Assembly: GCA_965221695.1 (NCBI GenBank)
Contig: OZ244905.1
Span: 2,336,001-2,400,000, forward strand
Origin: Gammaproteobacteria bacterium
GTDB taxonomy: Bacteria; Pseudomonadota; Gammaproteobacteria; Eutrophobiales; Eutrophobiaceae
Direction of reading: 5' to 3'
Length of the DNA stretch: 64,000 nt
Made by a program: the position numbers and the translations under genes. The notes below the pieces were generated by a model, which made no database searches, was not told the DNA's origin, and worked only from the letters and a program-made list of their open reading frames with translations. This document shows positions 1-64,000 of this stretch, piece by piece (the first letter of the stretch is position 1; every line of letters begins with the position of its first letter).

Positions 1-2
1 GC

Positions 3-1241
3 GGTTGGGAATACCGGCGGCGGTTCGACCTGCGCCAGTTGCTGAACCGGGCATCGTTTGTGCTGCCGCTGAATTTCGGGGCTGACGACGGTAGCGAATC
101 CGGCGAGCCGGGTAAAGTGGTCACGTTATGGGGCGAGGGCAGTTACACCGACCTGCGCAGCAAGGGCAATAATGCGGTGACTTGGGACGGCGGCGTGGCG
201 AATTTCCACTTGGGCGCGGATATCGAGGCGACCGAGCAGTTGCTGCTGGGCGCGGCCCTGTCCCGCACTGAGGGCCGGTTTGACTATACCGACCGCAGTG
301 ATGCCCGGCGCGCCTTCACGGGGGATTACGACATCAGCCTGACGAGTCTGTATCCGTATGCGGACTGGATGGTGTCGCCGGACCTGAGTATCTGGGGCGC
401 TTTGGGGTATGGTTTGGGCGAGTTGGACCTGACGGTGGACGATGAGGGGTACCGGCAGGAGTCTGATGTGGATATGTACTCGGCGGCATTGGGCGTGACG
501 GGTCGTTTCTTCCGGCGTGGTGGTTGGCAGTTGGGTTACCAGGGCGAGGCGATGTATGCGGCAATGTCGGTCGAGGATGCGCCGGATATCGATGTGCAGC
601 GTGTGCGGGCGGTATTGGAGGGCAGGCATATGGCGGCGATGGAGGCGGGGCAGTTTGAGCAGTTTGCCGAGTTGGGCGTGCGTATTGACGGCGGCGATGC
701 GCAAAGCGGGGCCGGGTTGGACCTGGCCGGTGGTGTGCGCTATGCGACGGACACGGGCTGGGCGTTACAGTTGCGCGGCGCCGGGTTGCTGGCGAACTCG
801 AATTACCGTGAGTGGCAGGTGAGCGGGTTGTTGGAGAAGGCGTACCAGGCGGACGGCACCGGTTGGATGCTGCGGTTGACGCCGCATTACAGTCCGGTCC
901 GCAGTCTGGGCAGCATTGAGGGCGGCGCCCGGCAGTTGTGGGAGCGTAATATTGACGACATGGTGCGCGGCCAGCGCAGTCCGACTTCGGATGAGTACCG
1001 GTTCGGCATGGAGACGGAGGTGGGCTATGGCCTGTTCATCCGAGACCGGTTATGGACCGTATACAGCCGCACTACGGGCTTGGGCGAACGTTCCCGCCGG
1101 TTCATGCTGGGCACGGAGATGAGCGACGTGTTACTGGGTGGCAGTGTACTGCGGGTAGGATTTGAAGGCGTGCGCGAAGAATCCTGGAACATATCACCGG
1201 AGCACAGCTTCTGGCTGAACCTGCAGTGGGGTTACAGGTAA
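3..1241 (+). CDS. Autotransporter-like outer-membrane beta-barrel domain, C-terminal part of a larger gene (5' truncated by the window edge)
   Basis: Frame is open from position 3. Alternating amphipathic beta-strands (LWGEGSY, FHLGAD, LYPYADW, ELGVRIDGGDAQSGAGLDLAGGVRY, METEVGYG) are typical of autotransporter beta domains. Confidence 0.75.
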   Translation, partial: GWEYRRRFDLRQLLNRASFVLPLNFGADDGSESGEPGKVVTLWGEGSYTDLRSKGNNAVTWDGGVANFHLGADIEATEQLLLGAALSRTEGRFDYTDRSDARRAFTGDYDISLTSLYPYADWMVSPDLSIWGALGYGLGELDLTVDDEGYRQESDVDMYSAALGVTGRFFRRGGWQLGYQGEAMYAAMSVEDAPDIDVQRVRAVLEGRHMAAMEAGQFEQFAELGVRIDGGDAQSGAGLDLAGGVRYATDTGWALQLRGAGLLANSNYREWQVSGLLEKAYQADGTGWMLRLTPHYSPVRSLGSIEGGARQLWERNIDDMVRGQRSPTSDEYRFGMETEVGYGLFIRDRLWTVYSRTTGLGERSRRFMLGTEMSDVLLGGSVLRVGFEGVREESWNISPEHSFWLNLQWGYR

Positions 1242-1242
1242 T

Positions 1243-1560
1243 AAAGAGTCGCCCTGCGGGCGACACAGTGTTCGACTGGACTCCCACTTTCGTGGGAGTG
1301 GTAAGGTGGTGTGGCGCACGGGAGTGCCCCCACCCCCATTCCCGTGGAAACGGGAATCCAGTGAGACAAAGAGTCGCCCTGCGGGCGACACAGTGTTCGA
1401 CTGGACTCCCACTTTCGTGGGAGTGGTAAGGTGGTGTGGCGCACGGGAGTGCCCCCACCCCCATTCCCGTGGAAACGGGAATCCAGGTAAACTAAGGGGT
1501 CGCCCTTCGGGCGACACAGCATTCCACTGGACTCCCGTTTGCACGGGAGTGGTAAAGTGG
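1243..1560. repeat. Tandem array (~2.5 copies, 125-bp period) of REP/dRS3-like palindromic units
   Basis: The unit AAAGAGTCGCCCTGCGGGCGAC... starts at 1243 and 1368, with a diverged partial copy at ~1494. Full units contain CTGGACTCCC-N8-GGGAGTG and the inverted CATTCCC-N8-GGGAATCCAG. Confidence 0.9.
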
Positions 1561-1624
1561 CGGGGTGTATTGGAGCGCGTGCATCCTTGAACCGTAGAAG
1601 CCTCTGACATAAACAGGTTCCGTA

Positions 1625-3322
1625 ATGCAAAAAATTAGCGTGATTATTCTGGTAGTCGCCCTGACAGCGCTGGCTGGCTGTTCTGATCAGGCTGCCACAG
1701 ACAACCCCGACCCGCGACCTAACATTTTGTTGATTATAGCCGATGACCTGGGTTATTCCGACCTGGGCAGATTCGGCGGCGAGATCAATACGCCGGAGTT
1801 GGATGCGCTGGCGGATGCCGGCAAGATGCTGACCCACTTCCACGTCGCGCCTACCTGTTCGCCCACCCGGGCCATGTTGATGTCCGGCGCAGACGCCCAT
1901 CGCGCCGGGCTGGGAACCATGAACGGGCTCTGGTCCGATGAACAAAAAGGCAAACCCGGCTACGAGGGCTTCCTGAACAAGGATATCGTTACTTTCGTGA
2001 GACTGCTCAAGGAAGCCGGCTATCACACCTATATGTCGGGCAAGTGGCAACTGGGTTACGAGGAAGGATACTATCCCCTGGACCGGGGTTTCGAGGAAGC
2101 TTTCTGGCTGGAACATGGCGGCGCGAGTCATTTCGCCGATATGAAGGGGATTACCGAATATCCGGCGGTCGCGCACTGGTCGGAGGGCAGGACGCGGTTA
2201 AAGACATTACCCGAGGATTTTTACTCGTCCGTTAATTTTACCGATAAGATGATTGAATACATCGATAAAAACCGCACGGACGGCAAACCGTTCTTCGCCT
2301 ACGCCGCATATACCGCGCCCCACTGGCCGTTGCAAGCGCCCCGGGAGTATATCGATAAGTATGAGGGAGTTTATGATCAGGGTTACGATGCCATTCGCAA
2401 CCAACGCCTCGAACGTATGCGGGCCGCCGGCCTGGTCGAGGCAGGACAGGTACCCGCCGCACAGCATCCCGAATGGCCTGGCTGGGATGAGCTTGACAGC
2501 GAGCAGAAGAAACTGGAAGTGCGCAGGATGCAGGTTTACGCGGCGATGGTGGATGCGCTCGACGAAAATATCGGCCGCTTGATCCGGTACCTGAAAGACA
2601 CGGGAGAGTATGAAAACACCTTTATCCTGTTTTTCTCCGATAACGGCGCTGAAGGCAACAATCCGCTTGATATCTATACAAATCCTGACTGGGTCCCTGC
2701 CAATTTCGATAACAGCTATGAAAACATGGGCAAGTCGGGTTCTTATCATTCCACCGGGCCGGGTTGGGCGCATGTGAGCAACACGCCGTTCCATATGTAT
2801 AAAGGTTTCCCCACCCAGGGCGGCCTGCTGTCGCCTGCCATTGCGGTATATCCGGGAAAGATCGAGGCCGGCAGCCGGTCCGATGCCTTTATCACCATCC
2901 TGGATGTGGCGCCTGCTTTGCTGCAATTGGCAGGCGTCTCCCATCCTGCCCCGGAATTTCAGGGCCGCCGGGTTCACCCGTTGATTGGCCAGTCATTCTA
3001 TCCGCACCTGATCGGTGAGCAGCCGTTTGTCCATAACCAGGAATATGTATATGGTCTTGAGCTGTTCAACCGGCGTATGATCCGCCAGGGTGACTGGAAA
3101 CTCCTGTGGAATAACCGGCCCTGGGGCAACGAGGCTTGGGAGTTGTACAACCTGGAGGATGACCCGGGGGAGCAGAATGACCTGGCGCAGTCCCGGCCCG
3201 GGAAATTACAGGATATGCTGGTGTTGTGGGAACAATACGTCGACGAAAATGACGTGTTTGTGTTTGATGGGTTGAAAATACGTTTTACCAATGGGAAGAA
3301 TCATTATGTCTATGACCAGTAA
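1625..3322 (+). CDS. Arylsulfatase (Cys-type, formylglycine-dependent), lipoprotein
   Basis: PNILLIIADDLG, the sulfatase signature CSPTRAMLMSG, GKWQLG, APHWPLQAP and SDNG are present. Lipobox LAGC. Confidence 0.93.
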   Translation: MQKISVIILVVALTALAGCSDQAATDNPDPRPNILLIIADDLGYSDLGRFGGEINTPELDALADAGKMLTHFHVAPTCSPTRAMLMSGADAHRAGLGTMNGLWSDEQKGKPGYEGFLNKDIVTFVRLLKEAGYHTYMSGKWQLGYEEGYYPLDRGFEEAFWLEHGGASHFADMKGITEYPAVAHWSEGRTRLKTLPEDFYSSVNFTDKMIEYIDKNRTDGKPFFAYAAYTAPHWPLQAPREYIDKYEGVYDQGYDAIRNQRLERMRAAGLVEAGQVPAAQHPEWPGWDELDSEQKKLEVRRMQVYAAMVDALDENIGRLIRYLKDTGEYENTFILFFSDNGAEGNNPLDIYTNPDWVPANFDNSYENMGKSGSYHSTGPGWAHVSNTPFHMYKGFPTQGGLLSPAIAVYPGKIEAGSRSDAFITILDVAPALLQLAGVSHPAPEFQGRRVHPLIGQSFYPHLIGEQPFVHNQEYVYGLELFNRRMIRQGDWKLLWNNRPWGNEAWELYNLEDDPGEQNDLAQSRPGKLQDMLVLWEQYVDENDVFVFDGLKIRFTNGKNHYVYDQ

Positions 3323-5021
3323 TGCGTTGAAATTTGCAAGACTTATCCTGCTGTTGGCGCTGGTTTACAGCGGCGGTTGCGCTGAGCCCGCACAGGAGAC
3401 GGTCTATACCAACGGCTTTATCTACACGGTGAATCCAGAACAACCAACAGCCGAAGCAGTGGCGGTCAGGGACGGGGTGATCGTTGCGGTAGGTAGTAAC
3501 GAGGAAACACTGGCACAGGCCTCGGATCGGGCGCGGGTTGTGGACCTTGACGGCAAGATGTTGATGCCGGGGATCCACGACATGCATGCTCACCCGATGG
3601 AGGCCGGTGAAAAATACAACTTCCAGTGCGGGTTCCCGTTTACTTTCACGGTGGAGCAGATCGTCGCGAAACTGACCGAGTGCGCGGCCGAAACACCTCC
3701 CGGCGAGTGGATTCGCGGCGGCCAATGGGCGATGGAGCTGATGGAAACCGACACGGTGCCCCACAAGGACATCCTCGATGCAATCACCCGGGACCATCCG
3801 ATTTACCTGGGCGATTCGACCGTGCATGCCGCCTGGCTGAATTCACTGGCCCTGGCCGAAATGGGGATCGATGCGAACACTCCGGACCCGCAGGGCGGCG
3901 TAATCATCAGGGAACAGGGCAGCATGGAGCCGACCGGTATCCTGGTCGATAACGCGGCCTATAACATCATATCGAAGTTGCCGGCCTATACCGAGGAACA
4001 ATACAAGGATGCGTTGGAATGGTCGATGCGTGAAATGAACAAGGTCGGCGTCACCACGATCAAGGACGCGCTGACGGACGGGCGTTCACTGAAAGCCTAC
4101 AAGGGACTGGACGAGAGTGGCCGGCTGACGATGAAAGTCAGTACCAGTATTGCCTGGAGAATGCTCTGGACCGATTACGAGAAGAACGTCAGCGAGCGCG
4201 CCGAGTACGCAACGGAGAATGTCGGTACGGAATTCATCAAGATCATGCTGGATGGCATCCCGCCGACCCGCACCTCGGCAATGCTGGATCCATATCTGCC
4301 GGACGACAAGCATGGCGACAGTTTCACCGGCAAGCTGATCCATTCTCCCGAGCGTTTGACCGAAGACATGATCTACCTGGACGGCCAGGGCTTGACGGTG
4401 AAGGTTCACGCCACCGGCGACCGCGCAGTCAGGGTCACGCTGGATGCCGTTGAGGCGGCGCGCAAGGCCAACGGCGACTCGGGGATGATGCACGAGATTT
4501 CCCATGCGGAGCTGATCCATCCGGATGATATCCCTCGCTTCAAGCAGTTGAATGTGATCGCGGAATTCTCGCCGATCCTGTGGTACCCATCCCCGCTGGT
4601 GGCGGTTATGACCGGGGTGATCGGAGAAGAAAGAGCAAACCGGTTCTGGCCGACTAAACAACTGCTGGAGGCCGGCGCGCACATCATCTACGGTTCCGAT
4701 TGGCCGTCGGTAGTGCCCGACCCCAACCCCTGGCCGGGCATCGAGGCGATGGTGACCCGGCGCGACCCCTATGGCAACTCCCCGGGCGCGTTATGGCTGG
4801 AACAAGCGGTTGACCTGGAGACGGCGTTGCGGATATTCACCGCCAACGGCGCGGTGGCCGGTAAGCAGCCGGCGCGCACAGGCATGATCGAGGTCGGCAA
4901 GTCCGCCGATTTCATCGTCCTCGACCGGAACCTGTTCGAGATCCCGCCGGAGGACATCAGCAACACACAGGTCCTGCTGACAGTGGTATCAGGCCAGGAA
5001 GTCTACCGCGCGGAGCAGTAA
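3312..5021 (+). CDS. Amidohydrolase-3 (YtcJ-like) metal-dependent hydrolase, probable lipoprotein
   Basis: PGIHDMHAH, HATGDRAV, SHAE, GSDWP and GKSADFIVLD motifs. Signal peptide ends in SGGC. Start overlaps the sulfatase stop; exact start uncertain (3291/3306/3312). Confidence 0.88.
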   Translation: MTSNALKFARLILLLALVYSGGCAEPAQETVYTNGFIYTVNPEQPTAEAVAVRDGVIVAVGSNEETLAQASDRARVVDLDGKMLMPGIHDMHAHPMEAGEKYNFQCGFPFTFTVEQIVAKLTECAAETPPGEWIRGGQWAMELMETDTVPHKDILDAITRDHPIYLGDSTVHAAWLNSLALAEMGIDANTPDPQGGVIIREQGSMEPTGILVDNAAYNIISKLPAYTEEQYKDALEWSMREMNKVGVTTIKDALTDGRSLKAYKGLDESGRLTMKVSTSIAWRMLWTDYEKNVSERAEYATENVGTEFIKIMLDGIPPTRTSAMLDPYLPDDKHGDSFTGKLIHSPERLTEDMIYLDGQGLTVKVHATGDRAVRVTLDAVEAARKANGDSGMMHEISHAELIHPDDIPRFKQLNVIAEFSPILWYPSPLVAVMTGVIGEERANRFWPTKQLLEAGAHIIYGSDWPSVVPDPNPWPGIEAMVTRRDPYGNSPGALWLEQAVDLETALRIFTANGAVAGKQPARTGMIEVGKSADFIVLDRNLFEIPPEDISNTQVLLTVVSGQEVYRAEQ

Positions 5022-5204
5022 GCCGCCAGTAAAACGATGTCCGGTCATCCCGGCCGGGCTGGGCGATATGGATGTCGGCGTGGTTACCCTGGATACCGCT
5101 GGTCAGATGTAGGGAACCGGGACAAAGTTATGGCAACTGAATCCTGAACAGACCGAAGCCGAACAAAGTTTGACGCAAGGTTTACGTTGGCAATAAGCAA
5201 ATAA

Positions 5205-5241
5205 CCTTGAAAATCGGTAGTTGATCTAACGATTTTCAAGG
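5205..5241. promoter_or_regulatory. Inverted repeat (candidate operator) directly upstream of the ATPase gene
   Basis: CCTTGAAAATCG-N13-CGATTTTCAAGG has perfect 12-bp arms and ends 15 bp before the ATG at 5257. Confidence 0.55.
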
Positions 5242-5256
5242 AATATCATATCGACC

Positions 5257-6414
5257 ATGTTGCTAGAACGCCCCCAGGCTATCGCCGCTATCAACGCCGC
5301 TTTTCGTGTCCACCAGGCTGTGGCATTAACCGGCCCGCGCCAATGTGGCAAGACTACCCTGGCGCGCATGTTTGCTGAAGATGAGCCGGCAGTCACGTTT
5401 TACGACCTGGAGAAAGCGGTTGACCGCCGGAAACTGGAAGCGCCCGAACAGACCCTGTCGCAACTGGCCGGCCTGGTTATTATAGATGAAGTGCAACGAC
5501 AACCGCAGTTGTTTGAAGTGATGCGTGTGTTGTTGGACCAAACTGCATACACAACTCGCTTCCTGCTGTTGGGCAGCGCCTCATTTGGGCTGATAAAAGA
5601 TGTGTCAGAGACGCTGGCCGGGCGCGTCGGACTGGTAGATTTGTCCGGTTTCAATCTGAGCGAAACGGGAACTGAGCGTTGGCAAAAACTATGGCTCCAG
5701 GGTGGTTTCCCGCGCAGCTATCTTGCAGCGGATGACGCTGATTCTGCTCTGTGGCGACAGAATTTTACCCGGACTTTTCTTGAGCGGGATATCCCGCAAT
5801 TTGGAATCTCCATTCCCACCGAGTCGCTCTGGCGTTTCTGGACCATGATTGCGCATTATCATGGTCAGGTATGGAATGCGGCGGAGTTTGCCCGCTCCAT
5901 GGGCAATAGTGAGGCGACCGCGCGCCGATATCTCGATATACTGTGCGGGGCTTACATGGTCAGAGCGCTGACACCCTGGCATGAGAACCTGAAGAAACGC
6001 CAGGTAAAATCCCCCAAAGTGTACCTGCGCGACAGCGGCCTGTTGCATACATTATTGAACCTTGACTCGTTCGATGCGCTTAGTGGCCACCCCAAACTTG
6101 GGGCTTCCTTCGAGGGGTTTGTTATCGAACAACTGCTGGCTGCGTTGAATACGACAAATCCGAGTTTTTGGGCGACCCACGGCGGCGCTGAGTTGGACTT
6201 GCTGGTTACCATTGCCGGCAAACGCTACGGATTCGAATGCAAGTATAACGATGCGCCGGGAACTTATCGCTCAATGCACACTGCTATAAATGACCTGCGC
6301 CTGCAACACCTTTGGGTCATTTATCCCGGCGCTGAGGCGTATGACCTCACCGACAAGATCTCAGCCCTGCCGGTAACGGGTATTATCCGACTGGCAGAGC
6401 AACTGGCGAGCTGA
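5257..6414 (+). CDS. AAA+ ATPase, COG1373 type (AAA_14 + DUF4143, C-terminal PD-(D/E)xK-like region)
   Basis: Walker A GPRQCGKTT, Walker B IIDEVQ, LLGSAS, ETLAGR, GGFP, KSPKVYLRDSG and C-terminal ELDL...FECK. Confidence 0.9.
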   Translation: MLLERPQAIAAINAAFRVHQAVALTGPRQCGKTTLARMFAEDEPAVTFYDLEKAVDRRKLEAPEQTLSQLAGLVIIDEVQRQPQLFEVMRVLLDQTAYTTRFLLLGSASFGLIKDVSETLAGRVGLVDLSGFNLSETGTERWQKLWLQGGFPRSYLAADDADSALWRQNFTRTFLERDIPQFGISIPTESLWRFWTMIAHYHGQVWNAAEFARSMGNSEATARRYLDILCGAYMVRALTPWHENLKKRQVKSPKVYLRDSGLLHTLLNLDSFDALSGHPKLGASFEGFVIEQLLAALNTTNPSFWATHGGAELDLLVTIAGKRYGFECKYNDAPGTYRSMHTAINDLRLQHLWVIYPGAEAYDLTDKISALPVTGIIRLAEQLAS

Positions 6415-6445
6415 CCGGGCTGCCGATCTTCAGATAAATTCATAG

Positions 6446-6474
6446 AAAAAGCCGACCCGGAGGTCGGCTTTTTT
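6446..6474. terminator. Bidirectional rho-independent terminator
   Basis: AAAAAGCCGACC-CGGA-GGTCGGCTTTTTT lies between convergent genes, with an A run on one side and a T run on the other. Confidence 0.9.
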
Positions 6475-6494
6475 GGTCAGCAGACCAAATGAAG

Positions 6495-6800
6495 CTACTG
6501 GATAAGATTTTCCAGTTTTTTGTACGTCAGCATCGAGTCTATTGTCTTTACGATGCAACCAAGGTTGCTGCGTATCAACGCGTCCTCGAGACTTTCGTCC
6601 TTATCGACCTTGCTGCTCCGGCGGGTGGTATTGCCGGTCTTATCGTATGCACGATAAACGATTTGCGGCTTTACTTCCGTCAGTGCGCATTTGAGCATCA
6701 CCTTCCTGGCATCGGCCAGGTATGGACTGGCTACTGCCTGGCTGCCCACGATAAGGAGCACAAAAACAATCACTACGTATTTCAGTGATATCTTCATCAT
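6495..6800 (-). CDS. Small secreted hypothetical protein
   Basis: Sec-type signal peptide (MMKISLKYVVIVFVLLIVGSQAVA), AGGAG RBS upstream, two Cys; it ends just before the terminator. Confidence 0.65.
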   Translation of the reverse strand: MMKISLKYVVIVFVLLIVGSQAVASPYLADARKVMLKCALTEVKPQIVYRAYDKTGNTTRRSSKVDKDESLEDALIRSNLGCIVKTIDSMLTYKKLENLIQ

Positions 6801-6962
6801 ATTTCTCCTGTGATTGGACCACGAGAGGAATACGCCCGGGGGCGTATTTCAGCCCTCGGGTCGGTTGCTGTTGTCATGTCCGCGAAGGACACGATCATCC
6901 CGCGGAGCGGGAATGATTCTTTTGGGATGTGTCGGGTTTCGGCCGGCATAAACAAAGCTGCT

Positions 6963-8285
6963 CTAATCCAGCGAATAACATCCGATACTGTTGCCGTTTA
7001 CCCACTGTGCACAGCATCGGTTGCCCAACTGGTGCATCGGCGGCCCGCAGGTCAGACAGAATTTTGTCCCGGTTGTCATCCTGCTGTCGGCGTTGCAATT
7101 GGTCAGGGTACGCGTCTGCGTAAAGGTTTTTCCGGCGCAGATTGTATCCGCGGGAGGCGCCCAGGCCGTTGCCGCGCAGGAGAGGACAGGCGGTTTTGTG
7201 CCGATCGCGGTACGGCTCTCGGTACTGCAGTCAGCCAGAGTACGCGTTTGCGTAAAGGTTTCCCCACTCAAGACCGTATTGGCGGGAGGCGCCCAGGCCG
7301 TTGCCGCGCAGGAGGGGACAGGTGGTTTTGTGCCGATCGCGGTGCGGCTCTCGGTACTGCAGTCAGCCAGGGTACGCGTCTGCGTAAAGGTTTCCCCACT
7401 CAAGACCGTATTGGCGGGAGGCGCCCAGGCCGTTGCCGCGCAGGAGGGGACAGGTGGTTTTGTGCCGATCGCGGTACGGCTCTCGGTACTGCAGTCAGCC
7501 AGGGTACGCGTTTGCGTAAAGGTTTCCCCGCTCAAGACCGTACTGGCGGGAGGCGCCCAGGCCGTTGCCGCGCAGTATGAAGCGCATGATTTTGTGCCGA
7601 TCGCGGTGCGGTTCTCGATACTGCAATCAGCCAGCGTTCGGGACTGAGAGAAACTATCTCCGATACACACCGTGCCGGCGGACGGTTTCCAGGCGCTGAC
7701 TGAACAGACGCTTGTCGGAGGCGATGGCACGCGCGATGGAGGTGGAGAAACCGGTTCACAGGGTCCGTTGTCGACCTGCCCGGTGCGGCTCCTGACGGCA
7801 GGCACGCACAGGTTCGGGCAGGGTTTTTCAGCGTCGCCGGTCACCGTGCAAGCGCTTTGTTGTGTGTAACTGCGCACACCGCAGCCGGATGGCGGATTGC
7901 CGGTCCACGCTGACCAGGTTTCGGCTATCTGACACCAATCCTTTTCCGGGTTTGCTTTAATATGTTCAAGGAAGTTGTTGAACGCTGGTTCGTCTTTGAG
8001 CAGTACCGGAAATCCCCCTGCGCGATCTGGGTCGACCCATAACCGATACGGGTACGGGTGTTGCGTGCTACCACTGAAGCGTCTGACGATATTTCGGTCA
8101 TCTTCCGGCCACAGGATCATTATGTCTGGTTGACCGCTTTGCCAGTAACCTTCGTCGCCATAGTCGTTGGCGCGCTTAACGGTGTCGCTGATGGTCTGGG
8201 CATTGAGCGTATGAATAAACAGGAGCGCCGGCAATACTATGACGGCCAGAGATGTCGGAATTGTGGTTTTGTAGAACATGGTCAT
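6963..8285 (-). CDS. Secreted Cys-rich repeat protein with a thrombospondin-type-1-like segment; putative pilus-associated adhesin
   Basis: Signal peptide, a WSAW...CG..R segment and five 44-aa repeats. Last large gene of the pil cluster. Confidence 0.7.
   Translation of the reverse strand: MTMFYKTTIPTSLAVIVLPALLFIHTLNAQTISDTVKRANDYGDEGYWQSGQPDIMILWPEDDRNIVRRFSGSTQHPYPYRLWVDPDRAGGFPVLLKDEPAFNNFLEHIKANPEKDWCQIAETWSAWTGNPPSGCGVRSYTQQSACTVTGDAEKPCPNLCVPAVRSRTGQVDNGPCEPVSPPPSRVPSPPTSVCSVSAWKPSAGTVCIGDSFSQSRTLADCSIENRTAIGTKSCASYCAATAWAPPASTVLSGETFTQTRTLADCSTESRTAIGTKPPVPSCAATAWAPPANTVLSGETFTQTRTLADCSTESRTAIGTKPPVPSCAATAWAPPANTVLSGETFTQTRTLADCSTESRTAIGTKPPVLSCAATAWAPPADTICAGKTFTQTRTLTNCNADSRMTTGTKFCLTCGPPMHQLGNRCCAQWVNGNSIGCYSLD
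7047..7706 (-). repeat. Five in-frame 132-bp (44-aa) tandem repeats
   Basis: GCGGGAGGCGCCCAGG recurs at 7150, 7282, 7414 and 7546. Unit is CAATAWAPPANTVLSGETFTQTRTLADCSTESRTAIGTKPPVPS. Confidence 0.95.
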
Positions 8286-8290
8286 GATCC

Positions 8291-8941
8291 TTATGGGTTG
8301 ATGAGTATGTCGTTGAAGGTGGCGGTGGCGCCGATAATGATGTCTGCTTCGATGGTACCGTTGGCGTCAGAGTTTCTGGCAATGATGCGCAAAGCATTGG
8401 CCAATGAATTTCCGTTCAGGTCCAGCGCGTTGCCGATGCCGGCGCTGAAGCTCAACGGGCCGGTCATCTCGTCACCGGCACGTTGCACGAACAGGTCTTC
8501 AGCCTGCTCTTGGGTCACGAATAAGTCCAGCAAGGCCAGGTCGGTGGGGTCGGCAAAACCCACCGTGACCTCACTGTCGTTGACCTGCGCCACCGCGCCG
8601 AGGCGCGCGGAAATACGACCGGCCTCTGCGTTACTGGTAGCGTTATAACGAATGGTAAACCCTCCTGTTGCGGGAAAATCGAACACGGGTTCGGCAAAGC
8701 CCGGTTCAGCTTCCCAGACAGGCAGGTAATCACCCAGCGTATCGATATCTCCCGCATAAGCGCCTGCCTGCGGGTTGTTCGGGTCCGAGATATAACGGTG
8801 CTGGGCAAGGGCGAGTTGTACGATGCTGTTCTGAACCCGGTCCGGAACCAAGGAGCGCGCCCGTTCCTCTATCCTGAAACTCAGTCCCAGAGACAGCAGG
8901 CTGAACACCAGCATGAAATAAATGGTCGGCAATATATTCAT
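8291..8941 (-). CDS. Pilin-like protein, resembling the constant region of PilV-type minor pilins
   Basis: N-terminal hydrophobic helix, then QLALAQHRY...LGDYLP (pilin-like). C-terminal FVQRAGDEMTGPL and ALDLNGNSLANA motifs. Confidence 0.55.
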   Translation of the reverse strand: MNILPTIYFMLVFSLLSLGLSFRIEERARSLVPDRVQNSIVQLALAQHRYISDPNNPQAGAYAGDIDTLGDYLPVWEAEPGFAEPVFDFPATGGFTIRYNATSNAEAGRISARLGAVAQVNDSEVTVGFADPTDLALLDLFVTQEQAEDLFVQRAGDEMTGPLSFSAGIGNALDLNGNSLANALRIIARNSDANGTIEADIIIGATATFNDILINP

Positions 8942-9390
8942 GGCGTATTGCAGGAAAAATCGTTCCCTGCATAGGCAAACAGGTTGTACCAGTGGTTCGC
9001 CGCGCGGTAATAGGTAATGTCGTAAGCAGGGATGAATGTATGAGAACTGTCCGCTTCAAACTCACCGAGTGTGCGGGCGCCCAGGAATGCCAGGTAGGCG
9101 GCTTCCCCCCCGGCATTGATACTGATGGTGGGGTGACCCGCGAGGCGCCATGTGAACCTGACGCCTTGATCGGCGAAGTCGTTGTCCAGGTGGCCGGATG
9201 ACTGCAAACCTTCTGTGGTTACCGTCTCGGGCAGAGCGTCGCAATTGGCGCCGATGAACTCGGTTCCCGCGACCTGGATTTCCTCCAGGGTTTGCATGAA
9301 TGCGCGGGTTTGCCGCTGCGGTTGTATCATTATCGTCATGCCCGATATGAAAGCAATCGCCAACGCAAACTGGTATAAGGTAATGGGCAT
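8938..9390 (-). CDS. Minor pilin-like protein
   Basis: MPITLYQFALAIAFISG hydrophobic N-terminus, LEEIQVAGTEF helix and LQSSGHL. Located directly after the major pilin candidate. Confidence 0.55.
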   Translation of the reverse strand: MPITLYQFALAIAFISGMTIMIQPQRQTRAFMQTLEEIQVAGTEFIGANCDALPETVTTEGLQSSGHLDNDFADQGVRFTWRLAGHPTISINAGGEAAYLAFLGARTLGEFEADSSHTFIPAYDITYYRAANHWYNLFAYAGNDFSCNTP

Positions 9391-9393
9391 TGC

Positions 9394-9837
9394 CTATTCA
9401 ATGACGACAGTCAGGGTTGCAGTCGCGCAGGCGTTGGTGGTGTTGTCAGCATCAACATTGGCCCATTTACCTGCTTGCGCCCGGTCCAGCAGCCAGTTGC
9501 AGCTCTCCGCATCGCCGGCGTCATAGGTGATGGAGGGGGTCGTCGCACCGGGACTGGCAGTAATGTTTGTTTCTATCACACTCTCGCCGGTACCGTCATC
9601 ATATAACTCGGAGTCCAGGTAACCGTTATCTACCAGATCCTCAAAATCGGCGCTGGCCAGGGTGGTTTCTCCGCGATTCACCCAACGGTATTCCGAGGCC
9701 GCGTTGATCACGTTGATGATCTCCGCTTCCATATTACGGTTTTCCGATTGCGTGACCAGCGGCGCCAACGCGGTGTACGCGCCGAGGCCCACGATACTGG
9801 TAATGATTAATCCGAATACTATCGCAACTTGGTTCAT
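9394..9837 (-). CDS. pilS: Type IVb major pilin-like protein (PilS position)
   Basis: Strong GAGGAGG RBS. Hydrophobic N-helix, EIINVINAASEY, LVDNGYL and a C-terminal Cys pair (ESC...NAC). Follows the pilR-like gene. Confidence 0.65.
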   Translation of the reverse strand: MNQVAIVFGLIITSIVGLGAYTALAPLVTQSENRNMEAEIINVINAASEYRWVNRGETTLASADFEDLVDNGYLDSELYDDGTGESVIETNITASPGATTPSITYDAGDAESCNWLLDRAQAGKWANVDADNTTNACATATLTVVIE

Positions 9838-9856
9838 GATAATTTCCTCCTCTTGG

Positions 9857-10888
9857 TTAGATTTCAATTCCCGTACCCATAGACACCAGGGCAAAAGGGA
9901 TGGTGATAGTTATGCTCAGGCTTAAAAACAGGACTGTGTAGAATGCCCGGTAAGCCGTGATGGCCCTGGAGAGCCTGATGTCCAGCATCCGTCCGGCCAT
10001 ATCGAAGCCCCTGGCGATCTCCTCCGGGGTCTGGTTCGGAGTGCATGACAGCACATGCGCATATGCATAGGGTGACAGCACATCCTTCAGCGTCTGCAGC
10101 AGCGAGGCCTCTTTCAGCCTGGACCTGCTTGCGCGTAGCGTCTGCCCGAACTGGCGATGTGCGGCGAACGTGGTTTCCATCAGGCACAGGAACTCATCGG
10201 GCGGCAAGCGGGTGGAAATCAGCGCGCGGCTGATTTTCAGGAAACGCAGTTCGGTCAGCATCGCGCGAAACCGGAAACAGCCGCAGGCCATGAGCGCCGC
10301 GCGCAGCGGTCCGGTAACGCGATAGGCGCACCAGTGGTAAAAGACAATAGCGCCGGCCGTCAGCCCGGCCAGTTGCGTCCACCAGGCGCTGATGAAAGTC
10401 ACGTAGTCGAAGAACAGCGTATATCCGCTGGTATAGTTTTTCAGGTAGGGCAACATATAGATGGACATTGCGCTGATGACCACGCACATGAATAGCCACT
10501 GGATGCTGCCGGAGAGGACCTGCAAAACCACCGGCCCGCGCAAATCCTGCTCCAGCAACAGGTCTGTGACGGTGTCCATGCAGTCATGCTGTTCGCCCAG
10601 TATCAGCAGGCTGCATTCCTGTTCGGTAAACAACCCGGTCTCAGCGTAATGGGTCGCGAAAGGCTGGTTGTTGCGGATGGCCCGCTTGCTGAGCCTGGCG
10701 ATTTCACGCACAGCAGGGTTGTTGCTGTGTTCCTGGATGTGGTTGAAAATGCCCAGCAATGGAAACTGGCTTCTCAGGTATTCGCGCAAGGTGGCATAAA
10801 AGAATCTCCTGCTGTCGTGATTGAACAACAGGGCGCGCAGGTATAGCGACTTGAGACGATGCAGCCGTTTATTAATGATTCCAGGCAT
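9857..10888 (-). CDS. pilR: Type IV pilus inner-membrane platform protein (PilR/PilC/GspF family)
   Basis: RRFFYATLREYL...LILGEQ cytoplasmic domain and three TM segments; directly follows the ATPase. Confidence 0.7.
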   Translation of the reverse strand: MPGIINKRLHRLKSLYLRALLFNHDSRRFFYATLREYLRSQFPLLGIFNHIQEHSNNPAVREIARLSKRAIRNNQPFATHYAETGLFTEQECSLLILGEQHDCMDTVTDLLLEQDLRGPVVLQVLSGSIQWLFMCVVISAMSIYMLPYLKNYTSGYTLFFDYVTFISAWWTQLAGLTAGAIVFYHWCAYRVTGPLRAALMACGCFRFRAMLTELRFLKISRALISTRLPPDEFLCLMETTFAAHRQFGQTLRASRSRLKEASLLQTLKDVLSPYAYAHVLSCTPNQTPEEIARGFDMAGRMLDIRLSRAITAYRAFYTVLFLSLSITITIPFALVSMGTGIEI

Positions 10889-12485
10889 CGTACAGGTTCG
10901 CTCTGTTGAAATTACCGATCTTGCGCTGCGTGAGCAGCGGGTCCAGTTCGCCCTCGAATATTTTCGTACAGGCATGCTGGTGGATATTCAATATGCCGTT
11001 GTCCCGCATCCAGTCCCGTAGCGCCTGGGGGTTGGAGGTATCCATCAGCAGGCGCCGGTTGGCTTCGGTGATCGGTATGCATTCGGCCACCAGCGTCAGT
11101 TTTTCTATTCCCGAATACCGGCAGTTGTTGCAACCGCGCGCATTATGGTAACGCACAGTCCGGTTTGCATAGGCGCCGAAGCCCGCTCGATAATATTCGT
11201 GCCAGAACAGGTCTGCATGCCGTTCCAGTTTGCAGCGGTGGCACAGCACGCCTATCAGGGACTGGACGATGATCAGGCTCAGGAACGACTCGGAGAACAG
11301 GATATCGGGGCTGATCCCCAGGTCGGTTTTGGAGACCATCCGGTTGATCGCGTCAACCCAGCCGGAACCGTGGATGGACGCAATGCCGGTAGTCCCCTGG
11401 AGCATCATTGAAGAAGCCATCACTGCGGTTTCACGGTCGCGTATTTCGTTGATGGCAATGAAATCCACATCGTGACGGGTGGAAATGCGCCTGAGTTTTT
11501 CCTTGTTTTCCCGGATGATCTCCTCGGTGCCTTCGATGGGCAACTGGATTTGTACGAAATTGTCCAGTTCAACCTCGATCTGGTCGGAGATCTCCAGGTT
11601 TTTCTCCAGCGCCGGCCGGGTCTTCATGATCGCGGTCTGGGTCGTGGATTTACCGGAATTGACTGCGCCGATGATCAACGTGATGCCCTTGTTGGCCGAA
11701 ATCTGTTTCAGGGTCTGCAACTGGGTTTCATGGTAGCCGAGAGTGGCGATATCGGGGATAAGCTTCATGTCTCGCAAGCGGATGGCCAGGCTGCGTTCAT
11801 CATTTACCTTGGAATACCCGTAAGATACCCGGCACAGCCATTTCTGCCCCTTGTAGTCGTAATTGAAACGCCCGTCCTTGGCCACGTCGCCATTGCTGAA
11901 CGGCTGGTTCACGTAGATGTTCCAAACGGCCGCAATGATCTTTATGCCCTGGCTCTTGTCAAAGGACTGGCTTACCGACAGCCGCCCGAAAACACGTTGG
12001 TACACGGTCGTCTTGTTGTTCTTGATCTCCAGGTGGATGTCCGTAGCATTGTTGTTGATGGCCTGGGACAGCAGTTCATTGACCTGGTTGGAGCTTTCCC
12101 GGGTCTGTTGCTGCAGGGAAATCTCCTTGTTCCTGTTGATGAAGGATTCAAATACCGAACGCGTGGTCTCGTGGATCACAGGTTCCTTGTGATGCACATC
12201 CCTGATCAGGTTGATCAATTGATTCAACGCAAGCGCTTCATGCTTGTTGAGATCGCTGCGGTCGATGCAGTAGAGTTCGGCATCCTCGGCGATGAATCCC
12301 GGGCAGGCGCCGTTCATCTTTCGGGTTTCCGAAAGGATATCGGCATTGGTAGTGAGCTGCACGTTTTCCAGTTCTTCGTAATTGGTAATCAGCGGTGTGT
12401 CCTGGACCATATTATCCGGCGCGTCCTGTTCGAAGCTTGGCAGCGTGGGCGCCGGGTTCCTTTTTTTTAGGGTCTTGAACATCAT
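10872..12485 (-). CDS. pilQ: Type IV pilus assembly ATPase (PilQ/PilB/GspE family)
   Basis: ATDIHLE, Walker A GAVNSGKST, Walker B FIAINEIRD, SIH His box and a tetracysteine motif LCHRC...GCNNC. Confidence 0.9.
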   Translation of the reverse strand: MMFKTLKKRNPAPTLPSFEQDAPDNMVQDTPLITNYEELENVQLTTNADILSETRKMNGACPGFIAEDAELYCIDRSDLNKHEALALNQLINLIRDVHHKEPVIHETTRSVFESFINRNKEISLQQQTRESSNQVNELLSQAINNNATDIHLEIKNNKTTVYQRVFGRLSVSQSFDKSQGIKIIAAVWNIYVNQPFSNGDVAKDGRFNYDYKGQKWLCRVSYGYSKVNDERSLAIRLRDMKLIPDIATLGYHETQLQTLKQISANKGITLIIGAVNSGKSTTQTAIMKTRPALEKNLEISDQIEVELDNFVQIQLPIEGTEEIIRENKEKLRRISTRHDVDFIAINEIRDRETAVMASSMMLQGTTGIASIHGSGWVDAINRMVSKTDLGISPDILFSESFLSLIIVQSLIGVLCHRCKLERHADLFWHEYYRAGFGAYANRTVRYHNARGCNNCRYSGIEKLTLVAECIPITEANRRLLMDTSNPQALRDWMRDNGILNIHQHACTKIFEGELDPLLTQRKIGNFNRANLYDAWNH

Positions 12486-13165
12486 TGCCAGGGTACGATG
12501 TGTACCTGTTTACTGCCTTGGTCTTCAAGATGCACCTCGTGCCGGTTCCCGTTGCCCCGGTGTTTGACATGCTCCACCTTGACGATCTTGAACCTGCGCC
12601 GGTTGTGTTCGATCACACTGCCGACGGCAAGTGAGCGCGGCCGCCCATTGCTGATCAGCACGACGCTTGACTTGATTCCGAGTTCCTGGTTTTCATCATT
12701 GACATGCCCAACCGTCAGCCCGTCAATTCCTTGCTTCGGGACAGGTTTTTTGCGTGGTTTTGCCGGTTTCTTCACCGGTTGCGCGGGTTTTTTTGCCGGC
12801 GCCGGAGAGGCTTTCGGGGCTGCTTTGCGCGTTTTCAGCAACGCAGCCAGGTCCGGCCTGATCCGGATTAACTCTGCATCGACGGATTGCAGCAGGCCGG
12901 CATCGATGCGGTCCCGTTGCTGGTTGATTGCCTCGAGGATATCCAGCACCTGTTTGTAGTAAACCAGGTCGATTACAAGTTGTTCTTCGCGGTTGCAATG
13001 GGGGCAGGGAATGTCCTTGGCGGATGGTGCCGGCTTGGTGGTTGTTGCCGGTTGTTCCGGCGCCGGGCGGGCAGCCGGGACAGCCTTGTCATCCGCGATG
13101 ATTGGTTGCGCATGGACCTGGCACATAGAGGTTGCGAGCAGCAACGTGATTACGGTAGGTTTCAT
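12482..13165 (-). CDS. Periplasmic pilus biogenesis protein (PilP position)
   Basis: Signal peptide, coiled-coil, Pro/Lys-rich linker and a C-terminal beta domain; sits between the pilO-like gene and pilQ. Confidence 0.5.
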   Translation of the reverse strand: MKPTVITLLLATSMCQVHAQPIIADDKAVPAARPAPEQPATTTKPAPSAKDIPCPHCNREEQLVIDLVYYKQVLDILEAINQQRDRIDAGLLQSVDAELIRIRPDLAALLKTRKAAPKASPAPAKKPAQPVKKPAKPRKKPVPKQGIDGLTVGHVNDENQELGIKSSVVLISNGRPRSLAVGSVIEHNRRRFKIVKVEHVKHRGNGNRHEVHLEDQGSKQVHIVPWQ

Positions 13166-13166
13166 A

Positions 13167-14339
13167 TCAGGTTCCGATGATTTCTATGGTGATGGTGAGG
13201 TTTCTCCAGCCTGAATGCCTGTCTGTGGCAATCCCGGCCTGCTGCAGGTAACCGTGCACAATCGTCTGTTGCAGTTGCCGGACCCACACGCGTAATGCAG
13301 TACGGTTCGGATAATCGAAGCTCAATTCGATGATGCCCTTTGCCGTGTCACGTTTGCGACTGCTCCCGATAATGCTGAAACGGGCATGGTTTGCTTCGGC
13401 GAACTGCCGGTAGCGCTCAAAGCTGGTTGACAGTGGAGCCAGGTCTGTGTCCTCCCCCGGTGGTGGTTTGAACAGTGATGAATGCAGTGTCCAGTTGTTC
13501 TTTTGCACTGAGAAAGCGCCTTCCAGCGCATCTGCGATCCGGTTCAGGCGATCCAGGGAGAAAGATTGATCATAACGGCCGGTTGCGCTGGTCAGATAGC
13601 CTTTCGAAGACTTATTGATGCTGATAGTGTCAAGTTCGTAGGCGAGCAGCGCCGAGAACTCGTTCAGGAGCGCGGCGACGGCTTCGAGGTCCGTAGCAAT
13701 GCGAATCACGCTTCTTGGTTCGGCGAGCACTGTGCGTTGCGTGGTTTCCTTTATCTCCCGAACATTGGTGTTCGATATGAGCAGGACCATCAGGCACACA
13801 CTGATGCAGGGTATCAGCGCCAGTAGCGAAAGTTCCGCGAGGTTGTAACCGCGTTTCAGCAGGAAAGGGTTGTTTTTGCCCGTGTCGAAATTGATATACA
13901 GGTCTTTCAGGGAAATATTGTGCTGCAAGAAGGCATCGCTGAGCTTGCCCAGTTCAGCCACCTGGCATTCCAGCGGGTTGTTTCTGATTAAGTCCAGACA
14001 ATCCTCGAATGCAAGCAGGTCTTCCTTTTCCACCAGAATATAATCCGTTTGTACGCGAATTGCAGCCACATAGACTATGTTGTCGAAGGGCAGAAGAATG
14101 TAGTGCCGCCCGGCCTGTATGTCAGTATGAATCCACTTTACGATCTGCGCAGCGATGGAGATGGCCCTGCCTTCGTCAAAGAAAATAAACCCCTCGGATT
14201 CCAGGTAATATTTTTTCTTCAGCGCGCTCAGGCGTTTGCTTACATACAACCAGGGGCGCCGTTCTTCCGGCAGGGTCTGGCTCTCCGCGTTAATGCACAG
14301 GTCGATGTCCCGCGCATTTAAGCTGATGGTCTCAATCAT
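13167..14339 (-). CDS. Bitopic pilus accessory protein (PilO position)
   Basis: Cytoplasmic N-domain, a single central TM (LSLLALIPCISVCLMVLLI) and a periplasmic C-domain; follows the secretin. Confidence 0.5.
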   Translation of the reverse strand: MIETISLNARDIDLCINAESQTLPEERRPWLYVSKRLSALKKKYYLESEGFIFFDEGRAISIAAQIVKWIHTDIQAGRHYILLPFDNIVYVAAIRVQTDYILVEKEDLLAFEDCLDLIRNNPLECQVAELGKLSDAFLQHNISLKDLYINFDTGKNNPFLLKRGYNLAELSLLALIPCISVCLMVLLISNTNVREIKETTQRTVLAEPRSVIRIATDLEAVAALLNEFSALLAYELDTISINKSSKGYLTSATGRYDQSFSLDRLNRIADALEGAFSVQKNNWTLHSSLFKPPPGEDTDLAPLSTSFERYRQFAEANHARFSIIGSSRKRDTAKGIIELSFDYPNRTALRVWVRQLQQTIVHGYLQQAGIATDRHSGWRNLTITIEIIGT

Positions 14340-15883
14340 GATCTGAAACTGCCCTGGATCAGGAACAGCGTCTGGGTCAGGCGTTTGCCACCGGACGCGG
14401 AATTCCCGGTCAGTTGGTTGAACGGCCAGATCGGCAACAAGCCGGATCGGTCGGTTTTAACCTCCACTTCTTCCCGGTGAGTGGAGGCCAGCAGCACGGT
14501 CTCGCCGTCCTCGATGGTGACGTCGAAGATATTGTCGTTACCGGAACTGGTCGGCAGCACACCGGAGGAGCCGGCAATATCATAGGTGTCCAGGGAATCG
14601 ATTTTTGCCTCGTTGATGACGATATGCAGCGCAATCAGGTCGTCAGTGAGGGTCGGGAGAATATTGATCGCCTGGCCGGTCTCGAGTTCGCCGACTTCCA
14701 CAGTTGGGGTGGACAGGCTGGTGCCGCCGGCGTCGGTCTGCTGGATGCTGGTGCGTTCGATATAACGATGCACGCGATAATTGCGAATGGTCACCAGGCG
14801 GTTGTTATAGACCAGGGCCTCCTTGGTATCGTCAATGGAAATATTGCCCACCTGCGCCAGCGCCTTGAGTATGATGCCTGATGAGTCCCACGAGCTGTCA
14901 GGATCGGTGATCTTCAGGCTTAGCGCTCCGCCGCCGGCGTTGAGCTCCGACGCCGTCAGATCCTGGGTAAGATTGCTGATGTTGGCATAGATGCTGGCAT
15001 TACGAACCACGGAGAGGTCCACATGTTGTTGTGCCAGGTCGGTCACATCCAGGCGCACAATGGTGATCTTGATATTCGCCTGCCGGGTTACGCTCTGCAA
15101 CCACTTCCGGTAGGCATCGTCGAACAGCACAATTCGCTGCGGTCGGGCGCTGATGGAGAGCAGGTTGCCGGTCGGACTGATGCTGTAGCATTCCTGGTCG
15201 TTATAGGTATGCGTGGTCAGCGCGCCCGCAGCGTCATCCTCGCCGCCTTTGACCTGGTCACAATATTGGATGCCAAGCACGGTATTGACCAGTTGGTGAA
15301 CATCATTTTGTGCGGACAATTGGCTGCTGACATTGTTTTCGAAGCCGCCGGGCTTGTTTCTGTCCATTCCCAGGTTGTTGCTGCTTACCTTGATGGTGTT
15401 GTTGCCGCCGCCATACAGCGGCACCTCATATTCTTTTGTAACCATGGGCGTGATCAGCAGGATGCCCTGATGAAACTCGTAGCCCACGTTGGCCTGCAGG
15501 CTGATGGCGTTCAGGTGATCTTCCACGGTGAGCGCATCCGGGGTTGAACTGACCGGCGGGTTGTATTTGTCGGGGAGCGCGTACGCAACCGGAAAACCCG
15601 GCGTCAGCCGTTCCAGTGTTTCGCGCAACCCCTGGTTTTTGTACGTGGCCCGGTAAGTACGGTAAAGCCAGGCTCTTTCACTGGGCACATCAACCCGATT
15701 CGCCTGCGTGTTGATCGCGCGTACGGTTCGCAGCTCTTCAAGAACCTGGCGATGCCGCGCTATGGCTTCGTTAAATTCCTGTTCACGCTGCCTGATATTT
15801 TCGCTGCAGGCCGGCAGAACCAGCGCGGCCAGTAAACATGCCAGCCGTCCGGCGGCCGGATTAACGTGTGCTGTTTTCATCAT
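14336..15883 (-). CDS. pilN: Lipoprotein secretin (PilN/BfpB-like)
   Basis: Lipobox LPAC, QANIKITIV, LKALAQVGNIS, ETGQAINILP and IEDGETVLLAS (secretin domain). Confidence 0.8.
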   Translation of the reverse strand: MMKTAHVNPAAGRLACLLAALVLPACSENIRQREQEFNEAIARHRQVLEELRTVRAINTQANRVDVPSERAWLYRTYRATYKNQGLRETLERLTPGFPVAYALPDKYNPPVSSTPDALTVEDHLNAISLQANVGYEFHQGILLITPMVTKEYEVPLYGGGNNTIKVSSNNLGMDRNKPGGFENNVSSQLSAQNDVHQLVNTVLGIQYCDQVKGGEDDAAGALTTHTYNDQECYSISPTGNLLSISARPQRIVLFDDAYRKWLQSVTRQANIKITIVRLDVTDLAQQHVDLSVVRNASIYANISNLTQDLTASELNAGGGALSLKITDPDSSWDSSGIILKALAQVGNISIDDTKEALVYNNRLVTIRNYRVHRYIERTSIQQTDAGGTSLSTPTVEVGELETGQAINILPTLTDDLIALHIVINEAKIDSLDTYDIAGSSGVLPTSSGNDNIFDVTIEDGETVLLASTHREEVEVKTDRSGLLPIWPFNQLTGNSASGGKRLTQTLFLIQGSFRS

Positions 15884-16766
15884 GGAATTCGATACTGTTG
15901 TCTTCGTTGATAAGTACCCCGATCCCGAAACGGGTCTGCAACAACTCGATCAGGTCCAGGTGACGTTCAGGCAAAGGGACATCAATGTCCTGTGACAGCC
16001 GGTAGTCCGCATACCGCCCGGGTTCGCCCAGTTTCCATAAAACCTCGTTAAACCCGCAATCCAGGAAGTACTTGCGGACCGCCTCCGACAACATCTGCCG
16101 ATTTCTGAATTGAATGGAACGGCAGTTGTTCCGGTCTTCAACGGGGCTTTCGATTTCCGCTTCTGCGTGTGCGGGGTCGGCATCGTGTGGCGCTGTTTCG
16201 GCGTCCGGCACAGCATCCTCGATCGGGTCAGGGTCGGGTTGGTCGACCTGTTCCCGTGATGCGGTAACCCCGCCGCCGGCAACAGCGCCCGGGTCCAGGT
16301 CAGAAAATACCATGCCCGGTTCACCGGGATTCTTCATACGGAACGCATACAGCTTCGTGGCCCGGTCCAGCATCACTAGCGCGTCATCTCCCAACAGCCG
16401 CTCCATGGCCCTGGACATCGGCACGGGGTCAGTGCCGAAATTATTCATAAATCCCCGCTTTGCGATGCGCTCGCCGGAAGTATCCCGGTATGCCGGGCGG
16501 TAGGCATGGGGTTCCAGCAGGTAACTAACCGCATTGTCCACGGTGATAATTCCATTCGGATAGACCATTCGTACCTGGACCTCGGTGAGTGGCAGGGTCG
16601 GCGGTTGCGGCCGGCTGTTGTCAGAAAACACCATCAAATTATCCTGTAATGCCTGGACCCAGGAGCATCCGCCGCACAGTGCAGGCAGCAGACAGGCGAG
16701 GAGTGCCAGTGGCCGGCAATGGGCCTGCCGCAGTGGTAGCTGATGTTTGCCTGCATACGCGCCCAT
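15861..16766 (-). CDS. pilL: PilL-like lipoprotein with a possible TcpQ-like C-terminal domain
   Basis: Lipobox-like GGC and TVDNAVSYLLEPHAY, reminiscent of ICE PilL proteins. Starts in a TGATG overlap with the virB10 stop. Confidence 0.55.
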   Translation of the reverse strand: MGAYAGKHQLPLRQAHCRPLALLACLLPALCGGCSWVQALQDNLMVFSDNSRPQPPTLPLTEVQVRMVYPNGIITVDNAVSYLLEPHAYRPAYRDTSGERIAKRGFMNNFGTDPVPMSRAMERLLGDDALVMLDRATKLYAFRMKNPGEPGMVFSDLDPGAVAGGGVTASREQVDQPDPDPIEDAVPDAETAPHDADPAHAEAEIESPVEDRNNCRSIQFRNRQMLSEAVRKYFLDCGFNEVLWKLGEPGRYADYRLSQDIDVPLPERHLDLIELLQTRFGIGVLINEDNSIEFHDENSTR

Positions 16767-18094
16767 CAGCGTTGACTCAGAAGACGCTGAAACACTGATC
16801 TCCAGGGACGGATATACATGTCCTCGGAGACGAACAGCCGCAGCTTACGGCCGTATTCAAGCGTTTGCGTCGGCGCCAGGCCGGCATACGGCGCGGCCAG
16901 GTCGGCGCCGGCCTCACGCAGCGCTTCGCCGACATCCGACTCAAACGTCGCGCCGGCCCCGCCGCTGCTGTAATCTGCGCGTGCAGTTTCGCTGGACAGC
17001 AGCGCAAAAGCCGCGGCGCCGCCGAACCGGGCCAGGAAATGAAAATTGGTTCTGCCTTTCAGCGCGCCGATTCCTTCGTGGTCAAGCGCCTGACTGATGA
17101 ACTTGATCTTTGTGCCGTCCGGCCGCACTATCCAGCGCAAGGACAAGGCCATCCGGTTGTTGATGATGCGGTTGGGGTGCGCCGAGCCGGTCTGCAACAC
17201 CTGTCCGGTGCACAGGGAACCGGCCGGAATCACAACATATCTTTGGGTAACATCCATCACGTTCTGTTCTATCCGGCAGCGGAACGGGCCTGCATAATCT
17301 GATATGATTTTCTGGTCCAGCTTTGCGTGCATCACCGAACCGATGGACAACAGCGCATAGTCTTCGCCGGGATGTCCGGACAGGTCCGACTCCGGGTACC
17401 CTGCCAGGTTGAGCAGGCGCGCAGTACTTCCTGCAACGTCATCCCCGGCTGCCGGGCCCCGTCGCGAGTCCAACAAGGGAGGCTGATCCCCGACAGCGTC
17501 CGTTCCGGGGCTGAAGCCGGCCGCGGCAAGCGCCGGTAGCGGTCCTGTTTCAACCCCCTGGCGCAGCTCCGCCAGGATTGCCCGTTCGTCTTGCAGGAAC
17601 CCACCATATGCATCAGCGGCGCCCTGTGGCGCGGTTTCGGGCGCGCCGGAAAAAAGCTCGAAGTTGAAATCCGCCTGTCTTGACTGGCGCACGCGCACGG
17701 TTTCATTCTCATCCCAGGATTCGAGCGCTGATTTGGCGCCACCGAGTAATTCCTGCAAGACCTGTTCGTTGTTCTGCAGCAATTGGTCGGCCCTTTCATC
17801 GATATAGTGCTTTTGTTCTGACAGGTCTTCCTCCCGTTGTTTCTGCAAGCGCTTCTCCTGGTTTTTGATCTGTTCACGAAACTCCTGTTCCGGACTGGAC
17901 AGGGCTTGCTTTCCGAGCTCCCGTTTTACCTGCTCTTCAATCTGTCTGTCTGCCGGGCCTGAGCGGAACAGCGAGGCATACACCATGACGATGACGACAA
18001 ACACCAGTGCGCCGATCAGCATGAGCTGGAAATTCCGGTTATAGGTTGCCGGCTGTTCCTCAACCTGGTTGGTTTCGTTCATCTTTGACGTCAT
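16766..18094 (-). CDS. virB10: T4SS VirB10/TrbI-family protein
   Basis: N-terminal TM and coiled coil, then a C-terminal TrbI domain (GSVMHAKLDQKIISDYAG, VIPAGS, DHEGIGALKG, HFLARFGGA, PTQTLEYG). Confidence 0.9.
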   Translation of the reverse strand: MTSKMNETNQVEEQPATYNRNFQLMLIGALVFVVIVMVYASLFRSGPADRQIEEQVKRELGKQALSSPEQEFREQIKNQEKRLQKQREEDLSEQKHYIDERADQLLQNNEQVLQELLGGAKSALESWDENETVRVRQSRQADFNFELFSGAPETAPQGAADAYGGFLQDERAILAELRQGVETGPLPALAAAGFSPGTDAVGDQPPLLDSRRGPAAGDDVAGSTARLLNLAGYPESDLSGHPGEDYALLSIGSVMHAKLDQKIISDYAGPFRCRIEQNVMDVTQRYVVIPAGSLCTGQVLQTGSAHPNRIINNRMALSLRWIVRPDGTKIKFISQALDHEGIGALKGRTNFHFLARFGGAAAFALLSSETARADYSSGGAGATFESDVGEALREAGADLAAPYAGLAPTQTLEYGRKLRLFVSEDMYIRPWRSVFQRLLSQR

Positions 18095-18097
18095 GAT

Positions 18098-18922
18098 CTA
18101 CAAGTCCCGCTGCCCGCGATAATCGTTGCGCCGGCTGATGGTGATCTGCGTCCCGGCGTCAGCCTTCATATGGATTCGGTTGAATATGCCGGTCACGATG
18201 TAGATGCGCCTGTTTTCATCGTATCGGTACTCGATGAATTGTTCCTGGCCGTTGTTGTCGGCAAACAGTGACATTGCGCCATCCAGGTTGTGGCGTACCC
18301 GTATGTAGGTGAAACGGCCGTCATCATAAACATCGCTGACCAGGTCTTTCCCGTATGGCCGGCGCCCGCCCTTCCAGTCATAGCCCGTGAACAGTTGCAT
18401 CCGGTACTCATCCAGCGCCGCGCTTACCCTGTCGGTAGCGGTCTGTTGCTGTTCGTCAAGTTGTAATTGGAGCGCGCCGAGTTGTTCCCGGTAAAACGCC
18501 GTCTCATCCTCGGCGCGTCGATCAAAGCCGGAGAATGCGCCTTCCGGCAGGAATTCGCCGTCATGGGTAATGACCACGCACAGGTCAAACGCATCATCCG
18601 AGCGTTCCACCAGGAAATGGTAGGCGCGGTTGCTTTGTGAGACCGCGGTAACGGTAGTGCTGCCGCCTTCCGTTGTCCCGGCGTCGTTCGGTTTGACGAA
18701 AATATGCCGGTTCTCGCCTTCGACATCCCACAAGTCGCGATTTCCGGTCACCGGCCTGGCAATCAGGATTTCCGGCAGTTCGATATGGGTGCCGTGATGC
18801 AGCCTGGATTGGATGCGTATGAACTTATGCTGTTCATAGTTGACCATGCGGCACTGTTCGCCCTCGGCATAAACAGTTGCGCTGACTGCCAGCAGAAAAA
18901 GGAATAGGTTAAGCCGGGTCAT
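18098..18922 (-). CDS. virB9: T4SS VirB9/TrbG-family protein
   Basis: Signal peptide, THIELP, HIFVKP, RAYHFL and VYDDGRFTYI. Confidence 0.9.
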   Translation of the reverse strand: MTRLNLFLFLLAVSATVYAEGEQCRMVNYEQHKFIRIQSRLHHGTHIELPEILIARPVTGNRDLWDVEGENRHIFVKPNDAGTTEGGSTTVTAVSQSNRAYHFLVERSDDAFDLCVVITHDGEFLPEGAFSGFDRRAEDETAFYREQLGALQLQLDEQQQTATDRVSAALDEYRMQLFTGYDWKGGRRPYGKDLVSDVYDDGRFTYIRVRHNLDGAMSLFADNNGQEQFIEYRYDENRRIYIVTGIFNRIHMKADAGTQITISRRNDYRGQRDL

Positions 18923-19649
18923 CCAGAACTTTCTCCTCGATAATTTTCAGGCCAATGGGGTTTGCCATCAGTACATTTCTGTCCCTGGACAGGGCCGACC
19001 GGGGGGTAAGCCGCCAGCGCAATGTAACGATTGCCCGCCGGGCGCTCAGCACGCGCTGATCGGCCCCGGAGAGCAGTAATTCGTTGATATATACGTTAGT
19101 CCGGTAACTGGTGTCATCGGGATTGCCACCGGCCAGGCGGTCCATGTCGAAATGGTAAATATTTCTGACCTCCACTTGTCTGATATTGCAATCTGTACAG
19201 GCCCTGATCCTGGCCGCTTTGCCCGCGGCGTCAAACCCGGAAGACGATTTGAAATAATTGGCCAATGACCGGTCCATCAGCGCCAGCGCAAATCCGTAGT
19301 CATTGCGGATGGTGGCCGGGTCTGTGCGGAAGCGGCGGGTGACATAGTTGCTCAACAGGTGGTCGATGGTCGCCGGGAAGAAGTCCGCCTCATCCTTGTG
19401 CGCGAACCGGGTGTCGATGAACCAGGTACCGTCCGGCGCCAGTTTCACGTAAATCAGTTTTTCATTGTTCTTTGCAATGAGCGTGACTGCAATGCCGTAT
19501 GCAAGCGCGCAGAGGAATGCCAGCAACAGCACGAGATTGCCGGCCAACAGCCTGTTGTTGGTCACCACCAGGCCCGGAATATTGTCGGGATTAAGGTGTG
19601 CAGCCAGTCCTTCCGGCACTGCGCCAATCGTTTTTGCGGTCATTTCCAT
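18909..19649 (-). CDS. virB8: T4SS VirB8/TrbF-family protein
   Basis: Single TM, LSNYVTRRF and the C-terminal NPIGLKI motif. Confidence 0.88.
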   Translation of the reverse strand: MEMTAKTIGAVPEGLAAHLNPDNIPGLVVTNNRLLAGNLVLLLAFLCALAYGIAVTLIAKNNEKLIYVKLAPDGTWFIDTRFAHKDEADFFPATIDHLLSNYVTRRFRTDPATIRNDYGFALALMDRSLANYFKSSSGFDAAGKAARIRACTDCNIRQVEVRNIYHFDMDRLAGGNPDDTSYRTNVYINELLLSGADQRVLSARRAIVTLRWRLTPRSALSRDRNVLMANPIGLKIIEEKVLDDPA

Positions 19650-19652
19650 AAA

Positions 19653-20798
19653 TCATCTCACCAGTCTTGCAGACAGCATGGAGGCAGCCTGGTTAATCGC
19701 GCCCGACGCGCTCATGCCTCCCCGGGTCAGGTCGCTCACTACCCGGTCGGTCCTGAACATCGCATATACCGCGATCATCAATAGCCCGGAATAATTCAGC
19801 AGTTGCAGGAAATTATCGGGAGTCAGCGTCATTATTTCGCCGTCAACGATGATCGAATCGAACAGTTCGATCACGATCAAAGTGGTAAATGCGATATTGA
19901 TCTGCGCGACGATGAAATAGGCCACCGAACCCAGCATGAAGTTGAGCCAACTGTCAAAATACGGGCTGGCGCGTTTGAATATCAGGAACGGGATAAAGAT
20001 CGGCCCCAGCACCTTGCCGAGCAGCAGGCTCCACAGGCCGACTACCGATATGATCCAGGACACGGTGAAGACGATAAACAGCACAATAAAGAAGATGCCC
20101 AGGAATATGGTATCGCGCACACTGATGGCGAAGTTGGTGAACATCGAGAAAAATCCGGAATTGCCGGTTTTCGGCTCAAAGGTGAACTGTTCCATGATCT
20201 GGTTGACCATATCCAGCAGGAACACGCCGGTGGATTCAATACCGGACGCGCCCAGGTTCAGCGACCGGTAGGCAGTCTGACTTATATCGTCGGACAGGAC
20301 CGTGATGATTTCCCATAAAAACGCGAGCAGATAATTATAGGATTGCAGCAGTGACTGTGCGATAAGAATCATCAGTACGACGAAGATTACGTCCTTCACT
20401 GCGGCCGCGCCGGTGGTCCACTTGAGCAGGATGATGACCAGCGCACACACGGTAAACGTAGTCCATTCAAGTTCCGAGAAACGGTAAAGTTCCGTGGAGA
20501 CGCCAATCAGATCGTCGGTCAGCCGGCTTGCCTTGTTGAAGAATTCAGCGAGGAAGCCGGCAGGGTCGATCGGCGCTGCCTGCGCCGCGGGAGTCATGAC
20601 CAGCAACGCCGCGCCTGCTCCGGGTAGTGCGCCGGCAGACACTCTCTCACTTGTCTTGTTGGCGCCGGCTGGCATGTGCTTCCGCAACCGTACGCCGCGG
20701 CACGCTTGCGGTTGCAGGCACCCGCCTGTGCTGAAATTCCAACAGGGGCATCGCATCCGCTGATGCAATGTCCGGGTTGATGTAAATTGCCTGATCAT
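19653..20798 (-). CDS. virB6: T4SS VirB6/TrbL-family polytopic membrane protein (start uncertain; 20675 possible)
   Basis: Multiple TMs and LGPIFIPFLIF...YFDSWLNF, typical of VirB6. Confidence 0.85.
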   Translation of the reverse strand: MIRQFTSTRTLHQRMRCPCWNFSTGGCLQPQACRGVRLRKHMPAGANKTSERVSAGALPGAGAALLVMTPAAQAAPIDPAGFLAEFFNKASRLTDDLIGVSTELYRFSELEWTTFTVCALVIILLKWTTGAAAVKDVIFVVLMILIAQSLLQSYNYLLAFLWEIITVLSDDISQTAYRSLNLGASGIESTGVFLLDMVNQIMEQFTFEPKTGNSGFFSMFTNFAISVRDTIFLGIFFIVLFIVFTVSWIISVVGLWSLLLGKVLGPIFIPFLIFKRASPYFDSWLNFMLGSVAYFIVAQINIAFTTLIVIELFDSIIVDGEIMTLTPDNFLQLLNYSGLLMIAVYAMFRTDRVVSDLTRGGMSASGAINQAASMLSARLVR

Positions 20799-20804
20799 CC
20801 CGTA

Positions 20805-21647
20805 TCAGTCCCGTTTAAGTGTCAGGTCGCGCCAGCGGAACGGCCGCGGCGCGGCGCTCTCGTTGGCCACCCGTTGCAGGCGTTCGGCTTCGGCCCGGCG
20901 CTGGGCCTGCGCCATTGACAGCGCGTGCATGTAATCGTGATTCGAATGCAGCAGGCGCTGGTTCTGGATTTTATTCAGCGCCTGCAGTTCATCGATGATA
21001 TGGAAGTTGGTTGTTACCGCCGTCTGCAGGGCGTTCAGGTCGCTCTTGTCGCCCAGGTCGAAATTCTCTTTTGTTATCCCGATTTTTCGGTAGCGTTCGA
21101 GCAGTTCCCGGTTGCCATCCAGCGCGAGTTCCAACTGGTCCCGGTAAGCTTCGTAACGCGCCCGGTGGCGGTGCGCCTGGGTTTCCCAAGGCGCTGGGTC
21201 TACGCCGGCGTCAGCAAACCGGCGACGAACCTCGTCGGCCCGGTCCGGCACCCGATAGAGTTTATCCACCTCGGCGTCTATCGCCTCCCGGGCGGTGTTG
21301 CCATTGCCGGTGATCTTCGTGATGCGCGCGTAGGGGCTGATACCGTATTGGTTCTTCAGCGTCTGGAACAGGCCGTTCCAGTCGTTGCGGGAGATCACGC
21401 GCTGCAACCCCCTGACCTGTTGCAGGTAGTCATCGTATTGCTTCAGGGTCTGGTAGAAGTGCCTGTTGAGCGTGGACAACTGTTCGGTATTGAGGTTTGC
21501 CTGTTGTAACTGGATCTCAAAATCACGCAACTGCTGCTGGTAGGCGATGATCTGCCGTGCGATGACTCCGGCATCAACCGTCGGAATCCCCGCGCCATGG
21601 GCCGCGCCGAACAGAAAACAGCAAAAGATAAATACGAACCTGCGCAT
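20805..21647 (-). CDS. virB5: T4SS VirB5/TrbJ-like protein
   Basis: Signal peptide followed by AGIPTVD and Gln-rich helices. TGATG coupling to virB4. Confidence 0.75.
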   Translation of the reverse strand: MRRFVFIFCCFLFGAAHGAGIPTVDAGVIARQIIAYQQQLRDFEIQLQQANLNTEQLSTLNRHFYQTLKQYDDYLQQVRGLQRVISRNDWNGLFQTLKNQYGISPYARITKITGNGNTAREAIDAEVDKLYRVPDRADEVRRRFADAGVDPAPWETQAHRHRARYEAYRDQLELALDGNRELLERYRKIGITKENFDLGDKSDLNALQTAVTTNFHIIDELQALNKIQNQRLLHSNHDYMHALSMAQAQRRAEAERLQRVANESAAPRPFRWRDLTLKRD

Positions 21648-24226
21648 CAGGCTTCCATCCCAGGGTGGCCGGCCAGCGCCGCCATGGTCTTGCTGACGCC
21701 GGCTGCAAAACCATAACGTTCGACATTTTTGAAATACAGGTTCTGCTCCGCCGGACTGGATGTCGATAATACGTATTGCTCCGGTTCGACTGACAGGATG
21801 CATTTCTTCGAGACGTTCAAATCACGCTGTATCAGGTAAAACTCCCGCTTCGGGATCATGCTTTTTATGGTTTCCATCTCTCCCTCTTTCAGGTTGAAGA
21901 TCGATCGGTACGCGTCCCGGTTCAACTCCGGGTCGGCGGTAAAGATAAAGGTCGAGGCCGCGCTGCGCAGCGCTTCCCAGTTTTCGATGTTGCCGAGTTC
22001 GATACCGGACTGTGTCCACATGCCGATACCTGCGAGCAGCTTGCCCCAGGTGCGCACCCTGTCCAGCAACAGCGTCCTGGTCAGTTCAGGGTCGGACAAA
22101 ATATGATGGCACTCATCCACATCGAGCCACTTGGGACAGGCGCGTATCGCCGGGTTTTCATAAAAGCGCATGACCCGGTACGCAATTTCCGCCATCACCA
22201 GTGGTTTGGCCACGCTATCGTCCCGGATGCCCGCCAGGTTGTAGACTGCCACCTTCCTGTCCATCGACCCGATTGCGTCCTGTTCGGCGTCGAACAGTCG
22301 GGCATAAGCGCCGTTCCCGGCGAAACGGGCCAGTTTCCTCTGCACCGGTCCGGGGCAGTGTTTCAGCAGCGCCGTCAGGCTTTGCAGGTGGCGCGGTAAC
22401 CTGAGCGCCTGCCGTATCGCACGATCCAGGGCAAGCTGGTCAGCGCCGGACATTCGCCGCAATTCCTCGGAGTCGTTCGTGCTGATCATCGCCATGAGTT
22501 GGCGGTTCAAATGCGCAATGAACAAGGTGTCATCCTGGCCGCGCGCCTGCGAGAAGAAATTCAGGCAGAGCGCTTGTGCGCCGTCGAAGCGTATGATCCC
22601 GGCGTCGGCGCCGAACGCATGGGCAATGGGTTCGGAACCGGGGTCGATATCTATGGCCCGGTAAAATCCCCCGTACTTGGGCCAATGGATCCCGGTGCAG
22701 GTGCGCAGGAATGATTTGCCGCTGCGCACCGGGCCCACGCCGATCAGAAAACCCCTCCCGCCGGTAAACGGCGAGAAATAATACGGTGAATCGTCCCCCG
22801 ACAAGAAGATATATTGCGCTTCTTCGTCGCCCAGGTCGTCGACGGTTTTTGCGCCTTGGGCGGACTTGTAGAACAACGCCAGGGTGGAAAATTGCGAGGT
22901 ATTAAGCGGTATGTCCCGAAAAAACCGGCCGCGATGGTCTGCGCAAGGTTGCAGGTCAAAAAATACATCCGTCTGCGCTACGGTTTCCCAAAGTATGCTG
23001 AACTGGTTCTGTTGCAACGCGGACTGCAACAATGCCGTGGTCTGTTCCAGTTCCTTGATGTCGGCATCGAAAACCACCGCGTGGGTGGCGACCAGTCCGA
23101 GGTTATCCTTCAGGGAAGCCGCTTCATCAAGTTCCTGGAATTTCCGTATCAGTGATGGGCGGAATACCTGCATGTCCCGGTCCTTTTGCGTGCTGCCGTC
23201 AAGTCCCTTGATAAAATCCGTGAAACTGAGCGTCTCCCGTTCCAACTCCTTCTTGCGGTTGAAGAAGAACAATGTCTTCGATGCCTCGGTCATGCCTTTG
23301 TACCGGGTGGTCAACACGTAGTTCCCCGGCGTTTTTATCGGCCCCCTGGCAAACAGCCCGGGCGAGAACCGGTCAAAGTTGAACTGTTTTACCGACAGCA
23401 CGCGCGCGTAGGTCTTCCTGCGATTCTGCAGCCGCAAGATGTCCATGCCGTTCAAGCTGATCGGTGTGACCTGCCCGTCTGACAGGTCGGTATCGATGAC
23501 CTGCGGGCAACGCAACCCGGAGTCCAGGTAGTTCACTTCCAGGGTTGCCAGGAATTTCATCACCCGGTAGGTTTCATCAAGATCGAGTTGCCGGGTCCGG
23601 AACAGGCCACTGCAATAATTGATGATGTCGCGTATCCGGGTTTCAAGCGCCGGCGCCAGTTTGTCCAGGGCGCGCTTCGATGTATTGCGCGCGTGCCCGT
23701 ACATGATGAAACGCTTGACGTAATCCCTGGATGCGGGGTCGCGCAAGCACTTGGACAAGTGGCGCAGGAACAGCGCCAGGCTGGACTGGTCCTGGCGCTC
23801 GGGCAACATCTCGACGAACAGTACACAGCGGGCGCCCGCCAGGCGCAACCGGTTCAGGTGTCTTTCCCGGTAGGTGTTCAACGCGTTGCATACGGGATTT
23901 GTCCGCGGGGCAAAAGACACCTTTTGATCGCGGTAGTGGACGTAATAGTGCTGCAGCACGACGGACTGTGGCAGGATATTCAGCAGGTTCCTGATCACTA
24001 TGGAGAATGCCTCCATGTCCTTGTGCGACATCCCGTCGGGGTCGATGCCGTCTACTTCGATAGCCCCCACCAGGGAGCCTGTATAAGAAAGCACGAACCC
24101 GTTACAGGGTCTGTATGCGCCGTGATAAATGTGGACGGGTTCTCCGTTTATCAAATCCATGCCTTTAGCTATCCGTAAAGGTGGTGGTAGTTTCACCGCC
24201 GCTGCGCCGCTGGCGCCCGACGGCAT
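21647..24226 (-). CDS. virB4: T4SS VirB4 ATPase
   Basis: 859 aa with Walker A GPVRSGKS, AIDID, Walker B LDVDECHH and RTWGK...MWTQS. Confidence 0.92.
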   Translation of the reverse strand: MPSGASGAAAVKLPPPLRIAKGMDLINGEPVHIYHGAYRPCNGFVLSYTGSLVGAIEVDGIDPDGMSHKDMEAFSIVIRNLLNILPQSVVLQHYYVHYRDQKVSFAPRTNPVCNALNTYRERHLNRLRLAGARCVLFVEMLPERQDQSSLALFLRHLSKCLRDPASRDYVKRFIMYGHARNTSKRALDKLAPALETRIRDIINYCSGLFRTRQLDLDETYRVMKFLATLEVNYLDSGLRCPQVIDTDLSDGQVTPISLNGMDILRLQNRRKTYARVLSVKQFNFDRFSPGLFARGPIKTPGNYVLTTRYKGMTEASKTLFFFNRKKELERETLSFTDFIKGLDGSTQKDRDMQVFRPSLIRKFQELDEAASLKDNLGLVATHAVVFDADIKELEQTTALLQSALQQNQFSILWETVAQTDVFFDLQPCADHRGRFFRDIPLNTSQFSTLALFYKSAQGAKTVDDLGDEEAQYIFLSGDDSPYYFSPFTGGRGFLIGVGPVRSGKSFLRTCTGIHWPKYGGFYRAIDIDPGSEPIAHAFGADAGIIRFDGAQALCLNFFSQARGQDDTLFIAHLNRQLMAMISTNDSEELRRMSGADQLALDRAIRQALRLPRHLQSLTALLKHCPGPVQRKLARFAGNGAYARLFDAEQDAIGSMDRKVAVYNLAGIRDDSVAKPLVMAEIAYRVMRFYENPAIRACPKWLDVDECHHILSDPELTRTLLLDRVRTWGKLLAGIGMWTQSGIELGNIENWEALRSAASTFIFTADPELNRDAYRSIFNLKEGEMETIKSMIPKREFYLIQRDLNVSKKCILSVEPEQYVLSTSSPAEQNLYFKNVERYGFAAGVSKTMAALAGHPGMEA

Positions 24227-24239
24227 CCCAATGACTCCA

Positions 24240-24267
24240 ATTCTATGCCATCAAATCAGAAGGTCAA
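24240..24267 (-). promoter_or_regulatory. Candidate sigma70 promoter for the virB-pil operon
   Basis: Minus-strand TTGACC-N16-TAGAAT preceded by an A/T tract. It lies very close to the 24226 ATG, so the real start codon may be downstream. Confidence 0.35.
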
Positions 24268-24416
24268 GTCTTTTTTTAAAAAATTTTGTATGCCATTCGT
24301 GGAGCATAACCTGGGTTCAAAACGCATTGTACTTGGGACCAACGTTCTGGTCAGCGGCGCGCTCTGACGGTGGCGTGTTAATATATGCCATGGTCGATTC
24401 ATGGTGAGGTGAAGAT

Positions 24417-24986
24417 ATGCTACTGTTCATTAGCGGTCTGATACTGTTTTTTGCCGTACATTCCATTTCCATCGTCAATGCAGGCTGGCGCGATGCGATG
24501 GCTGAGAGGCTGGGAACGGGTATCTGGAAGATTCTGTACAGCGTCGCGTCCCTGGTTGGCTTGATCCTGTTGTCAAAGGGATATGGAATCGTAAACGATG
24601 CGCCCGTCATCCTCTATACGCCGCCCGCATGGTTGCTCTACGCCAACTTTCTGTTGATGCTGTTCGTGTTTCCGCTGTTCATGGCCAGCTTTTTACCAGG
24701 ACAGATAAAGACATCGGTGAAACACCCGGCTTTCGCCTCGGTCAAAATCTGGGCTTTTGCCCATTTGCTGACCAACGGCGCGCTTGCTGATGTGTTGCTG
24801 TTCGGCAGTTTCCTGGTCTGGGCAGTGGCCGGGCGCATCTCCATGAAACACCGCAAAGCTCGTCCCGTACCCGGTTTTCCGAAAACCCCTGCGAACGATC
24901 TTATTGCCGTAGTCTCCGGCCTGTTGCTGTACCTGTTGTTCATTATGGTCCTGCACGACTGGCTCATAGGTGTTGAGGTGATGTGA
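24417..24986 (+). CDS. nnrU: NnrU family membrane protein
   Basis: LFFAVHS, YSVASL, KHP...KIWAFAHLLTNG and LLFGSFLVWA. Confidence 0.9.
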   Translation: MLLFISGLILFFAVHSISIVNAGWRDAMAERLGTGIWKILYSVASLVGLILLSKGYGIVNDAPVILYTPPAWLLYANFLLMLFVFPLFMASFLPGQIKTSVKHPAFASVKIWAFAHLLTNGALADVLLFGSFLVWAVAGRISMKHRKARPVPGFPKTPANDLIAVVSGLLLYLLFIMVLHDWLIGVEVM

Positions 24987-24997
24987 TAGCGGACGCG

Positions 24998-25510
24998 CTA
25001 ACTCAGCGCCCAAGACTGCGCCACCTGGTATCTCGCTCCCTTCTCATGGGTAACGGATTCGACCAGGCAAAACTCCTTTACGTCCCACTGGATAGGTTCG
25101 AACGCGTGCGGCTTGACCGGGCGGGATAGTTTGCGTGCAATGGTCAGGTGGGGAGTGTAGTCCCGCTCATCGACGGAGATTCCCGCTAACCTGCTCAGTC
25201 GGATTATCTGTCTGACCAGTTCCAGCAGGGGTTCAGGCGTATCGGCGGGCGCCAGCCAGGCGACATTCGATCGTTTCCACCCACCGCAGTGGTCGATTTG
25301 CAGCGTGAACCCGGGGATGCTTAAACCTGTTGCGGCATCGGCCAGTCCCGGGATGTCCTGTTCGTTCACATTGCCGAGGAACGCCAGCGTGATATGGTAG
25401 TTTTCCGGTGGCACGCGCCGGCCCGTGTTGACCTGAATCAAGCCGGCTTGTTCTGCGAGCAGGTCGCGTGTCCCAGCATCGGGCCAGAGCGCGAAGAACA
25501 GTCTTTTCAT
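24998..25510 (-). CDS. thpR: RNA 2',3'-cyclic phosphodiesterase
   Basis: MKRLFFALWP and two HxT motifs (HITLAFLG, PHLTIAR). Confidence 0.93.
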   Translation of the reverse strand: MKRLFFALWPDAGTRDLLAEQAGLIQVNTGRRVPPENYHITLAFLGNVNEQDIPGLADAATGLSIPGFTLQIDHCGGWKRSNVAWLAPADTPEPLLELVRQIIRLSRLAGISVDERDYTPHLTIARKLSRPVKPHAFEPIQWDVKEFCLVESVTHEKGARYQVAQSWALS

Positions 25511-25560
25511 TGATAGCCGGGCCAGTAATTGATCATGTCTTACGCGAGTCATACATAATT

Positions 25561-25595
25561 TTAAGGAAGCTCTGATTAAGTCTCAGAGCTTCCTT
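25561..25595. repeat. Short palindromic element (IS-end/MITE-like), copy 1
   Basis: TTAAGGAAGCTCTGA-TTAAGTC-TCAGAGCTTCCTT. Confidence 0.7.
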
Positions 25596-25597
25596 CC

Positions 25598-26095
25598 TTA
25601 ATATTGTAAGACAACCAGGTCCGCCAGACCCTGCAGGGCCGTAAGCACAGAGAGTTCCCGTACCTGCTGCCTGTTGCCGTCGAAAACTATTCGGGTGGTC
25701 CTGGTTTCGGCATCGCGTTCGCCCCAGCCGAAACAGACGGTACCGACCGGCTTTTCGTTACTGCCGCCGTCAGGTCCGGCTATCCCGGTCACCGCTACGC
25801 TGAAATCTGCCTGGCTGTGCTGCAAAGCGCCCTGCGCCATGGCCGCAGCCACCTGTTCGCTTACCGCTCCGTAGCGGGCGATCAATTCGTGGGAAACGCC
25901 AAGCTGTTCCTGCTTGGCAAGGTTCGAGTAGGTAACGAACCCGCGTTCAAACCAACCGGAACTGCCGGGCATTGCCGTGATCGCATAAGCAACGCCGCCG
26001 CCGGTGCAGGATTCTGCCGTGGTCAGCATTTGATGCCGGTGTGTAAATTGCTCACTGAGTTGCAGCAGCAGAGTTTCAAGCTGTGGGTCTTGCAT
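25598..26095 (-). CDS. pncC: CinA C-terminal / nicotinamide-nucleotide amidohydrolase
   Basis: AESCTGG, GSSGWFERGFVTYSN, GAVS and TGIAGPDGG..KPVGTV. Confidence 0.92.
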   Translation of the reverse strand: MQDPQLETLLLQLSEQFTHRHQMLTTAESCTGGGVAYAITAMPGSSGWFERGFVTYSNLAKQEQLGVSHELIARYGAVSEQVAAAMAQGALQHSQADFSVAVTGIAGPDGGSNEKPVGTVCFGWGERDAETRTTRIVFDGNRQQVRELSVLTALQGLADLVVLQY

Positions 26096-26134
26096 ATTTT
26101 TTTGAACGTCGAGGTTCGTGAAAAAACCGGACTG

Positions 26135-26602
26135 TTATGTCTTAACCTGCAAGCGCCGCTCTTTAAAAAACGTCTGCAACAGGTCAGCGGCTTCCTGTTC
26201 CAGGATCCCGGAGGCCAGCTCCACGCGGTGGTTCAGTTGTTCGGATTGCAGTATGTTGAACACACTGCCGGCGGCGCCGGCGCGCGGGTCCGCGGCGGCA
26301 TAAACCACGCGTTTGATGCGGGCCAGGACGATGGCTCCGGCGCACATCGCGCAAGGCTCCAGGGTTACGTACAACGTGGCGCCGGGCAGGCGGTAATTCC
26401 CTTGGCGCGCACACGCCGCGCGCAAAGCTGCAATCTCAGCGTGGGCAGTGGGATCATTGCCTGAGATGGGATGATTCCAGCCTTCACCGATGCAGTCATC
26501 ATTCATTACCAGGACTGCGCCGACCGGGACTTCATCCTCCGCCCGGGCGCGTTCGGCCAGGTCCAGTGCCCGCCGCATCCAGCGTTCATCATCAGCCCGC
26601 AC
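26135..26602 (-). CDS. tadA: tRNA adenosine(34) deaminase
   Basis: EVPVGAV, DPTAHAE, TLEPCAMCAGA and LNH. Confidence 0.96.
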   Translation of the reverse strand: MRADDERWMRRALDLAERARAEDEVPVGAVLVMNDDCIGEGWNHPISGNDPTAHAEIAALRAACARQGNYRLPGATLYVTLEPCAMCAGAIVLARIKRVVYAAADPRAGAAGSVFNILQSEQLNHRVELASGILEQEAADLLQTFFKERRLQVKT

Positions 26603-26724
26603 TGCTCACCTGTCAGCCTGTTGCCACCCGAAGGTTCCCGCAGTGGGCGCCTCTAGAATGGGGCGCATCAAAAAATCCGGCGCGCACATCGCATCACTTG
26701 AAAAATGCGGGCTGACTTTGCCCG

Positions 26725-27546
26725 TCACGACCCCTGCAAGGTCTGTATCCCTTCCGTCTCGTTCATGTAGACGGGGCTCTCCGGCAGTGTCGAGCCGCCG
26801 TCCACGACCAGGGTCTGCCCAGTCACGTATTTGGCCTCATCGCCGGCCAAGTAGAGCATCGCGTAGGCAATGTCGTTCGGTTCGCCCAGTTCGCCCATGG
26901 GGATATAACGAGCCATTTCCGCCCTGGCGTTATCGTCAGCGAGCAAGTCCATGGCCGGCGTCAGGATAAAACCCGGTTCGACCCCGTTAACGGTGATGTT
27001 GTCCGCGGCCAGTTCAACGGCAGCGGTGCGGATAAACCCGTTCACCCCTGCCTTTGACGCGGCATAATAGGATGTGCCGGGCATCGCGACCCGCGGCCCG
27101 GTGACGGACGAGGTAAACAGGAGCCTGCCTGCTCCCTGTTTTCTCATGTGGGGAATACACGCGTGGGCGAGTCGGAAACAGGCCTTCAGGTTGACCGCCA
27201 ACACGGTGTCGAGGTCCTCATCCTTGTATTCCTCGACAAGACCGCCCAGGAAGGAAGCGGCGTTATGGACCATGATGTCGATCTGTCCGTAGACGTCCAG
27301 GGTCTTATTCACGACCTTGTCTATTGAAGCAGCCTTGCCGATATCCGTGCTGATCAGGATCGCTTCGCCCCCCTCCGCCCTGATTTGTGTGACGGTCTCC
27401 TGACCGGTTTTCTCCGTGCGCGTCGCCACGACGACACGCGCGCCTTCCCGCGCAAATACCTGCGCAATGGCCGCGCCGATCCCCTGCCCCGAACCGGTTA
27501 CGATCGCGACTTTGTTCTGTAATCTGTTGTTACCCATTCTATTCAC
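26725..27546 (-). CDS. Short-chain dehydrogenase/reductase (FabG-like)
   Basis: TGSGQGIG, HNAA, YAASK and GQTLVVDGG. Confidence 0.9.
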   Translation of the reverse strand: MNRMGNNRLQNKVAIVTGSGQGIGAAIAQVFAREGARVVVATRTEKTGQETVTQIRAEGGEAILISTDIGKAASIDKVVNKTLDVYGQIDIMVHNAASFLGGLVEEYKDEDLDTVLAVNLKACFRLAHACIPHMRKQGAGRLLFTSSVTGPRVAMPGTSYYAASKAGVNGFIRTAAVELAADNITVNGVEPGFILTPAMDLLADDNARAEMARYIPMGELGEPNDIAYAMLYLAGDEAKYVTGQTLVVDGGSTLPESPVYMNETEGIQTLQGS

Positions 27547-27709
27547 CCCAACACCGTAGACCGATTCAGTCTAGCTTATTCAACGTGTTAGTCAATCTCA
27601 GCGCCATTTCCTCGTACCATTCCCTTGAACTTTGCACTAATCATTGCGGCGGGCAACCCCAGGTACTACAATACGCCTCCCGCAACCAAACTCTACAGAG
27701 GACCGAAAA

Positions 27710-28660
27710 ATGGTCAAAGAATTTGCTTCCAAGGCGGACCTGGGGGAGAAACAGGTAACGTTCAGCCGCTTGGCCGACAATGCCTACGCCTATACTGCGG
27801 AAGGCGACCCGAATACCGGCGTGATCATTGGCGACGACGGCGTTATGGTGATAGACACGCAGGCAACGCCGCTGATGGCCGAACGGGTGCTGGAAAAAAT
27901 CCGGTCGGTCACGGATAAACCCGTGAAATACGTGGTGATGACTCATTATCACGCAGTACGAGTACTGGGCGCCAGCGCCTACAAGCCGGAACACATCATC
28001 TCCAGCCGGGATACCTATGACCTCATCGTCGAGCGCGGCAAGCAGGACTGGAAATCCGAGTTTGAGCGCTTCCCGAGGCTGTTCAACGGCTATGAAACCA
28101 TTCCCGGCCTGACCTGGCCGACGATCACCTTTACCGGGGAGATGTCCCTGTGGATGGGCGATACGGAAGTGAAGATCATGCAACTGGGGCGCGGGCATAC
28201 CAAGGGCGATACCGTAGTCTGGCTTCCGGAAGAACGGGTATTGTACAGCGGCGATCTGGTGGAGTATGGGGCCACGCCGTATACCGGCGATGCCTACCTG
28301 CTGGATTGGCCCACAACCCTGGACAACATCAGCGCGCTGAAACCACTGGCCCTGGTGCCGGGACGCGGCGACGCGCTGGCGACGCCGGAAACCATACGGG
28401 AAGGTATCGACGGCACACGCGCGTTTGTTACCGCGATGTACCGCGCGGTTGAAGCAGGCCAGAAACAGGGGAAGGACCTGAAGGAAATCTACAAGGAAAC
28501 CTACGCCGCCCTGAAGCCCGACTTTGGCGAATGGGTGATCTTCGACCACTGCCTGCCGTTTGACGTGGCACGCGCCTACGATATTGCCTCGGGCATTGCC
28601 GACCCGCAGATCTGGACGGCGGAACGGGACTCGGAGATGTGGGAGGCGTTGGAGGGGTAG
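27710..28660 (+). CDS. MBL-fold metallo-hydrolase (THYHAVR subfamily)
   Basis: AEGDPNTG, THYHAVR, GHTKGD and SGDLVE; GAGG RBS upstream. Confidence 0.88.
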   Translation: MVKEFASKADLGEKQVTFSRLADNAYAYTAEGDPNTGVIIGDDGVMVIDTQATPLMAERVLEKIRSVTDKPVKYVVMTHYHAVRVLGASAYKPEHIISSRDTYDLIVERGKQDWKSEFERFPRLFNGYETIPGLTWPTITFTGEMSLWMGDTEVKIMQLGRGHTKGDTVVWLPEERVLYSGDLVEYGATPYTGDAYLLDWPTTLDNISALKPLALVPGRGDALATPETIREGIDGTRAFVTAMYRAVEAGQKQGKDLKEIYKETYAALKPDFGEWVIFDHCLPFDVARAYDIASGIADPQIWTAERDSEMWEALEG

Positions 28661-28664
28661 GCTG

Positions 28665-28871
28665 ATGGCAAACAAACTCCGGACAGAACTCGGCGTTGCC
28701 GACCCGGATGATTTTTATGCGCGACTGATTGACCTGCATGAAGGACTGACCACCGAACAAAGCCATAAAGTCAACGCCAAGGTGATCCTGCTGCTGGCGA
28801 ACCAAGTGGGCGACACGGATGTGCTGAACGAGACGCTGGAATACGTCCGCAAAGATTTGGAGGCCAGATAA
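28665..28871 (+). CDS. DUF2783 family small protein
   Basis: DPDDFYARLIDLHEGL...NAKVILLLANQVGD. Confidence 0.85.
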   Translation: MANKLRTELGVADPDDFYARLIDLHEGLTTEQSHKVNAKVILLLANQVGDTDVLNETLEYVRKDLEAR

Positions 28872-28885
28872 TTCAGGAATAATCA

Positions 28886-30055
28886 TTGTTTAATCTTGAT
28901 CGACATCACTGGTTGATCTTCCTGGCCGGCTGGGGGAGCTTTCTGGTCGGGAATTTGGCACAGGCGCTGGCGCCTCTGGTTGTGCAAGCCTTAACACAGC
29001 ACATGTCGATAACCACCAGTAAAGCGGGTTATCTGGTGTCGGCGGAGTTTACCGGGATTGCATTGACGGCCATACTGATAGGGCCGTTCATTGACAGGTG
29101 GCCCAAACGTAAAATTGCCATTATCGGCTGCCTGTCAGCAGTAACTTTACACATTATCAGTATTCAGCTTACATCGTCGTATTTGACGTTACTGTGTGTG
29201 CGTTTTTTGGCTGGATTGGGCGCAGGCGCCACCCTGGCCGCAGGCGGCGCAATCATTGCCGGCGCTGCCGCGCCGGATCGCATGTTTGCTTTAGTCAAAA
29301 CGTTCAATGCGATGGTCATGGCGGTTATGATCTGGTTGGCCGGTTATGCCGTGAAAAATTACGGTGTCGCCGGTGGCTACGGTGTGTTGGCATTGATTGT
29401 GTTCTGTACTCTACCACTGTTGTATTGTTTCCCCGCCGCAGTCAGAGAAAAACATAGCAACGCTAAAACCCGGCTGCCTCATTTTGTCCTGGGTTGTGTT
29501 ACTTTGTTTGCGCTTCTGAGCTGGGTCATGGTTGTCAGCGCGCCATGGGCGTATCTCGCCATTTTGGGCGAGCGTTCTGGTCTTGCAGTTGAACAAATCA
29601 GCGCTCTGCTCGGGGCAGGTTTTATCATCGGAATGTCAGGTGGGCTGCTGGCTGCATGGCTGGATCTGCGATTCGGCAGAAGCTTGCCGGTGATTATCGG
29701 GATACTGCTTAACGGCGTTACCTGGTTATTGATCTGTGCCGTACCCCATCAGATTGTTTATACCGTTTCGGTTTTACTTAATAATATAAGTTACTTTTTT
29801 ACTTTGCCTTATCTTCTTGGCGCAGCAGCAGCTCTGGACCGGGAAGGCCGTTGGGCATCAATTGCTTCAACTTCATTTCTGGGAGCGATTGCCATCGCGC
29901 CGGCTGCAGGTGGTTTAATTATGGAGCGCTGGAATGTAACAATGTTAGGCGTTTTTACATTGACAGGCGGGATTTTGACGGCCGTATTAGTAATTTTAGT
30001 GACGATCCGGCTTGCTGTCACTGAGCGTCATGAAACAACTGTAACCAGCGGGTAA
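28886..30055 (+). CDS. MFS transporter
   Basis: About 12 TM segments, FIDRWPKR and RFLAGLGAG. Confidence 0.85.
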   Translation: MFNLDRHHWLIFLAGWGSFLVGNLAQALAPLVVQALTQHMSITTSKAGYLVSAEFTGIALTAILIGPFIDRWPKRKIAIIGCLSAVTLHIISIQLTSSYLTLLCVRFLAGLGAGATLAAGGAIIAGAAAPDRMFALVKTFNAMVMAVMIWLAGYAVKNYGVAGGYGVLALIVFCTLPLLYCFPAAVREKHSNAKTRLPHFVLGCVTLFALLSWVMVVSAPWAYLAILGERSGLAVEQISALLGAGFIIGMSGGLLAAWLDLRFGRSLPVIIGILLNGVTWLLICAVPHQIVYTVSVLLNNISYFFTLPYLLGAAAALDREGRWASIASTSFLGAIAIAPAAGGLIMERWNVTMLGVFTLTGGILTAVLVILVTIRLAVTERHETTVTSG

Positions 30056-30118
30056 ACATACTCCATAAAACATGGAAACTCCCAGGTCAGATCAGAGGTT
30101 CAGTAACAATACAACTGC

Positions 30119-31174
30119 TTACTCAATAAACTGAGGCGCTCCCAACCCCAGTTCTTTCAGGGCTTTTCGATAAGCCAGAGAAACCGTATCGGCCGGTATA
30201 TGGATCTCTTCACGCACATCCAGGGGCAGTTCTTCCGGGCATTGCCTGGACACAAGGGCGACATCTTCCCGGTTGACCTGCTCCCATAACTCCAAATGGG
30301 AATGGGGGTAGCTATCAGGGAAACCCGACCATATGATCTGAAATATCCGTGTCTTATTTGCCGATACGGGGCAGGCCGCATCATAAATGGCGTAGGCGAG
30401 GTTACCGTCGCTATGTTTTTCCACGAGAGCAGATGAAAACGGCAGCGTCAACTCCGCCGTAAAGAGCGAGAGGCGTTCCTGTCCCAGAGTTTTTTCTACC
30501 AGCCGGCGATTACGCTTAAGAATATATGGTATTGACGTATCTACTTCAATTTCGTGCACTTCTGGCATATCCGGATTGCCGAATGTATCAGCGTGGACCC
30601 AAGACAAATGCGCAGCATCGTTGAAATTTTCGGTATGCCGGGACGCTGAACAATTCCAAACCTCGTCAATGACCATCTTCTTTATACTCGGATCAGTGGC
30701 AAACCTGTCACTTTCCAGGTCAGGCCATGCCGGGAGAGGAATCCCGGGTTTATCATTCATCAGGCAAATCCAGATAATTCCGTAACGCTCAACCGACTGG
30801 AACGTGATGAGACGCAGGCGTTCAGAGATAGGACGTTTTTTGTCTTCGACTGAAGGAATAAGCCGGCACCTTCCCTCCGCATCAAAATGCAAGGCATGCA
30901 TGGGACATACAATCATATCGTCCTTGAGCCAGCCCAGACTCAGAGGCGTGCCACGATGTGCGCAAATGTCTTTTGCAACCGTGATTCCCGAGTTGGTTCG
31001 GTAGATGACCAAAGGCACATCCAGCAATTTTGCTGAAACAGGTTTATGGCCGATATCCTTGGAGAATGCTACCGGATGCCAGAGCCCGGCCAGGATTTTC
31101 CAGTCGTTTTCATTCAGGCTGCAGTTTCGCGGGAGTGTTGATGTGTTTTTTGAATGATCGCTTGATAAGAACAC
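30119..31174 (-). CDS. Rieske non-heme iron oxygenase (VanA/NdmA-like demethylase family)
   Basis: CAHRG...CPMH Rieske ligands, ENFNDAAHLSWVH mononuclear Fe ligands and RED. Confidence 0.9.
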   Translation of the reverse strand: MFLSSDHSKNTSTLPRNCSLNENDWKILAGLWHPVAFSKDIGHKPVSAKLLDVPLVIYRTNSGITVAKDICAHRGTPLSLGWLKDDMIVCPMHALHFDAEGRCRLIPSVEDKKRPISERLRLITFQSVERYGIIWICLMNDKPGIPLPAWPDLESDRFATDPSIKKMVIDEVWNCSASRHTENFNDAAHLSWVHADTFGNPDMPEVHEIEVDTSIPYILKRNRRLVEKTLGQERLSLFTAELTLPFSSALVEKHSDGNLAYAIYDAACPVSANKTRIFQIIWSGFPDSYPHSHLELWEQVNREDVALVSRQCPEELPLDVREEIHIPADTVSLAYRKALKELGLGAPQFIE

Positions 31175-31286
31175 GCCCAGCCTCCTTGAGTTAAGGATTA
31201 GATTTCTATCGTGATCGGCAATGGGAAATATCTTACGTTACCATTACACGAAGCCATTTTAAATGCATTCATGATATAAGGTGAAG

Positions 31287-31325
31287 TTAAGGAACCTCTG
31301 GGACTTAATCTCAGAGGTTCCTTAA
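31287..31325. repeat. Short palindromic element (IS-end/MITE-like), copy 2
   Basis: TTAAGGAACCTCTG-GGACTTAATCT-CAGAGGTTCCTTAA, with 14-bp perfect arms. Confidence 0.75.
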
Positions 31326-31624
31326 ATTAGTACCACACCGACCCGAATGATCATGCCAAGTGAGGATACTGGACAAATTAATGATATAGAATGTGATTCA
31401 TAACATTTTCGGCTTGAATCCTCTTGTTCAAAGCAGCATGCCCAAAATGGCAATATTAAACAACGAATATTATTTTTACCTCTCTGCAGTAATTTTCGTT
31501 ATTTTAGTCAATATCGGAAACGGTCTGACTGCCGCTCAACATGCTGGCAACAATTGTGCCGCTCCTGCCGGCGATACACGAGCCGACTATAATCAGGATT
31601 GGCCGGCTTCTTTTGGGATAGGAA

Positions 31625-32707
31625 ATGAATAATCTAACATCAACCCCTGATTTGATCAGCGAGACTGTTTGGCGTTACTTTTGGTTTCCAGTCTGTACGC
31701 TGGAGGAGTTTTATACGGCGGCCCCGAGCGGTAGAGGACCACTCAAAGTCATGCTTCTGGGTGAAAACCTGGTCATTGTCGAACTTAGCGAGGGGATTGT
31801 CGCGCTTGGTGAAAGGTGCTGTCATCGTTCAGCTTCGCTCGCATTGGGGTTTGTCGATAAAGGCAAATTACGATGCCGCTATCATGGCTGGGCATACAAT
31901 GGCAAAGGTCATTGTGTGGAAATTCCGTCCTGTCCCGATATGGACATACCTGAAGTTGCCAAGGTCGCTCAATACGAGGCGCAAGAAGCCTATGGCCTGG
32001 TGTGGGTGCGTTTGGATTCAAGCGCCGATACAGAGATACCTCTGTGTCCTGGATTTACTGATAAGAACTTCAAAGCAGTCCAGATTGATCCTTACGATTG
32101 GCGGACTTCGGCAGCCAGACGATTGGAGAATTATGTTGATCTGGCACATTTTCCATATGTGCACCCTAATACATTATTTGATCCGAATATCATGAATGTG
32201 ACTCCGCCGTATGTCGACAGGGTAGATGGACAACTGGTTTTTTATTTTGAAGCGCCTGAAGATATGCCTGTGCCGGATCTGGCGCTGATGGGAAAAACCA
32301 ATTATCAGATCACGATCCCGTTTACCGTGAATGCGGAATTCTTGCTCAATACCCAAGCAGGCAGAGGCAACAGGGCAATCCTCTGGATGTCTGCCTCGCC
32401 AATCGACTCAAAAAACTGCCGGGTTTTTTCATTTACCTGTCGCGATCATGATAAGGATAAACCCGATTATCCGCATGTTGCATTTCAGGAACAGGTTTTG
32501 AATGAAGACAAGCCTGTAATTGAAAGCCAATATCCTCAGGAAATTCCTAACCCCTCCCAAGAAATATCGGTTCAGTCAGATAAAGTATCGATATACTATC
32601 GTAAATGGTTGCGTCAACTCGCGGTAGCGGCGGAAAAAGGTCCCTCTGAATTAATGAAGTGTATTACATCAGAAGTTAAGGATCCGACCAGAAAACAGTC
32701 GGTGTAG
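31625..32707 (+). CDS. Rieske non-heme iron oxygenase (VanA/NdmA-like demethylase family)
   Basis: CCHRS...CRYHG, ENYVDLAHFPYVH and NEDKPVIESQYP. Confidence 0.9.
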   Translation: MNNLTSTPDLISETVWRYFWFPVCTLEEFYTAAPSGRGPLKVMLLGENLVIVELSEGIVALGERCCHRSASLALGFVDKGKLRCRYHGWAYNGKGHCVEIPSCPDMDIPEVAKVAQYEAQEAYGLVWVRLDSSADTEIPLCPGFTDKNFKAVQIDPYDWRTSAARRLENYVDLAHFPYVHPNTLFDPNIMNVTPPYVDRVDGQLVFYFEAPEDMPVPDLALMGKTNYQITIPFTVNAEFLLNTQAGRGNRAILWMSASPIDSKNCRVFSFTCRDHDKDKPDYPHVAFQEQVLNEDKPVIESQYPQEIPNPSQEISVQSDKVSIYYRKWLRQLAVAAEKGPSELMKCITSEVKDPTRKQSV

Positions 32708-32925
32708 TATAGGGTTGAATATGAAAGGATCATTAAATATTATCAGATGATTATCGGATGAACTCTTCAACAGAGAATTTATTCTTGGTACTACGGTTAG
32801 CTATTGTTTGGCGCTACTTGGACATAGGTTATGTGGATTACATTTCCTTCTGTAAATTAAGCCTGTTGTGCAATATATGCATGATGAGACCAGCGATAAT
32901 TTAGGGCCACTTGGGAGGAGAAAAA

Positions 32926-35208
32926 ATGCGGCTAATATTGACCAGTTTTAATCGAATGGCAAGAGTCACGCTACACTTCGCATTGTTATTCATTTTTTCG
33001 AATTCGGTAACGGCTCAGGGTGTGCTTGAAGAGATACTCGTAACGGCGCAAAAGCGGGAACAAAGTCTGCAAGACGTGCCCATTGCTGTGTCAGCGATTA
33101 CCGGAAATACAATAAGAAAACGTGCAATTGCTCAAGGTAGAGAGCTGTTGGATTCGATCCCGGGTTTAACTACTGCCGGCACTGGTTTTGGGAAGGTCGA
33201 GTACAGCCTGCGAGGCGTAGGTGTTGATGATTTTCAGTCCTCAGCAGGAAATGCGACTGCGATTTATCAGGATGGGGTCGTATTCGGTTCCACCTTCGGC
33301 ACATCCGGCCTGATTTTCGATCTGGATCGCGTAGAGGTATTGAAAGGCCCGCAAGGAACATTATGGGGTAGAAACACAACAGGCGGATTGGTGAATTATG
33401 TGTCCGTCAAGCCGGAAGTAGGTGGAGAAATCAATGGTTATGCCAGCGCTACCGCGGCTGAATATGATCAATACAACTTCGAAGGGGCAGTTGGTTTACC
33501 TTTAACTGACACAATGGCTGCTCGTATCAGTGGCACTTTCCGTACCCTCGATGGTTATTTTGAAAATGCTAACCCGGCAGCAACCGGAGATGATGATACT
33601 GGTGGTTATGACTGGGGTGCTATCCGGGGCCAACTGGTCTGGCAACCGGATGAGCGTTTAACAACCAGGTTGTCCATTACCTATAGTGAGCTGGATGGTG
33701 AGGACACCCCACATAAGGCATTTGGTCTAGGCGCACATCCGTTTGATTTCGGGTTCTCCTGTACTGACCCCCTGCGTGGCCGGCCTGGGTCTACTTGTGT
33801 AAACCTGTTAGGTGACGTAGCGAATTCAGACGTATATGCGACTGAGCAAGGCGAAGACGGATTTTCTAAAATGGAGTTGTTTCAAACAGCTTTATTCATC
33901 GATTATGAGTTCGATGCGGTTACTGCAACGGTGATTGCGGCGTTTCAGTCTAACGAAAGGCAGGATTTAAATGAAACGGACGGCTCTCCATCCGGAGTAT
34001 TACGGGCCAATTTTGACGATGAACACGAACAATGGAGTGTGGAAGCGAGGTTGTCCTCGAACAGCGATGGTCCGATACGATGGGTGATAGGCGGTTTTTA
34101 TTATGATGATGAACTTGAATATTTTCGATCCAATTATATTTTGGCATTTGGCGGCACCAGCGCCGGGCGTTTGAATATTATAGAGTCTGAAAATAAGGCG
34201 ATTTTTGGTGAAGTTTCCTATGATTTTACTGATCGTTTTACCGCGACGGCCGGCGTAAGGTTAACCTGGGATGAACGGGAAGGCGCTATTCGCGCCGGTA
34301 GCCTGGCGCCGCCTAATCCCACTTTGACCAACAAATTTATCGGCAGAGACCTTTGGTTCAGCCTGCCGCATGTCATACTGGCTGATGAGGATAATAAGAA
34401 AGAAGACTGGTTTGAGCCAAGCGCAAGAGTTTCATTGCAATATGCGCTGATGGAAGAAGTCAATCTTTGGTTTACCTGGTCTCGCAGTTTCAGAGGTGGT
34501 GATTTTAATGGTGGCGCATTGGCTAACGATGAATTTGAAGTCACCGATCCGGAATTTTTGAATAATTATGAAGCCGGCTTCAAGGGTGATTTCCTGAATG
34601 GGGCTTTACGCCTGAACGCATCAGGTTATTATTATGATTATACGAACAAAATCGGTTTTGTTGAGATTCCGGGCGCGCGTGGCGAGTTAGGTAGCATATC
34701 CTTGCTGGCAAACTTTGGTGATGTGGAAGGCTACGGCGCTGAAGTTGAACTTGATTGGCAACCGGTTGAGCAATTTAATATATATACAAATTTTGCATGG
34801 ACGGAGTCCGAATTCGTCACCACCAGTTTTGATCTCGGCTTTGGGGGAGGTGATGTGACCGGTAACAGGACTGCGAAAACGCCGGCTTTAACTATGAATG
34901 CGTTTTTCACTTATACAGCGCCTATGGCGCAGGGCGGCCGCTTGGATCTGACCTTCAATCCTCACTGGCGGGATAATCAATATTTCACTGATACCAATAC
35001 AGACTATGAGTCTCAGGATGCTTTTTGGATACTGAATGCCAGTATCGGTTATACCAGCGCTGACGATAAGTGGGACGCGAGACTCTGGGTCAAAAACCTC
35101 ACCGATGAAGAATGGCTCGCTGATGGATTCACTTTCATCGCTGAACATTTGTCCTTACCGGGCGGTCCGCCTCGACAAATTGGAGGTACTGTATCGTATC
35201 GTTTTTGA
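32926..35208 (+). CDS. TonB-dependent receptor
   Basis: EEILVTAQKREQ, RVEVLKGPQGTLWGRN and a C-terminal YRF. Confidence 0.95.
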   Translation: MRLILTSFNRMARVTLHFALLFIFSNSVTAQGVLEEILVTAQKREQSLQDVPIAVSAITGNTIRKRAIAQGRELLDSIPGLTTAGTGFGKVEYSLRGVGVDDFQSSAGNATAIYQDGVVFGSTFGTSGLIFDLDRVEVLKGPQGTLWGRNTTGGLVNYVSVKPEVGGEINGYASATAAEYDQYNFEGAVGLPLTDTMAARISGTFRTLDGYFENANPAATGDDDTGGYDWGAIRGQLVWQPDERLTTRLSITYSELDGEDTPHKAFGLGAHPFDFGFSCTDPLRGRPGSTCVNLLGDVANSDVYATEQGEDGFSKMELFQTALFIDYEFDAVTATVIAAFQSNERQDLNETDGSPSGVLRANFDDEHEQWSVEARLSSNSDGPIRWVIGGFYYDDELEYFRSNYILAFGGTSAGRLNIIESENKAIFGEVSYDFTDRFTATAGVRLTWDEREGAIRAGSLAPPNPTLTNKFIGRDLWFSLPHVILADEDNKKEDWFEPSARVSLQYALMEEVNLWFTWSRSFRGGDFNGGALANDEFEVTDPEFLNNYEAGFKGDFLNGALRLNASGYYYDYTNKIGFVEIPGARGELGSISLLANFGDVEGYGAEVELDWQPVEQFNIYTNFAWTESEFVTTSFDLGFGGGDVTGNRTAKTPALTMNAFFTYTAPMAQGGRLDLTFNPHWRDNQYFTDTNTDYESQDAFWILNASIGYTSADDKWDARLWVKNLTDEEWLADGFTFIAEHLSLPGGPPRQIGGTVSYRF

Positions 35209-35237
35209 TTGCCAGTACTAGCCAAGTAATAAATATC

Positions 35238-35269
35238 AACAGGGTGGAGTTTTCCACCCTGTTTATTTT
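35238..35269 (+). terminator. Rho-independent terminator / stabilising hairpin after the TBDR gene
   Basis: AACAGGGTGGA-GTTT-TCCACCCTGTT followed by TATTTT. Confidence 0.75.
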
Positions 35270-35316
35270 CTCGGACTCATATTCCTACGGTATTTTAAAT
35301 TATATATGTTTTGGAC

Positions 35317-36666
35317 ATGACCAATACATCAATGGCTTCTAACAGTCTTAAAAATGCTTACCCCAATCCTGTGTACGCCTGGTACGTCGCAACGGTATTG
35401 ATGATTGCCAACATTGTGTCTTTTATCGACAGGCAAATCATCAGTTTGCTGATAGAACCCATTAAGGCGGATTTAAGCTTGACCGACACGCAAATCAGTG
35501 TGCTGCACGGTTTCGCTTTTGCAGTATTTTATGCGCTTATGGGTATACTCATCGGACGTCTGGCAGACTCAAAAAATCGTCGAACCATAATTGCTGTAGG
35601 CATCACGGCATGGAGCCTTATGACTGCTTGTTGCGGGTTGGCAAAAACCTTCTGGGTGTTTTTCCTGGCCCGCGTCGGTGTCGGTGTAGGCGAGGCGACC
35701 CTATCGCCGTGTGGTTATTCGATGATCTCTGATTATTTTCCCAGAGATAAACGCAGCAAACCCATCAGTCTGTTGGCAATGGGACCCTATGTAGGTGGAG
35801 GAATGTCGTTTATTCTGGGTGGGCTGGTAGTACAACTGGTGGCAAACAGCGCTGCGCTTGAGTTACCTATAGTGGGTGTGTTGCAGCCATGGCAAACCAC
35901 ATTTATCGTTGTCGGATTACCAGGTGTGCTGGTTGGTCTGCTGGTATTGTTAACCGTCAAGGAACCTGTCCGACATGATAAATTATTGCAACTGGAGAAT
36001 GAGCAGGAAGTTTTGCCGCTGAGTGAAACCTTTCGGTACATCGCATCACATTTTCGCGTGTATACAACCGTCACCCTGGGCTACTCCACCACTGCCATGC
36101 TGGGTTATGGTTTGCTGGCCTGGACGCCCACTTTGTTTATTCGTAATTTTGCCTGGACACCAGGCGAGGTGGGCATGGTATTCGGCCTGCTGGTATTGAT
36201 CTTTGGCGGCATCGGGACCTTTTTGGGCGGGGTCTGGGCTGATTGGTTGATCCGGCGAAAGCATGCTGATGCTTATTTGCGGGTATCTGTCTATGGCGCG
36301 GTCGGTTTGTTATTTTTTATCCTGGCGCCGCTGGCGCCCAACGCTGCTATGGTCCTGTGCCTGTTAGCGCCAACTTTATTTTTCATAGGCGTTCATGTAG
36401 GCGTCGGCATGGCTTGCATCACACAGGTCACACCCAATGAATTCCGCGGGCAGATATTAGCGATTTACCTGTTTGTGCTGATACTCATCGGCGCGGGTCT
36501 CGGACCGTTTATGGTGGCGTTCTTTACAGACTATGTGTTTAAAGATCCATTGTTAGTAAATTATTCCCTGTCACTCTTTGGAGGGATCTTCGTGCCGGTA
36601 GCCTTTATTATTTTTTACTCTGGCCTTAAACCCTTTGCAAGCATGATCGAAGAACTAAGGTACTAA
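35317..36666 (+). CDS. MFS transporter (spinster-like)
   Basis: FIDRQIISLLIEPIKADL, GRLADSKNRR and ARVGVGVGEA...SDYFP. Confidence 0.92.
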   Translation: MTNTSMASNSLKNAYPNPVYAWYVATVLMIANIVSFIDRQIISLLIEPIKADLSLTDTQISVLHGFAFAVFYALMGILIGRLADSKNRRTIIAVGITAWSLMTACCGLAKTFWVFFLARVGVGVGEATLSPCGYSMISDYFPRDKRSKPISLLAMGPYVGGGMSFILGGLVVQLVANSAALELPIVGVLQPWQTTFIVVGLPGVLVGLLVLLTVKEPVRHDKLLQLENEQEVLPLSETFRYIASHFRVYTTVTLGYSTTAMLGYGLLAWTPTLFIRNFAWTPGEVGMVFGLLVLIFGGIGTFLGGVWADWLIRRKHADAYLRVSVYGAVGLLFFILAPLAPNAAMVLCLLAPTLFFIGVHVGVGMACITQVTPNEFRGQILAIYLFVLILIGAGLGPFMVAFFTDYVFKDPLLVNYSLSLFGGIFVPVAFIIFYSGLKPFASMIEELRY

Positions 36667-36696
36667 TACGATTGATTGCGCCAGGAAATATCACCT

Positions 36697-37737
36697 GTGT
36701 TTTTATCAAGAAATTTTGCAAGTGATGCTTCCGGTTATCCGGAAAATTCAGATATTACAAAAAGTGACTGGCTGGTTCTGGCAGCGATGTGGCACCCGGT
36801 TGCCCTGATAGATGAGATCAATGAAAATCCGCGCCGCTTCACATTACTGGATCTGCCGCTGGTCATATTTCGCGCCAGCCAGGGCGTTACCGTAGCCAGA
36901 GATATCTGTCCTCATCGAGGCGCTCCGCTGAGCATGGGTCATGTGAAAGAAGACAGGATTATCTGTCCCTACCATGGGTTGGAATTCGCGCCTGACGGGA
37001 CCTGTGTCAGGATTCCGGCGCGGGAAGATCAATCTGCCCCTATCGCCGGTAGTTTTAACCTCATCACGTACCGTAACACCGAACGATATGGTTTGCTCTG
37101 GGTCTGTCTGAAGCCCGAACCGATAGTACCCCTGCCGGATTGGCCTATTCTTGGAAATGAGAAAGTGATGAGTAACCCGGATACGACGATTACAATCAAT
37201 TCCGAAGTGTGGGAAGTATCAGCGCCTCGCCACGTGGAAAATTTTAATGATCCCGCCCATCTCCCTTTCGTTCATGCGGACACGTTTGGGAATCCTGAAG
37301 ATCCAAGGATACCGGAATTTGACGTGGATATAACAGTTCCCTATGTGCTAAGACGCGTTAAATTAAGCCGTTCCGAGGTACGGGGGATTAAAAGAGACTT
37401 TGCTTTGGTGTCTGAACTGACATTGCCATTTTCCTCTATGCTGGTTGACCAAGAGGAAGACGGCAGGATAAGGTATGCCATACACGATGTTGCATCGCCT
37501 AATTCCGCTTATCAATCCACTATCTACCAGATAGCCATATCGGAATGTGATGATCCCCGGGCGCACTTGGACTATATGCTTCAGGTAAACAGCGAAGATA
37601 TAGCCCTGGTAGAAAAACTGTATCCCAAGGACTACCTGCTCAACATAAGGAACGAACGGCACACTCATGCTGATGCATGCAGCGTTGCATATAAAAAGGC
37701 TTTAGTTAAATTGGGTTTGGGTGTTGCTGAAAAATAA
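36697..37737 (+). CDS. Rieske non-heme iron oxygenase, paralog of 30119-31174
   Basis: CPHRG...CPYHG and ENFNDPAHLPFVHADTFGNP. GTG start chosen by analogy to the paralog (the ORF opens at 36676). Confidence 0.9.
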   Translation: MFLSRNFASDASGYPENSDITKSDWLVLAAMWHPVALIDEINENPRRFTLLDLPLVIFRASQGVTVARDICPHRGAPLSMGHVKEDRIICPYHGLEFAPDGTCVRIPAREDQSAPIAGSFNLITYRNTERYGLLWVCLKPEPIVPLPDWPILGNEKVMSNPDTTITINSEVWEVSAPRHVENFNDPAHLPFVHADTFGNPEDPRIPEFDVDITVPYVLRRVKLSRSEVRGIKRDFALVSELTLPFSSMLVDQEEDGRIRYAIHDVASPNSAYQSTIYQIAISECDDPRAHLDYMLQVNSEDIALVEKLYPKDYLLNIRNERHTHADACSVAYKKALVKLGLGVAEK

Positions 37738-37746
37738 ACCTTGCAT

Positions 37747-39501
37747 TCACGAATACTTCTTGTATTTTTCCAGGTGGCGTATCGGTTTGGACAAGGCGTC
37801 ACGGCGGAATGGATCGCCTAACTCGCGGGTGCACATAATCTCAAGTATCGTCGTCTTGCCGCCATTCATCTGGGCATCGATTGCCTTGTTGAGCGCAGGG
37901 CCAACATCCTCCAGTTTATCGACAACAATACCTTCCGCGCCCATAGCCTGAGCAATACCGGCAAAGCTTTGGTTGTCGAGATCCCCTGCCACAAAACGGC
38001 GCCCGTAGAAATCCACCTGGTTCTTCTTCTCGGCTCCCCATTGCCTGTTGTTGAATACCACCGAAGTGACCGGGATGCCTTCACGCACGCAGGTCATTGT
38101 TTCTCCCATGCTCATACCCCAGGCGCCATCACCCACGTAAGAAATCGCGGGGCGGTCCATGGCGGCGAGTTTCGCGCCGATTATTGTGGGGAAAGCATAA
38201 CCGCAGTTGCCGAAACTCATGGCAGCAAACATGCTGCGCGGTCGTTCAAAGCGCAGATAGCTGTTCGAGACCGAGCAGATATTGCCGATGTCGGTGGATA
38301 TCATCACATCGGCAGGCATTGCCTTTTCCAGTTCCCGCAGGACCTGGCGCGGCGACAGCAAGCTACCCTCAGCTTCTTCAATCATGGTTAAACTGAAATC
38401 GTCTTTCTCATGGAGCCAGTCATCCAGTTCATTTTCCCAGGCATCTTTTTCCTGGCTGATTTCCAATATACGCTGTTCCTTACTCCGGTCGCACACCAGG
38501 GATTTTGCGTCAATGCGCGACAGTAATGCATCCGCGGCGGCCTTGGCATCGCCACAGATGCCGACAGATATCTTTTTTACCAGCCCCAGCATTTTATGGT
38601 CTGCATCTACCTGGATGATTGTCGCGTTCTCCGGCCAGTATTCCATTCCATATTGGGGCAAGGTCCCAAAAGGTCCCAGCCGAGTGCCTAGCGCCAATAC
38701 GACATCAGCCTTACTGATAAGTTTCATGCCGGCTTTGGATCCCTGATATCCCAAAGGGCCGCACCAGAGCGGATGGCTGGCGGGGAAGGAATCGTTGTGG
38801 AGATAACTGTTAACTACCGGCGCGCCAAGACGTTCAGCCAACGCTTTGCATGCATCCACACCATCGCCCATGACGACCCCACCGCCGGAGATGATGACCG
38901 GGAATTTCGCGTTGGCTAACAGGTCTGCTGCTTCATTTAAACTCTTGTCGCCACCTGGTCCTCTGTCCAGGGCACGCGGTTGCATAATTTCCGCATCAAT
39001 TTCGCCATAGAAAAAGTCTCGTGGAATATTTAACTGGGTGGGACCCATTTCCGAGAGCGCGCGCTCAAAACAACGACCAGTGATTTCAGCCATGCGTTTC
39101 GGATTATTGACGTGTCCTTGATATTTTGTGAACTCCTGAAACATGGGTAACTGGTTTGCTTCTTGGAATCCGCCCAGGCCCATGCCCATGGTGCCGGCTT
39201 CCGGGGTGATGATGACTACCGGTGAATGAGCCCAATAGGCGGCGGCGATGGCGGTTACACAGTTGCTGATCCCCGGTCCGTTCTGGCCGATACAGACGCC
39301 ATGACGGCCGCTTACACGAGAATACCCATCCGCCATATGTGCCGCGCCCTGTTCATGTACTACCGAGACCATTTTTATTCCGGCAGGTTCGAAGATATCC
39401 ATGGCATCCATGAATGCGGAACCCATAATTCCAAAAATCCTGGTCACGCCATGGGCAGCCATGGTTTCAACAAGGGCTTCGCTGGGACTCATTCGTGTCA
39501 T
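37747..39501 (-). CDS. xsc: Sulfoacetaldehyde acetyltransferase
   Basis: FGIMGSAFMD, HEQGAAHMADG, ThDP motif GDGAWG...NN, QWGAEKKNQ and ELGDPFRRDAL. Confidence 0.96.
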   Translation of the reverse strand: MTRMSPSEALVETMAAHGVTRIFGIMGSAFMDAMDIFEPAGIKMVSVVHEQGAAHMADGYSRVSGRHGVCIGQNGPGISNCVTAIAAAYWAHSPVVIITPEAGTMGMGLGGFQEANQLPMFQEFTKYQGHVNNPKRMAEITGRCFERALSEMGPTQLNIPRDFFYGEIDAEIMQPRALDRGPGGDKSLNEAADLLANAKFPVIISGGGVVMGDGVDACKALAERLGAPVVNSYLHNDSFPASHPLWCGPLGYQGSKAGMKLISKADVVLALGTRLGPFGTLPQYGMEYWPENATIIQVDADHKMLGLVKKISVGICGDAKAAADALLSRIDAKSLVCDRSKEQRILEISQEKDAWENELDDWLHEKDDFSLTMIEEAEGSLLSPRQVLRELEKAMPADVMISTDIGNICSVSNSYLRFERPRSMFAAMSFGNCGYAFPTIIGAKLAAMDRPAISYVGDGAWGMSMGETMTCVREGIPVTSVVFNNRQWGAEKKNQVDFYGRRFVAGDLDNQSFAGIAQAMGAEGIVVDKLEDVGPALNKAIDAQMNGGKTTILEIMCTRELGDPFRRDALSKPIRHLEKYKKYS

Positions 39502-39616
39502 TTGATTGTTACTCTCGTAATATTAATAAAGTTCACTCTACATCTGTATATTTTCTGAGAATAGAACCAGTTATGCTGTATACCAAGTTCCAGAAAACGA
39601 TATTGTAAACGCTCTG

Positions 39617-41107
39617 TTATCTCATACGGGCCATTGTCTTCCGGATCAGGGCTATGCCATCGTTAATCTTGTCTTCTGTGATCGAAGAGAATCCAAGACG
39701 AAAATAATTCATGGGGGGTTCGCCCTGACCGAAATGGACATCTCCCGGTTCAATTAAGATACTTTGTCTGGCACATGCCTGTTCGAGCAAACGCGCATTA
39801 CATGTGTCAGGGCCCCGTACCCAGAAAGCCGTGCCGCCAAATTCAGGAATGTTTGTCGAACCCGGCAGATATTGTTCAAGCGCCTCGCACATTTGTTCCC
39901 AGCGTCTTTTTAGCGCCTGATTAAAACGGCTGATATGGGAATCATAATGCCCAAGCTGTAAAAACAGGGCAACTGTGCGTTGTACCAGGGCGGGAGGGTG
40001 GCGCAACAATAACCGCCGCAGCATTCGGGCTTGTCGTATTAACTCAGAATCTGCAACAAGAAATCCGAGGCGCAGACCCGGCGCGAGTGATTTCGACAGA
40101 CTGCCGCAGTAGATGACCCGGTTGTCCTTATCAAGACTTTTCAGAGACGGATTTGCCTGGTGGATATAATTGGCTTCAGCTTCATAGTCATCTTCTATAA
40201 TGATCAAGTCCTGCAGCTTCGCTTTTTCCAATAAGGCTTTACGCCTATCCAGGGGCATGGTAGCGGTTGTAGGTGACTGGTGACTGGGGGTTATATAGAT
40301 ATAGTCGCATCCGTCGAGTTTATCATTAATCACAAGACCATTTTCATCAATATCAAGCAGCGCCAATTGTTTGGTGCGCAATAAAAATAAATTCCGGGCA
40401 TCAGGGTAGCCGGGATTTTCAATACCTATCACGGTGTCTTTGTTGAAAAGCAATTGAGAGATGATTGACAAGGCATTTTGGGCGCCAATAGTAACTAACA
40501 GGTTTTCCGGCTTGATCCAGATACCCCGTCTGGGTAAAACCCGGATACACAATTCTTCTACCAATACCTCATCATCCTGATCGATATAGTCCAAACTCCC
40601 TGCCGTGATCACGGCCACACTTTGTGATTGACGCACACATTCCCGCCAATCAGCAATAGGGAATAAAGCAGGGTCAGACTGACCATAGATGAATGGATAG
40701 TGGTATTTTTGCCAATCAGGCGGTTTGTGAATATTACGTTGCAGAGACAGATCGGTATTCAGCCTCTGTTGCCATTTCGGAATTCCGCCGTCATCCGCCC
40801 CCCGTTTTTTTTGAAACGATGGTCTGGACTTGAGTAGCGCCGGGTTGACAAAATAACCTTGTCGTTCCCGACTGACCAGGTAACCTTCATCTATAAGGCG
40901 CTGATAAGCCAGCACGATCGTATTACGGGAGACCTGCAGTTCTTGTGCAAGCTCACGACCGGAAGGCAGCGGCAAATCGATGCTTATCCTGCCTTCAAGG
41001 ATAGCTCTGGTCAGCCCTTTTCTAATTTGCATCTGCAAACTTTCCGGGGCAGATTCGTTAAGCTGTATCAGTTGCCTCCACATTAGCTGGTGCGATCGCT
41101 TACTCAT
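39617..41107 (-). CDS. tauR: MocR/GabR-family regulator, TauR-like
   Basis: wHTH (LPSGRELAQELQVSRNT) plus a PLP domain (TPSHQSPT, EDDYE, SLSKSLAPGLRLG); adjacent to xsc. Start uncertain. Confidence 0.8.
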   Translation of the reverse strand: MSKRSHQLMWRQLIQLNESAPESLQMQIRKGLTRAILEGRISIDLPLPSGRELAQELQVSRNTIVLAYQRLIDEGYLVSRERQGYFVNPALLKSRPSFQKKRGADDGGIPKWQQRLNTDLSLQRNIHKPPDWQKYHYPFIYGQSDPALFPIADWRECVRQSQSVAVITAGSLDYIDQDDEVLVEELCIRVLPRRGIWIKPENLLVTIGAQNALSIISQLLFNKDTVIGIENPGYPDARNLFLLRTKQLALLDIDENGLVINDKLDGCDYIYITPSHQSPTTATMPLDRRKALLEKAKLQDLIIIEDDYEAEANYIHQANPSLKSLDKDNRVIYCGSLSKSLAPGLRLGFLVADSELIRQARMLRRLLLRHPPALVQRTVALFLQLGHYDSHISRFNQALKRRWEQMCEALEQYLPGSTNIPEFGGTAFWVRGPDTCNARLLEQACARQSILIEPGDVHFGQGEPPMNYFRLGFSSITEDKINDGIALIRKTMARMR

Positions 41108-41246
41108 TTCTGGCGCTACCTGAGAACAGGGTCGATTCGTAACATCTGCACTGGACAAAAATATAAAGCTTAAACAATCATATTAGCAGATGAACAAAAT
41201 GACCAATACTCTAACAGAAGCGGTTGACTTTATATCTGAAATCGCC

Positions 41247-42575
41247 ATGAGCACAAAGCAGAATTACTCATGTGCCGATCTGGAAAATCACTGGATGCCG
41301 TTTACCGACAATAAATCCTTTAAGCGGGAACCCCGTCTGCTGGTAAAAGGAGAAGGGGTATACGTGTGGAATACCAGGGGCGAACGTTTGATTGACGGCT
41401 GTTCCGGCCTGTTTTCCGTTCCCTGTGGTCATTGCCGGCCTGAGATCGCAGCAGCGGTGCATAAGCAACTACTGGAACTTGATTACACTTCACCTTTTCT
41501 ACGCGGCCACCCCAAATCGTTCGAACTCGCAAACCGGTTAGCGGCGATGACGCCGGAACCGTTGAATCATATATTCTATGGAAACTCCGGGTCGGAAGCC
41601 GTTGATACATCCATGAAGATTGTGATGGCGTATAACTATGCGAGAGGACAATCGCAGAAGAACATATTCGTCTCCCGTGAACGGGCCTACCATGGAGTCA
41701 ATATCGGAGGCACGTCACTCGGCGGCATTGTCAAAAACAGGGAGGCTTTTACCAGTGTCCTGCCGGGTGTAACCTACATGCGTAGTACAGCAACCTCTGA
41801 TCGGAAATTTATCAAAGGCCAACCCGAGGATGGCGGACAAGAACTGGCCAACGATCTGTTACATATTGTTCAGATGTATGGAGAGAACCGGATAGCTGCA
41901 TGCTTCGTTGAGCCAATCGCCGGTTCTACCGGTGTGCTGGTCCCGCCCAAAGGGTATCTGGAGCGGTTGCGGGAAATCTGCAATCAGTATGACATCCTGC
42001 TGGTTTTTGATGAGGTGATCACCGGTTTCGGCCGCACCGGTTCGGCATTTGCCGCGCAGGAATTCAACGTTACGCCTGATATTATTACGATGGCTAAAGC
42101 TATGACGAATGCCGCCCAGCCAATGTCAGGCGTTGCTGTCCACGATCGGATATACGATGCCATTGTGAACGGTAGTGAAAACGACATGATTGAATTCTTC
42201 CATGGTTACACCTATTCTGGTCATCCTGCCGCTTGTGCTGCGGGCCTTGCAACCCTGGAAATTTATGAGAAAGAAGACCTGTTTCAACGGGCCAGAGACC
42301 TTTCCGGATATTTTCTGGAATCCTTATTCGAACTACAGGAGCATCCGATGATCACGGACATCCGCGGTTACGGTATGCTGGCCGCTATTGAACTTTTGGC
42401 TGAAGAGAGACCAGGCAAGCGCGGACATGATTTCCAGAAGCGTTTGTTTGACGCCGGCGTGCATGTCAAGACCACTGGAGATGCAGCATTGATAGCGCCG
42501 CCTTTCATAATCGAAAAATCGCAAATCGATGATATGTCAGGAATCATCCGAGAGGCGCTTGACAGTTATCTTTGA
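41247..42575 (+). CDS. Class III omega-amino acid--pyruvate aminotransferase (BauA/AptA type; taurine/beta-alanine candidate)
   Basis: WMPFT, NSGSEAVDT, YHG, FDEVITGFGR, AKAMTN and HGYTYSGHP. The ORF opens at 41190. Confidence 0.88.
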   Translation: MSTKQNYSCADLENHWMPFTDNKSFKREPRLLVKGEGVYVWNTRGERLIDGCSGLFSVPCGHCRPEIAAAVHKQLLELDYTSPFLRGHPKSFELANRLAAMTPEPLNHIFYGNSGSEAVDTSMKIVMAYNYARGQSQKNIFVSRERAYHGVNIGGTSLGGIVKNREAFTSVLPGVTYMRSTATSDRKFIKGQPEDGGQELANDLLHIVQMYGENRIAACFVEPIAGSTGVLVPPKGYLERLREICNQYDILLVFDEVITGFGRTGSAFAAQEFNVTPDIITMAKAMTNAAQPMSGVAVHDRIYDAIVNGSENDMIEFFHGYTYSGHPAACAAGLATLEIYEKEDLFQRARDLSGYFLESLFELQEHPMITDIRGYGMLAAIELLAEERPGKRGHDFQKRLFDAGVHVKTTGDAALIAPPFIIEKSQIDDMSGIIREALDSYL

Positions 42576-42579
42576 GTAA

Positions 42580-43608
42580 ATGATGTCACACGACTTAACA
42601 GATTTCATTACCGGGATGCCCAAGGCGGAACTCCATGTCCACATTGAAGGCTGTTTGGATCCCGGGATGTTATTGCAATTTGCGGAACGCAATGGAGTGG
42701 ATCTTCCCTACCAGGATGAAGATGAAGTGTTGGCGGCACAGGATTATGGCGAACCTGCCCTGGATAATTTTTTGAAATACCATGAGAACTGTCTCCGTGT
42801 ATTAAGGACAGGACAGGATTTTTATGAACTTGCCTACGCTTTTTTTAAAAAATCTGCTGAAAACAATATTATCTACCTGGAAATCATGTTTGAAACGCAG
42901 GCACATACCAGTCGAGGCCTTGTATTTTCGGAATTCTACGGCGGCATTAACCAGGCAAGAGAAGAGGCAAGACGTGATTTTAATATCGAAGCAAACTGGA
43001 TCATGAGTTTTCAGAGGGACCACAGCGCTGCATCCTGCATGGAAATACTTGATATGGCCGCGCCGTTTAAGGATCAGATTATCGCTGTGGGGCTGGATAA
43101 TTATGAAGTGAATAATTTCCCCCTGAAGTTTGTAGAAGTATTCCGGCGGGCGCGTGAAGAAGGCTATCGCCTGACCGCACATTGTGACTGCAATCAGCAG
43201 AATTCCATCAATCATATTCGCCAGTGTCTGGAACTGTTACAAGTGGAACGCATCGATCATGGCCTGCATGTAATCGACAGCCTTGAATTAACGGCAATAG
43301 TTGGAGAGCGGAAGATACCACTCACCATGTGTCCGACCTGGCGGCCTTCGGACCCCGCTCCCCGGCGGATGGAGAGTATTCGAAAAATGCTTGAACTGGG
43401 ACTGCTCGTATCGGTCAACTCAGATGATCCAGAAGAATTCGCGAGCCGCTATCTGAACAATATTTTAGTTGAAATGCACAAACAAGGCAGTTATACAAAG
43501 GATGAAATTATCCGCCTGACGCGTAACGCTTTTTCATCAGCCTGGATTTCGGAGGATTCCAGAGCGCACTACATGGAAGAATTGGATCAATATGTTGCTG
43601 CGCATTAA
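42580..43608 (+). CDS. Adenosine/adenine deaminase family protein
   Basis: PKAELHVHIEG, TAHCD, RIDHG and NSDDP. Confidence 0.88.
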   Translation: MMSHDLTDFITGMPKAELHVHIEGCLDPGMLLQFAERNGVDLPYQDEDEVLAAQDYGEPALDNFLKYHENCLRVLRTGQDFYELAYAFFKKSAENNIIYLEIMFETQAHTSRGLVFSEFYGGINQAREEARRDFNIEANWIMSFQRDHSAASCMEILDMAAPFKDQIIAVGLDNYEVNNFPLKFVEVFRRAREEGYRLTAHCDCNQQNSINHIRQCLELLQVERIDHGLHVIDSLELTAIVGERKIPLTMCPTWRPSDPAPRRMESIRKMLELGLLVSVNSDDPEEFASRYLNNILVEMHKQGSYTKDEIIRLTRNAFSSAWISEDSRAHYMEELDQYVAAH

Positions 43609-43676
43609 GCCGGGCGCGCGTATCTGTAATCATAATAGATTCATGCAACAACTGGCTTGCCGGCGAGTAATACGGA

Positions 43677-44648
43677 CTACTCTGCCGATATCATTATCGC
43701 CGCGGTTGCAACAATGTCCTCTATACTTGCTCCGCGTGATAAGTCTGCAACAGGTTTAGCAAATCCTTGCAGTATAGGGCCGATGGCATCGGTCTGACCA
43801 AGGCGCTGGACGAGCTTGTAGGAAATGTTACCGGCATTCAGATCCGGGAATATCAACACATTAGCATGCCCGGCGACAGGACTTGCAGAGCCTGACTTGA
43901 TTTTCGAGATAGCAGGAACGAGCGCGCTATCTGCTTGTAGTTCTCCATCGATTGCGAACTCAGGAGCCCGCTCTTGAGCGAGCGACACTGCGCGCACGAC
44001 TTTATCGACATGCGGATGACGGGCGCTGCCTTTTGTAGAGTACGAGAGCAATGCCACGCGAGGCGCGTCATCAAGTAATTTCTCCGCATTTCTGGCCGAA
44101 GAAATAGCAATATCGGCGAGTTCTTCCGCTGTGGGATCAGCGTTGACCGCACAGTCCGCAAAAACAAGTGGTTTGCCATCCTTTGGGAGCATGATAAAAA
44201 AACTTGATGGCGTCTGAATCCCGTCGGCAAGACCGATGCATAACCGGGCCGCCTCAATAACCTTGCGTGTCGGGTTGTCAATACCTGCAAGGAGCGCATC
44301 AGCATCGCCTGCTCTTACCATCATCGCTCCATAGTAAAGCGGTTTGTGCATGGCCCGAAGCGCCATTCCCGGGTTCACTTTGCCGCGCTGGCTTGCGTAT
44401 AGGCGGGCATAGTTTTCCAGATGGCTGCTTGTTTCAGGCTCGACAATCGAGCAGGCTCTGATCGGTATGTTGTTATCCGCTGCCAATGCCTCGATACGCC
44501 TGGGCTTGCCGATAAGGCACACTTCAGCTATCCCTTCAATGGCAATTCTGCTCGCGGCCTCAAGCATCCGAATATTATCGCCCTCCGGAAACACAAGACG
44601 CGCCGACGTTGCCCGCGCGCTTTCTATGAAACGCTGAACAAATGTCAC
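43677..44648 (-). CDS. pta: Phosphate acetyltransferase
   Basis: [41 protein letters not shown] and DLSRG. Confidence 0.95.
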
Positions 44649-44657
44649 GTTTTTCCG

Positions 44658-45794
44658 CTAACGGTCTTCCATAGATATGTAAGGACGCCGTTCCGGACCG
44701 TTATAACTTAACAGTGGCCTGATCAGAATATTGTTTTCCATTTGTTGCCGCACCTGTAATGTCCAGCCCGGGACACGCCCTGCCGCGAAGATAGGGACAA
44801 AGATATCCTGTGGTATGCCGTGCAAGTGATAAATCACACCGGAGTAAAAATCGACATTGACATTGACACCATGGCGCGCATAAGGCTGCATCGCTTCGAC
44901 CAGGGCCTGTAGTATCCGATTCCAGTGCGGTTCACCCTTCTCTCTCGACAGGCGTTCGACACCATCACGCAGGTGTTTGGCTCGTGGATCTTCCGCGCGG
45001 TAAACCCGATGACCAAAACCCATGATAGGTTCTCTGTTTTTTCTTCTGGTCTTGACGTACTCCTTTGCATTCTCAGGAGCGCCAATTTCACGCGCCATCT
45101 TTATAACGTTTTCAGCAGCTCCGCCATGCGCGGGTCCGGATAACGCCGCTATGGCTGCTGTTATTGCGGCATGCAGGTTGGCATCTGTTCCGGTGACAAC
45201 TCTCGCTGTGAACGATGACGCATTCGATCCATGTTCAGCATGCAGGATAAAGTCAAGATCCATCAGTCTTGCAGCATTTTCGCTGGGCGGTGCGCCATGT
45301 AACATATACAGAAAATTGGCTGCATGACTTAAATCCATGTCCGGCGAAATCAGGGGTTTGTCAATCCTGACTCTATGGATAGCAGCCACGATCATCGGCA
45401 GTTGCGAAGTGAGTCGAACACCTTTTCGCAGAATTGCTTCTCTCGAACAGTCTTCAACCTCCGGATCATAAGCGGCCAACGCAGATACTGCCGTGCGCAG
45501 TATGTCCATAGGATGAGCATCAGCCAGGGTTCTGATGATGTCATAGAGAGAATCCGGCAGTACCCGCTCCGTCTTGAGTTGTTCATCGAATGCGCTGTAT
45601 TCTGCGTTGTTCGGCAACTCACCATGCAACAGCAGGTAGGTGGTTTCTTCAAAACTGGAATGCGTGGCCAGATCATCAATCGAATAGCCGTAATAGCGGA
45701 GTTCACCAGCCTGGCCGTCAATGAATGTTGCCGGTGATCGGTCGAAATAAACTCCTTTCAAACCGCGATGAATTCTGACGCCATCATCAGCCAT
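44658..45794 (-). CDS. Citrate synthase / 2-methylcitrate synthase family
   Basis: RGLKGV, HAEHGSNASSF, GPAHGGA, MGFGHRVY and NVDFYSG. Start MADDG at 45794. Confidence 0.92.
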   Translation of the reverse strand: MADDGVRIHRGLKGVYFDRSPATFIDGQAGELRYYGYSIDDLATHSSFEETTYLLLHGELPNNAEYSAFDEQLKTERVLPDSLYDIIRTLADAHPMDILRTAVSALAAYDPEVEDCSREAILRKGVRLTSQLPMIVAAIHRVRIDKPLISPDMDLSHAANFLYMLHGAPPSENAARLMDLDFILHAEHGSNASSFTARVVTGTDANLHAAITAAIAALSGPAHGGAAENVIKMAREIGAPENAKEYVKTRRKNREPIMGFGHRVYRAEDPRAKHLRDGVERLSREKGEPHWNRILQALVEAMQPYARHGVNVNVDFYSGVIYHLHGIPQDIFVPIFAAGRVPGWTLQVRQQMENNILIRPLLSYNGPERRPYISMEDR

Positions 45795-45814
45795 AAGTTT
45801 TACCTTGCCCCGTG

Positions 45815-46426
45815 TTAGTCTGCCTCTGCGGAGTGATACTTCTTCACATATTCCTGGATGGATGCCACGCCCTGTTCCTTTGCCTCGAACAGGCTTTCGA
45901 GGTGTTCCCTGGAATTGATGATGCCCATGGTGACAACCTTGCCCTGCTCGTCGATCAAGACCGAGTACGGCAGTTTGCCTACCCCGTAACTGCGGCCCAG
46001 GATTTCCGACAATATGTAATCGAAGCGTGACAGCTTCTGCTGTTCGATGAACTTGCGGTGTTGTTCTACCGGGCCGTCGCTGGCCAGCACGATATCCAGC
46101 CAGGCGCGTTCCTCCTTGTGTGCCGAGAACAGCGCCGGTAGCAGCGTCTTGCACACCGGACAATCGGGAGCGAGAAAGAACAGCAACAGGCTGCGCGCCG
46201 GCTCGCGGACTCCGCCGACACGGATTTTTTTATTCTCAATGGTCAACAAATCCATTTCCGGGGCGGCATCTCCGGGGCGCAGGGTCTGGTTCACCATCAG
46301 CGCGCCGGCCGGGGCCACCCGCTCGTAGAGCACGCCGATCTGCCTCACCAGGGCAAATACCATTAAGCCAAGTATTACCACGATGATCCAGAGCAGGAGG
46401 TTGGAGACGATCAGGGCTTCAAGCAT
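45815..46426 (-). CDS. mauD: Methylamine utilization protein MauD
   Basis: ALVRQIGVLYERVAPAGAL, CPVCK, VGKLPY and NSREHLESL. Confidence 0.93.
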   Translation of the reverse strand: MLEALIVSNLLLWIIVVILGLMVFALVRQIGVLYERVAPAGALMVNQTLRPGDAAPEMDLLTIENKKIRVGGVREPARSLLLFFLAPDCPVCKTLLPALFSAHKEERAWLDIVLASDGPVEQHRKFIEQQKLSRFDYILSEILGRSYGVGKLPYSVLIDEQGKVVTMGIINSREHLESLFEAKEQGVASIQEYVKKYHSAEAD

Positions 46427-46970
46427 GGAATTCCTCGCGGACCAACGATTTCAGCAGGTCTTTGTTCACCAGCAACTGGTTGATGATATTGTAGAGCAGG
46501 CAACCCATGACGGCCGCCAGGATGATCGTCAGCCAGTCGAACCAGAGCAGCACGCGCGGCAGCGTCTGACTGCCGGCAACACCAGCGAGCAACAGCAGCA
46601 AAGCGTTGCGCGCGATCATCCACTCGCTGATGGTTTGTTTCTGGGCCGGGCCGCCGCATCCACAATCGATACTGCGGCGTCCGCGCAGCAGGTTGATGGC
46701 TATCGCGATCATGTAGACACACAGCAGCGCGCCGGCCGAGAACGCCGCGAGGCGCGCCACCGCGGGTATCAGCAGCGCTGCCCCGGTCATGATTTCAACC
46801 ACGGGAATCAAGTAGACGCCTTGGCGGGCCAAACCCTCCGGCAGGATTTTATAATTCATCAAGGTCGTCGCAAACTCTGCCGGCGCCTTGCACTTGTGCA
46901 GTCCGGCCAGCACGAATACGTAGCTCAGGACCAGCGCGGCAATGAGATTGAGGACGGGGTCGAAGATCAT
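46419..46970 (-). CDS. mauE: Methylamine utilization protein MauE
   Basis: AGLHK, AINLLRGRRSIDCGCGG and RN. Confidence 0.92.
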   Translation of the reverse strand: MIFDPVLNLIAALVLSYVFVLAGLHKCKAPAEFATTLMNYKILPEGLARQGVYLIPVVEIMTGAALLIPAVARLAAFSAGALLCVYMIAIAINLLRGRRSIDCGCGGPAQKQTISEWMIARNALLLLLAGVAGSQTLPRVLLWFDWLTIILAAVMGCLLYNIINQLLVNKDLLKSLVREEFHA

Positions 46971-46991
46971 GATGCCAGGTAACCTTTGGGA

Positions 46992-48359
46992 TTAAGTCAG
47001 AGTTTCCAACGCTACAGGGCGGTCGCTAAAGTAGTTTGCCGCGGTCTTCTGCCTTACCTCATCTTCCGTGACCCCTGGCAGCAACTTAACCAGGCGCATC
47101 CCCGTGTCACCGAAATGAAATACCGCCAGGTCCGTGATCAGGATATCGACGGCCTTGCGTGCGGTCAATGGCAGGTCACAACGGGACGCTACTTTAGAGT
47201 TGCCGTTCCTGTCGCAATGGGTCATGGTCACGATCAGCTTGCCGGCGCCGGACGCCAGGTCCATCGCGCCACCGACCCCGAGCAGCGGTTTGCCGGGCAC
47301 GGCCCAGTTGGCCAGGTTGCCCTGTTCGTCCACCTGCAGGCCGCCCATGATGGCCACATCCACGTGACCGCCCCGGATCATGCCGAAAGAGGCGGCGCTG
47401 TCGAAATAGCTGGAGCCGGGCAGCGCGGTAACCGGAACCTTGCCGGCATTGATCGGATACTCCATCGCGCCGCCGGATTCGGGTTCCGGCCCTACGCCCA
47501 GCATACCGTTTTCGGAGTGCAGGATGATGCCGTCTTCCGGCTTGATCAAGTCCGCCACCAGGGTGGGAATACCGACTCCCAGGTTCACGATATCGCCCCG
47601 CTGCAACTCGGCCAGCGCCAGCCTGGCCATCGTCATACGGGCTTCATCCACCTTTTTCCGGCTTGCCGCCACTGATGCCGAGGTGCCCAGGTGCTCAGGG
47701 TTGAGGCTGGCCTGTACCAGGTAGTCGACGAAACAACCGGGAGTATGAATATGATCCGGGTCCAATTCGCCGGCAGGGACAATCTCCTCCACTTCAGCGA
47801 TGACCAGATCGGCGGCCGTCGCCGCGGCCGGGTTGAAATTGTTTTCCGTCATGCGGTATTGCAGGTTGCCGATGGTATCGGCGCGCCAGGCCCTGATGAC
47901 GGCAACATCGGCGCGCAGCGCGGGAACGAATACCATCTCTGTTCCGTTGATGACCCTGGTTTCACAGCCTTCCGCCAGCGGCGTTCCGGCCGCAGTGGGT
48001 GTGAAGAATCCCCCCAGACCGGCTCCACCGGCGCGGATGGCTTCCGCCAGCGTGCCCTGGGGCAGAAGTTCAAATTCGACTTTCCCGGACTGCGCCGCCA
48101 CCACGGCTTCGAGGTTGCTGGTGAAGAATGACCCGACAACTTTTTTCAACTGGCCCTTACGCAGGCAGAGCCCGCCGGCTAGGCCGGGTTCGCCCACATT
48201 GTTGCCGATATAGGTAAGCCCGGTTACATCGGTTTCGGCAAGCGCATGCATGACGTTGGTCGGGTTGCCCGTCATACCGAAACCGCCAACGATCAACACA
48301 TCGCCGGAGCGCACCTTGGCGGCAGCCTGCTCTAAGGTTATCTGCGGTACGGTTCTCAT
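46992..48359 (-). CDS. Fused A+B 3-oxoacid CoA-transferase (3-oxoadipate/acetoacetate type)
   Basis: [27 protein letters not shown], the catalytic SENG and GGAMDL all in one polypeptide. Confidence 0.9.
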
Positions 48360-48428
48360 CGCGCATATATTATAGGAAGCGCTGAACAAGTCCATTCGTG
48401 TATCAGGTACAAGACGGGAGCCGTTACA

Positions 48429-49043
48429 TCAACGGGTAGGGGACAGGGAACACTGGCCGCGATCGGGGTTTGGTTCCACTGCGGGCAGGTCGAGGATGTG
48501 TTTCAGTTCATCGGCGCCGCCGACATAATCGCCGCCCAGCCAGATCTGCGGTACCGTGACCGGGGTTTTCGGGCCGATGATTGGTTTTACCCGGGCCAGC
48601 ATTTCGTACAGCGCTCGGGGGTCCTTGACAACATCATGGTAACGGTAGTCAACGTTGGCTTGCTCCAGGTAGGTTTTGGCGCGCACGCAATGCGGACAGG
48701 TGGCCTTACCGTAGATATGATTGCCTTCCACGGGAATTTTGCTGACGGCTTCCTCAATCACGGATTGGGTCAGTACACCGCGGTTCAGCGCCGCGCCCTG
48801 GGAGATCAGTTTGCCGTTGACCAGTACTATGGGGGCATGCCAGCCCCCCTTCAGCAGGGGTTTCCACCATTCCGTAAGCCAGTCGCGCAGGTCAAGGTCG
48901 ACCTGTAAGCCGTCCAGGTCGATATCGATACAATCCTGGATAATGTCCTTGGTCAGGGCACACTCTCCGCAGGGTATTTTTACCTTGAAAGGCCCCCAGG
49001 CGCCGGCCCAGCGGAATACGGTGATGTTTACGGGGTTTTTCAC
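48429..49043 (-). CDS. Two-domain thioredoxin-like/glutaredoxin protein
   Basis: CGEC, CPHC, TVPQI and VGG. Confidence 0.85.
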   Translation of the reverse strand: MKNPVNITVFRWAGAWGPFKVKIPCGECALTKDIIQDCIDIDLDGLQVDLDLRDWLTEWWKPLLKGGWHAPIVLVNGKLISQGAALNRGVLTQSVIEEAVSKIPVEGNHIYGKATCPHCVRAKTYLEQANVDYRYHDVVKDPRALYEMLARVKPIIGPKTPVTVPQIWLGGDYVGGADELKHILDLPAVEPNPDRGQCSLSPTR

Positions 49044-49110
49044 GGTTAAGTCTTCTCAGAGGTTCCAACGGTACAGGGATGTGCAAGTCCTGGATGAACT
49101 TGTTCAGAGC

Positions 49111-50172
49111 TTACACTGGCATTGGTGGATGGCCGTGCCAGGCGTTCTCCAATAGCGCCCGTACCCGCGCGCGGGTGACCGGTTCGGGGTTGTTAATCGG
49201 TTTCTCCACGGTTACCGCGGCGGCTTCATCCAGGTCTGTCTGTTTTATCCCTATGTCTTTCAACGCGATCGGCGCGCCGAGTTTCCGCGCCAGCTCAAAC
49301 AGGCCGGTTGCGGCGTCATTGACGCCCAGGGCTTCCGCAATGCGTTGTGTTGCTTCCGGCCTGGCGTCGCTGTTGTAGGCCACACTATGCGGCAGCAGGA
49401 TCGTGTGGGTCTCGGCATGGGGGGTGTTGAACGTGCCGCCGAAGGTGTGGCACAGGCGATGGTGCAAGCCGGTCGTGCCGGTACCCAGCGCAGCGCCGGC
49501 CTGGCTGGCGCCGTACAGGGCTTCGGCGCGTGCGACCACGCTGCCGGGATCCGAAATAATAAGAGGCAAACTGTGCGCCAGGGCGCGTATGCCTTCCAGG
49601 GCCAGCGCCGCGCTGATGGGGTTGGCGTCCTGCGCGGCCGCATTGGCAACCGCCTGGGCCATCGCGTTCATGCCGCTGGCCGCGGCGAATGCGGGCGGCA
49701 TGGTCAGCGTCAACTCCGGGTCATAAATCGTCAATGTAGGCACGACGATATTGTCGCGCCGGGTCACTTTGCGCTCGTTTCGGGTCACCGCCCAGAGGTT
49801 GGTCATCTCCGAACCGGCGTAACTGGTGGGCAGCACGATGTTGGGCAACTCCAGGTGGAACGCGAGAGCCTTGCCGAGACCGGTGGTGGAACCACCGCCA
49901 ATGGAAACGGAGCAGTCTGCGCCCAGACGCGTTACCTCCTCCATAGCCTGATCTAGCGTTTCGCCGGGCACATGCATCATGGCTTGATCGAACAGGCCAG
50001 CCGCCTTGTCTCCGAGTTGTTCGACGATCTCCCGTCCGGTGTCCGCCTGGTGCGGTGTTGTCAGAACCAGGGCGCGGGAATAGCCGAGTTTCGCCAGCTC
50101 TTCCGGCAGGCGCTTACGGGCGCCGGCTGCAAAGATGATGTTCCAGGGCAGCGCGGCAAACTGAAAGTTCAT
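49111..50172 (-). CDS. Maleylacetate reductase
   Basis: AMMHVP, GGGSTTGLGKA, PTSYAGSEMT and LHHRLCHTFGG...PHAETH. Confidence 0.92.
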   Translation of the reverse strand: MNFQFAALPWNIIFAAGARKRLPEELAKLGYSRALVLTTPHQADTGREIVEQLGDKAAGLFDQAMMHVPGETLDQAMEEVTRLGADCSVSIGGGSTTGLGKALAFHLELPNIVLPTSYAGSEMTNLWAVTRNERKVTRRDNIVVPTLTIYDPELTLTMPPAFAAASGMNAMAQAVANAAAQDANPISAALALEGIRALAHSLPLIISDPGSVVARAEALYGASQAGAALGTGTTGLHHRLCHTFGGTFNTPHAETHTILLPHSVAYNSDARPEATQRIAEALGVNDAATGLFELARKLGAPIALKDIGIKQTDLDEAAAVTVEKPINNPEPVTRARVRALLENAWHGHPPMPV

Positions 50173-50175
50173 TCG

Positions 50176-51144
50176 TCAGTCAGACCTGATTTCACCGATC
50201 ACTTTGAGCACTTCATCTTTGTTGGCTTCAATTTGCGGCGACATCATCAGTTTTGTCCCCAGGGTTTCATAAGGTTCGTCGCAGGTAAACGCAGGTTTGT
50301 GCGAACAGCACGCTTCAAACAACGCGCCTGAGGGCGTGCGGATATAAATGGAATCGAAATAACCGCGGTCTTTCACATCCGAGAAATCCGTGTAACCCAG
50401 GCCCTCGGTAAAGAACTTGATCGCGTCCTGCTCGGCGCGGCTGGGCACATTGTAGGCCATGTGGTGGATCGCGCCTTCTCCGACGGTCCAGGAACCCGGT
50501 TTGCGGTCCGGTTCGATTTCAAAATCGGTATAGGCGCCGCTGCCGCCTTCGCCCATACTGTAACGCACCAGGTTGCTGTCATCCGCCTCCTTGCGCGATC
50601 CCCAGGCCACTTCCAGGAACTCTGCCATGAACTCCATGTCGCGGGTGGACACGCCGGCCGCATGGGTGCCGCGGATCATGTGTTCGGCAGGAACCGGCCC
50701 GTCGGAATAGGGCGTTCGGTCATCCTCTTCGACGCCTACCATGGACATGCGGATGTTGTGGGGGGATCGGAAATCGAGGTGTTTTTCACCGAAGCGTTCG
50801 GTCTCCGTCACGTCAAAACCATGTTCCTTCAGGCGTTTGTGCCAGTATGGCAGCGAATCCGGCGCTACGGACAAGCTCACATAACTCACCTGGCCGCTGC
50901 CTTCCTTGGCCTTGACGCCAATGTGCGCGACCGGGAACGTGGTGAGCAACGTGCTTTCTTCACCCGTGTCATTGCCGTAGTACAGGTGGTAAACCGGTGT
51001 TGCGCCATCATAGAACAACGTGCGTTTGACGCATTTCAGGCCCAGTGTCTTGGTGTGAAAATCGAAGTCTTCCTGCACGTTGCCGACGCCGATAGTGATA
51101 TGGTGATGGCCGGTCAGACTCGTGCCTGGCAGTTTATCGGACAT
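50176..51144 (-). CDS. VOC-family ring-cleaving dioxygenase (LinE/PcpA-like hydroquinone 1,2-dioxygenase)
   Basis: GHHHIT, YHLYYG, RFGE, IHHMA and DRGYFDSIYIRTPSGALFE. Confidence 0.85.
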   Translation of the reverse strand: MSDKLPGTSLTGHHHITIGVGNVQEDFDFHTKTLGLKCVKRTLFYDGATPVYHLYYGNDTGEESTLLTTFPVAHIGVKAKEGSGQVSYVSLSVAPDSLPYWHKRLKEHGFDVTETERFGEKHLDFRSPHNIRMSMVGVEEDDRTPYSDGPVPAEHMIRGTHAAGVSTRDMEFMAEFLEVAWGSRKEADDSNLVRYSMGEGGSGAYTDFEIEPDRKPGSWTVGEGAIHHMAYNVPSRAEQDAIKFFTEGLGYTDFSDVKDRGYFDSIYIRTPSGALFEACCSHKPAFTCDEPYETLGTKLMMSPQIEANKDEVLKVIGEIRSD

Positions 51145-51281
51145 GATGGTTATCCTCCGGGAAAGCTGTGATTGCCGTATTGTAGCTGACGCTGTTTTTA
51201 ATATAGCACCCCCGCAATAATAAAACACGCGCGATGCTATACTATCGCGTGTTCAACACAGATACATTACGGTAAAGCAGA

Positions 51282-52268
51282 ATGGGATTGTTGATAGACG
51301 GCAAGTGGCACGACCAGTGGTATGACACCGAAGCCAACCAGGGGCGTTTCATCCGTTCCGAATCCCGGTTTCGCAACTGGGTAACACAGGATGGCTCTGC
51401 CGGCCCTTCCGGCACGGGAGGTTTCAAGGCAGAGTCCGGCCGTTACCACCTGTATGTCTCCCATGCGTGCCCCTGGGCCAACCGCACCATGATCTTTCGC
51501 AGTATCAAGGGTTTGAAGGACATGGTTTCCGTTTCCGTCGTGCACTGGCACCTGGGCGACCACGGCTGGACGTTTGAACCGGGCGAGGGTGTTATTCCTG
51601 ACCCCGTTCATAATGCAACATATCATTACCAGGTATATACGGCAGCCGATCCCGAGTATAGCGGCCGGGTGACCGTGCCGGTGTTATGGGACCTGCAAGG
51701 CAACACCATCGTCTCCAATGAATCATCGGAGATCATCCGCATGTTCAACAGCGCATTCGACAAGGTCGGCGCCGCGCCGGGTGATTATTACCCGGAACCC
51801 CTCCGGGATGAGATAGACGGGATCAACAGCCGGGTTTACAACACCTTGAATAACGGCGTGTACCGGGCCGGGTTCGCCACCACCCAGGAGGCCTATGAGG
51901 AGGCGGTACACCCGTTGTTCGATACCCTGGACTGGTTGGAAGACCGGCTTCAGAGCCGCCGTTACCTGACCGGCAATCAAATCACCGAGGCGGACTGGCG
52001 GCTGTTCACGACCCTGATACGTTTCGACCCGGTGTACGTGAGTCATTTCAAGTGCAATATCCGGCGGCTGGTGGATTATCCGAATTTATGGGGGTATACG
52101 CGCGATCTGTATCAGCAACCGGGCGTTGCGGAGACGATCAACATGAAACACATCAAGCATTCCTATTACGGCAGTCAAACCATGGTGAACCCGACCGGCA
52201 TTGTTCCTGTCGGTCCTGATTTTCACCCGGAAGCGCCGCATGATCGGCATTTATTGGCTGCAACATAA
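51282..52268 (+). CDS. Glutathionyl-hydroquinone reductase (Xi-class GST; PcpF/YqjG family)
   Basis: GRYHLYVSHACPWA, TVPVLWD, NESSEI, NNGVYRAGFA and RFD.VY..HFKCN. Confidence 0.93.
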   Translation: MGLLIDGKWHDQWYDTEANQGRFIRSESRFRNWVTQDGSAGPSGTGGFKAESGRYHLYVSHACPWANRTMIFRSIKGLKDMVSVSVVHWHLGDHGWTFEPGEGVIPDPVHNATYHYQVYTAADPEYSGRVTVPVLWDLQGNTIVSNESSEIIRMFNSAFDKVGAAPGDYYPEPLRDEIDGINSRVYNTLNNGVYRAGFATTQEAYEEAVHPLFDTLDWLEDRLQSRRYLTGNQITEADWRLFTTLIRFDPVYVSHFKCNIRRLVDYPNLWGYTRDLYQQPGVAETINMKHIKHSYYGSQTMVNPTGIVPVGPDFHPEAPHDRHLLAAT

Positions 52269-52321
52269 AGCGCCTGTGATAGGATATGAAATGAGTGGTA
52301 CGGGAACCAGGAGACAACATC

Positions 52322-52822
52322 ATGTCTGTGACAACCTTGTTCGGCAGTATTGACAGCTATGAAAAGGGAGGCGTGGAGATCACCGGCAATGAAGATGCCC
52401 GTGATTACCTGTTTTCCAATATGTTCGAGGTGGCCGGCAGTGCCCGGCCTTGGGAACGGGTTGTCGTTGCGAAAAACCTGGAGAATACCATAGAGTGCAT
52501 TCGCGCCGAGGGCGACAGTCCCTGGTATATTTGCAGCCATGATGAGACCGCTTTGCTGATGCAGGGCAGTATGCAGGTGCGGTTCATACAGCCTTCCGAC
52601 CCGGCGCTGGTTCCGCCCGGGGAAAAAGAGGGATCAGTCCAGCTTGCCGGGCAGCCGGAAGGCCGGGTGATGGGCCATGTCAATGCCGGCCGGGGCCACC
52701 TGACGCTGCTGCCGGCAGGCGCCGCCTACCAGTTTTGCGCCGGGGAATTGAGCGTGATATTACTGCAAACCATCCAGGGCGATGAGTCCATTGAGAAGTG
52801 GGCTGACATCTGCCAGCGCTGA
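52322..52822 (+). CDS. Hydroquinone 1,2-dioxygenase small subunit (HapC/HqdA-like)
   Basis: FGSIDSYEKGGVEI, FSNMFEVA, CSHDE and KWADIC. Confidence 0.85.
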   Translation: MSVTTLFGSIDSYEKGGVEITGNEDARDYLFSNMFEVAGSARPWERVVVAKNLENTIECIRAEGDSPWYICSHDETALLMQGSMQVRFIQPSDPALVPPGEKEGSVQLAGQPEGRVMGHVNAGRGHLTLLPAGAAYQFCAGELSVILLQTIQGDESIEKWADICQR

Positions 52823-52840
52823 TACGGGGGAGAGACGATT

Positions 52841-53857
52841 ATGGCTGCCACCGCGGAAAAAATAAACGAATTGCCGGTTCTTGCCGATGCACACAGCGCA
52901 AGCGAACCGCACCCGACCAACGGCTACAGACGCTTCGAGATCGGCTCGTTCACATTCACCCGGGATGAATATTTTGCCCATATCCGGTGTCCGACCGGGA
53001 CACATGTGATGGACGTGGAGAATTTCCTGCGCTCCCTGATGCGGGATGTGGCCTGGGGCTTTTTCTACGGTTGGGTGAATTTTGACGAGGTGTTCGGCAC
53101 GGTGAACAACTACGGCACGGTGGATGTGTTCATGGGCGCGTACAACCAGGCCTATAAGGACTCCGGCACAGACTTTACCGAACGCTTCGATGCGGACGCG
53201 CTCTTCGCCTGTTTCAAGTCGTTGTTATTGGACTGGACCAATGCCGGCTTTGACCCCTTTGCCGCGCCCCTGGAGACCGGCAGCGCCCGTGGGCCGAAAA
53301 ACGGCAACAACGATGAGGCCGTCAATTTTCAGCGGGAGCTGGCGGAGCGTTTCGTCGGCCTGCCGGGCGACAGTCCCATCCGTTCCGATGAAAACGGGCG
53401 CCCGGTCAACCGGCAGTTCGCCGATGTGGACCAGTCCGAGCCGGCGGTCCACGCGGAGGCCGGGTTCGAAGGCCAACTGGCGGCGTTCAACCTGTTCAAA
53501 TACCTGTCCCGTTCGCCGGTTACCTGGAACCCGTCCATTGTTTCCGTGGTAAAGAGCAGCGCTTACTGCCCGACATCGGAAGAGCACATCCTGCCGGTGG
53601 ACCACGGCAACGACCGGGTGGAGTGGTTCATCCAGATGTCCGATGAGATAACCTGGAAGGTGGCTGACAAGAATACGGCGGCGCCGATGTCCGTGGTAAC
53701 CATGAAGGCCGGTGATGTGGCCTGTATGCCGGCGGACATCCGCCATCGCGGGTTTTCCCCGAAGCGCTCCATGCTGCTGGTCTGGGAGAACCTGACGCCG
53801 GGCCTGGAGAAACGCTACGCAAAAGGTGAGTTGCCGCCCACGCCAGTGACGTTTTAA
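52841..53857 (+). CDS. Hydroquinone 1,2-dioxygenase large subunit (HapD/HqdB-like, cupin)
   Basis: RDEYF, RDVAWGFFYGWVNFD, ILPVDHGNDRVEWF and MPADIRH. Confidence 0.88.
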   Translation: MAATAEKINELPVLADAHSASEPHPTNGYRRFEIGSFTFTRDEYFAHIRCPTGTHVMDVENFLRSLMRDVAWGFFYGWVNFDEVFGTVNNYGTVDVFMGAYNQAYKDSGTDFTERFDADALFACFKSLLLDWTNAGFDPFAAPLETGSARGPKNGNNDEAVNFQRELAERFVGLPGDSPIRSDENGRPVNRQFADVDQSEPAVHAEAGFEGQLAAFNLFKYLSRSPVTWNPSIVSVVKSSAYCPTSEEHILPVDHGNDRVEWFIQMSDEITWKVADKNTAAPMSVVTMKAGDVACMPADIRHRGFSPKRSMLLVWENLTPGLEKRYAKGELPPTPVTF

Positions 53858-53874
53858 CAGCTTGCTTTGTTTGA

Positions 53875-53899
53875 CTGGACTCTCGCTTCCGCGGGAGTG
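53875..53899. repeat. Single REP-like unit of the family arrayed at 1243-1560
   Basis: CTGGACTCTCGCTTCCGCGGGAGTG lies between convergent genes. Confidence 0.65.
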
Positions 53900-53932
53900 G
53901 TCGTTATTCGGTAATACCAGGCTGAGAAAATA

Positions 53933-55033
53933 CTAACGCCAGACTTCCCGCGCGATTTCAACGATCATCTGTAGTTTTTCCCACTGCTGGTCTTCGGTCA
54001 GCAGGTTGCCTTCTTCGGTGGATGCGAACCCGCATTGCGGGCTGAGGCAGAACTGGTTCTGATCGGCAAAGCGGGCTGCTTCCTCTATGCGGCGCAAAAT
54101 GGCGTCTTTTTCCTCCAGGTCGCCGGATTTGGACGTTACCAGACCCAATACGATCCGTTTGTCGCCCCGCGGCAGGAACCGCAAGGGTTCAAAGCCGCCG
54201 GCCCGTTCGGTGTCGTATTCCAGGAAATACCCGTCATAGCCGATTTCCCCCAACAGGATCTCCGCCACCGGATCATAGCCGCCTTCCGCGATCCAACTGG
54301 AGCGGAAGTTGCCGCGGCAGATATGGGTGGTGACCGCCATATCCTCCGGTTTGTCCTGTAACGCGTGATTGATCATGTCGGCATAGACGCGCGGCAGCGA
54401 TTCGGGATCATCGCCGCGCTCCCGGGAAGCCCGCCGCTCTTTTTCGGAGCAAAGATACGCCCACGAGGTTTCATCGAACTGCAGGTAACGGCAGCCGGCG
54501 GCGTAGAAGGCGTGCACGGCCTGGCGATACGCTTCTGCGGTATCGGCAAAAAACTCGTCCAGACCGGGATAGACCTGCTTGCTGATCGAGGCCCTGCCGC
54601 CGCGGAAGTGCAGCACAGTGGGTGATGGTATCGTCATCTTGGCCGTGACCCCGGCGACGCTGTGCAGGTAGCGGAAATGATCGAGCATGAAATGCCCGTC
54701 AAAACCGACCTTGCCGGTCACCGCAATATTCTGCGACTTGGTCTGTACGCCATGAAACTGTATGCCCTCGCTGGTTTCGACCAGTTCCACACCGGACAGC
54801 CCGGCGAGGAAATCGAAGTGCCACCAGGCGCGTCTGAATTCCCCGTCAGTAACGGCTTGCAGGCCAACGGCTTCCTGGCGCGCCACCACTGTGCGAATGC
54901 ACTCATCTTCAATCGATTTGAGGGTATTTGCATCGATTTTGCCGTCTGCAAACTCGGCACGGGCGGTTTTCAGATGGGGCGGCCGCAACAAGCTGCCCAC
55001 GTGATCAGCCCGAAAAGGAGGCTTGGAAGTCAT
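53933..55033 (-). CDS. Single-domain cobalamin-independent methionine synthase-like protein (YxjH/MesD type)
   Basis: RADHVGSLLRP, TDGEFRR, HICRGN, LEYD and SPQCGF. Confidence 0.88.
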   Translation of the reverse strand: MTSKPPFRADHVGSLLRPPHLKTARAEFADGKIDANTLKSIEDECIRTVVARQEAVGLQAVTDGEFRRAWWHFDFLAGLSGVELVETSEGIQFHGVQTKSQNIAVTGKVGFDGHFMLDHFRYLHSVAGVTAKMTIPSPTVLHFRGGRASISKQVYPGLDEFFADTAEAYRQAVHAFYAAGCRYLQFDETSWAYLCSEKERRASRERGDDPESLPRVYADMINHALQDKPEDMAVTTHICRGNFRSSWIAEGGYDPVAEILLGEIGYDGYFLEYDTERAGGFEPLRFLPRGDKRIVLGLVTSKSGDLEEKDAILRRIEEAARFADQNQFCLSPQCGFASTEEGNLLTEDQQWEKLQMIVEIAREVWR

Positions 55034-55131
55034 TGGTGTGAGTCCCCCGGTAGTGATAACAGTCTTTCAATTTTAACCTGAATATGCCAAACTCGCATGG
55101 TCTGAATCGTCTGTATCGTCATTTTGCCGGC

Positions 55132-56502
55132 ATGAATGAAGCTATCACGCAGTTAACCGAAAAATTAGGACCGGATGTTATTCTGACCGGCCCTGAGGTA
55201 TCCACGAAATACCATGCCGACAGCTCGGGAGAAACCGCCCATCCCCCGGTAGCCGTTGCCCGACCAGCATCCACCGGGCAGATATCCGACATCCTGCGCA
55301 TCTGTTCATCCGCCGGACAGAAGATAGTGGTGCAGGGCGGTCTGACCGGGTTATGCGGCGGCGCCACACCACAAGGAGAAGAGTTGGCGCTATCCCTGGA
55401 GCGCATGAGCGGAATCGAGGAACTGGACGAGGCATCCATGACCATGACGGTGCTTGCAGGTACCCCCCTGCAAGCCATTCAGGATGCCGCGGATGCGGCA
55501 GGGTTCCTGTTTCCCCTGGACCTGGGCGCACGCGGTTCGTGTAATATCGGCGGAAATATTGCTACCAATGCCGGCGGCAACGAAGTGATCCGCTTCGGCA
55601 TGACCCGCAACCTGATCCTGGGCCTTGAAGTGGTATTGGCCGACGGCACGGTTATCTCCTCATTGAACAAGATGCTGAAGAATAACGCCGGTTATGACTT
55701 GAAGCACCTGTTCATCGGCTCTGAGGGCACCCTGGGCGTGGTCACGCGCGCGGTCTTGCGGCTGTTCGCGAAACCGCAAGGCAGGAGCACGGCGCTGGTC
55801 GCGCTGACTTCTTTTGCCGATGTGGTGCGCTTCCTGCATTTCATGGGCCGGGAGTTTGGCGGCGCGCTCACTTCATTCGAAGTGATGTGGGACAGCTACT
55901 ACAATTACATCATTGAGCATGTTTCGTCAGTCAGCAGCCCGTTTGACGAGCGCTATCCGATCTACGTATTGACCGAAACCAACGATAAATCCGGCCAAAG
56001 CCGCCTCGAAAACGCACTTGCGAGTGAATTGGAGGAAGAACGGATACTGGACGCCGTGATTTGCCAATCCGAACGCGAACGCCAGGCCGTCTGGGCCATA
56101 CGCGATGGCGTTGGCGAAGCCCTGGCCGTGATCCAGGACAATGCCAATTTTGACGTGAGCGTTCCCATTAACAGCATGGCCGATTTTCTGGCGCAGCTTG
56201 AAACGGAGATCCACGCGTTGCTGCCGCGCACAGAGCTGCTGGTTTTCGGGCATATCGGTGACAGTAACCTGCATCTGGTGTTCACCGTTGAACGGAAGGA
56301 TGACAGGCAAACGGTCTATGATGTGGTATACAGACAGGTGGGCGAATACAACGGTTCAATTTCCGCCGAACACGGTATCGGCATGATGAAACGGCAGTAC
56401 CTGCATCAATCCCGGAGCGCAGAAGAACTGGCATTGATGAAGCTGTTAAAGCAGACTCTGGACCCGAACAATATCCTGAACCCTGAACGGGTCCTGGGCT
56501 AA
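55132..56502 (+). CDS. FAD-linked oxidase (D-2-hydroxyacid dehydrogenase-like)
   Basis: QGGLTGL, GGNIATNAGG, GSEGTLG, GHIGDSNLH and SISAEHGIG. Confidence 0.9.
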   Translation: MNEAITQLTEKLGPDVILTGPEVSTKYHADSSGETAHPPVAVARPASTGQISDILRICSSAGQKIVVQGGLTGLCGGATPQGEELALSLERMSGIEELDEASMTMTVLAGTPLQAIQDAADAAGFLFPLDLGARGSCNIGGNIATNAGGNEVIRFGMTRNLILGLEVVLADGTVISSLNKMLKNNAGYDLKHLFIGSEGTLGVVTRAVLRLFAKPQGRSTALVALTSFADVVRFLHFMGREFGGALTSFEVMWDSYYNYIIEHVSSVSSPFDERYPIYVLTETNDKSGQSRLENALASELEEERILDAVICQSERERQAVWAIRDGVGEALAVIQDNANFDVSVPINSMADFLAQLETEIHALLPRTELLVFGHIGDSNLHLVFTVERKDDRQTVYDVVYRQVGEYNGSISAEHGIGMMKRQYLHQSRSAEELALMKLLKQTLDPNNILNPERVLG

Positions 56503-56504
56503 CG

Positions 56505-57359
56505 CTACGCATTGTTCCCGCCGGCTGATTTTTTGAAGGCCTGGTAAATCGAATCCAACTGATGCCACGCAGGGCCGGGTTTGCCGCCGCTAATCGTCCG
56601 GCCGTCGAGTCTGACCACCGGCGCTATGCCCAGCGAGGAACTGGTGAGCCATATTTCATCGGCCTGTTGCAAGCCGGCCAGGCTGATAGGGACTTCCCGG
56701 CATTGATATGCCGATTGGCCGACCAGTTCCACGACCAGGTCGCGGGTGATTCCCGGTAGCAGCCGATTACTCTTGGGCGGGGTGCAGACAGCATCTCCGG
56801 TCACGATGAACACATTGCTTGCCGCACCCTCGGTGATATGTCCGTCCCGGTGTAGAATGGCCTCGATGGAACCGTCTTTCTCCCGTGCATATTGTTTCAA
56901 CATTACGTTCGGCAACAGCGCCACCGCTTTGATATGACAATACTCCCAGCGGATATCCTTATGCAGCACAGCGCTGACGCCATGGCTCACGTCCATCTCC
57001 GGCGATCGTTTGCAGTAGATAAAAACAGTCGGGGTGGAATCTGACTGGAAGAAATGGCTGCGTTCGGCTACTCCCCGGGTAACCTGGATGTAAATCGATG
57101 AATCATCCGACACCCGGTTCCGTCTCAGCAGCTCATCTATCAGTGACTGCCATGTTTCGCGGTCGTAATCCAGACGCAGGGAGATACCATCCAGGCTGTT
57201 GCGCAACCTTTGCAGGTGTTCAGCCAACCTGAACGGTGCGCCGGAAAATACCGGAATGACCTCGTAGACTCCGTCGGCAAAAATAAAACCCCGGTCCAGC
57301 ACAGGGACCTGCGCCTGCTCCAGCGGGATGAATTTGCCGTTCAGGTATACTGTCGTCAA
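56505..57359 (-). CDS. dat: D-amino acid aminotransferase (class IV)
   Basis: DRGFIFADGVYEV, IQVTRG, CHIKA, EGAASN and LPGITR; follows dacA. Confidence 0.85.
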   Translation of the reverse strand: MTTVYLNGKFIPLEQAQVPVLDRGFIFADGVYEVIPVFSGAPFRLAEHLQRLRNSLDGISLRLDYDRETWQSLIDELLRRNRVSDDSSIYIQVTRGVAERSHFFQSDSTPTVFIYCKRSPEMDVSHGVSAVLHKDIRWEYCHIKAVALLPNVMLKQYAREKDGSIEAILHRDGHITEGAASNVFIVTGDAVCTPPKSNRLLPGITRDLVVELVGQSAYQCREVPISLAGLQQADEIWLTSSSLGIAPVVRLDGRTISGGKPGPAWHQLDSIYQAFKKSAGGNNA

Positions 57360-58507
57360 TTTCGGTTTTGATTCAGCAGTTTGATGTGGTCTCTGAGCCG
57401 GATAAGGAAACTGCCTGCCGGAATGGTTTCAGACGCGACCAGCGGCATGATTGCAATAACCTCTTCATCCAGCGACAGCTCCAGTTGCCCCAGTTTCTGC
57501 CCTGCTTCAATCGGCGCAGTCGGGTTTTCCTCAACCGTCATTACCGTCTCAATTCGGTCGTAGTGTGCCTTGGCCATGGTCATTACCAGCTCTTCTTCCA
57601 CCACGAGTTCCAGGCTGTCGCGTTCCCCTTTCCATACTTTTATGTCCGTTACCTTCTCGCCGGCGCGGTAGAGTGTCCTGGTTTCAAAATACCTGTAGGC
57701 ATAACTCAGCAATGCTTGCGTGGCCTTGGTCCTGGCAGCCTCGCCGGATGTTCCCATGACTACCGAGACCAGGCGTACTCCATCCCGCAGCGCCGAGGCT
57801 ACCAGGCAGTAACCTGCGCTTTCGGTATGGCCGGTCTTTATCCCGTCCACGCTCGCATCATTCCACAACAGGCTGTTCCGGTTCGGTTGTTTTATATTGT
57901 TGTAGGTGAATTCCTTTATCGAATGCAGCGCATAGACCTCAGGATAATCCCTGATCAGGGCACGCGCCAGAATCCCCAGGTCCCCGGCCGTCGTATAATG
58001 ATTTTCGTCAGGCCAGCCGGAACTGTTCACGTAATGGCTGTGCTTCATCCCCAGCTCGGCCGCGTATTGGTTCATCAGGTCGGCGAAAGCCTCTTCAGTA
58101 CCGGAAATGTGCTCCGCCAATGCCACGCTGGCATCATTGCCGGATTGGATTATCACGCCTTTCAACAGGTCTTCGACACTGACCTGCTTCCCTGCCTCAA
58201 TGAACATGCGCGATCCTCCCATGCGCCATGCCCGCTCACTGACGGTTACCTGGTCGGTCATCGAGATATGGCCGCCGGAGATTTGGCTGGCTGCCACGAA
58301 GGCGGTCATGATCTTCGTGAGGCTGGCGGGGTCTACCCTGCGGTCTGTATTTTTTTCGGCCAGGTAAGACCCGGTGTCCGCGTCCATGATCAAGTAGGAG
58401 ACAGCTTCGATCTCCGGTGGCGGCGGCACGACTGTGACAGCAGCGGAGGGACTTATCAGGCTGATACCGACAAGCAGGGCAAGCAGTTTAACTCTGAGGT
58501 AATTCAT
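57356..58507 (-). CDS. dacA: D-alanyl-D-alanine carboxypeptidase (PBP5/6)
   Basis: PASLTK (SxxK), SGN and KTG motifs. Confidence 0.92.
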   Translation of the reverse strand: MNYLRVKLLALLVGISLISPSAAVTVVPPPPEIEAVSYLIMDADTGSYLAEKNTDRRVDPASLTKIMTAFVAASQISGGHISMTDQVTVSERAWRMGGSRMFIEAGKQVSVEDLLKGVIIQSGNDASVALAEHISGTEEAFADLMNQYAAELGMKHSHYVNSSGWPDENHYTTAGDLGILARALIRDYPEVYALHSIKEFTYNNIKQPNRNSLLWNDASVDGIKTGHTESAGYCLVASALRDGVRLVSVVMGTSGEAARTKATQALLSYAYRYFETRTLYRAGEKVTDIKVWKGERDSLELVVEEELVMTMAKAHYDRIETVMTVEENPTAPIEAGQKLGQLELSLDEEVIAIMPLVASETIPAGSFLIRLRDHIKLLNQNRN

Positions 58508-58545
58508 AATGTCATGTTATACAAGCAGATAAAGGTACAGGTGGA

Positions 58546-59388
58546 TCATTCCAGCAGGATACGGTGATCGTGGATATCAAACAGTTCCAAGCGGCCGACA
58601 ATACCGTCGGCAATATCGATATCAGTCATCGGGCCGATTATAACCCGAAACGCGGCAGCGCCATTTAACGTGGTTTCGTCTATCCTGACCGGGGCTTCCA
58701 GTCCCTGCAGCCTGGTTTTCAGGTTTCTGGCATTATTGTAGTCGGAAAAGACGCCTACCTGTATGTAAAAATCCAATGGCTTGCGTTGTTCCCGGGACCG
58801 GGTCACAACGGGAGCGCCTCCCGTTTTATGTGCACGCGGATTGATAGCGCTGATTTCCACCAGGGCCGTTCCTTTCGCAATCATATCCAGCTTCAGCGCG
58901 GCCGTATAGGATAAGTCAACCACGCGGTTGTCGTGGAACGGACCCCGGTCATTGACCCGGACAATGATTTTTCTGCCGTTCTCCAGGTTTTTTACTTCCA
59001 GGTAAGTAGGCAGGGGCAATGTCTTGTGGGCCGCGGTCATTGCGTACATGTCGTAAATCTCGCCACTGGAGGTCTTTTTCCCATGGAATTTCGGCCCGTA
59101 CCATGAAGCGATGCCTTTTTGGGTAAATCCATCACTGCTGTCCAACACGTAATACCTTTTCCCGAACACTTCATAGGTTTTCATGTTGCCGGATGCGCTT
59201 CTCGGTTCAACCTTGGGTACGGCATCAGGGATTTTCACCAATTCCGCCGGCGTCCGTGTTGCGCCGGTATCTTTTTGGGGTGCAGTGGAACAGGCTGAAA
59301 TGACTGCGAGTAGCGAAATCAGTGTGACGATTTTTGTCACAGAGATCACACACTGGGTCGGAAAATTTGTTAAAGTGGCTTTACTCAC
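58546..59388 (-). CDS. rlpA: Septal ring lytic transglycosylase RlpA
   Basis: Lipobox ISAC, ASWYG, AAHKTLP, RVNDRGPF and a C-terminal SPOR domain. Confidence 0.94.
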   Translation of the reverse strand: MSKATLTNFPTQCVISVTKIVTLISLLAVISACSTAPQKDTGATRTPAELVKIPDAVPKVEPRSASGNMKTYEVFGKRYYVLDSSDGFTQKGIASWYGPKFHGKKTSSGEIYDMYAMTAAHKTLPLPTYLEVKNLENGRKIIVRVNDRGPFHDNRVVDLSYTAALKLDMIAKGTALVEISAINPRAHKTGGAPVVTRSREQRKPLDFYIQVGVFSDYNNARNLKTRLQGLEAPVRIDETTLNGAAAFRVIIGPMTDIDIADGIVGRLELFDIHDHRILLE

Positions 59389-60365
59389 GCGCCGGCCTGG
59401 TATTGCATCCTGATTGCCTCCGCCAACTGGAAAACTGCCATTGCATACAGTGCGCTGTGGTTATATCTCGTAATCACGTAGAAGTTATGCAGCGCCAGCC
59501 AGTACTCGTATCCGTCCCGGTTTTCAAGCTCGAGCAATTTTACCGGTTCTGAAGCCTCGATTTCAGTCTCGGCAGTGACGCCGGCCTCAATCATGTCCGC
59601 CATCACCAGTTTCGGCTCAAGACCGTCGGTCAGCAATGCGGAAATATCGCTGTCGGGTACGTTTACAGGACGGGTTATTTCAGCATCTTTCTTCCATCCA
59701 TGTTCCAGGAGGTAATTGCCGACACTGCCGATTGCGTCCGCCGGGTTGTCCCAGATATCTGTGAGGCCGTCCCCGTCGAAATCAACCGCATAGGCCCGGT
59801 AGCTGCTCGGCATGAATTGCGGGATACCCATTGCCCCGGCATAGGAACCCGACAACCTGTGCGGGTCGATTGATTGTTCCCGGACAAGCAATAAAAAATG
59901 TTTCAGTTCCGAAGTAAAAAACCTGCTCCGTTTCGGATAATCAAACGCCAGGGTCGAAAGTGAATCGATAACCTTGAAACCGCCTGTAATACGCCCGTAT
60001 TTTGTCTCGACTCCTATAATCGCAACCAGAATTTCTATCGGAATACCGTATTTTTCCGCGGCGCGCTCAAGCTCTGCGGCATTACTGCGCCAGAATTCCG
60101 CGCCGCCCCGTATGCGTCCGGGTTTGATGAATATCGCCCTGTAACGGCGCCATGGAAGCGCTTCGGCCGGCCTGGTCATCGCGGCAATGACTTTTTCCGA
60201 TAGCTCGACCCTGCCGAGGATGTTATTCAGCTCTTCGGCGTCATACATGTGTTCCGTAACCATTTCGTTGATAAATGACGCAACGTCCGGACGTTGCAGC
60301 AGGTCTGCCCTGACATCGGCGAGAGTGAAGAACATCAGTCCGATAATAACCGGCGAGTATTTCAT
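59385..60365 (-). CDS. mltB: Lytic murein transglycosylase B
   Basis: IIGVETKYG, GSYAGAMGIPQFMPSSY and ITRYN. Confidence 0.94.
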   Translation of the reverse strand: MKYSPVIIGLMFFTLADVRADLLQRPDVASFINEMVTEHMYDAEELNNILGRVELSEKVIAAMTRPAEALPWRRYRAIFIKPGRIRGGAEFWRSNAAELERAAEKYGIPIEILVAIIGVETKYGRITGGFKVIDSLSTLAFDYPKRSRFFTSELKHFLLLVREQSIDPHRLSGSYAGAMGIPQFMPSSYRAYAVDFDGDGLTDIWDNPADAIGSVGNYLLEHGWKKDAEITRPVNVPDSDISALLTDGLEPKLVMADMIEAGVTAETEIEASEPVKLLELENRDGYEYWLALHNFYVITRYNHSALYAMAVFQLAEAIRMQYQAGA

Positions 60366-60366
60366 A

Positions 60367-61458
60367 TTAATTCGACAGCAGTCTTCTGTGAGTGTGAACA
60401 GCCATGAGGATACCGAAACCTGCCATGATAGTCATCATCGATGTGCCGCCATGGCTGATAAGCGGCAACGGTATGCCCACTACGGGCAATTGTCCCGACA
60501 CCATACCCATATTCACGGCGATATAAACAAAAAAACCGGCTATCACACCCACACCGAGCAGCTTTCCGTACAAGTGCTGAGATTGCACGGAAATATACAG
60601 TCCCCGGGCAATAATGAACAGATACAGGCTGACCAGGACCAGCACCCCGATCAACCCGAATTCCTCGCAAAATACCGCGAAAATGAAATCGGTCGATCTT
60701 TCCGGCAGGAATTCGAGGTGAGACTGGGTTCCGTTGAGCCAGCCTTTGCCATATAGCCCCCCCGAGCCGATTGCGATCTTGGATTGTATGATGTGGTAGC
60801 CGGAACCGAGCGGGTCCTGTTCCGGGTCCAGGAATGTCAACACCCGTGTTTTCTGGTAATCGTGCATCAGGTTCCATATCACCGGCGCCGAGGAGACGGC
60901 TGCCACCGCAAACCCTGCCAGGAGTTTCCAGCTTATGCCGGCGATGAACAGGACGGCAAAGCCGCTGACGGCTATCAGCAAGGCCGTGCCGAGATCCGGT
61001 TGTTTCGCCACCAGGAGTACGGGAGCGCTGATGAACAACAATACAATAAACACTCTTGTGACAGTGGGGGGTGGCGGCGTCATGCTGAGATACAGGGCAA
61101 TCACCATGGGCAGCGCCAGTTTCATCAATTCCGACGGTTGAAAACGAAACGGGCCGAAGCCGAGCCAGCGCTGCGCCCCTTTGCCCATTTCGCCAAAGAA
61201 CAGGACCAGCGCCAGCAGGCCGAGACTGACAAGATAGAACCAAAGCGAGGCCCCCGACAAGCGCGCAGGCGGAATTTGGGCAATCGCGAACATGACCACC
61301 AAGGCCGTCACCAGGTGCACTGAACGGCGAATCATCATATCCATATTCTGGTTGCTGGCGCTGTACAGTACCACGTAACCGATCAGGCTCAACGCGATGA
61401 TTCCCAGCAACAAAGGCGTGTCAATGTGTAATCTTTGCGCCAGGGATTCCTGTTTCAT
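60367..61458 (-). CDS. rodA: Rod shape-determining protein RodA
   Basis: GAQRW, QPSE, QPDLGT, PERSTDFIF and PVVGIPLPLISHGG. Confidence 0.96.
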   Translation of the reverse strand: MKQESLAQRLHIDTPLLLGIIALSLIGYVVLYSASNQNMDMMIRRSVHLVTALVVMFAIAQIPPARLSGASLWFYLVSLGLLALVLFFGEMGKGAQRWLGFGPFRFQPSELMKLALPMVIALYLSMTPPPPTVTRVFIVLLFISAPVLLVAKQPDLGTALLIAVSGFAVLFIAGISWKLLAGFAVAAVSSAPVIWNLMHDYQKTRVLTFLDPEQDPLGSGYHIIQSKIAIGSGGLYGKGWLNGTQSHLEFLPERSTDFIFAVFCEEFGLIGVLVLVSLYLFIIARGLYISVQSQHLYGKLLGVGVIAGFFVYIAVNMGMVSGQLPVVGIPLPLISHGGTSMMTIMAGFGILMAVHTHRRLLSN

Positions 61459-63317
61459 CCGGCGCTTGCCCTTTTTTTCCCGTGAAAATAATGATCCAGC
61501 AATTCCCTGGCTATCGGGGCCGCAGTTGTTGAACCGCTGCCGCCGTTTTCAACGATGACGGCCATCGCTATCTCGGGCGCCTGGACCGGCGCAAATGCAA
61601 TAAACAGGGCATGATCACGAAATTCCTCGGGAATTTCATCCTCATCATACTCTTCATCCTGCCCGATGTTGATGACCTGGGCCGTGCCGGTCTTTCCCGC
61701 AATGTAATACTCTGCGCCCGCGCCGGCGGCGCGCGCCGTCCCTTTTTCTCCATGTAAAACCTCCTCCATCGAATGTATGATCACGTCCCAGTTTTCAGGG
61801 TCGGCAAATACGGTTTGTTTGCCTGCCTGTTCAGGCGCCCTGATTACCAGTTGTCCGGTGGCTGAATCCCTTACTTCCGCCAGCAGGTATGGGCGAACCT
61901 GTCTGCCGCGGTTTGCGACGATTGCTGTGGCCGTGACCAACTGTATCGGTGTGACCAGGGTAGCGCCTTGTCCTATCCCGGTTATCAGGGTTTCCCCGGG
62001 GAACCAGGTTTGACCCTGGGCCTCACGCTTCCATTGGGCTGACGGAATCAAGCCTGCGGCCTCGCCGCCGATATCGATGCCAGTCGGTTTGCCGAAACCG
62101 AAACCCATCAATGTCCGGTGGAGATCGTCGATTCCCATGTCGTGGGCCAGGATATAAAAATACACATCACAGGACTGGGCGATGGCATTGACCACATCGA
62201 TATGGCCGTGCCCCTCTCTCTTCCAGTCCCGGTAACGGCGGGTACTGCCTTTCAACGAATACCAACCAGGACACCAGGTCTCGTTATCAGGCTCGCGCAA
62301 CTGTAAATTCAGGCCGCCCAGGGCCAGCATGGGTTTTATCGTAGAACCGGGTGGATATTTGCCTTGCAAGGCCCGGTTCAACAACGGGGTGTCTTTTGAT
62401 TGCAGCAACCTGCGAAAAACAGTTCTGTCGATACCGTCTATAAAGAGGTTGGGATCGTAACCGGGGGAACTGGCGGAAGCCAGCACTGCCCCGCTGCGCG
62501 CATCCATCGCGACTATCGCGCCCCGTCTGCCGCTAAGGGCTTGCATGGCAAGGATTTGCAGTGAGGCATCAATGGTAAGGTGCAGGTTTTTACTCGGTTC
62601 CGGATGTTCCTTGTGAATTTCGCGAATTTTTCTTCCCTGTGCGTTGACCTCCACCTGTTGGTAGCCCACATGGCCATGCAACAGGTCTTCGTAGGCTTTC
62701 TCGATTCCCGATTTGCCGATATAGGTTGTACCGCGGTAGTTCGATTTGTTCAGTTGCTCGAATTCATCCTCATCTATCATTCCTACATAGCCTAGCGTGT
62801 GCGACAGACTTTCCGCCAGGGGGTAATGCCGGCTTGAACTCGCGACAATATCGATGCCGGGAAGCAGGTGACGATTTACTGAAATCAGCGCGACCTCCTC
62901 ATCACTCAAGTTGAGCCTGAGGGGAATCCCTTCAAAGCGGCGGCTTCTTTTCCGTAATTCACCGAAACGTTGAATGTCATCCGGCATGATGGTGATAAGT
63001 TGTTTTACCTGACCGATAACTGCCTCCAAATCCGAGACTTTTTCAGGCGCCAACTCCAGTGTGAACGAAGGGCGATTATCCGCCAGCAAAACGCCGTCAC
63101 TACTGTAAATCAGACCTCGGGAAGGCGCCACGGGCAAGATTTTAATATGGTTGCTCTTAGACAAGGTTGTGAAATGCTCATGTCTCACAACTTGGAGATA
63201 GAAAATCTGGTACAGGATCAGCAAAGTGACTGCCAGGATCAAGACCGTTGTCAAGTAGATTCTGGTATGGATCAGATTGGTTTTCCAGCCAGGATCAATG
63301 TTCGTATCAATTAACAT
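61455..63317 (-). CDS. mrdA: Penicillin-binding protein 2
   Basis: PPGSTIKP, SCDVYFY, GKTGTAQV and DHALF. Confidence 0.95.
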   Translation of the reverse strand: MLIDTNIDPGWKTNLIHTRIYLTTVLILAVTLLILYQIFYLQVVRHEHFTTLSKSNHIKILPVAPSRGLIYSSDGVLLADNRPSFTLELAPEKVSDLEAVIGQVKQLITIMPDDIQRFGELRKRSRRFEGIPLRLNLSDEEVALISVNRHLLPGIDIVASSSRHYPLAESLSHTLGYVGMIDEDEFEQLNKSNYRGTTYIGKSGIEKAYEDLLHGHVGYQQVEVNAQGRKIREIHKEHPEPSKNLHLTIDASLQILAMQALSGRRGAIVAMDARSGAVLASASSPGYDPNLFIDGIDRTVFRRLLQSKDTPLLNRALQGKYPPGSTIKPMLALGGLNLQLREPDNETWCPGWYSLKGSTRRYRDWKREGHGHIDVVNAIAQSCDVYFYILAHDMGIDDLHRTLMGFGFGKPTGIDIGGEAAGLIPSAQWKREAQGQTWFPGETLITGIGQGATLVTPIQLVTATAIVANRGRQVRPYLLAEVRDSATGQLVIRAPEQAGKQTVFADPENWDVIIHSMEEVLHGEKGTARAAGAGAEYYIAGKTGTAQVINIGQDEEYDEDEIPEEFRDHALFIAFAPVQAPEIAMAVIVENGGSGSTTAAPIARELLDHYFHGKKRASAG

Positions 63318-63407
63318 TGTATGAATTCAGAGCGGTTCCGACGAGCTGATATGTGTTTTTTTGATACCAGGGAACTGGTGAGAAATGCGGGTTAATTATT
63401 TTCCGGG

Positions 63408-63899
63408 TTAAAAGACATTATATCTGTGCCTGATGCGGTTCATCAGATAGAAAAAAAACGGCCACAACAACACGGAGCTGACAACCGGCGCCCAGAATAA
63501 CCAGCTCTGCGGAGGCACACCCATTATGCCGCGGATCCACAAGTTAATGAATTGTAACAGCAGGAGGAACATACAGATGAGGATTGTATGCTGTAGCGGC
63601 GGGAACGCCCTGATTTGCTTTTGCAGCCGCAACGTGAGGTAAGCAATCAGCGACAGCGCCAGGGCATTCTGGCCCAGCAGCGCGCCGGCATGCGCGTCCA
63701 ATATCAGACCTAGCAACCAGGCAATTCCGACGCCGATCCGTTCAGGCAGGACCATGCACCAGAAGATTAGCATCAGGGCTAACCAGGCCGGGCGCCAGTC
63801 AGTCAGCGCCCCGGGGAGTGGTATAGTGGTCAGCAGCAAGGCGATAAGGAAACTCAGCAGGATCACCCACCCGCCGTGGTGTCTGATAAACGGATTCAA
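63408..63899 (-). CDS. mreD: Rod shape-determining protein MreD
   Basis: RPAW...FWC..LP, GLILD...GALLG and hydrophobic segments; upstream of mrdA. Confidence 0.92.
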   Translation of the reverse strand: MNPFIRHHGGWVILLSFLIALLLTTIPLPGALTDWRPAWLALMLIFWCMVLPERIGVGIAWLLGLILDAHAGALLGQNALALSLIAYLTLRLQKQIRAFPPLQHTILICMFLLLLQFINLWIRGIMGVPPQSWLFWAPVVSSVLLWPFFFYLMNRIRHRYNVF

Positions 63900-64000
63900 T
63901 GTTTCAACGCCACATCAGAAGACGCGTCTTCTGGCTGGTCCGGCCACAGCAACAATGCTTCCCGGGTAACGCCGAACTTTGCGCTTGGGGTCACTTGTAC
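63896..64000 (-). CDS. mreC: C-terminal end of MreC (truncated by the window edge)
   Basis: Own translation VQVTPSAKFGVTREALLLWP...KH-stop overlaps the mreD start, at the position expected for mreC. Confidence 0.75.
   Translation of the reverse strand, partial: VQVTPSAKFGVTREALLLWPDQPEDASSDVALKH

Follow-up and report, generated by a model that had tools for sequence, protein, structure and literature searches.

In R64 and other I-complex plasmids, TP114 (IncI2) and ICE PAPI-1, a compact pilus cluster with the order lipoprotein, secretin, two accessory genes, ATPase, platform and pilins adjoins a type IV secretion system (T4SS); IncI2 plasmids carry a T4SS of the VirB type. The Aeromonas plasmid pS121-1b has this very order, with genes of similar length, beside ICE-type transfer genes. 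Helicobacter ComB is a chromosomal T4SS without a relaxase and, to our knowledge, works without VirB11 and VirD4. Published accounts of I-complex plasmids and PAPI-1 assign their type IV pili to mating-pair stabilisation or recipient recognition (PMC9045228, PMC7508951, PMC12282955, PMC5297154). The operon analysed here, within a 64,000-nt stretch of chromosome (the window), shares this adjacency and pilus order but differs in having no relaxase, shufflon, rci or in-cluster prepilin peptidase, and it is chromosomal and vertically inherited. Similarity to pS121-1b is marginal (pN 20%, pQ 25%, other genes undetectable).

The operon comprises 16 intact, co-directional and tightly coupled minus-strand ORFs (6963-24226, Table 1). 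The genes virB4, virB5-like, virB6, virB8, virB9 and virB10 are followed by genes for a lipoprotein (pL), a secretin (pN), two orphans (pO, pP), a GspE-type ATPase (pQ) and a GspF-type platform (pR), then by three pilin-like genes (pS, p150, p216) and a repeat protein (p440), the names pilO, pilP and pilS-V being positional only. Sixteen consecutive minus-strand genes with TGATG at the virB4/virB5-like and virB10/pL junctions had been described by an earlier reading made without database searches (the sequence-only reading), and both features can be read in the DNA; its spacing of about 190 bp to nnrU is likewise borne out, at 190 bp if the longest ORF is taken for virB4. Since VirB4 homologues have 834-837 aa, the true start is suggested to lie about 22 codons further in. 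From the gene spacing, the T4SS block and the pilus cluster are predicted to be co-transcribed, as a single transcriptionally fused unit. Promoter-like sites are not enriched over shuffles (12 versus 10.9), and operon GC resembles that of the flanks.

Table 1. Operon genes (window positions) and associated loci in the genome under study (G000) and in genomes G050 and G054.
Feature	Coordinates	Strand	Junction with next gene	Evidence
Promoter-like site upstream of virB4	24240..24267	-		TTGACC-16-TAGAAT, 10/12 matches, best in region
virB4 ATPase	21647..24226, likely start near 24160	-	TGATG, 1-nt overlap	TIGR00929 E 3.6e-43, far below NCBI curated cut-off
virB5-like secreted protein	20805..21647	-	6-nt gap	280 aa, start 21647, TGATG-coupled to virB4
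virB6/trbL	19653..20798	-	3-nt gap	PF04610 40.8 bits, cut-off 25.9
virB8	18909..19649	-	14-nt overlap	PF04335 28.7 bits, cut-off 23.2
virB9	18098..18922	-	3-nt gap	PF03524 65.6 bits, cut-off 34.2; TIGR02781 1.2e-10
virB10	16766..18094	-	TGATG	PF03743 82.1 bits, cut-off 35; NF038091 1.2e-17
pL two-domain lipoprotein	15861..16766	-	~20-nt overlap	T4SS-type N-domain, variable linker, secretin-type N0 C-domain (modelled)
pN secretin, PilN/MshL-like	14336..15883	-	ATGA	TIGR02519 (MshL) 1.2e-12, TIGR02520 3e-11, both below cut-offs
pO orphan, PilO position	13167..14339	-	1-nt gap	No Pfam or NCBIfam match
pP orphan secreted protein, PilP position	12482..13165	-	ATGATG	Signal-peptide-like N-terminus, Pro/Lys-rich stretch
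pQ GspE/PilB-type assembly ATPase	10872..12485	-	Overlap or short gap, set by choice of start	PF00437 143.7 bits; GspE 2.7e-41, PilB 3.8e-34
pR GspF/PilC-type platform	9857..10975	-	19-nt gap with GGAGG inside	PF00482 22.5 bits, just under 25.2 cut-off
pS type IV pilin-like protein	9394..9837	-	3-nt gap	147 aa; RBS GGAGG; ATG common to all orthologues
p150 minor-pilin candidate	8938..9390	-	ATGA	Small, N-terminal hydrophobic helix (sequence reading); kept in 15/15 loci
p216 minor-pilin candidate	8291..8941	-	5-nt gap	N-terminal hydrophobic helix (sequence reading); kept in 15/15 loci
p440 secreted Cys-rich repeat protein, adhesin candidate	6963..8285	-		Variable
virB3-virB2	G000:C1:1655703-1656327 (1.656 Mb)			VirB3 PF05101 25.3 bits, above cut-off
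virB11 divergent from virD4-like T4CP	1604791-1607751 (1.605 Mb)	divergent		VirB11 T2SSE 166.5 bits, TIGR02788 6e-55
Accessory T4SS-pilus island G050	about G050:C1:4172693-4192214			pil genes after virB10
Accessory T4SS-pilus island G054	about G054:C4:957188-977752			pil genes after virB10

Most family matches in both halves lie below curated cut-offs; TrbL/VirB6, VirB8, CagX/VirB9 and TrbI/VirB10 all exceed their Pfam cut-offs. VirB4 carries the motifs GPVRSGKS (Walker A) and DVDE (Walker B), and the profile of its homologues found TrwK/VirB4 as its sole match in the PDB (E 9e-11). The virB5-like product has a signal-peptide-like N-terminus, matches TIGR02791 only at E 0.0036 and is 30% identical to the post-virB4 gene of a Desulfatitalea locus (L028). 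As the sequence-only reading stated, the window contains no virB2, virB3, virB11, T4CP, relaxase, integrase or tRNA gene, the absences at 42.6-64 kb being based on genome-wide family searches. The virB3 gene lies at 1.656 Mb beside virB2, a 97-aa ORF whose product has two hydrophobic helices and a signal peptide and matches TrbC/VirB2 at E 7e-4, which is under the cut-off, and virB11 lies at 1.605 Mb, divergent from the T4CP gene (PF02534 21.7 bits versus cut-off 20.1; TraG-D_C 24.4 versus 22). All four ATPases retain intact Walker motifs. Because the chromosome carries these ‘missing’ genes outside the window, the T4SS is a complete VirB/VirD4-type system with its genes split over three chromosomal loci. 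In the genomes of basal species (G057, G042, G047, G044), virB3-virB2 stands directly 5′ of virB4; metagenome contig L054 carries D4<>B11-B3-B2-B4 contiguously (VirB4 54%, D4 47%, B11 46% identical), and L036 carries D4<>B11-x-x-B4-B5-B6-B8-B9.

We surveyed 126 genomes of the order, covering 22 species (23 genomes) of the genus and 103 genomes from 33 sister genera. VirB4 was present in 22/22 species and in 0/103 sister-genus genomes; the T4CP and VirB11 orthologues (at least 71% identity) were also present in 22/22 species, VirB3 in 20/22 and VirB2 in 19/22, the misses falling in fragmented assemblies (G036 and G043, 77-83% complete; G041, 220 contigs). Apart from VirB11 paralogues of 34-40% identity, searches of the 33 other genera gave no VirB2, VirB3, VirB11 or T4CP. 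The gene order from virB4 to pilS, and of 15 genes in all, is identical in the 15/15 loci fetched, with p440 as the exception; flanking genes are conserved across the genus, and purifying selection is evident from dN/dS values of 0.08-0.42 in four species pairs, outside one saturated pair. Judged from these comparisons, the system is vertically inherited within an uncultured gammaproteobacterial genus, in keeping with the ‘domesticated’ chromosomal machine that had been suggested.

The pilus half is divergent. The pN secretin shares 20-26% identity with the genes that occupy the secretin position in pil clusters of plasmids, pQ matches T2SSE (E 7.6e-42; Walker A GAVNSGKS), and pR matches T2SSF at E 1e-4, its start being uncertain (alternatives 10888 and 10828). 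The 67 homologues of pO, all 38-94% identical, are devoid of Pfam domains, and those few that bear a name are ‘hypothetical protein’ throughout; 37 representatives were found among 1.84 billion at E<=1e-3, and 0/23 remote members had a relevant Pfam family. No link of pO or pP to PilO or PilP, or of pO to positional equivalents in the pil clusters of conjugative elements, was detectable, and the Pfam search with pP gave matches at chance level only. The AF2 model of pS (pLDDT 84.4) has an N-terminal helix (3-53) followed by a β-sheet, and its best structural matches are the ETEC type IVb pilin (Z 7.3), TcpA (Z 6.6) and S. Typhi PilS (Z 5.7), values in a range (5.7-9.0, for pL as well) that the tool itself grades as middling; Cys113 and Cys137 are invariant. 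On this modelling, pS has a pilin fold and the pilus half is type-IVb-like. The pilin-like proteins do not show the Gly(-1)/Glu(+5) motif of classical prepilins, and family searches with p150 gave no match. The operon has no prepilin peptidase gene; the sole Peptidase_A24 gene of the genome lies at 1.544 Mb, and p216 was rejected for this role, having one hydrophobic segment only. The p440 gene, with a 132-bp tandem repeat x4 at 7104-7634, is present in 9/15 loci, fragmentary in 1 and missing in 5.

Clusters of a T4SS plus a pilus are not new, and the hybrid layout is not unique: one plasmid and two accessory islands within this genus share it. Shewanella xiamenensis FH-1 plasmid unnamed2 (NZ_CP106876) has the same T4SS-then-pilus layout, with trbB-C-D-E-J-L-F-G-(H)-I and, immediately after it, 10 co-directional pil-like genes (265, 498, 376, 198, 540, 343, 164, 170, 326 and 237 aa); it differs in being a plasmid with a typed MOBP relaxase and with T4CP, TraF and the relaxase region in one block, and in tblastn only pQ (23%), B11 and D4 matched. 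The islands in G050 and G054 carry a homologous pil family 3′ of virB10 (pN 36-52%, pQ 51-58%, p216 33-44%; pO and pR detectable), G054 having all ten genes from pN to p440 (p440 30%). Unlike the operon, they hold canonical VirB3-B10, VirB11 and VirD4 (PF02534 3e-108) in one block; canonical VirD4 occurs in only 2/23 genus genomes, and the identity between island VirB4 and that of the window does not exceed 22%. The G050 island has a GC of 0.62-0.69 versus 0.48-0.57 in its flanks and a tyrosine integrase 4.5 kb off. A VirB4 of 32-39% identity occurs in the plasmid T4SS clade of E. coli pLAU-OXA4 (NZ_CP045281) and Marinobacter pD15-8W (NZ_AP028879) and in MAG loci L028-L043, ordered as two small genes, B4, B5, B6, B8, B9, B10 and then a gene whose product is a homologue of the pL N-domain, with the T4CP divergent from VirB11 as here; those of known context are plasmid-borne, and pilus genes followed virB10 in none of 18 distant loci and the two plasmids.

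We propose, with moderate confidence, that the operon provides the main portion of a complete, relaxase-free T4SS derived from a conjugative element, in which the pilus draws in a target for transfer. An ancestor of the genus would have acquired the T4SS from such an element, with vertical descent since. By analogy with conjugative elements that have type IV pili, the pilus may attach to a target cell and draw it in, after which the T4SS would transfer its substrate, driven by VirB4, VirB11 and the T4CP; this substrate is more likely a protein than relaxase-piloted DNA since no relaxase is kept.

It is unlikely that the system is still a conjugation apparatus, mobilising the chromosome or in-trans mobilisable elements through a relaxase beyond current models. 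The T4CP is retained, and pilus partners of documented systems serve conjugation (PMC9045228, PMC12282955). Of the 153 records of the nearest VirB4-related plasmids, 146 are typed ‘mobilizable’ or ‘non-mobilizable’ and 7 conjugative, so that known models miss parts of the transfer machinery of this VirB4 clade. Typing assigns most of these plasmid relatives no known relaxase, and one encoded here could therefore escape recognition. Against this, relaxase families PF03432, PF08751, PF07514 and PF03389 had 0 matches in the genome (PF03432 occurs in only 5/23 genus genomes), and the ORFs of ten relatives’ loci, T4SS parts aside, revealed no further T4SS-linked partner in it. Its only two tyrosine recombinases lie at 2.69 and 3.17 Mb, outside the window; none of the three T4SS loci has an integrase, tRNA or island boundary, and position and vertical inheritance hold genus-wide. 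The sequence-only reading had named virB2, virB3, virD4 and a relaxase elsewhere, with an integrase, as speaking against it: the T4SS genes were indeed found, co-inherited, whereas a relaxase and a nearby integrase were not.

How the two halves may be joined is indicated by pL, which has a signal sequence followed by an invariant Cys34 and gave no Pfam match in 14/14 orthologues. With E values of 1.6e-10 to 8.6e-3, an HMM of its N-domain matches proteins from loci that have a T4SS only; five of these proteins are encoded immediately 3′ of virB10. The modelled C-domain (pLDDT 65-89) resembles the N0 domains of EscC (Z 9.0) and of BfpG from the BfpB-BfpG T4b complex (Z 8.4, 82/88 residues), as well as X. 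citri VirB7 (Z 7.7 and 7.0) and DotD (Z 5.7), again in the middling range; Atlas leads were TcpQ and DotD. From the N0 lipoproteins BfpG (partner of the type IVb secretin BfpB), TcpQ, DotD and X. citri VirB7, pL differs by its extra T4SS-type domain and variable linker, and it has no sequence-family match. An HMM of the C-domain also matches the VirB10 C-terminus of the G054 (E 7.7e-22) and G050 (E 1.1e-6) islands, so that in all three lineages a T4SS protein carries a fused N0 domain. Complex prediction for pL(205-301) and pN scored 0.34 (‘weak support’; best of 3 controls 0.00); the runs shared 72% or more of their contacts, and partner pLDDT was 69 or higher. The pass mark is reached by 58/80 solved complexes and 2/110 mismatched pairs, passes at or below 0.60 including only 7/80 solved complexes but both of those mismatches; the pL-pN pass may reflect memorisation by the predictor, the BfpB-BfpG complex being already solved. 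As the T4SS-only VirB7 of X. citri also has an N0 domain, the pL C-domain need not bind a secretin. That N0 is joined in this operon to the lipoprotein domain of a T4SS, and in the islands to VirB10, suggests physical coupling of the machines, and we infer that the fusion probably anchors the secretin of the pilus on the core of the T4SS.

Such coupling bears on the quite improbable alternative of two independent machines, neighbours by descent, with the pilus serving adhesion or aggregation and the T4SS separate, working or not. Type IV pili function alone in many bacteria, p440 is dispensable in 5/15 species, and the pil module has been block-replaced in G048 and G040 (dS 0.8-2.0 versus 0.14-0.32 for T4SS genes), thus behaving as a separable unit. 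The TGATG junction, adjacency conserved in 15/15 loci, the occurrence of the pil family 3′ of virB10 in two other T4SS lineages that are unrelated, the N0 fusion in all three lineages and the restriction of pO homologues, where context is readable, to T4SS-plus-pil contexts argue the other way.

The absence of virB2, virB3, virB11 and virD4 from the window had led the sequence-only reading to a reduced channel with VirB4 as sole ATPase and a type IVb pilus replacing the VirB2 pilus, used for ComB-like DNA uptake. With these genes encoded and co-inherited elsewhere, VirB11-family ATPase and T4CP included, this is highly improbable: a VirB2/TrbC-type pilin gene is present beside virB3, and its product is 78-100% identical genus-wide, above VirB4 conservation. 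The ComB analogy fails because VirB11, VirD4, VirB2 and VirB3 are all kept, co-inherited and contiguous with virB4 in basal species and outside relatives. A strain-specific, decaying remnant of an integrated conjugative element, to which scattering over three loci and relaxase loss would fit, is scarcely credible against 16 intact ORFs, 15 of them in order in 15/15 species, intact ATPase motifs, dN/dS well below 1 and retention in 22/22 species.

For the favoured relaxase-free T4SS, contact-dependent transfer aided by an adhesive pilus is the likely function, in which the N0 domain of pL may link the pilus secretin to the T4SS core. The new lead is this secretin-type N0 domain joined to T4SS proteins.

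The operon is organised as the sequence-only reading had described it: the ORFs and all junctions, read from the sequence, give 16 co-directional minus-strand genes, and the virB4/virB5-like and virB10/pL pairs each share the A of TGATG, pL being a two-domain lipoprotein gene between the T4SS and pilus halves. ATGA overlaps occur at pN/pO and p150/p216, ATGATG at pP/pQ and a 14-nt overlap at virB8/virB9; the further junctions are gaps of 1-19 nt, with GGAGG inside that of pR/pS. TrbL/VirB6, VirB8, CagX/VirB9 and TrbI/VirB10 exceed their Pfam gathering scores, and the virB5-like gene is a putative assignment from a match at E 0.0036 plus its position. VirB4 possesses Walker A and B motifs and matches TIGR00929 at E 3.6e-43, far under the NCBI curated cut-off; its profile matches TrwK in the PDB (E 9e-11), and phmmer of the single sequence against the PDB returned no match at E<=0.001, so we regard it as a divergent member of its family. 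No VirB1-type gene is present in the operon, and seven genes of its distal half have no Pfam or NCBIfam match. An ORF considered as virB3 beyond the virB4 end was rejected on its overlap with nnrU and because the genuine virB3 lies elsewhere (table).

The same reading had proposed a reduced T4SS, similar to ComB, in which the pilus stands in for that of VirB2. G000, the genome of the window, is one 3.54-Mb contig with the operon virB4 as its sole VirB4, and a genome-wide check for the missing genes located virB2, virB3, virB11 and a virD4-type gene at other chromosomal loci, which contradicts the reduced reading; the lack of a relaxase, which it had noted for the window, held for G000 with the four families searched. 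The virB11/T4CP pair is bordered by argH, asmA, mutY and pepA-type genes, the virB3/virB2 locus sits just upstream of a recA-like gene, and all four ATPases (VirB4, VirB11, the T4CP and that of the pilus) retain intact Walker motifs.

Coordinates of the T4SS genes outside the operon and of other features (G000, window's genome; L003, fetched locus containing the virB11/virD4 region; other L numbers, further fetched loci)
Feature	Location	Size or content	Evidence or remark
T4CP, VirD4-like	G000 1606078-1607751	557 aa	PF02534 21.7 bits (cut-off 20.1); TraG-D_C PF12696 24.4 (cut-off 22); TIGR03743
VirB11/TrbB/TadA-family ATPase	~290 bp from T4CP, divergent	331 aa	T2SSE 166.5 bits; TIGR02788 6e-55
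VirB3	G000 1.656 Mb	102 aa	PF05101 25.3 bits (cut-off 23.9)
VirB2/TrbC	adjoining virB3	97-aa ORF	E 7e-4, below cut-off; signal peptide and two hydrophobic helices, like VirB2 pilins
Operon	window 6963-24226, minus strand	16 genes	
p440 repeats	window 7104-7634	four tandem 132-bp copies	91% matches; encode Cys-containing 44-aa repeats
ORF convergent with operon end	window 6489-6788 (+)	99 aa	58-73% conserved in 11/15 loci; without Pfam match
ORF rejected as virB3	window 24317-24610	97 aa	
Amidohydrolase and AAA_14/DUF4143 ATPase pair	window 3291-6414		a few kb past operon end
Second amidohydrolase and AAA_14/DUF4143 pair	L003:661-3568		~8 kb from virB11/virD4
REP-like copies, virB11/virD4 intergenic	G000 1605948; L003:11880-11960		
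REP-like tandem cluster	G000:C1:1656412-1656990; L048		just upstream of virB3
Sole Peptidase_A24 gene	G000 1.544 Mb		
Two PF00589 tyrosine recombinases	G000 2.69 and 3.17 Mb	296 and 299 aa	XerC/XerD-sized frames
Lower-GC stretch	window 30000-46000	three Rieske/VanA-type oxygenases, TonB-dependent receptor, MFS transporters, TPP enzyme, aminotransferases	GC 0.46-0.52 vs 0.55-0.61
Divergent pilus module of G048/G040	~10.2-19 kb of each of L055/L056	pN to p440	break within or just after pL
ORFs by the G050 island	L071:1-1930 (G050:C1:4166000-4167930)		just upstream of the T4SS-pilus island
Split T4CP homologue, Methylophagaceae MAG	L036:5736-7622	263- and 245-aa ORFs	short virB9, no virB10 after

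These genes are inherited together. The 126 genomes searched belong to 34 genera and one family of the order; they are G000, 22 further species of its genus and 103 genomes of the other 33 genera. VirB4 and the T4CP occur in all 22 species of the genus and in none of the other genera (VirB4, 0/103), and VirB11 orthologues (>=71% identity) likewise occur in 22/22, the other genera having only paralogues of 34-40%. VirB3 was found in 20 and VirB2 in 19 of the 22 species and neither in the 33 other genera, the misses being two genomes that are 77-83% complete (G036 and G043) and one in 220 contigs (G041). VirB2 is 78-100% identical within the genus and more conserved than VirB4, which is hard to reconcile with its replacement by a pilus. 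ComB-type DNA-uptake systems function without VirB11 and VirD4; here VirB11 and a VirD4-type protein are present and co-inherited, and the likeness to ComB falls away. The VirB/VirD4 (P-type) system of this genus is complete, conserved and relaxase-free.

The virB3-virB2 pair immediately precedes virB4 in the four species with the most divergent VirB4 (G057, G042, G047 and G044). Metagenome contig L054, with a VirB4 of 54% identity, carries D4, divergent from hyp-B11-B3-B2-B4, in a single block, and a Methylophagaceae MAG (L036) has D4 divergent from B11, two small ORFs, B4, B5, B6, B8 and B9. Contiguity in the basal species and in outside relatives thus indicates that the ancestral layout was contiguous and that the three-locus state of G000 is derived. 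In the Methylophagaceae locus the T4CP homologue is split (table), possibly a sign of decay in this relative. A family of REP-like palindromic repeats, with 72 occurrences of a 10-nt core in the G000 genome versus about 7 expected, has copies between virB11 and virD4 and beside virB3, and may have contributed to the scattering of the T4SS genes. Two amidohydrolase/AAA_14 gene pairs, one near the operon and one near virB11/virD4, may be paralogous segments from rearrangement or a coincidence.

The operon itself is conserved across the genus. A related-locus search yielded 22 close loci of 73-99% identity, every one of them titled as an uncultured gammaproteobacterial MAG and two labelled Enterobacteriaceae, together with 18 distant loci at 27-48% identity. 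The virB4-to-pil synteny is kept in relatives, the order from virB4 to p216 being identical in 15/15 full-length loci; the last gene, p440, is full-length in nine of these, a fragment in one and absent from five. Most species share nnrU-ligT-cinA-tadA-SDR on the upstream side and a 99-aa ORF with an amidohydrolase on the downstream side. The NG86 dN/dS ratios, a check that the sequence-only reading had proposed, lie at 0.08-0.42 for every gene in four pairs of species, one saturated pair excepted, which denotes purifying selection.

The operon has a GC content of 0.54-0.60, similar to that of its immediate flanks, which encode ordinary metabolic and housekeeping functions and are conserved in the genus, and the window has no tRNA, as had been claimed. 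No integrase lies near the three loci, the only PF00589 tyrosine recombinases of G000 being two remote ones (table); with two such frames in 3.54 Mb, G000 appears poor in integrated elements. When the ORFs of ten relatives' loci and plasmids were compared with G000, the only matches were to T4SS parts and housekeeping-like genes. Further along the window, the stretch of lower GC resembles a catabolic island that was acquired separately.

The main rival explanation is conjugation with an unrecognised relaxase. Searches of G000 limited to the four relaxase families PF03432, PF08751, PF07514 and PF03389 gave no match, and PF03432 occurs in only 5 of the 23 genus genomes. The closest named VirB4 relatives (32-35% identity) are plasmid-borne, and 146 of the 153 matched plasmid records are typed as mobilizable or non-mobilizable by MOB-suite. 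The gene order of E. coli pLAU-OXA4 and Marinobacter pD15-8W is the same, down to a short protein that follows virB10, and pilus genes are absent from both. Pilus genes follow virB10 in none of the 18 distant loci, and a metagenome scan with intermediate VirB4s gave one locus only.

In the pilus half, the assembly ATPase pQ matches T2SSE at 143.7 bits (E 7.6e-42), the platform protein pR matches T2SSF at 22.5 bits, just under the cut-off of 25.2, and pN (515 aa) matches the MshL model at 1e-12 and the PilN secretin model at 3e-11, both below cut-offs; a PDB sequence search of pN gave no match. The pS protein has 147 aa, a start common to all orthologues and two invariant C-terminal cysteines, and its model (pLDDT 84.4) consists of a 50-residue N-terminal helix and a small sheet. 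A structure search independent of Foldseek, in which Z <8 can reflect a common arrangement, matched this model to the ETEC type IVb pilin (Z 7.3, 130 residues aligned, rmsd 3.5), TcpA (6.6), E. coli 'PilM' (6.0), C. difficile PilA1 (5.8) and S. Typhi PilS (5.7). Foldseek found nothing for pS at E<=0.001, TcpA being the best at 0.15, and a PDB profile search with pS gave no match. We predict from the model that pS is the major pilin and has a type IV pilin fold. The classical Gly(-1)/Glu(+5) class III signal motif is absent from pS and from the minor-pilin candidates p150 and p216, and the operon has no multi-pass prepilin peptidase, the sole Peptidase_A24 gene of the genome lying elsewhere. 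As a candidate for the prepilin peptidase PilU, p216 was rejected on its single hydrophobic segment.

The proteins at the PilO and PilP positions have no Pfam or NCBIfam match. For pO, 67 homologues were recovered, with identities of 38-94%; they have no Pfam domain, and where a name is given, in a few cases, it is 'hypothetical protein'. A set of 1.84 billion proteins contained 37 representatives. A relevant Pfam family was present in 0/23 remote pO relatives, the pO profile had no match in the PDB, and hhalign of pO with its positional counterparts from the Aeromonas and Shewanella plasmids returned a probability of 0.2. The pil cluster of Aeromonas pS121-1b has the same gene order and similar sizes. 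Clusters of the R64/PAPI-1 type possess a PilV adhesin with a shufflon and Rci, whereas here no recombinase lies near the operon and the last gene encodes a tandem-repeat protein. The secretin, ATPase, platform, pilin fold and gene order justify the label 'type-IVb-like', and we stop short of placing the cluster in the R64/PAPI-1 (PilL-PilV) family proper.

A pilus cluster behind a T4SS also occurs elsewhere. A Shewanella plasmid carries trbB to trbI, immediately followed by ten co-directional pil-like genes, then a region with TraF, a T4CP and a relaxase. Within the genus, canonical VirD4 occurs in only 2 of 23 genomes, G050 and G054, each with a T4SS-pilus island. The high-GC island of G050 reads VirB3-B4-x-B6-B8-B9-B10, pN-pO-x-pQ-pR-x-p216-like, VirB11 and VirD4, with an integrase 4.5 kb off; the starts of the ORFs just upstream of it are, we presume, typical of type I-C Cas proteins. 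G054 has a core operon 99% identical to that of the window plus a separate island, B11-D4-B3-B4-B5-B6-B8-B9-B10 followed by ten pilus genes from pN to p440 (pN 52%, pQ 58%). The VirB4s of both islands are at most 22% identical to the window VirB4, and the operon and the two islands together tie the pilus family to at least three different T4SS lineages.

In two further species of the genus, G048 and G040, the core operon carries a divergent second pilus module (pN 52-54% and pO 38-39% identical), and its T4SS genes are 79-86% identical to those of the window. The dS values are 0.8-2.0 for the pilus genes versus 0.14-0.32 for the T4SS genes, and the variant runs from pN to p440; it is a block replacement. 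The G054 and G050 islands were rejected as its source, with pN 48% and 37-38% identical.

The junction gene pL encodes two conserved domains joined by a linker variable in length and sequence, and a relevant Pfam family was found in none of 14 pL orthologues. An HMM of the N-domain (residues 55-158) matched, at E 1.6e-10 to 8.6e-3, eight proteins from loci that have a T4SS only; the genes of five come immediately after virB10. This domain may be a VirB7 equivalent; its model is of low confidence (mean pLDDT 49.7). The C-domain (212-299) was modelled at pLDDT 65-89 with a secretin N0 fold, and its structural matches are EscC (Z 9.0), BfpG of the BfpB-BfpG type IVb complex (8.4), the GspD N0 domain (8.1), X. 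citri VirB7 (7.7) and DotD (5.7), the atlas leads being TcpQ and DotD. The C-domain HMM also matches the C-terminal extension of VirB10 in the G054 (E 7.7e-22) and G050 (E 1.1e-6) islands and nothing else in G000. Complex prediction of pL(205-301) with pN scored 0.34 versus 0.00 for the best control ('weak support'), a pass that the solved BfpB-BfpG structure may explain. In three lineages an N0 domain, placed just before the secretin gene, forms a fusion with an outer-membrane protein of the T4SS, which is read as a sign of physical coupling. Literature searches on T4SS/type IV pilus, symbiont, ICE and IncI2 topics found no description of the operon or of the N0-VirB10 fusion.

Type IV pili that aid conjugation are usually regarded as mere accessories beside the T4SS. 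In the I-complex plasmids and PAPI-1 the role of the pilus is attachment to the target cell, according to PMC9045228, PMC7508951, PMC12282955 and PMC5297154. The pilus of the present operon would by analogy attach to a target cell, and the T4SS would then transfer a substrate into it. The swapped modules and the variability of the last gene are consistent with a shifting target specificity. We tentatively propose, while holding it to be rather unlikely in its entirety, that the T4SS and the type-IVb-like pilus form one physically coupled envelope machine, in which N0 docks the pilus secretin by the outer-membrane core of the T4SS and retraction of the pilus brings the target cell onto the channel; the relaxase would have been lost and the machine exapted as a vertically inherited contact-dependent injector, its pilus module and adhesin being swapped to change the target.

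The observation from which the sequence-only reading started is thus real, and its headline fails, as the T4SS is complete and VirB2 is encoded. The pairing of a T4SS with a type IV pilus is already known; what is distinctive here is the genus-wide domestication, the scattering of the genes and the N0 fusions. For annotation the case is a warning, since the T4SS seems 'reduced' only if one locus is read. With the same pilus family after virB10 and an N0 fusion in three independent T4SS lineages, physical coupling becomes a testable idea. For this uncultured gammaproteobacterial genus, a complete, scattered and relaxase-free T4SS under purifying selection represents a conjugation apparatus that has become an organelle belonging to its host.
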